In this document: positions 1 to 30,308 of the stretch, piece by piece
Layout: each line of letters opens with the position of its first letter
Position numbering within the stretch: the stretch's first letter is position 1
IMG/VR virus record: IMGVR_UViG_3300019872_000012
Location: 1-30,308 of that record
DNA: 30,308 nucleotides
Direction: 5' to 3' (one strand)
Origin: a virus
Lineage: Duplodnaviria > Caudoviricetes
Notes under the pieces: model-generated
Told to the model about the DNA's origin: nothing
Seen by the model: only the letters and a program-made list of their open reading frames with translations
Databases searched by the model: none
Position numbers and translations under genes: made by a program

Positions 1-252
1 GTTGGGTTTCAACGCGACCTCTTCGTAGGCATTGAGGCTGAGGATTGCTTTCTCCAAAGTAGTGACCAGTTTGTCAGAATCATTCCAATCACCCATATCG
101 TTGCAGATCTCCGGCAACCTTTCATCAATGCCATCCACAACCGCTCGATAGGCCCGGTTCACCAAAACTACAAGCTCAGCCAGGTCAAGTTTCAAATCGG
201 CCAGGTCGCTGGCCGCCGCGGCCTTTTTGTCTTTGATGTCCTCTTTCGTCAT
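1..252 (-). CDS. Hypothetical helical protein, 3' end outside window (MTKEDIKDKKAAAASDLADLKLDL...)
   Basis: ATG at 252 preceded by GGAGATGAT; frame read by hand is open to base 1; absent from the ORF track because it has no stop. Confidence 0.75.
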   Translation of the reverse strand, partial: MTKEDIKDKKAAAASDLADLKLDLAELVVLVNRAYRAVVDGIDERLPEICNDMGDWNDSDKLVTTLEKAILSLNAYEEVALKPN

Positions 253-260
253 ATCATCTC

Positions 261-680
261 CTAAATCAAAAGGTAGTTTGGCCATACCGCGTCTCTGATC
301 TCCCGGGAGACATTCCAAGGGCCAATGATATCGGGATGACGCCAACATATTGGGGCGTCCTGCATATCAACCGGAATCAAGTGACGATTCCAATTCTCAG
401 ATCTGAATTCGAAATAAAAGATCTGGTCTTTCGACATTCGAGGCACAATGCCAGAAAAATAGCTGTGATCGCAAAGGCAGCATTGAAGCCGGCCCCCGCG
501 CTTCCCCTTGGATGATTGCCGCGGCCGGTAGCCCTGATCACCGTTTCCGTTGTTGAACCACTGCGCGGCCTGGTACCCAGAGCCACAATGACAACGAAAG
601 CTGCTTATTGATGAGCCCCGTGTGTTTCGATAATGGCGGACTTCCCGACATTCTTCGTTTTTGCAAATGATTGCCGGCAT
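261..680 (-). CDS. Cys-rich hypothetical protein, possible Zn-binding
   Basis: Likely start is ATG at 680 (MPAIICK) after AAAGGGGGTG and just after the upstream stop at 682; CKNEEC, CHC and CCLC motifs. Confidence 0.7.
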   Translation of the reverse strand: MPAIICKNEECREVRHYRNTRGSSISSFRCHCGSGYQAAQWFNNGNGDQGYRPRQSSKGKRGGRLQCCLCDHSYFSGIVPRMSKDQIFYFEFRSENWNRHLIPVDMQDAPICWRHPDIIGPWNVSREIRDAVWPNYLLI

Positions 681-681
681 A

Positions 682-1014
682 TCAATCACCCCCTTTGGGA
701 AAGCCATCAATAGAAATAAACCGGGGTTCCTCGAACGGTTTGGCCTGGTCTGCCTCAAGCTCAGCCGCGGCCGCCCCCCGGGCAAAGCCTTGTAATTTTT
801 CGGCGCTCAGTAACAGAGCTGAGAGAGACGCGAGGGGCCGCATCTGGTCATTGAGCTTACGAAGGCCGGCAATAACCTCGTTGATGGAGTTGACCAGTTC
901 TCCCACTTCATCGGCCGCCTCAAGGCCTAGACCTGAGTTGAGCCGGTTTGCAACCTCGTCAATCTTCTTATCAGCATTGTCCAGATGATATTTGATCACA
1001 TCGTTGATATTCAT
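682..1014 (-). CDS. Hypothetical coiled-coil protein
   Basis: 110-aa ORF abutting both neighbours; heptad-like Leu/Ile pattern. Confidence 0.75.
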   Translation of the reverse strand: MNINDVIKYHLDNADKKIDEVANRLNSGLGLEAADEVGELVNSINEVIAGLRKLNDQMRPLASLSALLLSAEKLQGFARGAAAAELEADQAKPFEEPRFISIDGFPKGGD

Positions 1015-1503
1015 CTATCGGCCTACCTTTCTTTTCAAATTTGTCAGTGCATCTCCGACGCGGTTGAGGGCTGCCGTCGCGTTCTCTGTTGATGCCGAAA
1101 TCTTGATCGTTACTCCGGCCAGATTGGCAAGCATTCGGGCCGCCTTCTCTGCCGGCGTCTCACGCAACGAAATCAGATTGAGGGGCTCCCTCAGATCCAT
1201 CAACTGTTTGACCATATAGACGCCAACGTACAGGCCGAAAATCGCAAACCGGATTTTCTGCCGGTCAACATCCCGGAGGCCGGCCGGCATGATGAGGGAG
1301 CCGAGAGCCTGGCTCAGAGCTGAGCCAATGCAGAAAATAACGAAATCCCGGACGTGAGCCCAACGCTGGCGCCGCCGCTCTTTGAGCTCAGCGAAACTCA
1401 TAAACTCAACATCAATCCGCTGAGCAATCAAAAATATGGTGATGAGCGTCAGGAACAAAAGCCCCAGGACGGAAAAGGCGAAAACTGTCTGCGGTATTGT
1501 CAT
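1015..1503 (-). CDS. Hypothetical membrane protein
   Basis: GAGGAAAACACACAATG start context; about three hydrophobic segments. Confidence 0.75.
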   Translation of the reverse strand: MTIPQTVFAFSVLGLLFLTLITIFLIAQRIDVEFMSFAELKERRRQRWAHVRDFVIFCIGSALSQALGSLIMPAGLRDVDRQKIRFAIFGLYVGVYMVKQLMDLREPLNLISLRETPAEKAARMLANLAGVTIKISASTENATAALNRVGDALTNLKRKVGR

Positions 1504-1561
1504 TGTGTGTTTTCCTCAAGAGAGAAGGGAGGGAGCCAGGCCGGCCCCCTGAGTTTGGTTT

Positions 1562-1729
1562 TTACAGAAGAAAAAATATGATCCCTGCGGCCAGTAAGGC
1601 GGCCGCGCCTTGTGGTATATCGCCAACCCCGAATGGAGCAAGCCAGGCGAATGAGAACCCGGCCAGGAACATAATGCAGAATTTCCCGAGGCTCAGGGTT
1701 TCAAGTTTTTCAATCATCCAGTCCAACAT
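1562..1729 (-). CDS. Small two-helix membrane protein (55 aa)
   Basis: GGAGG precedes ATG at 1729 (MLDWMIEKL); two hydrophobic stretches; directly downstream of the 1789-1817 promoter. Confidence 0.7.
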   Translation of the reverse strand: MLDWMIEKLETLSLGKFCIMFLAGFSFAWLAPFGVGDIPQGAAALLAAGIIFFLL

Positions 1730-1788
1730 TTTGATACCTCCGAAATGTGTTTTTATCATCTTTGGGGCTTTGCCCGTCTGGCAAAGAC

Positions 1789-1817
1789 ATCATAGTACGG
1801 GATCCCGTATGAATCAA
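1789..1817 (-). promoter_or_regulatory. Sigma70-type promoter TTGATT-17-TATGAT with operator palindrome in the spacer
   Basis: -35 at 1812-1817, -10 at 1789-1794, perfect TACGGGATCCCGTA at 1796-1809. Confidence 0.8.
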
Positions 1818-1837
1818 TAGAGAAATCGGCCGGCATG

Positions 1838-1885
1838 AAAAAGAAACGGCCCGGGTCTCAGAGTGCGACAGAGAAACCCGGGCCG
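1838..1885 (-). terminator. Intrinsic terminator
   Basis: 10-bp perfect stem (1847-1856 / 1876-1885) followed by TTTCTTTTT on the minus strand. Confidence 0.7.
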
Positions 1886-1991
1886 ATAGATCCAAAAATA
1901 ACTTGTAAACCAAAAACCGTTGTATCACCAGACAATCACGATTTCCCAACCGAGTTGCGTGAGTGACCAACGCCGGGGGGAATCCTAACAC

Positions 1992-2020
1992 AAAAGGCCG
2001 GCCCCTTTCGAGAGCCGGCC
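1992..2020 (-). terminator. Intrinsic terminator; 24-bp core identical to 2413-2436
   Basis: GGCCGGCTCTCGAAAGGGGCCGGCC then TTTT, just after the stop at 2045. Confidence 0.75.
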
Positions 2021-2044
2021 CCGTTTGCTGAGTTCGAACCCGGA

Positions 2045-2326
2045 CTATATGAGCTCATCCATGATCCGCTTTGCCTCTGCCTTACCGTCATAAATGCGAT
2101 GCCTGTTGCAAAAATCCTCATCAACTAGCCTGAGCTTCTTAACTGAGGCCGTCAGGCTCGTTTTAGCCCCTGAGCAGTATCTATCGAGGGAGTTTCTCAT
2201 TCTGCCCTCAGCAACTGCCGTTTTATGATTGCCGACGGCTGTCTCAAGCCATTTGATGCTGTCAATGTATCTTGTCCATGCGGCGTCCCAAATGTCGGCC
2301 GCGGTATTTTTGGTTTTCTTTTTCAT
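2045..2326 (-). CDS. Hypothetical protein (93 aa, MKKKTKNTAADIW...)
   Basis: Start reassigned to ATG at 2326 after GAAAGGAAAAACACA; the longer track ORF runs through promoter and terminator sequence. Confidence 0.8.
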   Translation of the reverse strand: MKKKTKNTAADIWDAAWTRYIDSIKWLETAVGNHKTAVAEGRMRNSLDRYCSGAKTSLTASVKKLRLVDEDFCNRHRIYDGKAEAKRIMDELI

Positions 2327-2405
2327 TGTGTTTTTCCTTTCAAGTTTGTTGTTGCTCTCTGCATTCGCAGAGACACCATAGCATCGGAATCCCGTAAGAT
2401 CAACA
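2322..2405 (-). repeat. Promoter-leader-RBS cassette repeat, copy 1 (84 bp)
   Basis: 79/84 identical to 4301-4384 by manual alignment; contains TTGATC-17-TATGGT (2375-2403) and an operator variant at 2383-2396. Confidence 0.93.
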
Positions 2406-2436
2406 AAAAAAAGCCGGCCCCTTTCGAGAGCCGGCC
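2405..2436 (-). terminator. Intrinsic terminator abutting the next -35 box
   Basis: GCCGGC stem around a CGAAAG loop, followed by T8. Confidence 0.8.
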
Positions 2437-2457
2437 AGGTCGAGCAAGCAACAAAGG

Positions 2458-2592
2458 TCAAGCCCGGGCAATCCGGGCGATGAATGAGCCGACGACCATG
2501 CCCAGAATGAGCCGGCCCGGCCAGGTACAGGTAAGGATTTCCCCTATCGCATAGAGCAAATTAAAAATGTCTGTGAGTAGATCTCCGGTCAT
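2458..2592 (-). CDS. Small hydrophobic protein, 44 aa (MTGDLLTDIFNLLYAIGEILTCTWPGRLILGMVVGSFIARIARA)
   Basis: ATG overlaps the upstream stop (TAATG at 2590-2594); ends at TGA just before the terminator; below the ORF-track size cutoff. Confidence 0.65.
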   Translation of the reverse strand: MTGDLLTDIFNLLYAIGEILTCTWPGRLILGMVVGSFIARIARA

Positions 2593-3029
2593 TATGCAGC
2601 CTCCGACAGGGGTTGTTTAACATCTTGACCGCGTTTGATTGCGGCGTTTAAGTTGCGAGTGTATGCCTGAATCGCGCTGATTCCGGCCCGGTCAGTACGA
2701 TCAGCAAACCAAGGGGCGTAGTCATTGGGGTTGACGGCGGCCCGGGTTCCATTGGTTGAGATCTCATGCAGGATGACGACCGCTTTGGCGCGTTGCATCC
2801 CGTTGAGAATGTTTACCATTCCCTCTGCCGTATCCGCGGCCTCAACGGTGAGCTTGGAAACCTTGGCATAGGCTTGGCCCTCATAAGAGGCCGGCCGGCT
2901 CTCAATCTGGTAATGGAAATCAGAGTAGATCTCCCGAGCCTTGGCTTCGGTCGCCGCGTATAGTTTGGTCATTGATTCCGGGGCCATCGGATCGGAATGG
3001 ATGATTTGGAAGAGTTCAACGGTTTTCAT
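2592..3029 (-). CDS. Hypothetical protein (145 aa)
   Basis: GAAAGGATAAAAACACACAATG start context; own promoter upstream. Confidence 0.8.
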   Translation of the reverse strand: MKTVELFQIIHSDPMAPESMTKLYAATEAKAREIYSDFHYQIESRPASYEGQAYAKVSKLTVEAADTAEGMVNILNGMQRAKAVVILHEISTNGTRAAVNPNDYAPWFADRTDRAGISAIQAYTRNLNAAIKRGQDVKQPLSEAA

Positions 3030-3083
3030 TGTGTGTTTTTATCCTTTCAAGTCTTACGGCCTTTAACGTCCGGCCGCAAACCG

Positions 3084-3135
3084 ACCATAGCGTGGTATCT
3101 CGGAAGGCGTCAACACATTTTTACGGGATCCCGTA
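3084..3135 (-). promoter_or_regulatory. Promoter TTGACG-18-TATGGT with perfect operator palindrome just upstream
   Basis: -10 at 3084-3089, -35 at 3108-3113, TACGGGATCCCGTA at 3122-3135. Confidence 0.75.
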
Positions 3136-3141
3136 TTAAAT

Positions 3142-3174
3142 AAAAAAAGGCCGGCCCTTTTAGCCCGGCCGGCC
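3142..3174 (-). terminator. Intrinsic terminator
   Basis: GGCCGGCC arms at 3149-3156 and 3167-3174, then T7. Confidence 0.75.
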
Positions 3175-3200
3175 CTCCCTCCCCTCTTGATTCCGTATCA

Positions 3201-3422
3201 TTACGGATTTTTATCAGGCTCAAAGTACGTGCAAGTTTCCCGATGAGACATTGAGCCAATCTCTGACAATTGACCAATATGCAGAACGCTAACTACAACC
3301 CGGCCGGCCTGGTTTTTCCAAGAGATGCGGCCTCCAAGCTTTAAGCACTTTGCGCACCTGGTTATGATGCGGCCGCCGGCAACCTTTTTGCCGGCCTTTT
3401 CCTGCGTGTAGTCGATTTTCAT
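3201..3422 (-). CDS. Small basic protein with CxxC motif
   Basis: ATGA overlap with the upstream gene; CAKC plus later His/Cys residues. Confidence 0.65.
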   Translation of the reverse strand: MKIDYTQEKAGKKVAGGRIITRCAKCLKLGGRISWKNQAGRVVVSVLHIGQLSEIGSMSHRETCTYFEPDKNP

Positions 3423-3817
3423 ATCGCGTAAATGTCTCCGGTTGGCAGGTCATCCAATTCCAAAAAACAAGGGCCGTCAGGATTGCAGCAACGGGCAACG
3501 CGGCCCGCATACTCATCCGGCGTTTCGTTGAGCTCGCTGAGCCTATCGAGCCCGTAATATGAGCCGTCAATGAGGGCGTCATACTGGCTCAGCGTCAGGC
3601 TCAGAGGCTCAGCAACCTTGTCGAGAGGGTAGGCCGCGGCCTCCCGGGCCTCAAAAGCCCCGTCTTTGAACCAACCCTCAACGATGATGAGCTTTTCTCC
3701 GTCCGTTCGAACCTTGACGGCCGGGGCCTGGTCAAACGCGGAATCGTCAAAAACAAATTCCAGAAAGTTGGCATAATCAACAAAATGAATTTTGTTACGG
3801 GTGAGAATGGTTTCCAT
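3419..3817 (-). CDS. Hypothetical acidic protein (132 aa)
   Basis: TAATG coupling at 3817 with GGAGG upstream. Confidence 0.8.
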   Translation of the reverse strand: METILTRNKIHFVDYANFLEFVFDDSAFDQAPAVKVRTDGEKLIIVEGWFKDGAFEAREAAAYPLDKVAEPLSLTLSQYDALIDGSYYGLDRLSELNETPDEYAGRVARCCNPDGPCFLELDDLPTGDIYAI

Positions 3818-4305
3818 TATTCGCCTCCAAACGCCTTTTTCTCGGTCAAATAGATAACCTGGTCATTGGCTTCACCAAGCCGGCCCAGGTCGCGCAACCC
3901 CGCAAAATCCTCAGGAACATAGGTAACGAAATACCCGGGATCCTGGTCGGGGGCCTGAGCCGTGAAATGACCGGCCTTGACGTTGGCCTCATATCGCGCA
4001 ACTTGGCCCTTGATAATCTCCGGCGTCAACCGCTTCCCTGTGTAAGGAATCCAGCGGAGGCCGTCGACGTCGACGACCAGTGGGATTGAATTGGCCGGCT
4101 GAGTGTGATGAAAACGGATTGAGAGGGCAACGGTTGATTGGCCTTCGTACTCAGCACGGGCCTCCAACGTAGTGAGGGGCCTTTCGGCCCCCTCAGGATA
4201 AGTCATTCTGTTTTCACGCCGGGCCGCGGCTAGTTTGTCCATCTCATCGTCCGCGCCTTCGAAGCAATCGCCGGGTTTCTCGTAATCTGTATCGCCGTAG
4301 TTCAT
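3817..4305 (-). CDS. Hypothetical protein (162 aa, MNYGDTDYEK...)
   Basis: Start reassigned to ATG at 4305, which has the same leader and RBS as the gene starting at 2326. Confidence 0.8.
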   Translation of the reverse strand: MNYGDTDYEKPGDCFEGADDEMDKLAAARRENRMTYPEGAERPLTTLEARAEYEGQSTVALSIRFHHTQPANSIPLVVDVDGLRWIPYTGKRLTPEIIKGQVARYEANVKAGHFTAQAPDQDPGYFVTYVPEDFAGLRDLGRLGEANDQVIYLTEKKAFGGE

Positions 4306-4384
4306 TGTGTTTTTCCTTTCAAGTTTGTTGTTGCTCTCTGCATTCGCAGGTACACCATAGCATCGGGATCCCGTACGAGCAACA
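4301..4384 (-). repeat. Promoter-leader-RBS cassette repeat, copy 2
   Basis: Matches 2322-2405; TTGCTC-17-TATGGT at 4354-4382; operator ATCGGGATCCCGTA at 4362-4375. Confidence 0.93.
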
Positions 4385-4444
4385 GAATTTTTCATCCGGC
4401 CCGCATTTATTTCGGCCGGGGAGTACGGGATTGAGTTATAGGCC

Positions 4445-4473
4445 TTGAATCCGTACGAAAGCCCCGATATATT
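4445..4473 (+). promoter_or_regulatory. Promoter TTGAAT-17-TATATT for the HTH gene, predicted leaderless transcript
   Basis: -10 ends 7 nt before the A of ATG at 4480; no Shine-Dalgarno; operator-like half sites at 4424-4437 and 4448-4455. Confidence 0.65.
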
Positions 4474-4479
4474 GAGCTC

Positions 4480-4890
4480 ATGATTTCAATCAACGTTCAA
4501 GCTTACTGTTTATCCGCGGGCATCACATATACGGGGCCGGAGGGGGAAACCCCGATCAACACCTCGTATAAACTTTATCATGCCTGTAAATTCAAAAGCC
4601 CAACGATGGCTTCCCAGATCTGGAAGGGTGAAATGGTAAAAATCGGGCTCTCAACCATTGAGGCTCTGTGCATTGGTCTCAGATGTACGCCGGCTGAGCT
4701 CTTCAAGATCACGCCCCCGGTCATCTCAAAGCCGGGCATACCTGACAAGCCGGCCGTCAAGGCTGCGGCCAGGCCCGCGAAGAAAATGCAGGCAAAGCCA
4801 AAGCCAAAGGCTAGTCAGGTCGGATCCGTTGCCGGGTTAAAGTTTGGTCAAGGGAAGGGAGGGAAAAAGACTGCAAAAAAATCGAAATGA
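4480..4890 (+). CDS. Cro/C1 (XRE)-type HTH regulator with Lys/Ala/Pro-rich tail, probable repressor
   Basis: YKLY...TMASQIWKG...IGLSTIEALCIGLRCTPAELF matches the XRE/HTH_26 pattern; only plus-strand gene; divergent from the cassettes. Confidence 0.85.
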   Translation: MISINVQAYCLSAGITYTGPEGETPINTSYKLYHACKFKSPTMASQIWKGEMVKIGLSTIEALCIGLRCTPAELFKITPPVISKPGIPDKPAVKAAARPAKKMQAKPKPKASQVGSVAGLKFGQGKGGKKTAKKSK

Positions 4891-4949
4891 TCAGTCCTGC
4901 CGGAGGGTTGACCACTCTCCATTACCTGCATAAAAGGCCGGCCCTGGCC

Positions 4950-5606
4950 TCATCCAACGTTGGCCGGCCTTCTCCTCTCCTCTCTCGCTAATCTTTCTTG
5001 TTGCTTTCTCGACATCGGGGCCGGGTTGACTGCCCTCTTACCAGGCCGGCCGCCTTTCGGTCTGGCCGGAGCTTCATAATCAACCATCTTCTTTCCCTCA
5101 CTCACAACCCAATCGGCAACGCCGTGCAAGAAGGTTGCCAGGCAGAGGCCGGCAAAGGCGGCCCCTGATTCCCTGGGATAGGCCAGAATCATAGCTGAGG
5201 CCCGGTCAACGGCCCAGAAGGTATCGAGCATTGCGCCCTGTAGGCCGTCACGGGCCAGGCCGGTGCCCACGGGTATGGGGGCCAGGACTGCAGACAAATA
5301 CACAAGCCTGCCGGCGTCTCCAAGGATTGGCCAGTGACTCAGCGGAGATCTATGAGGCAACTTTTCATAAAGACGCCAGATAAACCGCAGAGGCCCCCAA
5401 CGCCGTTTTGCATTCGAGGCCGCGCCGTCGAGATCCGGAGACAAAAACAGATCTCCGATGATGACTCCAACCGAAGCCGCACCGAGTTCAATAACGCTTG
5501 GCGTCCACTTCCCCAGGTCGAGATAAAGGCCGGCCGCGGCGCCGCCCGCAAAGACAGCAACCGCGGCCAGGGTTGCAATGCTGGTATGTGTGTTTCCGGA
5601 GGGCAT
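4950..5606 (-). CDS. DUF2227-type metal-binding membrane protein (putative metal-dependent hydrolase)
   Basis: PSGxTH, LSPDLD, RWGxLRxIW, HRSxLSHW and HxxxD motifs with hydrophobic segments. Confidence 0.85.
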   Translation of the reverse strand: MPSGNTHTSIATLAAVAVFAGGAAAGLYLDLGKWTPSVIELGAASVGVIIGDLFLSPDLDGAASNAKRRWGPLRFIWRLYEKLPHRSPLSHWPILGDAGRLVYLSAVLAPIPVGTGLARDGLQGAMLDTFWAVDRASAMILAYPRESGAAFAGLCLATFLHGVADWVVSEGKKMVDYEAPARPKGGRPGKRAVNPAPMSRKQQERLAREERRRPANVG

Positions 5607-6178
5607 TATTTCACCGCTCTCAGGTTTGGACGGTCGGGCACTTCCCTATTCTCATCGGCTGAGAGAGCCTCAGCCTGGTCAACAAATCCCCCTCTGATTG
5701 CCTGAGAAACCCTGAGCATGTGTTCAACCTTGGAGGCGGTCGGCGTCTCCCCGTCCAAGACATAATGACGCCAGATTGAGGGCCGGATGAATCCCCGATA
5801 GCCTTTATCGCCTGGCGGCAATTTCTTTTTAGGAACATTCAGTTTTACAGCAATCCCGGAAAATGAACCGTCTTTATATTGCTTAGTAAATCTGTACTTC
5901 CCCATTTTCACGTTAGGAACAGACAAACCGGGAGAACCCGGAGAATTTTGAGAAAGATTTGAAAAATTCTGGCTAAGAGTTTTTCCTAGGGGATTTTTTT
6001 TCATATTTTTTCTTTCTCGATCTTTTTTCCACTTATTGTATCTTTCACGTACGGTTTTTAGCATTCCCATTCTTTTTCCGCCTTTCTGCCGGATATGGCC
6101 TTTTCTGAGAATCTGCCGGCGTTTCGCCACCGATTGCCCGGCCTTTTTAATGCCAAACCCCGGATATTCTGTAACCAT
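5606..6178 (-). CDS. Highly basic hypothetical protein (start uncertain)
   Basis: Stop overlaps the DUF2227 start (TAATG); Lys/Arg rich; alternative starts near 6070. Confidence 0.6.
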   Translation of the reverse strand: MVTEYPGFGIKKAGQSVAKRRQILRKGHIRQKGGKRMGMLKTVRERYNKWKKDRERKNMKKNPLGKTLSQNFSNLSQNSPGSPGLSVPNVKMGKYRFTKQYKDGSFSGIAVKLNVPKKKLPPGDKGYRGFIRPSIWRHYVLDGETPTASKVEHMLRVSQAIRGGFVDQAEALSADENREVPDRPNLRAVK

Positions 6179-6220
6179 CTTGTAACCATATTGTTGTTCC
6201 GGGGTTGTTGATGGATGTTT

Positions 6221-6280
6221 GCAGATCTGGACAGAGGACAGGGAATTGACGGCCGTCGCCCTATCCTTGTCCAGATCTGC
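6221..6280. repeat. 60-bp imperfect inverted repeat
   Basis: GCAGATCTGGACA (6221-6233) / TGTCCAGATCTGC (6268-6280), inner 8/9 stem, central palindrome GACGGCCGTC. Confidence 0.85.
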
Positions 6281-6285
6281 GCCCG

Positions 6286-7035
6286 TTAGTCGCCGTGATA
6301 ATCCGGCAGGGAAACGGTCGAGCCGAGTTCAACCGGAGCTCTCTTTTTGCTCCGTTGATAGGCTCCCTCCGCAATGCCGGAGACGGTCATCAACCCGTGG
6401 GCATAAATGATCACGTCAACAATGCAGAGAACAGCCAAGAGGCCCAGGGCCATAGATTCATAAAGAACGAAATCCAGAAGGCCGGTCGTCGCGTCAGTTA
6501 CGACTTTAGAGGCCGGAACAACCGGAGCCGCCCCGCAAAAGTCCAAAACTGTCACGCCTTTTTTGTCTTTGGATCTCATATTCTGAAAGCGCTCTGTACA
6601 ATTGCCGTGTCTGGCCAATTGATCCTGAAAAAGGTTTTGTGTGCGCTCGACGCCGGCTGTATTCAGCGTGACAGCCTTGGACATTTGAGCCTGGCGTTTT
6701 TCGAGTCCAATCGTCACATAATGAACAAGCAGGCTGACGCCGATGCCCATCACGACAACCGCAAAGCCCCAGAATTTGTATTTCTTGGCGGCCTCCGCTG
6801 CCTCCCTGGATTTCTTGCCAAGCCGGTCAAGCCAGACGCACATAACGAGTGACATCAACCCGGTCGCAATGACCACATAGGATTCCGCGCTTTGGATCTC
6901 GGCATGGAGGATTGCTGACCGAATGAATAAGTGGACGGCCGTGGCCAGGATTCCCAGAAGGGGCCAGGCCATGAGGGTACTCAAACCCGGCTCATAGATG
7001 TAACTTTTATCGTATCGAATATCTCTCTGAGGCAT
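6286..7035 (-). CDS. Multi-pass membrane protein (249 aa)
   Basis: GGGAGG RBS; about four hydrophobic segments with a soluble loop holding two Cys. Confidence 0.8.
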   Translation of the reverse strand: MPQRDIRYDKSYIYEPGLSTLMAWPLLGILATAVHLFIRSAILHAEIQSAESYVVIATGLMSLVMCVWLDRLGKKSREAAEAAKKYKFWGFAVVVMGIGVSLLVHYVTIGLEKRQAQMSKAVTLNTAGVERTQNLFQDQLARHGNCTERFQNMRSKDKKGVTVLDFCGAAPVVPASKVVTDATTGLLDFVLYESMALGLLAVLCIVDVIIYAHGLMTVSGIAEGAYQRSKKRAPVELGSTVSLPDYHGD

Positions 7036-7148
7036 GACGCCCTCCCGTGTAAACCGAAGGGCCAGAAAGTAAATGGCGGGTTGAAAAGGCTATATCGCCC
7101 CCGTACAATGCCCGTCCACTTTCCAGCCGTCGAAAGTTTGAAAGTGGC

Positions 7149-7184
7149 AAGGCCGGCTTGTCTCAAATTGAGAGAGCCGGCCTT
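7149..7184. terminator. Intergenic hairpin downstream of the tail operon, possible terminator
   Basis: AAGGCCGGCT / AGCCGGCCTT arms plus inner TCTCAA/TTGAGA; U tract is short. Confidence 0.5.
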
Positions 7185-7323
7185 TGCAATTGAGGGGCCA
7201 ATCGCCCCTGTCTCATACGGGAATCAGGTATAAAGTTTTTCCGGGAGGTTGTCAACGCAATTGAGGAAAAGGGAGCCGGATTTGTGATTTCGGTTTCATC
7301 ACCGTATCAGGATAGTACGGGAT

Positions 7324-7735
7324 TCAGTTCCACCAAATCACATCGAAAGTTTTGGATGTCACGGCGTCCGGTAAGATCAAAACCTCGACGGCTAGATGAG
7401 TGACTCTCTCAGCATTGGCGTTGGATTGGCAGAGAACCTCCGCGCGGACGGCTGTAACCCTCTCCGTATTGTCATCCGGTTGGATGAGGACTTCGACGTC
7501 ATTTTGCGTTACACGATTGGGCAACCGGGCGCCTTTCGATCAGGGCCTCCAAGGAAAGGCCTGAGATGCGGGCCGCGCCGTTGCCGGCTGCAACCAAGAC
7601 TTCGACCAAGGATTGAGAAACCCTCACGTTGTTGTCATCGCGCAGATAGAGAACCTCGGCCAGGCATTTAGAAACCCTGACCTGGTTGTCATCCCGCAAA
7701 AGTAAAACCTCGACCGCGCTAAGTGATATTCTCAT
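7324..7735 (-). CDS. Tail-associated 18-aa-repeat protein split by a +1 frame change near 7520-7540
   Basis: ORFs 7499..7735 and 7324..7524 share the R(I/V)(S/T)xxxxE(V/A)L repeat; removing one base keeps the 18-aa period across seven repeats. Confidence 0.7.
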
Positions 7736-8696
7736 AGCCCACCTGCAAGGCGTTGACCTTGGAAATTGTCCAAGCGGCCGCCGTGTCCGGATCCAATTCC
7801 TCGATCACTTCATGATATTGCTGGTAAGAAGTTCCGAGCCCTACGGTTGAGCCGTTGACAACGGTTGAGCCGCTTTTCAATTTCTGCCGGACTTCCCTGA
7901 CAACGCCATCCGTCTTTCGAGCAACCATGTGTTGTTGGACGGCGAAGATTGTACCGGAGGTTGTCACCAGAGGATCAAGATTGAATAGATCTATCTGACC
8001 TGTCGTCGATGATTCATTGTACGTCGTATCGCCGTCATTGGTCTGCGGCTCATCGACGTTCTGATAATTCGAGCCGGCTGAGGGCGTAAACTGTGTCGAA
8101 TCCCCGGCCGCGTTCGGATAGAGGGTCTCTACTTTCACATCACCAAGAAAATCATTTCCCGGGGCCGGCCCGCTTGTGTCTGAAAAATAATGATCGTCGT
8201 ACAGGCCCGTCGCCAGGCCGTATCGGGTGATGTAGTTGTTGCCGGTCTGTTGATTGTCAACGCCCGAAATGCTCAGCACGTTTGTACCGTTGACTTGAAT
8301 GTCGACGGCGCCGGCAGAATCATCAATGGTCGCCTTACACTCAATGTACGTCCAAGCACTTGCAGGAAACACGCCAGGCGCGGAGGTTCCAAGGATTGCG
8401 CCTCCCCCTCCCCCGCGTCTGACTTCGATAGCGCCGTCAGACTTCCTCATCAAAGTCATTTGATCAGAGCCGCCGTCACGTAAGAGCAAAAAGAAATCCG
8501 CATCTGTTTTATAAATGCCAAATCCAATAATGAAAGTGGTAATGTTTGAGTCAATGTCCCTGAGAAACGCGAAGGTTGTAGCCTGAGCTGAGAATGGGCC
8601 GGTTCTGGCGTTCGCATTCCGGCCGCCCTGGGAAATGTTCCAAACATTGGTGTCAATGTTGTCATAGTCGAATCCGGCAATAAGTAGGATAGACAT
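7719..8696 (-). CDS. Minor tail / receptor-binding-type virion protein with ConA/LamG-like beta domain
   Basis: Follows the tail tip gene; G/T/D/N rich; WTYIECKATI...VDIQVNG...YDDHY beta-sandwich pattern. Confidence 0.6.
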   Translation of the reverse strand: MSILLIAGFDYDNIDTNVWNISQGGRNANARTGPFSAQATTFAFLRDIDSNITTFIIGFGIYKTDADFFLLLRDGGSDQMTLMRKSDGAIEVRRGGGGGAILGTSAPGVFPASAWTYIECKATIDDSAGAVDIQVNGTNVLSISGVDNQQTGNNYITRYGLATGLYDDHYFSDTSGPAPGNDFLGDVKVETLYPNAAGDSTQFTPSAGSNYQNVDEPQTNDGDTTYNESSTTGQIDLFNLDPLVTTSGTIFAVQQHMVARKTDGVVREVRQKLKSGSTVVNGSTVGLGTSYQQYHEVIEELDPDTAAAWTISKVNALQVGYENIT

Positions 8697-11600
8697 CTAG
8701 GTTCTTTTTACCTCAAGTGAAATCGTAAGTTTTTGAATCGCTGTGACTGAGTTCACAACGACGGCGAGGATCATTCCTTTTGTCAAGGCCGTCGTCCAAC
8801 CGGTCAGAGTCACATCTTCATATTTGACGCCGGTCGTAATCGTTGGACGTGCGGAGGCAACAATCGAATCAGCAATTGTTGGCGGGTAGTTCGCATAGAC
8901 GTCGGCCCAAAGTTCAATTTCAACGGAGCCGGTCTGATCTGCAAAAAGCCTGACGCCTAATATCTGACAGTCATAAGGCACACGGGCGAAGCCCGCCAGG
9001 CCAAGAGGCAACGGCGAGGCCCCGCCGTCAAGCCTGAAATCAACTCCTGATATGGGCGCGAAAGTGGCCTGGCCCCCTCCATCATTGGTCAGGGTGTCTT
9101 TTGGAACCACAAGGATCGAGACGGAGGTTATATCCGGGGAGGCGTCGCTTTCCTTGATGTTGATCGCGCCGGCCGGCGAGGGCGTGAAAGTGGTACCACC
9201 TGTCGCCGCCCCTCCGGAGGCCGCCCCTGTTCCGAAATCATTTTCAGGAATGACTTTCACATCATGGACGCCTACCGGTAAGTTGCCTATTTCGAAAAAT
9301 CCCTTGTTCGCTGAGTCAGGGGTAACGATGATTCCGGTGTCTGTGAAAGATCCGGCGCCGGCTCGTTTGAGTTGAACGCGAGCCGTCTGCCGGCCAGGGT
9401 AGGCCGCAAATGTGAATTCTCCGCGCAGGGTTGCCGGCTCGACGCCCCCGCCTGGTTGTGTGATCGTCAGGCCCGTGACTTGGCCCGGAGGGTTTTCGGT
9501 ATAGGGCAGATTGGTTGGAAGGATGACCGAGGTTTCCCCGGGGGCGTCGATAAAGCTTCGCGTTGCATAAATCCGCCCAACGCAACTGACCGTAAAATCC
9601 AGATTGGCAATCTGAATCTGTAAATCTTCCAGTCTGACGGGAATCTGTCTATAACCTCCGCTCAGCGCCGAAACTGCAACGATGTCGCCCTCTTCCAGCA
9701 AAAGGGCCTTGCCGAACGCGCTGGCCTGCCAGGAATAGAAAAAGTCGAGATCCCTGAGCTTTGCAATTCGGGCCGCAACAAGCCGGTCGGCCTGGTGATA
9801 TGAATCAATGCCAAGGCCGTCAATTTCATCCGGCAAAGTCTTTCTGACCTTGGATTGATGATCAGTGTCATTCTCCCGGATCTCGACCAGCGCCCAATCC
9901 TGCGAGGCCTCCCGATATTTCAATTTGACCTGGTTAACCGAGCTCTGACGAGAGCCCAGGGGCCATTTCATACTGTTCGGAAGGATATTGTCCTGGTCGA
10001 AATGGGCCGAAATCCTCAGGAATTCATCTAAAACGGAGTGAAAATAAATCAGGCTAGAATCCAATACGACGGAGCCGAGTTTCGACCGGACATTGATGAT
10101 CGTAGGAGCTGAGGGACTCCAAAAGAATTCCAGATACCGTTTCAGCGTTGGGTTTGCGCTCAGCGTTGAGTACAGCATTCCGGCAACGGTTCCGGTCGTA
10201 TCGTTCGCGTTGCACGTGTAAGAGACAGCGAAGCCGTCAACCGTCGCCGTCACTGTGTTTCCGTTGGCCGGCGTTCCCCCAACTGTGTAAAAGCCTCGAG
10301 GCGCAATCGTCGGGGTCCCTCCGGCTAGGGTTGCTCCGGAGGCTGTCAGGGTCACTCCCCCGGTTGCTCCGGCAACAATTGGTACTGAATTGCCGGCCGC
10401 CGAATATTCAAAGCCCTGGGCGATGCGTATCTCACTATTGAATTCGTTGGGTGAGATCAGAACCTCAGTAGTACGGGTTTGAGTAAGAATCAAGTCGTCA
10501 ATAGTCGAGTCATCCGCTGAGCCCGGATCCGCCAGGAACTGAATCGAATAGATTGGCCTGGTGAGCCGGATGGTTGACTTGAACCCGGGATTCCAAATCC
10601 CTGAGCCCGGCGTCGGCCGTGTGTAAGTTTTGAAAACCCCATCTTCCATTGCAATCCGCACTTCATAGCCGTTAGCAACGGCCCCGCCCGCGCCCTGGGA
10701 AAGGGAATCATTCGAAGCCTCTTCATAACAAGCCGCCAGAACCGGAGTAATGCCGTACTTGTCTACTTTGAATGCGTGATCGAGCCGGTTGAAGGTCGGA
10801 GCCTCGCCCTGGTTGAAGGCAACATAGAAAACCCCGTAACTTACGATCGTAAAAACGAGATCAAAGTTAATTCCGCTGACTTTCTCCTCAGACAGCGCCC
10901 CGCCCTGAGCTCCGGAGCCGGCCGGCAGTTTAAGGCCGTTGGATCCGAATAGAACCGTCGCCCCTTTCAGCGCGGACCAATTGATATCCTCAGTCTGCCA
11001 GGTTGTGAACCGTCTGAAATCATTGACATCATCAACCTGGACTATACTGGTAGTTTTTGAGGCTCTGATAATTGCATCGGCCATCGCCGTCGAGGGCGTA
11101 TAAAATGCAGCCCCAACGCCAACCGGATAGATTGGGCTCAGCGCGGACGTGTGAGTCAGGACGCCCCCGACGTAATAATTAACCACGCCGGACTCATGCT
11201 TGATCTCAAAAAGGGTAACGCCAGGCGTAAAGCTGAAACCGGTTATGAAAACCCCGTTTTCATAGATGTAGCCGGCTCCGGGTGTCGTGATGTCGGCATG
11301 CATTCCATACCGGATCCCGTCATAGGATGTTGGCCCGGTCAGGGCTGCCTGATTTGTGACTCCGGCAAACTGGCCGCCTCCGGCCGGAAATCTAAACTCA
11401 AACGACCAATCACCGCTTGCAATTTGATCGAAGCTCGTAACAGCCGCATTTCCCCATGCGGCCGGCCCAAACGCGGTTCTAGTGACCTGGTTGTCAGGAA
11501 CGGTTGAGATCGTCACATTTAATTGCTGATTCCATGAGGGAACCGTGGCGGTAGGAACGGAGACTGGCGCATTGCCGGAGCGAATAAAGGCGTCGATCAG

Positions 11601-13718
11601 GACGGCCGCGGCGTTATGCAATGCAGCCCCTGCCCTGATTGGGTAGACGGGGCTCAGCGCCGACGTGTGAACCAAGACGCCGGCAACGTAGTAATTGACG
11701 GAGCCGGACTCATATTTGATTTCAAATAGGTCTGTTGGTTCGGTGAAAGTGCCCGTTACTCCGACCGCGCCTCCGTTCTCGTAGATTGCCCAATCGCCTG
11801 GCGTTCCGACGCCCCGGCTGAATGCATGCCGGAGCTGATCGAAGCTGAATGAGCCCTCAATTGAATCATGGGTTGTAAGGCCGGCCATCTGAGCCTGACT
11901 CATCTTGAATTCAAATGAGAAATCGCCGGCCTGGACTCTCTCCCCTGAGGTTACTGCGGCCTCGCCCCAACCGTTGGTTGGTACATTCTTGGCGACCTGG
12001 TTGGGCGATGATGTGATGGTCACACCTTGTTGTTGAAACCACCCCGGGATGCCCTCGCCGATTGAGGCCCTGATATAGCCGTACTCTGTGGGCCTTTCGC
12101 ATTTGATCTGTATCCGGCCGTCCTGGCCCTGGACAAGGTAGCCGCGATAGGAGGGGAGCAAAACCTTGAAGAGAAAATCTATGAGCTTCGAACGCTCACG
12201 CACCTGAGCATTGAAGGTGTAGCGTCTCCTCAATAACGTCGGGGGCGGAATGTTGGCCGGAGGGGTTGCCGGGTCATACAGGTTATAAACATTGTCTCTG
12301 AAAACATCCGGGATTGAGTCAAGGGCCAGTTGCCAATATCGATAATAAAAAGTGTTGATGATCCCCGAGGAATAATAACGGTGATAATCGACGCCGGCCT
12401 TGCCTGACTGATTGTTGGGAAGGAAAACCGATTCCCCGTTTGTGAGGTCAACAAGGGGCTCCTGGCAATGCTGCCAGGTCTCATAGTTTACGCCGTCATT
12501 CATCAGGCGAACCGGCATCCCCAGACAACGGGAATCAGTCAGGATCCAACGGGTGTGGTCAATTGGGTTATCGCTCCATCCGTCTGACTTCCAACCGCCG
12601 TCGTTGCCGGCAACGGGCATCGACATCCCCATCACAAGCGCGGTGATCTCCGGGGTTTTGTCCTTTGTCTCTTGTTTCGAGCCGGTCACAAAGGCCCCGA
12701 TATATGAAAGCCTCGAGAAAAAGCCTGAGTTTGGAAAATAGGAATCCGGCAGGTTTGTGCCTGTGTTTCCGAAGTCTCCCAAATGAACGTTGACGCCCTG
12801 GGGCTGAGAAAATCCTTGTGTCTGGCTCCGGATGTTTGTGAGGGCAAGGTTTTTGCCCATCGACAGGGCCGTCAGGAAATAGATATTTCCGCCAGTGTCA
12901 TTAGATGCGAGCGGTAGCGCCTCACACTGAGCCCGGCCCAGGATGACAGGGATAGGTGAATCAATCGGGGTCTCATCCTGAGTTGACCAATGGCCGTAGT
13001 GGCGAACCTTTTTCTTGAATCCCAGAGCTCCTAAGAATCCGCCGCGCCTTTCTTTCGTCGTCCAAGTAAATGAGCCTTCTTGAGAAACAAGCCTGATTCC
13101 CTGGAAATTGGCTGTATTTCCATAGAAATCACATTGATTGTGTGACTTGTTGCAGGTCAGAGCGTTGTCATAGTTGGTGTTTCCGCCCCCGCCCCCGGGG
13201 CCGCCTTGACACTCTTCCTCTTTGAAGGTGAGCGGACATTTCGGCCCAAACTGCCGGGGCGGAAATTCTTGCTCGATGCCGTGGATATATTGCCGGGCGT
13301 TGATAACCGCGGCCTGATTGTCAACGACGTCGGCCTTCTCAATTGTCCCGGTGTATAAAATTATATTAGAATTCGAAAGGGAAGTGGACGCCGATGAGGA
13401 GATGCAGCGGATCACAAGAAACATGCCGGCCAGGTCGTTGGACTGAATGAATGCGGCGATTTGTCTATCGAGATTGGAAAAGGTGATCGTGGCTGAATTG
13501 GCCGTCGAAGTGACGAACCGTTTGATCGTCGGCGTGCTAGTTACAAGCCGGGTGTATGTGAAAGCGTCAAAGTTGATGGACATTGAGGAGAACAGCCCGA
13601 CCGCGTCTCCGGGATCATTCACGCGATCCGCCGTCATCGGGTAAAACTCATATAAGACGGCTAGGTCGTGAGACCTGGAATTTAACAATGATTCGAGTGC
13701 GGCTCCTACTTCCTGCAT
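8697..13718 (-). CDS. Tail tip / host-specificity protein (lambda J/hub-like) with inserted repeated beta domains
   Basis: 1673 aa, after tape measure and distal tail; Cys cluster (CPL...C...C...C), PIPVILG, DNP, NQVKLKY and LLLEEGDIV motifs; FN3-like segment near the C-terminus. Confidence 0.85.
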   Translation of the reverse strand: MQEVGAALESLLNSRSHDLAVLYEFYPMTADRVNDPGDAVGLFSSMSINFDAFTYTRLVTSTPTIKRFVTSTANSATITFSNLDRQIAAFIQSNDLAGMFLVIRCISSSASTSLSNSNIILYTGTIEKADVVDNQAAVINARQYIHGIEQEFPPRQFGPKCPLTFKEEECQGGPGGGGGNTNYDNALTCNKSHNQCDFYGNTANFQGIRLVSQEGSFTWTTKERRGGFLGALGFKKKVRHYGHWSTQDETPIDSPIPVILGRAQCEALPLASNDTGGNIYFLTALSMGKNLALTNIRSQTQGFSQPQGVNVHLGDFGNTGTNLPDSYFPNSGFFSRLSYIGAFVTGSKQETKDKTPEITALVMGMSMPVAGNDGGWKSDGWSDNPIDHTRWILTDSRCLGMPVRLMNDGVNYETWQHCQEPLVDLTNGESVFLPNNQSGKAGVDYHRYYSSGIINTFYYRYWQLALDSIPDVFRDNVYNLYDPATPPANIPPPTLLRRRYTFNAQVRERSKLIDFLFKVLLPSYRGYLVQGQDGRIQIKCERPTEYGYIRASIGEGIPGWFQQQGVTITSSPNQVAKNVPTNGWGEAAVTSGERVQAGDFSFEFKMSQAQMAGLTTHDSIEGSFSFDQLRHAFSRGVGTPGDWAIYENGGAVGVTGTFTEPTDLFEIKYESGSVNYYVAGVLVHTSALSPVYPIRAGAALHNAAAVLIDAFIRSGNAPVSVPTATVPSWNQQLNVTISTVPDNQVTRTAFGPAAWGNAAVTSFDQIASGDWSFEFRFPAGGGQFAGVTNQAALTGPTSYDGIRYGMHADITTPGAGYIYENGVFITGFSFTPGVTLFEIKHESGVVNYYVGGVLTHTSALSPIYPVGVGAAFYTPSTAMADAIIRASKTTSIVQVDDVNDFRRFTTWQTEDINWSALKGATVLFGSNGLKLPAGSGAQGGALSEEKVSGINFDLVFTIVSYGVFYVAFNQGEAPTFNRLDHAFKVDKYGITPVLAACYEEASNDSLSQGAGGAVANGYEVRIAMEDGVFKTYTRPTPGSGIWNPGFKSTIRLTRPIYSIQFLADPGSADDSTIDDLILTQTRTTEVLISPNEFNSEIRIAQGFEYSAAGNSVPIVAGATGGVTLTASGATLAGGTPTIAPRGFYTVGGTPANGNTVTATVDGFAVSYTCNANDTTGTVAGMLYSTLSANPTLKRYLEFFWSPSAPTIINVRSKLGSVVLDSSLIYFHSVLDEFLRISAHFDQDNILPNSMKWPLGSRQSSVNQVKLKYREASQDWALVEIRENDTDHQSKVRKTLPDEIDGLGIDSYHQADRLVAARIAKLRDLDFFYSWQASAFGKALLLEEGDIVAVSALSGGYRQIPVRLEDLQIQIANLDFTVSCVGRIYATRSFIDAPGETSVILPTNLPYTENPPGQVTGLTITQPGGGVEPATLRGEFTFAAYPGRQTARVQLKRAGAGSFTDTGIIVTPDSANKGFFEIGNLPVGVHDVKVIPENDFGTGAASGGAATGGTTFTPSPAGAINIKESDASPDITSVSILVVPKDTLTNDGGGQATFAPISGVDFRLDGGASPLPLGLAGFARVPYDCQILGVRLFADQTGSVEIELWADVYANYPPTIADSIVASARPTITTGVKYEDVTLTGWTTALTKGMILAVVVNSVTAIQKLTISLEVKRT

Positions 13719-13724
13719 ATTCTC

Positions 13725-14111
13725 CTAAGCGGGATATTGAACAATGACGACCGTGCGGCCCTGAGCTGAAACCAATTTGTGCGGGTTTTCGGTGTACCCT
13801 CCCCTATCGTAGCGGCAACCTGAATAAATAATTCCACTGGTTGGATGAGTGAAAGAAAAAGTATGATGTGAGCCCTCATCGCCGATGCGTGCGAGCTCCG
13901 CGTGGGCGTCATGGCCGGCCGCTTCTGCGGCGTCGAGATTTACAAACTCAAGATTCCATCGATATACGGCCGTCTCAACCGGCATATTGGTTGAAACGCC
14001 GCCGTCTTCATAATGAGTGAAGCCTACAGGGTACCGGCCGACGCGAGTCAGACAGCTTGTCGGCCGCGCTCCGGTTGTTGCCTGATTTGGGAAGTTACCA
14101 ATCACAGCCAT
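13725..14111 (-). CDS. Distal tail / minor tail protein
   Basis: Position after tape measure, 128 aa, WNLEF...FSFTHP pattern reminiscent of lambda gpM-like proteins. Confidence 0.65.
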   Translation of the reverse strand: MAVIGNFPNQATTGARPTSCLTRVGRYPVGFTHYEDGGVSTNMPVETAVYRWNLEFVNLDAAEAAGHDAHAELARIGDEGSHHTFSFTHPTSGIIYSGCRYDRGGYTENPHKLVSAQGRTVVIVQYPA

Positions 14112-14113
14112 GC

Positions 14114-17100
14114 TCAGCCCCTCCGGATGACGGTCTGGTCGTCGTTGATGACTTTTCGGCTATCGCCGTCTGATTTATAGTCATTGGTGAAAGTACTGAC
14201 GATGAAAGCCTGGTCGGGCCGGATCGTGATGATATTTTCTATGATCCGGCGTTCCTGGTTAATGACAATCGGTTGCTGTGAGTCCTCGCCTCCGGTTGCG
14301 CCTCCGGAGTTGCCGAAAGTATCGCCTGAGCTCGTATTCTGACTAGGAGCAACAGCCCGGCCAACGATTGCGGCGCCGCCTGCCAGGCCGGCCCATAGTG
14401 CGGCCGACGTAAAGTGTCCGGCCGCGGCCGGGGGGTTGATAAAGAGCGCCCCAAATCCCAGAGCCAATTCCTTGATTGAATTCACCGCGGCCTCTTTGGC
14501 GATTGCGGCGAGTTGCTCAGCCAAAAGTTTACGAATCACGGCCGGCCCGGTTTTGCCGAGTAGTACGTAATTCTGTACGGCTGAACCGATTCCTTCAGCG
14601 AATCCCAGGAAAGCGCTCTTTCCAATCTCATCAATAGAAACAATGGAGTCTTCTATCGACTTCGAAAAATCCTCAATAACGGCCTTTGCCAGGCCGACCT
14701 GTGAGGCCATCTCTTGGACGCGCTCAGAGAATAGGGATTGAAAGCCCCCGCCGCTCAGCCGCTCATTTGCCGAGATCTTGGCGTCGATAGCCTGTAGCTC
14801 TATGGCCAGGCGTGCGCGTTCAATCACCAAGGCCGCGTTTTTGCCCTTCTCTATTTCTATGAGCTCAGCCGCGGAGGCCTTCGCTTCGACCGCGCGCCGG
14901 CGTACCTGTTCGAATTGCTCAGATATCGACCGTTCATTGTCCGCTGAGGAAAGCCGGGCGATCTCCCGTTGCGCCTCCAAATCTTGGCCCACACCGAGGG
15001 ACCTGGTCGCCGTGAATTGCTTAAGCACGTCGGCCTGGGCTCTCTGTAGATCAAGCTGAGCGGCCCTCAGACCGCGTACAGCTTCAACCCGTGCGTTGAT
15101 GTACCGGGAGAAGAGGGCCGCGTCCTTTGCCCTGGCCTCTTGTTCGCGTTCGAGGGCCTCAGTCTCAAATGTTGCCCGTTCAACAGAGAGCTTTTTAAGT
15201 TCGTCGGTAAGACGGCGCTTTTCTTCGGTCTCGTTTGTTTCGAGTGCCAGGCCCCTTTCGATGAGGGCTTTTCTATCGTCGAAGCGCTCACGTTCCAAAT
15301 CCAATAGCTTGGCCTCTGCCTCCGCATTGGTGATCTGATTACGCTTGACCTGGCCCCCAACGGCTTGGGTCTCTTGATCGCGTATCGCTTCGCGCAGTTC
15401 CAACAGCCTTTTGAAACGGCTCTCCTCATTTTTCAACTCCTCATTTTGTTGAGCCTCCCTAAGCTCTTGTTGCCGGCGTTCGGAATCAAGTATGGCCTGG
15501 TCTGCTTTGAGTGAGATCTCACGCCGTTTTACGTCCGCCTCTGCCTTGGTTTTGGCCGTCCGGACGGCTGCCGATTCCTCCGCTTTAAAAGTTGCAAGCC
15601 TGGTTGCTAGAAGGATGTTATCAAGATCGATGGCCTTCTGTGTGAAATCCTGGATTGAGAGAATGCGGGCCTGTAACGCATCTTTGAGTTGCTCCGTCTC
15701 ACGGCGGTTTCTGAGCTCAGCCTCTTTCTCATTGAGTTGCAGATCTTTCAACTCTTGTTTGGCTTGCTCCCGTGCCGCCGCCGCGGCCTTTTTGCCGTCC
15801 TCATCCTCTTTGGCCCGGCCCCGGCCCCCGGCCAGTTTTGCGCCCGTGTCTGCCGGCGTCTTGCGTCCCAGGCCAGGAACGGCCCGGACGTCGGCCGCCG
15901 CGCGCTTTCTTGCTTCCTCGATACGCTTGACAGCCTCGGCGCCCGTCTTGCCGAAATTCTTCATGCCCTCAACAAGGTTTTTCTCACCCTGTTTTGCGGC
16001 GTTCTCTGCGGCCTCACGTATCCCTTTGATTGCCCGGGCCTCAGCCGCGGCCTTGTCTCCCAGGCCTGGAATCAGGGAGGCGATTGCAGCCGTGATATCT
16101 GCTACCGCTTCAAGCGGCGTCAACAGAAATTGCACGACAGTTGAGCCGGCAATCTGGAAGCCGGCTGTCACAACTTTTATCAGGTCCCGTAGGTTGCCCA
16201 TTCCGGCAACAATTGACAACAAGACATCGTCGACAAATCTGATACGGGTTCCCCACTGATCACTGCCGGAAATGAGTGAAACGAAATCACCAATGATGAG
16301 CCCAACGATTCTGACGATCTCATCAAAGCTCTGAATGATTGCGCCTATTGCCGACCGGTTCTCGTTGATGAGTTGATTGATTGATTGAATCCCTTTCACA
16401 ACGAAATCAATCAAATCTGTGATCGTTTTGCCGGCCGTGTCGAAGATTCGTGTGAGTAGATCCGCAATCCCATTGAGATTGTTCGAAATCAGATTTGAAC
16501 TATTGAGATCAAAGATTTTCGGCAAAACCTCATTGGCTTTATCTCTGAGTTGATCAAAGAGGCCTTCCGACACAAGGGCGAATAAAGTACTCCGGGCCTC
16601 TTGTAGGTTGCTGGTCGCCGCCTCGAATGTCTTTGCAACGAGAGCGCCGGCCGCCGCGGCCTCTCTGAGCTTCTCCTCAAGAAACTCCGCAAATTTCCCC
16701 TGCTTTTGCGCCTCAAGTGCGGCCTGGCGAGTTATACCCAACGCAATGGCGGCCTGTGTGTTTCGATTGATCTCACCGCTCAGGATTGCCCGGGTTTCCT
16801 GTTTGATCTGATCGAGAGGCAAGCCGATTGCTGTCACGGCCTGGGTGATCGAGATCACATTTTTGCGCACCTGGTCGAGGGTCAGCCCGGCATTGAGCCC
16901 GGGGGCCAGGCCGGCCTGTAACGCCGGAGCAATGTCCTGAAAGGTCGCCGCCGTCTGCAGAGCGTCAATACGCAATTTGCGCATCTGGTCAGAGGCCAGA
17001 GGAATAGCCGCATTTAATGCGTCGAGGCCTCGCAACTGGATGCCGTCTGAGTTCCTGAGATCCCCAACCGAGGCAATCACCGTCGCTATTCCGAGTTGCA

Positions 17101-18085
17101 GGCTTTCTATCTGCCGGTTGGTTGCTATTCCTTCCTCTGCGATTGATCGCAGACCGGAGACGGCCCCACCTGCTATGAGGGCTATTCCTCCAATGCCGGC
17201 AACGAGCAACCCGACGCCAATAATGACCGGCCCCAATGCGGCAGACATTCCCCCGGCCGCGGCAGAGACAGCCCCCAGGCCGGCCCCTGCCTCCGTCCCG
17301 GCTGAGGCAACTGAGGGCAGGATTGAGGCCAGGCTCTGTATCTGACCGATGATCCCGCCAAATCCGCCCCCGGCCCCACTAAAGGCAGATATCGAGGTCC
17401 GGAGATCACCCAACAATTTCCCAAAGTTTGTACCGCTTGCGATTTGTCCAATGCGGTTTTGAACATTGGCCAATTGAGTCTGAGCTCTGATCGTCTGCAA
17501 GGTTTGCTCAGTCACGCCGGCCAACGCCGTCTTTAAAGTGTTCTGAGCCCCCGCCAGGTTGCCGCCTGCGGCCTGCAGACGCGCGTTAGCCTGTGCAAGC
17601 TGCAACCTTTGATTTGCGGCGGCCTTCTCTGCGGCGGCGAGTTTGGCCGCCTCCGCGGCCTGTGCTTTTGCGGCGGCCCCAGCGTCGCGTGCTGCTTTCA
17701 CCTGAGCGGCCGCGGCCTCGGTTGCGGCCCGGGCCAGTGATCTGAAAGCCTCAGCCGCAACTTTTGTTACCTCCGCAACCTCTTTGCCTTGGACTGAGGC
17801 GAGTTGAGTTTGAGCCCTGATTGTCTGGATTGTCTGCTTTTCGACGCCGGCCAAGGCCTTGGTGAGAGTGTCTTGAGCTCCGGAGAGATTGCCTTGAACG
17901 GTTTGAAGGGCCGAGTTGGCCCGGGCCAGACCCAACGCGGAATCGGTTGCGGTTTTGACGGCCCGGGATTGGCTAAGATTAACGCCTATCGAGGCCTGTA
18001 CAGTTTTGGCAAGGGAATTGACGGCGGCAACAGCCCCGGATGAGTCGCCCGTTATCCTAAGATTTAGTAACAGATCATCGGCCAT
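14114..18085 (-). CDS. Tail tape measure protein
   Basis: 1323 aa, Ala/Gly/Leu-rich helical and coiled-coil sequence; LRITGDSSGA N-terminus; follows the chaperones. Confidence 0.93.
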   Translation of the reverse strand: MADDLLLNLRITGDSSGAVAAVNSLAKTVQASIGVNLSQSRAVKTATDSALGLARANSALQTVQGNLSGAQDTLTKALAGVEKQTIQTIRAQTQLASVQGKEVAEVTKVAAEAFRSLARAATEAAAAQVKAARDAGAAAKAQAAEAAKLAAAEKAAANQRLQLAQANARLQAAGGNLAGAQNTLKTALAGVTEQTLQTIRAQTQLANVQNRIGQIASGTNFGKLLGDLRTSISAFSGAGGGFGGIIGQIQSLASILPSVASAGTEAGAGLGAVSAAAGGMSAALGPVIIGVGLLVAGIGGIALIAGGAVSGLRSIAEEGIATNRQIESLQLGIATVIASVGDLRNSDGIQLRGLDALNAAIPLASDQMRKLRIDALQTAATFQDIAPALQAGLAPGLNAGLTLDQVRKNVISITQAVTAIGLPLDQIKQETRAILSGEINRNTQAAIALGITRQAALEAQKQGKFAEFLEEKLREAAAAGALVAKTFEAATSNLQEARSTLFALVSEGLFDQLRDKANEVLPKIFDLNSSNLISNNLNGIADLLTRIFDTAGKTITDLIDFVVKGIQSINQLINENRSAIGAIIQSFDEIVRIVGLIIGDFVSLISGSDQWGTRIRFVDDVLLSIVAGMGNLRDLIKVVTAGFQIAGSTVVQFLLTPLEAVADITAAIASLIPGLGDKAAAEARAIKGIREAAENAAKQGEKNLVEGMKNFGKTGAEAVKRIEEARKRAAADVRAVPGLGRKTPADTGAKLAGGRGRAKEDEDGKKAAAAAREQAKQELKDLQLNEKEAELRNRRETEQLKDALQARILSIQDFTQKAIDLDNILLATRLATFKAEESAAVRTAKTKAEADVKRREISLKADQAILDSERRQQELREAQQNEELKNEESRFKRLLELREAIRDQETQAVGGQVKRNQITNAEAEAKLLDLERERFDDRKALIERGLALETNETEEKRRLTDELKKLSVERATFETEALEREQEARAKDAALFSRYINARVEAVRGLRAAQLDLQRAQADVLKQFTATRSLGVGQDLEAQREIARLSSADNERSISEQFEQVRRRAVEAKASAAELIEIEKGKNAALVIERARLAIELQAIDAKISANERLSGGGFQSLFSERVQEMASQVGLAKAVIEDFSKSIEDSIVSIDEIGKSAFLGFAEGIGSAVQNYVLLGKTGPAVIRKLLAEQLAAIAKEAAVNSIKELALGFGALFINPPAAAGHFTSAALWAGLAGGAAIVGRAVAPSQNTSSGDTFGNSGGATGGEDSQQPIVINQERRIIENIITIRPDQAFIVSTFTNDYKSDGDSRKVINDDQTVIRRG

Positions 18086-18086
18086 A

Positions 18087-18311
18087 TCACCCCGTCTTTA
18101 TTTTGAATCGATTCTTGTCGGTCAATCCGGCTCCAACCATGATTTCGATCATCTTGATTTGAGCTCTGATTTCGGCGTTTTCCGCTTTCGTCTTCTCAGC
18201 CCAATCCAGATAAACGAGGGCCGCCAAGTCGACCGCCATGGCTACTACGGGATCCGCTATCAACATCAACTCGGAAACGCGGACAGCGAACCTACGCGAC
18301 ATCTCGCACAT
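18087..18311 (-). CDS. Tail assembly chaperone, T-type C-terminal part (probably reached by frameshift)
   Basis: Overlaps the upstream chaperone in the +1 frame, open back to about 18380; immediately before tape measure. Confidence 0.65.
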   Translation of the reverse strand: MCEMSRRFAVRVSELMLIADPVVAMAVDLAALVYLDWAEKTKAENAEIRAQIKMIEIMVGAGLTDKNRFKIKTG

Positions 18312-18846
18312 CGCGTGGAAATTGGGGGAACGGATGAAACCTTTCCACTTTTGGAACGCTCGTTTCTTGTCCGTCTGTGAGCTTCACCGGCAACGCCGGC
18401 GACATGTTCATACCGTACTGATAAATGGCCTGGATAATATGGGCTGAGCCTTCGCAGGCTCTGAGAGCAATCTCACCCTCGTTTTCATCCTCTTCCGTTC
18501 CATCGATGAGAATAGGTTCAACGCAAATCTTTTTAGCCATATCCCACATGAAATCGAGGACATCAAGAGTGTCTTTGCCGCTCATCTTTGCCGCATCCTT
18601 CTGAGCCTGGTCGAGTGCATTCTTGAGGTCGCCATATTGATTGTTGTTATCACCCAACAATAACAGGGCCATGCTCTGAGGCAGGGCCTTGTTATAGATA
18701 AGCGATGCCAGATCAATACGCCGGGCCTTGCAATCAAAAGTGTAATCCTCTCCGAGGGCTGGAATCGGCAAAGAGATTTCAGCAACTGGAAAGGACGGCT
18801 TTTTTGTTTTGAAATTCTTGCGGTAGTCGGTTTTGTCTTGGCTCAT
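18292..18846 (-). CDS. Tail assembly chaperone (G-type)
   Basis: Between tail tube and tape measure; GAAAGGAA RBS. Confidence 0.75.
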   Translation of the reverse strand: MSQDKTDYRKNFKTKKPSFPVAEISLPIPALGEDYTFDCKARRIDLASLIYNKALPQSMALLLLGDNNNQYGDLKNALDQAQKDAAKMSGKDTLDVLDFMWDMAKKICVEPILIDGTEEDENEGEIALRACEGSAHIIQAIYQYGMNMSPALPVKLTDGQETSVPKVERFHPFPQFPRDVRDVA

Positions 18847-18859
18847 AGATTTCCTTTCG

Positions 18860-18889
18860 AAAAAAATAGGGGGCTGTCGGCCGGCCCCC
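18860..18889 (-). terminator. Terminator/attenuator after the tail tube gene
   Basis: GGGGGCC...AGCCCCC stem followed by TATTTTTTT. Confidence 0.6.
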
Positions 18890-18918
18890 GGTAGTCTTCA
18901 AACATCCCAACCGGAAAG

Positions 18919-19518
18919 TTAGGCGGTTTGTTTCCAAAGGGCTGCGACCTGATCGGCCGCCGCGCGTGTAGTGATGGCAGTACCAACAAGATTGATTGAG
19001 CCGGCTGAGTCCTCGTTGCGGTTCATCGCCGCATTGAAGCCGCTAGCATTATAACAGCGGTACAGGTTGTAAACGCCGTACAGCGTCGAGGAACCTTCCA
19101 GCAACCAGATGGCCGCCGCGCTCATATAGCTGACTGTCTGCAGAGAGCCGTAGGTGATTTTTTCTTTGTTTGTTGGAACCGTTTTAGTGCCTCCCAACGT
19201 GAGCATAACAACAAGATCCATATCTGTCATTTGCAGAAAATCCCCCTCAATCCGACATTCTTGAGTTGCGATTGAGACGGCATAGGGCGTCGGGAAATTG
19301 TCAGATGATTTCTCATTCACAGTGGCGTTCTGAATGAGTGTCGCTCCTGTTTTCAGCATTCCAACGTGTTTTGCCGTTGGATTGGCAACGCTTTCCGGCG
19401 TCCCATCTGTGTGGAGCGTGATTTCCGCGGCCGCCCCTGGGATTGCAAGTTTCCCCCAAAGGTCCGTAGGCCCGTGGAGTGTTTTGGTTGAGTCGTAAGC
19501 TAAAGGTGTTCCCGGCAT
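18919..19518 (-). CDS. Major tail tube protein
   Basis: 199 aa, Thr/Ala/Gly rich, HVGMLKTGATL motif, canonical position. Confidence 0.75.
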   Translation of the reverse strand: MPGTPLAYDSTKTLHGPTDLWGKLAIPGAAAEITLHTDGTPESVANPTAKHVGMLKTGATLIQNATVNEKSSDNFPTPYAVSIATQECRIEGDFLQMTDMDLVVMLTLGGTKTVPTNKEKITYGSLQTVSYMSAAAIWLLEGSSTLYGVYNLYRCYNASGFNAAMNRNEDSAGSINLVGTAITTRAAADQVAALWKQTA

Positions 19519-19566
19519 AGATTGAAATCTCCTCTCTCAGAGTTCATACGGGTTGAAGGCCCCGGG

Positions 19567-20070
19567 TTAAAAGTTGCGTTTCTCCGTCATCTTGACGGGC
19601 TGCAATGCCGGAGCGTCGGCCGGCCGTTTAGTTCCCTTGCCGGTATATCTGAGGCTTTGAATCAACAGGCCGGTCGCGTGATTGGTCTCGTTATAGGCGT
19701 GTTGTTGCTCCGGGCTCAGAGAGGCGAACCATGCTTCAAGGCCGGACTCCTCAAGCCCGTCCGGAGGGAGAGGGAACAGGCCCAGGGCTGCGCGCCGTAC
19801 GGCTCTGCCTTTGCCGAATGAATTGGGATCCAGGTCGGGAAACCATCCCTTTTCCTCATGATAACCTCCGACCACGGCCAGCTTATGATAGTTATCAGGC
19901 CCCAAAGCGGCATAGGTCCAAGGGAAGGGAGGTAACTTATTCAAGTCAAGCCCCTCGTCATAGTCGTCGGCCGTGATGACATTCGCTGTACCAGTGGCCG
20001 GGTTTGCCGGAGTTGAGGCCGGCAACGTGACACCGTCAGGATTCTTTTCGCCGTTTGGCATAAAGTTCAT
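19567..20070 (-). CDS. Hypothetical protein (167 aa)
   Basis: TAAGGAG RBS; Pro-rich N-terminus. Confidence 0.7.
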   Translation of the reverse strand: MNFMPNGEKNPDGVTLPASTPANPATGTANVITADDYDEGLDLNKLPPFPWTYAALGPDNYHKLAVVGGYHEEKGWFPDLDPNSFGKGRAVRRAALGLFPLPPDGLEESGLEAWFASLSPEQQHAYNETNHATGLLIQSLRYTGKGTKRPADAPALQPVKMTEKRNF

Positions 20071-20575
20071 TACTCCTTATAGGTATAAAAAGGCCGTCGC
20101 CGACCTGGTGTTTTTTGGATGACACATCGAAAACCGAGAACCGCCCCAATCGTTCTGCCGGATGTCCGATCAGGATTGCTCCGGGGTTTCGCTGTACCGC
20201 TTCAAGCTCTCGCGCAAGTAGCGGCCGGATGAGATCAATTGAGATCTCGCCCTTGATGAGCCGCGCTCCTGTCTGTTGTCCAACGCCGGAGAGCCACGCC
20301 ATGGCCAGGGTTCCGGCTATGAGAAAATCATTGTTCGACCAAAGGACCGTCGCCGTGTGAGCCTCACTGTCAACTGGGTCTCTAAAACCTATCGAGCTAT
20401 GCCAGGCCACGCCTGCGTCGTCAAACATATCGATAGTCAGGACTGATCGGACAAGATGAGGGCCGGCCTGGAATTCATAAATAAACCCTTCTTTGTTGCA
20501 ATCCTCAGCACTCCAACAAGGATTTGCCAGGACGAATTTCTGACGCGGCTCAACAAGCTCTTGATAAATCATCAT
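20036..20575 (-). CDS. Hypothetical protein (about 179 aa, MMIYQELVEP...)
   Basis: Start reassigned to ATG at 20575, overlapping the upstream TAA. Confidence 0.7.
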   Translation of the reverse strand: MMIYQELVEPRQKFVLANPCWSAEDCNKEGFIYEFQAGPHLVRSVLTIDMFDDAGVAWHSSIGFRDPVDSEAHTATVLWSNNDFLIAGTLAMAWLSGVGQQTGARLIKGEISIDLIRPLLARELEAVQRNPGAILIGHPAERLGRFSVFDVSSKKHQVGDGLFIPIRSNELYAKRRKES

Positions 20576-21123
20576 TACCTGCTTTCGGTGAGACGGATGA
20601 AAAGCTCGAAATTCACCGACCGGATATAAACGCCGGCCTCTTCCCTGGGCTGTGCAATCTGTCCATAGATTGCGTTTCGCACAGTCACTTTGACGCCGCC
20701 CTGGTCGGCCCCGGCGCCGGGGAAATTCTGACGCCATTGAGCCCTGGTTGCCGACAGGAAACACATCATTGTGGCGTCGTAGTACCGGATGAGGGTTTCT
20801 GTTAACAAGCTTATCCGGCCGGCCTGGTCGTCATTGGTCAAGTCTTCATCCGCCAGAAAAATGGATACGGCAAAACTATGTTGCTGGTCGACGCCGCCTT
20901 GCTCGAATATGCCCGCATTGTTACCGGCCGGCTGAATGATCAAAAGAGGAAAGCTCCGGGAATGCCGGGTTGAGTACTGAATCCGGGCATATTCCGGCCC
21001 GGATTCAGATGAGCCGTACGCCCACTCGAGAGCCTCTTTCATGTCGGTCTCGATGATCCGCTTTGCGTTTTGCAATAGGGGCAACTGACCGGCCAAATTT
21101 GAAAAGATAGGATTGAAAGGCAT
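20575..21123 (-). CDS. Putative tail terminator / completion protein
   Basis: Position after the morphogenesis gene; FPLLIIQP motif; TAATG coupling at both ends. Confidence 0.5.
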   Translation of the reverse strand: MPFNPIFSNLAGQLPLLQNAKRIIETDMKEALEWAYGSSESGPEYARIQYSTRHSRSFPLLIIQPAGNNAGIFEQGGVDQQHSFAVSIFLADEDLTNDDQAGRISLLTETLIRYYDATMMCFLSATRAQWRQNFPGAGADQGGVKVTVRNAIYGQIAQPREEAGVYIRSVNFELFIRLTESR

Positions 21124-21633
21124 TATTCGAGCCCAATTATTGAGACCAGACCGAGGCCGGCCCCGCCGTTAACATGATCGAAAATGAATCGCTCAATAGC
21201 CCGCTTGTCCTCATCAGTTAGAACAAGGATTTCCCTGACTGGCATATTTCCTTTTCCGTAATGATGAATCGGGGCCTTGAAATCGCGCGTACCAAAGGCG
21301 AAGCTCAGCGGGTCACTTTCTATAAAACTCTCCTCTGTTTCTGTCGTCAGGCTTAAAAACATCACATCATCACGCCTCAGGATTGGCATGCCTGGGTGGG
21401 TAATAGTCTTTTCAAGCTCATACTCCGGGCTCAGCCGCTGCCAGGGAGATCCTCCGCGGCCGCCTTCGCTCGCGAATTGATTAACCATTGCCTGACGCAA
21501 GTACAAAAGGACTTTCTCCCAGGCCGGCCGGAAATCTGTGAGCGCTGATTTGATCCAGGACGCGGTCGACGCCTTCCAGTTCGAAGACCAGATTAAGAGG
21601 TTGAGCCGAAGTTGTGACGGTTGTTATCGCCAT
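21123..21633 (-). CDS. Virion morphogenesis / tail completion protein (Mu gpG, P2 gpS-like), split by a +1 frame change near 21530-21570
   Basis: Coupled ATG at 21633 stops at 21481; the +1 frame reads LTDFRPAWEKV...FASEG...WQRLSPEY...IL...FGT...APIHHYG...MPVREIL, typical of the family. Confidence 0.75.
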
Positions 21634-21977
21634 TACTCGTTTGACGGAAATGATGTGGGCCTTACGATCCACTTCCAAAGTTTCGGGTTGCCGGTCGGAG
21701 GCTGTGGAGCCCCTTGCCGTTCATATTTATAGCCCAACAATTCGAAAAAGACGGCCTTGCGAAATTCAATCCCCTGCCGATGAGTGATCGATATGATGGT
21801 CACTTCGCCCCCGTTGTTTTCGTCTGTTACCTCTTCCCTCAGGTACCCGCTTTTAATCTCGGCAACCAAAACATTCTTATCCGTCCAGAGAAACAGGGAA
21901 GCCTTATTGTCCTCTTGAGTGACGATCCGGAGAGCGTCAAAGACTTTCACGAAAGGTTTTGTGAGATTGACTCCCAT
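21633..21977 (-). CDS. Putative head closure / head-tail joining protein
   Basis: 114 aa, position in the connector block. Confidence 0.5.
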   Translation of the reverse strand: MGVNLTKPFVKVFDALRIVTQEDNKASLFLWTDKNVLVAEIKSGYLREEVTDENNGGEVTIISITHRQGIEFRKAVFFELLGYKYERQGAPQPPTGNPKLWKWIVRPTSFPSNE

Positions 21978-21978
21978 A

Positions 21979-22425
21979 TCAGCAACAGACTTTCAGAGGA
22001 AACCAGCAAAGACAGGGATGACAACGGATATAACAGACAGGGCAACAATCATCGCCGCGCTGGCCGGTTTGTGCGCCTATCTGGCCTTGTCCAATGGCAA
22101 CCAAACCGGTGTCATAAAGGAAGGAAAGAACCAACTCACATAATTGGTCTCTATCCCGGGTGAGCGAATAATCCGCGCCATACCGGCCGCCTTTGACGCC
22201 GATAGTCCCATCTGGCCCAACGCCTTCAATTGCCGTCAAGATTGCAGCCACAAACCGGCTCTGTAATCCTGGATCGCCCACCAACGCTGTGATGTCATTT
22301 GAGAGAGTAGGAAAAGCTCCCGGAAGACTCCGGTAATAGACAGAGCTTCTCACGTAGGCGATTAGGATCCCGGCCCCATCTGCGGTCAGGGCCGGCTGTG
22401 CGGTAATTTCAGCTTGTGTTGGCAT
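21979..22425 (-). CDS. Putative head-tail adaptor with Cys-rich C-terminus
   Basis: GGGAG RBS; position; ends in CCPVCYIRCHPCLCWFPLKVCC. Confidence 0.5.
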   Translation of the reverse strand: MPTQAEITAQPALTADGAGILIAYVRSSVYYRSLPGAFPTLSNDITALVGDPGLQSRFVAAILTAIEGVGPDGTIGVKGGRYGADYSLTRDRDQLCELVLSFLYDTGLVAIGQGQIGAQTGQRGDDCCPVCYIRCHPCLCWFPLKVCC

Positions 22426-22440
22426 TGGGCCAGACTCCCG

Positions 22441-22824
22441 TTAGGCCGGCATGGTTGCCGACCGTTCCTTCAATTCACCTTCCAGCGCCTTAATGCGCGC
22501 CCTGATCTCATCAGGACTATTGACGGCGGCGCCTGGGCCGGAGACTTCGTTAATTGCTCCGCGGATATGCGAGGGCAGAGCCTGAATCGTCGGATACTGG
22601 ATTCCGTAAATGCTCATACAACCGCCGCCGTTATAGACGTCGACAATCGCTTGAACTGAGTGCATGAGCGGTCTCTCTTTCCCCTTTCGGTCTTTGATGT
22701 ATAGGCCGGTCGGGCTGAATTCCAAGGGGGCCGGCTCAGCGCCGGAGCCTGAGCCCGGATCTTCCGTCTTTTTGTCAGGGCCTGCCGGCCCCTGGGATTG
22801 TTGGTTTTTCTCTTGGCTTGCCAT
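22441..22824 (-). CDS. Hypothetical protein after the capsid gene
   Basis: AGGAG RBS; disordered N-terminus and short C-terminal coiled coil. Confidence 0.75.
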   Translation of the reverse strand: MASQEKNQQSQGPAGPDKKTEDPGSGSGAEPAPLEFSPTGLYIKDRKGKERPLMHSVQAIVDVYNGGGCMSIYGIQYPTIQALPSHIRGAINEVSGPGAAVNSPDEIRARIKALEGELKERSATMPA

Positions 22825-22944
22825 ATTGCTCCTAGATTCGAAGTTGATGATTGAGCCGGCCTCATTCCGGAGGCCGGCTCGTTGGTGGGCCTTTCACCCT
22901 TATATATAGTCACGATGGGACTGCAGAAAGGCCCCTGACGATTC

Positions 22945-24090
22945 CTAGAACGGATCCGATACCGGGATCGGGTCGGTAAATGCCCCGGCAGTGATCACCG
23001 CCGATGATTCGACGCGGTGTTTGCGGGAGAAGCCGCGGGCCACTGACCAATAAGTCACTCCCGGGGGGTTGAGGTTCGCTGAGGCCGCCGTAACATAGGC
23101 GACAGGGCCGCGCGTTGGGCCGGAAAAGTTGCCGTTGACGGAATTGGGTACCAAGCCCTGTACGATGGACTCAGTGACAACCCCGTTCGCCCAATCTCGC
23201 ACGTTTGAGTTGTTATCCTCAGCCGTGTTTGTGAAAAGCACCTTCGTGATCGGCAGGAACGGCGCCGACGTCGTGTCTCCATTCGGGGCCTGCGACCAGT
23301 ACCGGCTGTCATAAAACTCAATGACATCGAGGCCCAGAATCTGAGCGGCGAGTTTTTGCATCAACTGAGTATTGGCCTGGGGTACCAACGCCTCAGTAAA
23401 GTTGTTGCCGAAAATGCCGAGGTTCTTGATGTACGTCTGAAACTGGGTGGTTGCAATCATGTAAGTGAATGCGGCCAAGCTCATAGTCATCCGGTTGAAG
23501 ATCTGACCATAGCGAACCTGGGCCAGGCGTTTCAGGTTGAGAATGTCGTCGACCGGGTGAGCCGTAAGAGGCGTATCCCAGGTCGGCGAGGCCGTCACTT
23601 TCAGATCTGACGGCATCCCCCACGAAACGTTGCTCATCTTGATTCCAAGCCGGTCATAGCTGAAAGAATCGAGCAACATCCCCATGATGATTGCCTCTTC
23701 GCGTTGGCGCACGCCAGTCAAAAGGCTGTCGAGGGTCCGCCGTTCCCAGTTTCGGAAAATTCCATCCTCATCAGTGACCGCGGAGGCGTCGAGGGATGAG
23801 AGCTGATTGAGCATTGCCTGTGTGAGCCCAACGCCATGTTTCAGATTAGGGATTTGCACGCTTTCAAACGCGAATTTCCCAGTCTGGTAAATATTTGCAC
23901 GCTCATCATCAGCGATGATGTCGGCAATCTGCACACGCCCCACGAACCGGCCCATGATCTCTTCATCAACGGCAGGAACGGAAGCCGTCCGGCCAAGAAA
24001 TAAGAGTTCTCCGGGGAGGTCGCGCGCGTCTTGGAGAGCCCGGAAGATCTTGGACACTCGGACTACGTTAAAGACTTCGTTACCAACCAT
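22945..24090 (-). CDS. Major capsid protein (lambda gpE-like family)
   Basis: About 381 aa; GAGGTG RBS before ATG at 24090; QREE...GML and W...TAHPVDDI motifs; follows the decoration gene. Confidence 0.88.
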   Translation of the reverse strand: MVGNEVFNVVRVSKIFRALQDARDLPGELLFLGRTASVPAVDEEIMGRFVGRVQIADIIADDERANIYQTGKFAFESVQIPNLKHGVGLTQAMLNQLSSLDASAVTDEDGIFRNWERRTLDSLLTGVRQREEAIIMGMLLDSFSYDRLGIKMSNVSWGMPSDLKVTASPTWDTPLTAHPVDDILNLKRLAQVRYGQIFNRMTMSLAAFTYMIATTQFQTYIKNLGIFGNNFTEALVPQANTQLMQKLAAQILGLDVIEFYDSRYWSQAPNGDTTSAPFLPITKVLFTNTAEDNNSNVRDWANGVVTESIVQGLVPNSVNGNFSGPTRGPVAYVTAASANLNPPGVTYWSVARGFSRKHRVESSAVITAGAFTDPIPVSDPF

Positions 24091-24151
24091 TGGTTTCACC
24101 TCAAAAAGAAAATGTTGATTTGCGCCGGGGTTGACTCATCTGGAATCCGTA

Positions 24152-24652
24152 CTATTCGGTTTCCTTGATGAGGATGCGAGGAAAGGCCGCCAGAAACTCA
24201 ACCTTGGTCGGCCCCAAAGCCAGAGTATGAGCGGCAACGCCGGATTGTAGGATCCGGTCAAACCAGACCATTCCTCCCTCAATCACTCCCGGGTGATCTG
24301 ACGCCGGAGAGTTCGACAGGCCGGCAATCATTCCCTTTTCAAGTACGGTCTGATCGAGAAGCACGACGGCCCCCCGGGTGAGAACCTCGCGGCCATCAGC
24401 GGCGGCCGGATCATAAGGCCCCCACTTTCCTCCGGAGGTAATGCGGGTCAGAACCTGGCCGTACCGCAGATATTTTTCTCCGATAGGAATTATGATTCCG
24501 TCTTTGAGAGTGACAGGGGATCCAGAGACGGCAACAACGGTCGCCCAATCAATTGTGATGCCTACAGAGTGCCATTCGGGTTGCCCGTCCGCGGATACTC
24601 TCAGGCCGTTGGAAGTTTTCAGGGTCAAGGTTTTCGGTCCATAACTCGGCAT
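24152..24652 (-). CDS. Head decoration protein (lambda gpD-like)
   Basis: GQVLTRITSGGKWGPYDPAAADG motif; between protease and capsid. Confidence 0.85.
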   Translation of the reverse strand: MPSYGPKTLTLKTSNGLRVSADGQPEWHSVGITIDWATVVAVSGSPVTLKDGIIIPIGEKYLRYGQVLTRITSGGKWGPYDPAAADGREVLTRGAVVLLDQTVLEKGMIAGLSNSPASDHPGVIEGGMVWFDRILQSGVAAHTLALGPTKVEFLAAFPRILIKETE

Positions 24653-24654
24653 AA

Positions 24655-25164
24655 TTATTTAACCTCCGCGGGTCGGGCTGAGCCCCGGCCGTATTTCTTG
24701 GCCCACGCAAGCGTGGCCTGGTATTCGTCGTCAAATTGAGCCTTCTCAGGATCATCGCCCGCGTTCCCGGGAATGGTCCTGGTACTGGCCGGCTCAGGTA
24801 CCAACTCATCGGTCAGTTTGTGAGCCTTTAGCGAATCACAACGGGTTTTCAGCCGCTGTACACGTGTGCCTTCGGATAAAGGATGATCGAAATCATCGAT
24901 AGCGGCTTGGAGGTAATCCGCCGTCAGGGCCTTGGCCTCAAACGGAAAGATTTTGTTATTTGCGAAAAGGCCGGCAACAAACGCCGCGGCCTCAGTATCG
25001 AACCTCTTAAGGGTTTCGGCCCTGAGGCTTGTGCGCATCTGTTCGATGGTTGCACTCTCCTCATCGCTGAGCCCCTCCGGAGGTTTGGCGGCCAACGCCT
25101 CAGAGCTCTCTTTATTCAAGAGAGATGCGATGTATTTGCCCGCTTTCGTATCGCCAAACTTCAT
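24655..25164 (-). CDS. Nested scaffolding protein (internal in-frame start MKFGDTK)
   Basis: GAGGAG six nt before the in-frame ATG at 25164, right after the protease domain; same layout as lambda C/Nu3. Confidence 0.6.
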   Translation of the reverse strand: MKFGDTKAGKYIASLLNKESSEALAAKPPEGLSDEESATIEQMRTSLRAETLKRFDTEAAAFVAGLFANNKIFPFEAKALTADYLQAAIDDFDHPLSEGTRVQRLKTRCDSLKAHKLTDELVPEPASTRTIPGNAGDDPEKAQFDDEYQATLAWAKKYGRGSARPAEVK

Positions 25165-26025
25165 GGGTTGCTCCTCTGCTAAAGCTCCGCGGCTCTCGAA
25201 AGCTCCGCGGGAAATCTGCGCTTGAAGGGTTGCTATTACGGATTCCAGTGTACCAACCGAATCGGCAAAGCCGGCCTTGACGGCGGAAACCCCGATGATG
25301 GTTCTGCCTCCAAGTTCAAGAATTGCTTTTTCCTTGATACCTCTGTTCTCTGCAATCGCGTTGACGAAAATCTGACCGAGCTCATCAACGTGAGCCTGCA
25401 AGTCTGCCCGGCCCTGATCGCTTTCAGGGTCGGACAACTTGCGGGGGCTGACGGACGAAACAAATCTCACCGTGTCCTCTTCGTCGTCTTTATACGCCGT
25501 GAGGATAATTCCAATTGATCCCACCGAGGCCGTACGCTCAAGAGTGATCGACTCAGCCGCGGAGGCAATCCAATAGGCCGCGGAGGCTCCAAGGTTGCTG
25601 ACGTAGGCCCATACGGGTTTCCGCTTGATCGCCTCTTTGATCATCAGAGCAAATTCATTTGTCCCGGAGACGGTACCCCCGGGGCTGTCGATGTTGAGGA
25701 CGATTCCCTTGATCGAGGGGTTTTCGACAAGGGCTGTCAGCTCATGCGCCATATCCTGCAGGCTTGCGGCGCCGGAGATCTCGGAAAACATAGTGGCTTT
25801 GGGAAAGATTGGGCCGGCAATTTCAATAACTCCGACCTGGCCTCTGATCACCGTGGCCATTCCGCCTTCCAGACGCCGGCCGGGCCGGGCTGACAGGGCC
25901 TCTACCTCGCCTTGCAGCCACGCCGGCGTATCTCTCGAGGCTATTGCGGCCATAACCGTCAGGGCCTCTTGGGTGATGGCCCAACGCGCCGAAAACATAG
26001 CTCTGAGAATTGCGGTAGTCTTCAT
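24655..26025 (-). CDS. S49-family capsid maturation protease with C-terminal scaffold
   Basis: LNIDSPGG, ASAAYWIASAA and VGSIG motifs of SppA/S49 peptidases. Confidence 0.95.
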   Translation of the reverse strand: MKTTAILRAMFSARWAITQEALTVMAAIASRDTPAWLQGEVEALSARPGRRLEGGMATVIRGQVGVIEIAGPIFPKATMFSEISGAASLQDMAHELTALVENPSIKGIVLNIDSPGGTVSGTNEFALMIKEAIKRKPVWAYVSNLGASAAYWIASAAESITLERTASVGSIGIILTAYKDDEEDTVRFVSSVSPRKLSDPESDQGRADLQAHVDELGQIFVNAIAENRGIKEKAILELGGRTIIGVSAVKAGFADSVGTLESVIATLQAQISRGAFESRGALAEEQPMKFGDTKAGKYIASLLNKESSEALAAKPPEGLSDEESATIEQMRTSLRAETLKRFDTEAAAFVAGLFANNKIFPFEAKALTADYLQAAIDDFDHPLSEGTRVQRLKTRCDSLKAHKLTDELVPEPASTRTIPGNAGDDPEKAQFDDEYQATLAWAKKYGRGSARPAEVK

Positions 26026-26036
26026 CGTTTTCCTCT

Positions 26037-26079
26037 AAAAAGCCCGGGGTACCCCGGCAGGATTACCCCGGGCGTTTTG
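26037..26079. terminator. Hairpin between portal and protease genes
   Basis: GCCCGGGGTA / TACCCCGGGC arms with an A run on the left and TTTT on the right. Confidence 0.55.
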
Positions 26080-26117
26080 ACCGCGGAAGCCAAGAGAAGC
26101 CGCGGTTTCCTTCGGGC

Positions 26118-27638
26118 TCACAAGGCCCTCATTCGCACCTGCATTGTTTCCCTTTTGAAAACATCACGGGCGGTAACTTTCTTGACCAATCTCTGACGGC
26201 CTTCAAGCCATTCTTTCATGGCCGCCTCTTTCTTCTTTTTGTCGGCGCCGGGGGCGTCCTCCAATCCGGGCTGGATCCCACGGGCCGGCCTGTCTTCACC
26301 TGGTAGAGGGGGCTCGATGCCGGCCGCCAGGCATAAGGCGTCAAACTGCGAGTCAGATAAATAGACAGCCAGAGCCGCAATCGACGCGGCGTCCTTCGCC
26401 CAGTCATATCTATCCGTTTCGCCCATCGCAACGGCCGGAGCCAGGCGCAAAGATTCAGGGCCGAAATTGAACAGCATCAACGGCCGGATGTAATCGCGCA
26501 CCAAGGCATCGCAGAGCCGTTGTTTGAGAAACCAAACATAAGTTGTGAGGAGTGAGAGGGAAGTGGTTGAGTCTGCCTTTGAGCCATGCTCAGCCTCCGT
26601 TGTCGCTCTCGTTGTCCGGAGCTGTCCAACGGTGATTTCCTTGTTGACCAGTTCGAAAACTTTATCAAATAAAGCGCCGTCTGATTCTTGTTCGACGGTT
26701 GTGACCTTGGCCCCGTTTTGGATGGCCATGGCTGAGCCGTTCCCGAATGACAGTAGGGCCGCCATCATTACATCGGTCGGGTTTTGTATGACCGGCTCAC
26801 CGTTCACTTTCTTGACGGTACCGTCCGCGTTCTTTGCAACCTCAACGACGGTATTGGGCGCAACCTCGCCAATCAAGCCGGGGATTGCGCAGATCTTGAG
26901 AAACTTTTGGAGTATCGGCCAAAGTTCTTGCTTGAATTTCCATGACGCGAAGATCGAGCGGAAACCCTGCCGGCCGCGGATATCCTCATTTTTCTTTGTG
27001 ACTGTGAGAATTATAAATTTTGATCGAGGGAGAACCGGCCGGTCATTGGCGTCGAGTTTCAGGCCCCTGGTTGTGTCCGGGCCGTACGCCGGCTGAATCC
27101 CCAGGATATTCCAATACGCGTCGATCAAGAAGTAGATGGATGAGGAGTCTTTTAGCTTTAGGTATCGGCTCACAAGCTTGCCGGCGTCGGGGCCGGCGTC
27201 GATCCGTTGCATCGTATGCTCAGCAACTTTGTTTCCGTAGGGGATTGCGTCAAGTAGCCCCTCACAGAGCTCTCTGATCGAGCCCCCTTCCAGATAGTCA
27301 TCCATGCAACGGCTGATAAAGGCCGCGTATTCTGCGGCCGTCACACTGTCCGGGGCCTGCATATCCTCATCAACAACCCTTGGGATGATTTGCAACCCAT
27401 CCGCTAAAACAAGCTCTTTGAGGAGTTGAAGATTAGACGATACAACCGGGTCAGTTTGCATCATCTCAATCGTCGCAGTTGGCAGGTTTGTGCAGAGGTC
27501 AGAATGGGTGGGAACTACGGCCGGCCGGACTGATCGAGCTCCGTTGTCAACAGAAACGTACTCCCTCGTCGCGTCCGCGCGCACTAGATTCAGGCCAGGT
27601 TGCTCTGTGTCTTCTGTGATGCGGTCTGCTATCGGCAT
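26118..27638 (-). CDS. Portal protein (DUF935 / Mu gp29-like)
   Basis: About 506 aa; DPVV, AIPYGNKVAE, GRQGFRSIF..WKFK...P and NKEIT..GQ motifs. Confidence 0.85.
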   Translation of the reverse strand: MPIADRITEDTEQPGLNLVRADATREYVSVDNGARSVRPAVVPTHSDLCTNLPTATIEMMQTDPVVSSNLQLLKELVLADGLQIIPRVVDEDMQAPDSVTAAEYAAFISRCMDDYLEGGSIRELCEGLLDAIPYGNKVAEHTMQRIDAGPDAGKLVSRYLKLKDSSSIYFLIDAYWNILGIQPAYGPDTTRGLKLDANDRPVLPRSKFIILTVTKKNEDIRGRQGFRSIFASWKFKQELWPILQKFLKICAIPGLIGEVAPNTVVEVAKNADGTVKKVNGEPVIQNPTDVMMAALLSFGNGSAMAIQNGAKVTTVEQESDGALFDKVFELVNKEITVGQLRTTRATTEAEHGSKADSTTSLSLLTTYVWFLKQRLCDALVRDYIRPLMLFNFGPESLRLAPAVAMGETDRYDWAKDAASIAALAVYLSDSQFDALCLAAGIEPPLPGEDRPARGIQPGLEDAPGADKKKKEAAMKEWLEGRQRLVKKVTARDVFKRETMQVRMRAL

Positions 27639-27707
27639 GGTGCTTCGCACGTGAGAGTATTAGAAGATACGAAGCTGTAAGGCCCGCAAGGTTAAACTTT
27701 GCGCAAT

Positions 27708-27947
27708 TTACGTGGGCTGAGATCCGTTTGTCAAGCCGGCCGCCAAGGTTTCCGATTTTTCGAGTCGCCACTTGACGTTCCGTCCACACGTACATTGAAT
27801 TGTGAAAGGGTACCTCAGGGCCAGGCCATTAGAGAGCCTGAGTTTGCATTGGAGGATGATTATCGTTCCCAAAAACTGATTGCAATGATGGCAATGAAGG
27901 GCGAGTTGTGGGAGATCCGGATTGTGGTCTTTTTGTTCGAAAGGCAT
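27708..27947 (-). CDS. Small Zn-ribbon protein (Mu Com-like spacing)
   Basis: CHHCNQFL...IQCTCG; start at ATG 27947. Confidence 0.6.
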   Translation of the reverse strand: MPFEQKDHNPDLPQLALHCHHCNQFLGTIIILQCKLRLSNGLALRYPFTIQCTCGRNVKWRLEKSETLAAGLTNGSQPT

Positions 27948-28024
27948 AGGTGAGAAAATTTGAGCCGGCCGCAGTCTTCCCAACCGCGACCGGCAACCCT
28001 GTAGCGAAAGTAGAGATTCTCTGT

Positions 28025-28387
28025 TTATTTCTTCTTATCACCTCCCTCCGAGGCCGCGGCCGCCTTCGCTGGATTCACATCAAAGGCTCCTGGGAAAAAC
28101 GCGCCGTCGCCATATTTCACAGCCGGGCCGTAAATCAAAAAGAGCTCATTGCCAACCGCAACCTGTTCGTCACTGGCGGCCGGGCCAAGCTTGAGGGCAT
28201 TGATTGCCTCTTTGACCTGGTCGGCGTTCAATTTGGTTGCTCCGGTCAATGACGAAATTACGCCGGCCGGAATCGAGTCGGCGAATGTCTTAGGGGCCGG
28301 TTTGGCCTGGGCTTTGGGGGCCTGTACTACGGCCGGGGCCGTGGCTACGGCCGCAGGTACCGGCGTTTCTGTCTTATCATCTGCCAT
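28025..28387 (-). CDS. Ala/Pro/Lys-rich hypothetical protein
   Basis: GAGGAG RBS before ATG at 28387 (MADDKTETP). Confidence 0.75.
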   Translation of the reverse strand: MADDKTETPVPAAVATAPAVVQAPKAQAKPAPKTFADSIPAGVISSLTGATKLNADQVKEAINALKLGPAASDEQVAVGNELFLIYGPAVKYGDGAFFPGAFDVNPAKAAAASEGGDKKK

Positions 28388-28466
28388 AAAACTGTTCTCC
28401 TCAGAATTGGAAGGTTTAGATTTGGCCGGCCCGTCTTGGCTCAAGCCGGCCCCTGTCGTGATGGTA

Positions 28467-29144
28467 TCACGATTTAACTGAGTTGCCGGCAAAGTGAACC
28501 CTGACCGGCTCAGCCAATGCGGCGCCGTCACGAAAGATAATGTAAAAACCTTTGTCAGGATAGAACGCGATCAGGCAATCAATAAAGCCCCGCGTATCTA
28601 CCGTTGTCATGAGCTTGTACTCTCTCGATAGATGAAAGAAGGGAGCCTCTGAGGTCAGACAACGGCCGTCGCTCATTATGATGGCCCCAAAGATCTGAGG
28701 TATTCCCGTCACTTCAATCCTTTGTTTTTCGCTCATAAAAGTCAGCTTGTGTTTGCCGGCCAGATACCGCTTGGCCTCATAGAAGGCCCGGCCCCAATTC
28801 CCTACCGGCTGCCGGAGCTGATTGCGCATCCCCGGGAGAAGCGAATAGAAACAGGAATGGCAAAATGGTTCGTCGACGCCCTTCGAACCTGAGCAGGCTT
28901 TGCAAATGAAGCCGGCATGCTCAGGGCCTGGCGGCGGGTTTGGGATCGTGTAGGCCGGCTGGCGTTCGAAATTATCCATTGGCCCGCTCAGGGCCTCGCA
29001 TTTGTTGGTGAAAGAAAAAGGGAAGGGAGGCAAAGACTCGATTCGCTCCGGCCGGGGTATCTCTTCAAACATCGCCGGCCGGCCCAGGAAAGGAAAGGAT
29101 GAGCATTCTCTGCGCGGTAACTTTTCGTCTGTGTTTTCGTTCAT
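28467..29144 (-). CDS. Hypothetical protein with CxxC...CxxC Zn finger
   Basis: ATGA overlap with the terminase stop; CKAC...FCHSC. Confidence 0.7.
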   Translation of the reverse strand: MNENTDEKLPRRECSSFPFLGRPAMFEEIPRPERIESLPPFPFSFTNKCEALSGPMDNFERQPAYTIPNPPPGPEHAGFICKACSGSKGVDEPFCHSCFYSLLPGMRNQLRQPVGNWGRAFYEAKRYLAGKHKLTFMSEKQRIEVTGIPQIFGAIIMSDGRCLTSEAPFFHLSREYKLMTTVDTRGFIDCLIAFYPDKGFYIIFRDGAALAEPVRVHFAGNSVKS

Positions 29145-30308
29145 TCTGGCCTCAATTGTTTTTCACGGTCGCCGCCAATCAGAATCATAGGGCCGGTCAC
29201 AAAGCCGGCATAGGCAAGATTAAAGGCGTCCGCATCATCTGGTGATCTTTTCAAACGCTTTTTGGTGTTCTCTTTGGGCTCAACCACGCGTCGGCCGTGT
29301 CCATCAAGTTTCCAAATAGGCGACATCAACTGCTTTCGCAATTTATCACGTGATACGGAATCCAGTAAAGACAGATCAAGCCTATTTTCCCGGCAACGCT
29401 CTGCGGCCGTAAACCAGAGCTCTGAGCGGCGTTTTTCATACTTCTCTTCATCAAGCGCTTTTGTCCCGGCTCCTATGCCGATGAAATGGTAATAGCCCTT
29501 CTGATCAACAACTCCCCCGCCGACGCCGGAATCATCAATTAGTACGGGAATCTGGAAGGGTTCTAAATTGCAGAGGGGGGAATATTTAATACAGAGCTCT
29601 TTGAGCCGGCCGGTTGTAAACTTCGTATCTCTCCCCTGATAAGATTCATGGTAGATCGAGATTCCGCCTTGCCTTACGTGGATCGAGGTTTCATCGTCTC
29701 CGAACCGGGCGACGTCGCAACCAATTTGCACAATTCTATTGACGGAATCCCGTAATAAATCTTCCTTCGCCAGACACGCCAGGCGAAACAGGCCGTCAGA
29801 CCAGATTGAGTCAGACGCCGACGAAGGCCAGCGCCCCATGACACGGCCCTCGAAACGGGCGTCGGGGCGGTACCAAGTCAGCGGGATTCCCTTGGTCAGA
29901 CAGTAATCGGCCGGGGGCCAAACGAAATCGAGCTCCGGCTTGATCTCATCATCCTTGCCGAGTTTTACACACCACTGATCAAGCCTTTGGTTGAGCCAGG
30001 AAAGTGATATCGCTTTGGGGTATGGTTTCGGCCGGCCCCAAAGCTCAGCCTCAATATTTGGGTGATCGAATGCGGAGATTTGAATCGTCCGCCAGGTACC
30101 TGAAAGGAATTCCTGATATGCGTATGAAGTGGTGTCCGTTGGGTTCATAATTGCCAACCAACGATTGCCGGCGCCGGATGACAGCATGCCGTCTGCGGCC
30201 GTCCAGAATTGTTCATGGATGCCGGTCGCCTCTTCAAAGATGATCAAAAGATTTTCTTCGTGATCACCCTGGAAGCTATCCGCGTTCCGGGCCGTGTACC
30301 CTCCGGCA
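29141..30308 (-). CDS. terL: Terminase large subunit (5' part outside window)
   Basis: FQGDH...LIIFEEA Walker B region, IMNPT coupling motif, GCDVARFGDD, DDSGVGGGVVD and RSPDDADA nuclease motifs. Confidence 0.95.
   Translation of the reverse strand, partial: AGGYTARNADSFQGDHEENLLIIFEEATGIHEQFWTAADGMLSSGAGNRWLAIMNPTDTTSYAYQEFLSGTWRTIQISAFDHPNIEAELWGRPKPYPKAISLSWLNQRLDQWCVKLGKDDEIKPELDFVWPPADYCLTKGIPLTWYRPDARFEGRVMGRWPSSASDSIWSDGLFRLACLAKEDLLRDSVNRIVQIGCDVARFGDDETSIHVRQGGISIYHESYQGRDTKFTTGRLKELCIKYSPLCNLEPFQIPVLIDDSGVGGGVVDQKGYYHFIGIGAGTKALDEEKYEKRRSELWFTAAERCRENRLDLSLLDSVSRDKLRKQLMSPIWKLDGHGRRVVEPKENTKKRLKRSPDDADAFNLAYAGFVTGPMILIGGDREKQLRPE

Follow-up and report, generated by a model that had tools for sequence, protein, structure and literature searches.

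Why should a palindrome that marks the early promoters of a phage recur inside the codons of its late genes? The 14-bp palindrome TACGGGATCCCGTA has 12/14 copies within late genes starting at positions 11308, 18246, 22595, 29354 and 29741 of the window, by which we mean the whole 30,308-nt stretch of DNA analysed here. A preliminary description had presented these copies as stoperator-like or genome-coating sites. All seven of its coordinates were correct, as were the 12/14 matches of the five late-gene sites. The copies at 22595 and 29354 were indeed exact reverse complements, representing the same variant in opposite orientations within a single operon direction.

In the early region, the palindrome was located within the spacer of three clear promoters, all leftward. 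A perfect operator (1796..1809) lies in the spacer of TTGATT-17-TATGAT, an 11/14 operator (2383..2396) in that of TTGATC-17-TATGGT, and a 12/14 operator (4362..4375) in that of TTGCTC-17-TATGGT. The other perfect operator (3122..3135) was found 8 nt upstream of the -35 element of the leftward promoter TTGACG-18-TATGGT. A degenerate operator (4424..4437; 10/14, one half perfect) is positioned directly upstream of the predicted promoter of an HTH gene (TTGAAT-17-TATATT, 4445..4473, + strand). A half-site overlaps the -35 element of this promoter, and the ATG follows 7 nt past the -10 in a leaderless-like arrangement. The 11/14 operator-like copy at the end of the tail operon (7316..7329) differs by one base from the 4424 copy, close to what had been described; however, it is not mid-gene, as it extends from the intergenic gap over the stop codon of ORF 7324-7524. 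The leftward promoter candidate in whose spacer it falls is weak, matching at 7/12 and failing a stricter test. Altogether, four intergenic copies showed the promoter-spacer geometry, for which the background is 0.5%.

The repeats of the early-promoter palindrome within late genes are real and not due to chance, and they belong to the same operator family, as had been proposed. In the whole window, we observed eight sites with at most two mismatches to TACGGGATCCCGTA, compared with 0.03 in dinucleotide shuffles (0/100 as many), which upholds the reported excess over chance. In the late genes (22,518 coding bases), the five sites compare with a mean of 0.33 in protein-keeping synonymous shuffles, the control that had been called for, where five were reached in 0 of 3000; shuffling the codon order gave an expectation of 0.05. 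The exact probability of five sites, given the proteins and codon usage, was 1.6e-7. Frame-aware Markov nulls gave 1.7e-7 at order 3, 1.4e-7 at order 4 and 1.2e-4 at order 5, the last with a late-gene expectation of 0.84 from a model whose training data include the sites themselves. Among 2038 14-bp palindromes of similar expectation, TACGGGATCCCGTA alone reached five sites. Given the protein, the prior was 0.21 for 22595, 0.015 for 11308, 0.011 for 29741, and 0.0004 each for 18246 and 29354; across codon and order 3-4 nulls, it ranged from 0.0004 to 0.0014 for 18246 and from 0.015 to 0.043 for 11308. The suspicion that Tyr-Gly-Ile codons inflate the count could thus account for 22595 (YGIQY), but not for the other sites.

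The intragenic copies are all 12/14, and are therefore expected to be weaker than the two perfect promoter sites (1796 and 3122). About 11 good sites occur in the 30 kb, and beyond the top five to seven the weaker sites showed a slight excess only; the idea of genome coating found no direct support in these numbers. Regular spacing of the strong sites was ruled out by the uneven gaps, which from 7316 on measure 3992, 6938, 4349, 6759 and 387 bp. An RNA hairpin explanation was likewise rejected, the five intragenic sites being without unusual hairpins (z from -0.27 to 1.23). We must also note strong word biases across the phage genome. Contigs from two sequencing runs of one sample differ by a single base, at 12772, and no variant occurs at any site; no RNA run was among those listed as containing the phage.

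The palindrome is likely bound by the product of the HTH gene, a 136-aa HTH_26 (Cro/C1-type) protein encoded at 4480..4890 (Pfam PF13443, E 1.9e-6), the sole + strand gene among 38 called. The domain search returned PF13443 only, with no S24 autopeptidase domain. The C-terminal tail is of low complexity, comprising 53 aa with 15 Lys, 9 Ala and 6 Pro. An earlier model built on four sequences was poor (pLDDT 49), and the model of residues 1-85 reached pLDDT 91. The HTH_26 protein is predicted to form a dimer: the homodimer score was 0.45 versus 0.00 for the best control, the runs agreed on 100% of contacts and the partner pLDDT was at least 80, at a threshold that 20 of 30 solved pairs but also 1 of 23 single chains reached, and reaching it may reflect solved Xre dimers already learned by the predictor. 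Foldseek with the good model gave no match at E <=0.001, the best rows being SaPI2 Stl and CylR2, and no Stoperator-domain fold was among the matches listed. A PDB sequence search with the HTH protein gave no match, and Atlas matches scoring under 0.9 serve as leads only. A representative search yielded 65 matches, which come without gene context, and no carrier of the protein was found in cultured phages.

Relatives of the HTH_26 protein, found by protein alone, define an operator form. TAC-N8-GTA occurred 10 times in 7 of their 27 upstream regions, compared with a shuffle mean of 0.92 (0/500 as many), and other spacings were at about chance level; the remaining 20 family loci lack an exact TAC-N8-GTA. 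The 12-bp core was present in paired copies in 2 of 401 Blastocatellia genomes, both times within divergent promoters belonging to an HTH_26 gene. Two islands of Pyrinomonadales, the likely host group of this soil phage, pair the exact phage word with an HTH_26 gene; an integrase or tRNA end was seen, and the island palindromes faced no par genes in the loci viewed. The integrase-control modules of such islands share with the phage the protein family, the 14-bp TAC-N8-GTA operator form and the divergent layout. In contrast to the phage, their sites are confined to the divergent promoter region in 7/7 40-kb regions, with one 2-mismatch copy in G208 lying 6 kb from that region, and their HTH_26 proteins mostly lack a lysine-rich tail. 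The phage HTH is 24-26% identical to the two word-sharing island HTHs, from which its recognition helix differs, and is closer to most relatives without the word. A single clade of word-sharing HTHs was rejected (p-AU 0.02, long branches). The operator rule gained, TAC-N8-GTA in which the inner letters vary, applies to an HTH_26 family that is common among the mobile elements of Pyrinomonadales.

Three of the intragenic copies are located in tail and head genes. The copy at 11308..11321 uses the codons D-G-I-R-Y of the gene for a 1673-aa tail protein. That at 18246..18259 uses I-A-D-P-V of ORF 18087-18311, 160 bp ahead of the tape-measure start; the label 'chaperone' given earlier to this ORF is based solely on its gene position, a PHROG search having given no match. 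The copy at 22595..22608 uses Y-G-I-Q-Y of ORF 22441-22824. The sigma-70 promoter scan returned no match at these three sites or at 29741, and the spacer geometry was seen at 0/5 intragenic sites. The four promoter-less copies are likely auxiliary or roadblock sites.

The terminase gene terL carries two strong copies 387 bp apart, 29354..29367 (codons L-L-D-S-V) and 29741..29754 (L-R-D-S-V), and a weak one, 29543..29556 (10/14). All three are kept at 14/14 positions in the relative L151 (81% DNA identity), the weak one in a 15-nt identical run, whereas the weak PWM match at 29880 is not conserved there and was discarded as a site. Synonymous codons were identical at 10/10 positions in the two strong sites versus 147/265 (55%) elsewhere, in a comparison that covers one relative and two of the five strong sites and whose search pattern fixed the peptide at 29354. 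The synonymous conservation anticipated earlier was thereby found for the terminase copies, with P ~0.05 for each strong site, 5/5 synonymous codons kept in the weak site, and 103 of 980 14-nt windows perfectly conserved in the same comparison. The copy at 29354 overlaps the -35 element and spacer of a predicted internal promoter, TTTACT(29369)-18-TAAATT(29340) with TG at -15/-14. This extended -10 promoter faces the head genes and lies in a 50-nt block identical in L151 (29324..29373, - strand); the nine codons downstream are likewise unchanged (P 0.007). On the minus strand, there are just four extended -10 promoters of at least 8/12, and 29354 overlaps one (background 0.6% per site), by a criterion picked after the conserved block had been seen. 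Given this overlap, 29354 is likely an ordinary operator of the internal terL promoter, as far as sequence indicates, and an elongation block would be unneeded. The V demanded by the motif end at 29354 is outside the five commonest residues among 122 aligned terminases, and an 88% relative seen as protein (P0125) carries P in place of S where the motif has its degenerate Y. Regulatory DNA appears to constrain the codons of the terminase, and probably its residues too.

We consider it reasonably probable that the late-gene copies are extra sites for the predicted HTH_26 dimer, whose silencing would then reach beyond the early promoters and include the packaging, head and tail region. The repressor would block initiation at the leftward early promoters and, via 29354, at the internal terL promoter. 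The promoter-less copies at 29741, 22595, 18246 and 11308 would act as auxiliary sites that retain the repressor along the late operon and dampen transcription that reads through or starts cryptically, either by looping (29741-29354, 387 bp) or as partial roadblocks. Small Xre dimers are usually poor roadblocks, and the lysine-rich tail might assist in looping or blocking. The genome-wide silencing put forward earlier agrees with sites that are non-chance and conserved where compared, and a roadblock may operate, but 29354 overlaps a conserved promoter. More doubtful, though still conceivable, is a bolder version: an island-type HTH_26 repressor turned genome-wide silencer, having gained the Lys-rich tail, with operators written into virion-gene codons even at the cost of altered amino acids, and with dimers that bridge or block the late operon in both directions. 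If true, stoperators would have an orientation-free counterpart that evolved independently in a phage lineage of Acidobacteriota. The system is compact, with one 136-aa protein and one 14-bp site in natural variants. With it, one can ask directly if intragenic sites are enough for an ordinary dimeric HTH repressor to silence a long operon, and if a basic tail enables this.

Several other explanations have to be weighed against extra repressor sites. It is unlikely that every intragenic copy is just a plain operator, acting without looping or roadblock on an internal promoter, sense or antisense, that the sigma-70 scan missed. Sequence and conservation favour such a role for 29354, a weak promoter has 7316 in its spacer, and the sigma-70 rules used may not be those of the host. 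However, spacer geometry at none of the five sites and no promoter match at four of them argue against it, and the nearest -10-like hexamer at 29741 is altered in L151 although the site itself stays. We regard as rather improbable that the sites form a repressor sink or copy-number counter, titrating the HTH protein during replication and so timing the switch, while local transcription would be unaffected. Promoter-less, symmetric, somewhat weak sites scattered 4-7 kb apart would suit a sink, and so would the situation in Cluster A, where, in the available portion of the source, it is described as unclear what the many sites contribute to immunity, and relative affinities may matter (PMC6550527). 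Yet a sink would not need the constrained codons of essential genes, given the intergenic room, and it leaves the conserved promoter block at 29354 unexplained.

We give little credence to the palindrome being a dispersed site of the centromere or KorB kind, to which a protein encoded beyond the window, of the ParB family or another, would bind for partition as well as repression. No integrase, ParA or ParB was found in the window (no PF02195, no PF13614), and about 29 kb of the 59.8-kb genome lies beyond it, which leaves room for a silent prophage state and for another binder. An integrase match was found in 10 of 27 records searched, and a distant relative (G001) encodes ParA, lacks a tyrosine integrase and repeats a palindrome of its own at intervals of about 5 kb. 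KorB, moreover, silences from distant sites, as the accessible part of the report describes (PMC11790492). On the other hand, the word fits the HTH_26 form TAC-N8-GTA and is paired with HTH_26 genes, not par genes, in the islands. Still less probable, in our judgement, is that the terminase copies alone are functional and the other three arose by chance or persist as neutral by-products of biases in codons and words. The prior of 22595, the strong word biases and the order-5 expectation point that way, as do YGIPY codons, which generate exact copies of the palindrome in host receptor genes; besides, the DNA comparison with the relative covered the terminase copies. Against this stand the low priors of 18246 and 11308 and the order-5 model's training on the sites themselves. 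Finally, a box of a host regulator such as LexA, co-opted by the phage, is highly improbable. The same word does occur in islands whose HTH is not a close relative of that of the phage, but in five Pyrinomonadales genomes (the host being inferred) no match within 1500 bp upstream of 5 recA and 7 lexA-like genes had fewer than 3 mismatches. With up to one mismatch allowed, the copies number 2 to 8 per genome, close to the ~3 estimated by chance, and 9 of the 12 loci examined lie within genes.

Lambdoid CI/Cro switches have palindromic operators in divergent promoters beside a leaderless-like HTH gene, and lac O2 is an auxiliary operator inside lacZ. The conserved inverted repeats of phiC31 and the P1 C1 operators are further precedents, and the N15 centromere sites are dispersed. 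As in lambdoid switches, the palindromes studied here overlap early promoters, and a divergent HTH regulator has sites at its own promoter (4362, 4424 and the half-site at -35); a second site ~400 bp away within coding sequence recalls lac O2. Unlike lambdoid CI, the phage HTH_26 lacks an S24 peptidase domain, and at least four separate early promoters are involved, with late-gene sites as far as 25 kb away. As far as the parts of the literature available to us describe, KorB operators of RK2 (PMC11790492) and the IR1-4 centromere sites of N15 (PMC7205306) are palindromic and need a ParB-family clamp; they share with the phage dispersed sites, some far from promoters, and probably long-range silencing, but no such clamp was found in the window. 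In SPbeta, according to the accessible text (PMC10516654), the SPBRE peaks fall within promoter regions and the fold of MrpR is that of a recombinase, whereas the phage studied here has mostly intragenic late copies and a small HTH_26 protein.

The comparison with stoperators relies on the portions of the Cluster A papers available to us (PMC6550527, PMC9283540). There, L5, Bxb1 and TipsytheTRex have 20-30 asymmetric 13-mers, oriented with transcription and placed in short intergenic spaces, and a monomeric repressor with an HTH and a second DNA-binding Stoperator domain. A further mark of these stoperators is that elongation is blocked in a repressor-dependent way. Streptomyces R4-type phages have been grouped with operator/stoperator systems, in the part of that report accessible to us (PMC10276819). 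Common to Cluster A and this phage is one site, bound by the repressor there and probably here, used at early promoters and at many promoter-less places across the genome. In contrast, the site here is a symmetric, unoriented 14-bp palindrome, five copies lie within codons, and the protein is an HTH_26 with a low-complexity tail, predicted to form an Xre-type dimer without a second domain. The visible half of the genome has ~11 sites. The copies are thus not stoperators by definition, and the earlier likening to them is not supported in the form given; they likely represent a palindromic variant of a control strategy known from other phages.

In the literature searched, outside which most subscription papers fall, no description of this element appeared among the records listed, and we found no cultured member of the phage lineage (Acidobacteriota). 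Exact-motif matches in viral contigs (69 loci) included none with a tblastn match to window proteins, and so were taken as chance. A longer promoter-plus-operator pattern gave 0 matches, and viral contigs scanned with the HTH and tail proteins yielded no relatives. A scan with the terminase N-terminus for the rest of the genome gave one 44% match and did not recover the missing half. Among 61 loci of capsid and terminase relatives, L105 alone has copies within two mismatches of the palindrome, namely two.

The palindrome TACGGGATCCCGTA is repeated within the late genes. Its five intragenic copies, all 12/14 matches, start at 11308 (tail), 18246 (the 'chaperone' ORF), 22595, and 29354 and 29741 (both in terL); every site coordinate in the preliminary description was correct on recheck. 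The window held eight sites with no more than two mismatches, compared with 0.03 after shuffling. Since the motif was defined from the intergenic copies, the late-gene count was a fair single test, and five sites were observed against 0.33 in protein-keeping shuffles, none of which reached five in 3000 (exact probability 1.6e-7). Because the genome has strong word biases, the test was repeated with frame-aware Markov nulls of order 3, 4 and 5, which gave 1.7e-7, 1.4e-7 and 1.2e-4. Among 2038 palindromes of similar expectation, TACGGGATCCCGTA alone reached five. The earlier caution that Tyr-Gly-Ile codons could inflate the count applied to 22595 (prior 0.21) and to none of the remaining intragenic sites; two sites had priors of 0.0004 each, and the five fall in two reading frames. 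Weaker matches past the top five to seven sites showed little excess, so the copies form a discrete set, and the suggested genome coating was not borne out.

Comparison with a metagenome relative (L151) indicates that the copies are selected, at least in terL. L151 was retrieved with a degenerate pattern built on the peptide encoded at 29354, which constrained amino acids and not codons, with 29741 and the weak site 29543 lying outside it. Over 331 codons, its terminase shares 81% DNA and 89% protein identity with the window. All 14 bases of 29354, 29741 and 29543 were identical, and the synonymous-site conservation expected of functional sites was found in this one relative, with the comparison covering the terL sites: 10/10 synonymous codons were unchanged in the strong sites versus 147/265 elsewhere (P about 0.05 per strong site). 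A stricter comparison takes all 14-nt windows as the baseline: 103 of 980 were unchanged. The valine on which the end of the 29354 motif depends falls outside the five most frequent residues in an alignment of 122 terminases. An 88% relative (P0125, protein only) has P in place of S at the very position where the motif is degenerate.

The late genes (7499-30307) also showed a very strong word bias exceeding codon usage. CCGGCC (127 observed vs 38.6 expected), GCCGGCC (72 vs 14.6), CTGAGC (50 vs 11) and GGCCGGCC (17 vs 2.2) were enriched, and GCAGC, CCAGC, GGACC and GGCAC were strongly depleted. L151 has the same bias, with CCGGCC copies conserved 4/5. The depletion may reflect restriction avoidance, a reading that does not extend to the enrichment.

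The copies at 1796, 2383 and 4362 each fall in the 17-bp spacer of a sigma-70-like promoter that points leftward, and 7316 occupies the spacer of a weaker one (background rate for this geometry, 0.5%); 3122 is just upstream of a -35. The HTH gene points away from the 4362 promoter and has a leaderless-like promoter with degenerate sites. Two early genes are each preceded by a copy of a duplicated, near-identical ~75-bp leader (about 2325-2400 and 4305-4380) that comprises a promoter, an operator and a ribosome-binding site. At 7081-7200 (+), a promoter scoring 10/12, TTGAAA-17-TACAAT, points towards the tail operon's end and is followed by an 85-nt stretch with strong folding (z -3.8), possibly a small RNA or antisense transcript.

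The intragenic copies showed no unusual RNA structure, which argues for DNA-level sites. The copy at 29354 coincides in part with the -35 and spacer of a predicted promoter (TTTACT-18-TAAATT, plus an extended -10 TG). Four promoters of this kind, under a criterion picked post hoc, occur on the minus strand; the background for such an overlap is 0.6% per site and about 3% for one of five. The 50-nt block around the copy is the same in L151, and nine further codons of the block were also unchanged (P 0.007). This copy is probably an ordinary operator, which would repress the predicted internal promoter serving the head genes. No promoter match was found at the other four intragenic copies (11308, 18246, 22595 and 29741), and any role for them is one we infer. 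Site 29741 lies 387 bp from 29354, and lac O2 is an auxiliary operator at a comparable distance; by this analogy, 29741 could be an auxiliary operator. The copies at 22595, 18246 and 11308 follow along the operon at 4-7 kb intervals.

The palindrome is likely bound by the phage's own HTH_26 repressor. When 201 Pyrinomonadales genomes were searched for the exact motif, 12 matches were obtained, mostly codons in receptor and other genes; two (G208 and G182) were site pairs within an integrated element, placed in the divergent promoters of its HTH_26 gene, the only genomes with paired cores among 401 Blastocatellia. In 27 further HTH_26 loci, found by protein alone (three of 30 fetched were excluded for want of a clear start), TAC-N8-GTA, first spotted by eye and counted afterwards, had 10 occurrences spread over 7 of the loci, where shuffles gave 0.92 (0/500); spacings of 4-7 and 9-12 were at or near chance. 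The inner eight letters vary from element to element. HTH_26 genes of Pyrinomonadales islands (L155, L160, L171-L200) are often divergent from an integrase and have 14-bp TAC-N8-GTA operators. The window's HTH is just 24-26% identical to the two HTHs sharing its word, and a single clade of these was rejected (p-AU 0.02), so the word common to the window and G208/G182 may be convergent. The HTH domain had a confident fold prediction, with Xre-type regulators as its best, weak structural matches. A dimer of the domain is predicted, with a score of 0.45 against 0.00 for the best control; 20/30 solved pairs and 1/23 single chains reach the mark, and a pass may reflect the model's exposure to solved dimers. 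Searches of five Pyrinomonadales genomes made a host SOS box unlikely. Upstream of recA, all five genomes examined (L201-L205, Pyrinomonadales) share a conserved motif similar to a parS-type word, a candidate regulator box.

By analogy, the set would work like a dispersed master-operator system. The stoperator likeness proposed initially does not extend to identity with a Cluster A set: those sites lack symmetry, follow the direction of transcription, lie between genes and are recognised by a monomeric two-domain repressor (PMC9283540 and PMC6550527). SPBRE sites are described as promoter-linked (PMC10516654), and the KorB and N15 systems require ParB (PMC11790492 and PMC7205306); there is no ParB within the window, which covers about half of a tailed phage genome of soil-metagenome origin. 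We found no account of an intragenic HTH_26 palindrome element in the part of the literature covered. In seven other HTH_26 family regions of 40 kb each, the element's own sites were confined to the divergent promoter; the window's virion proteins had no match there, so these regions count as islands, and the comparison is not like for like. A lysine-rich tail, present on the window's HTH and its three close relatives and absent from most of the family, may, we hypothesise, be linked to site dispersal.

Distant capsid relatives G015, G025 and G007 have their own dispersed long palindromes. Another, G001, encodes ParA, with no tyrosine integrase and no ParB_N, and has seven copies of its own palindrome (16398, 21985, 26376, 31689, 37319, 42203 and 49957), six about 5 kb apart; G015 has five copies of a similar motif. 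A prokaryotic ubiquitin-like cassette (Prok-E2_D, Prok-JAB, ThiF) lies at about 33600-36300 in G001 and 18100-20900 in G015.

A 59,769-base contig of another assembly encodes the same proteins as the window. The minus strand carries 37 of the 38 called genes (terminase, portal, S49 protease, decoration, major capsid, neck, tape measure, tail, then small early genes), and the HTH_26 gene (4480-4890) is the sole plus-strand one. Acidobacteriota, Blastocatellia, is the likely host group: one contig of a Pyrinomonadaceae genome (L129) encodes a capsid relative (46%), and 29 of 201 Pyrinomonadales genomes gave matches to the HTH profile. Another capsid relative (L105, 43%) has two copies of the motif within two mismatches. 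At 7324-7735 (-), two overlapping ORFs in different frames share VEVL-type repeats, either through programmed frameshifting or because one gene has been disrupted; contigs from the sequencing runs had no indel there. In L151, a Flp/Fap pilin-like gene (2482-2658, minus strand; Pfam E 1.9e-6, below the curated cut-off) lies upstream of the terminase genes.
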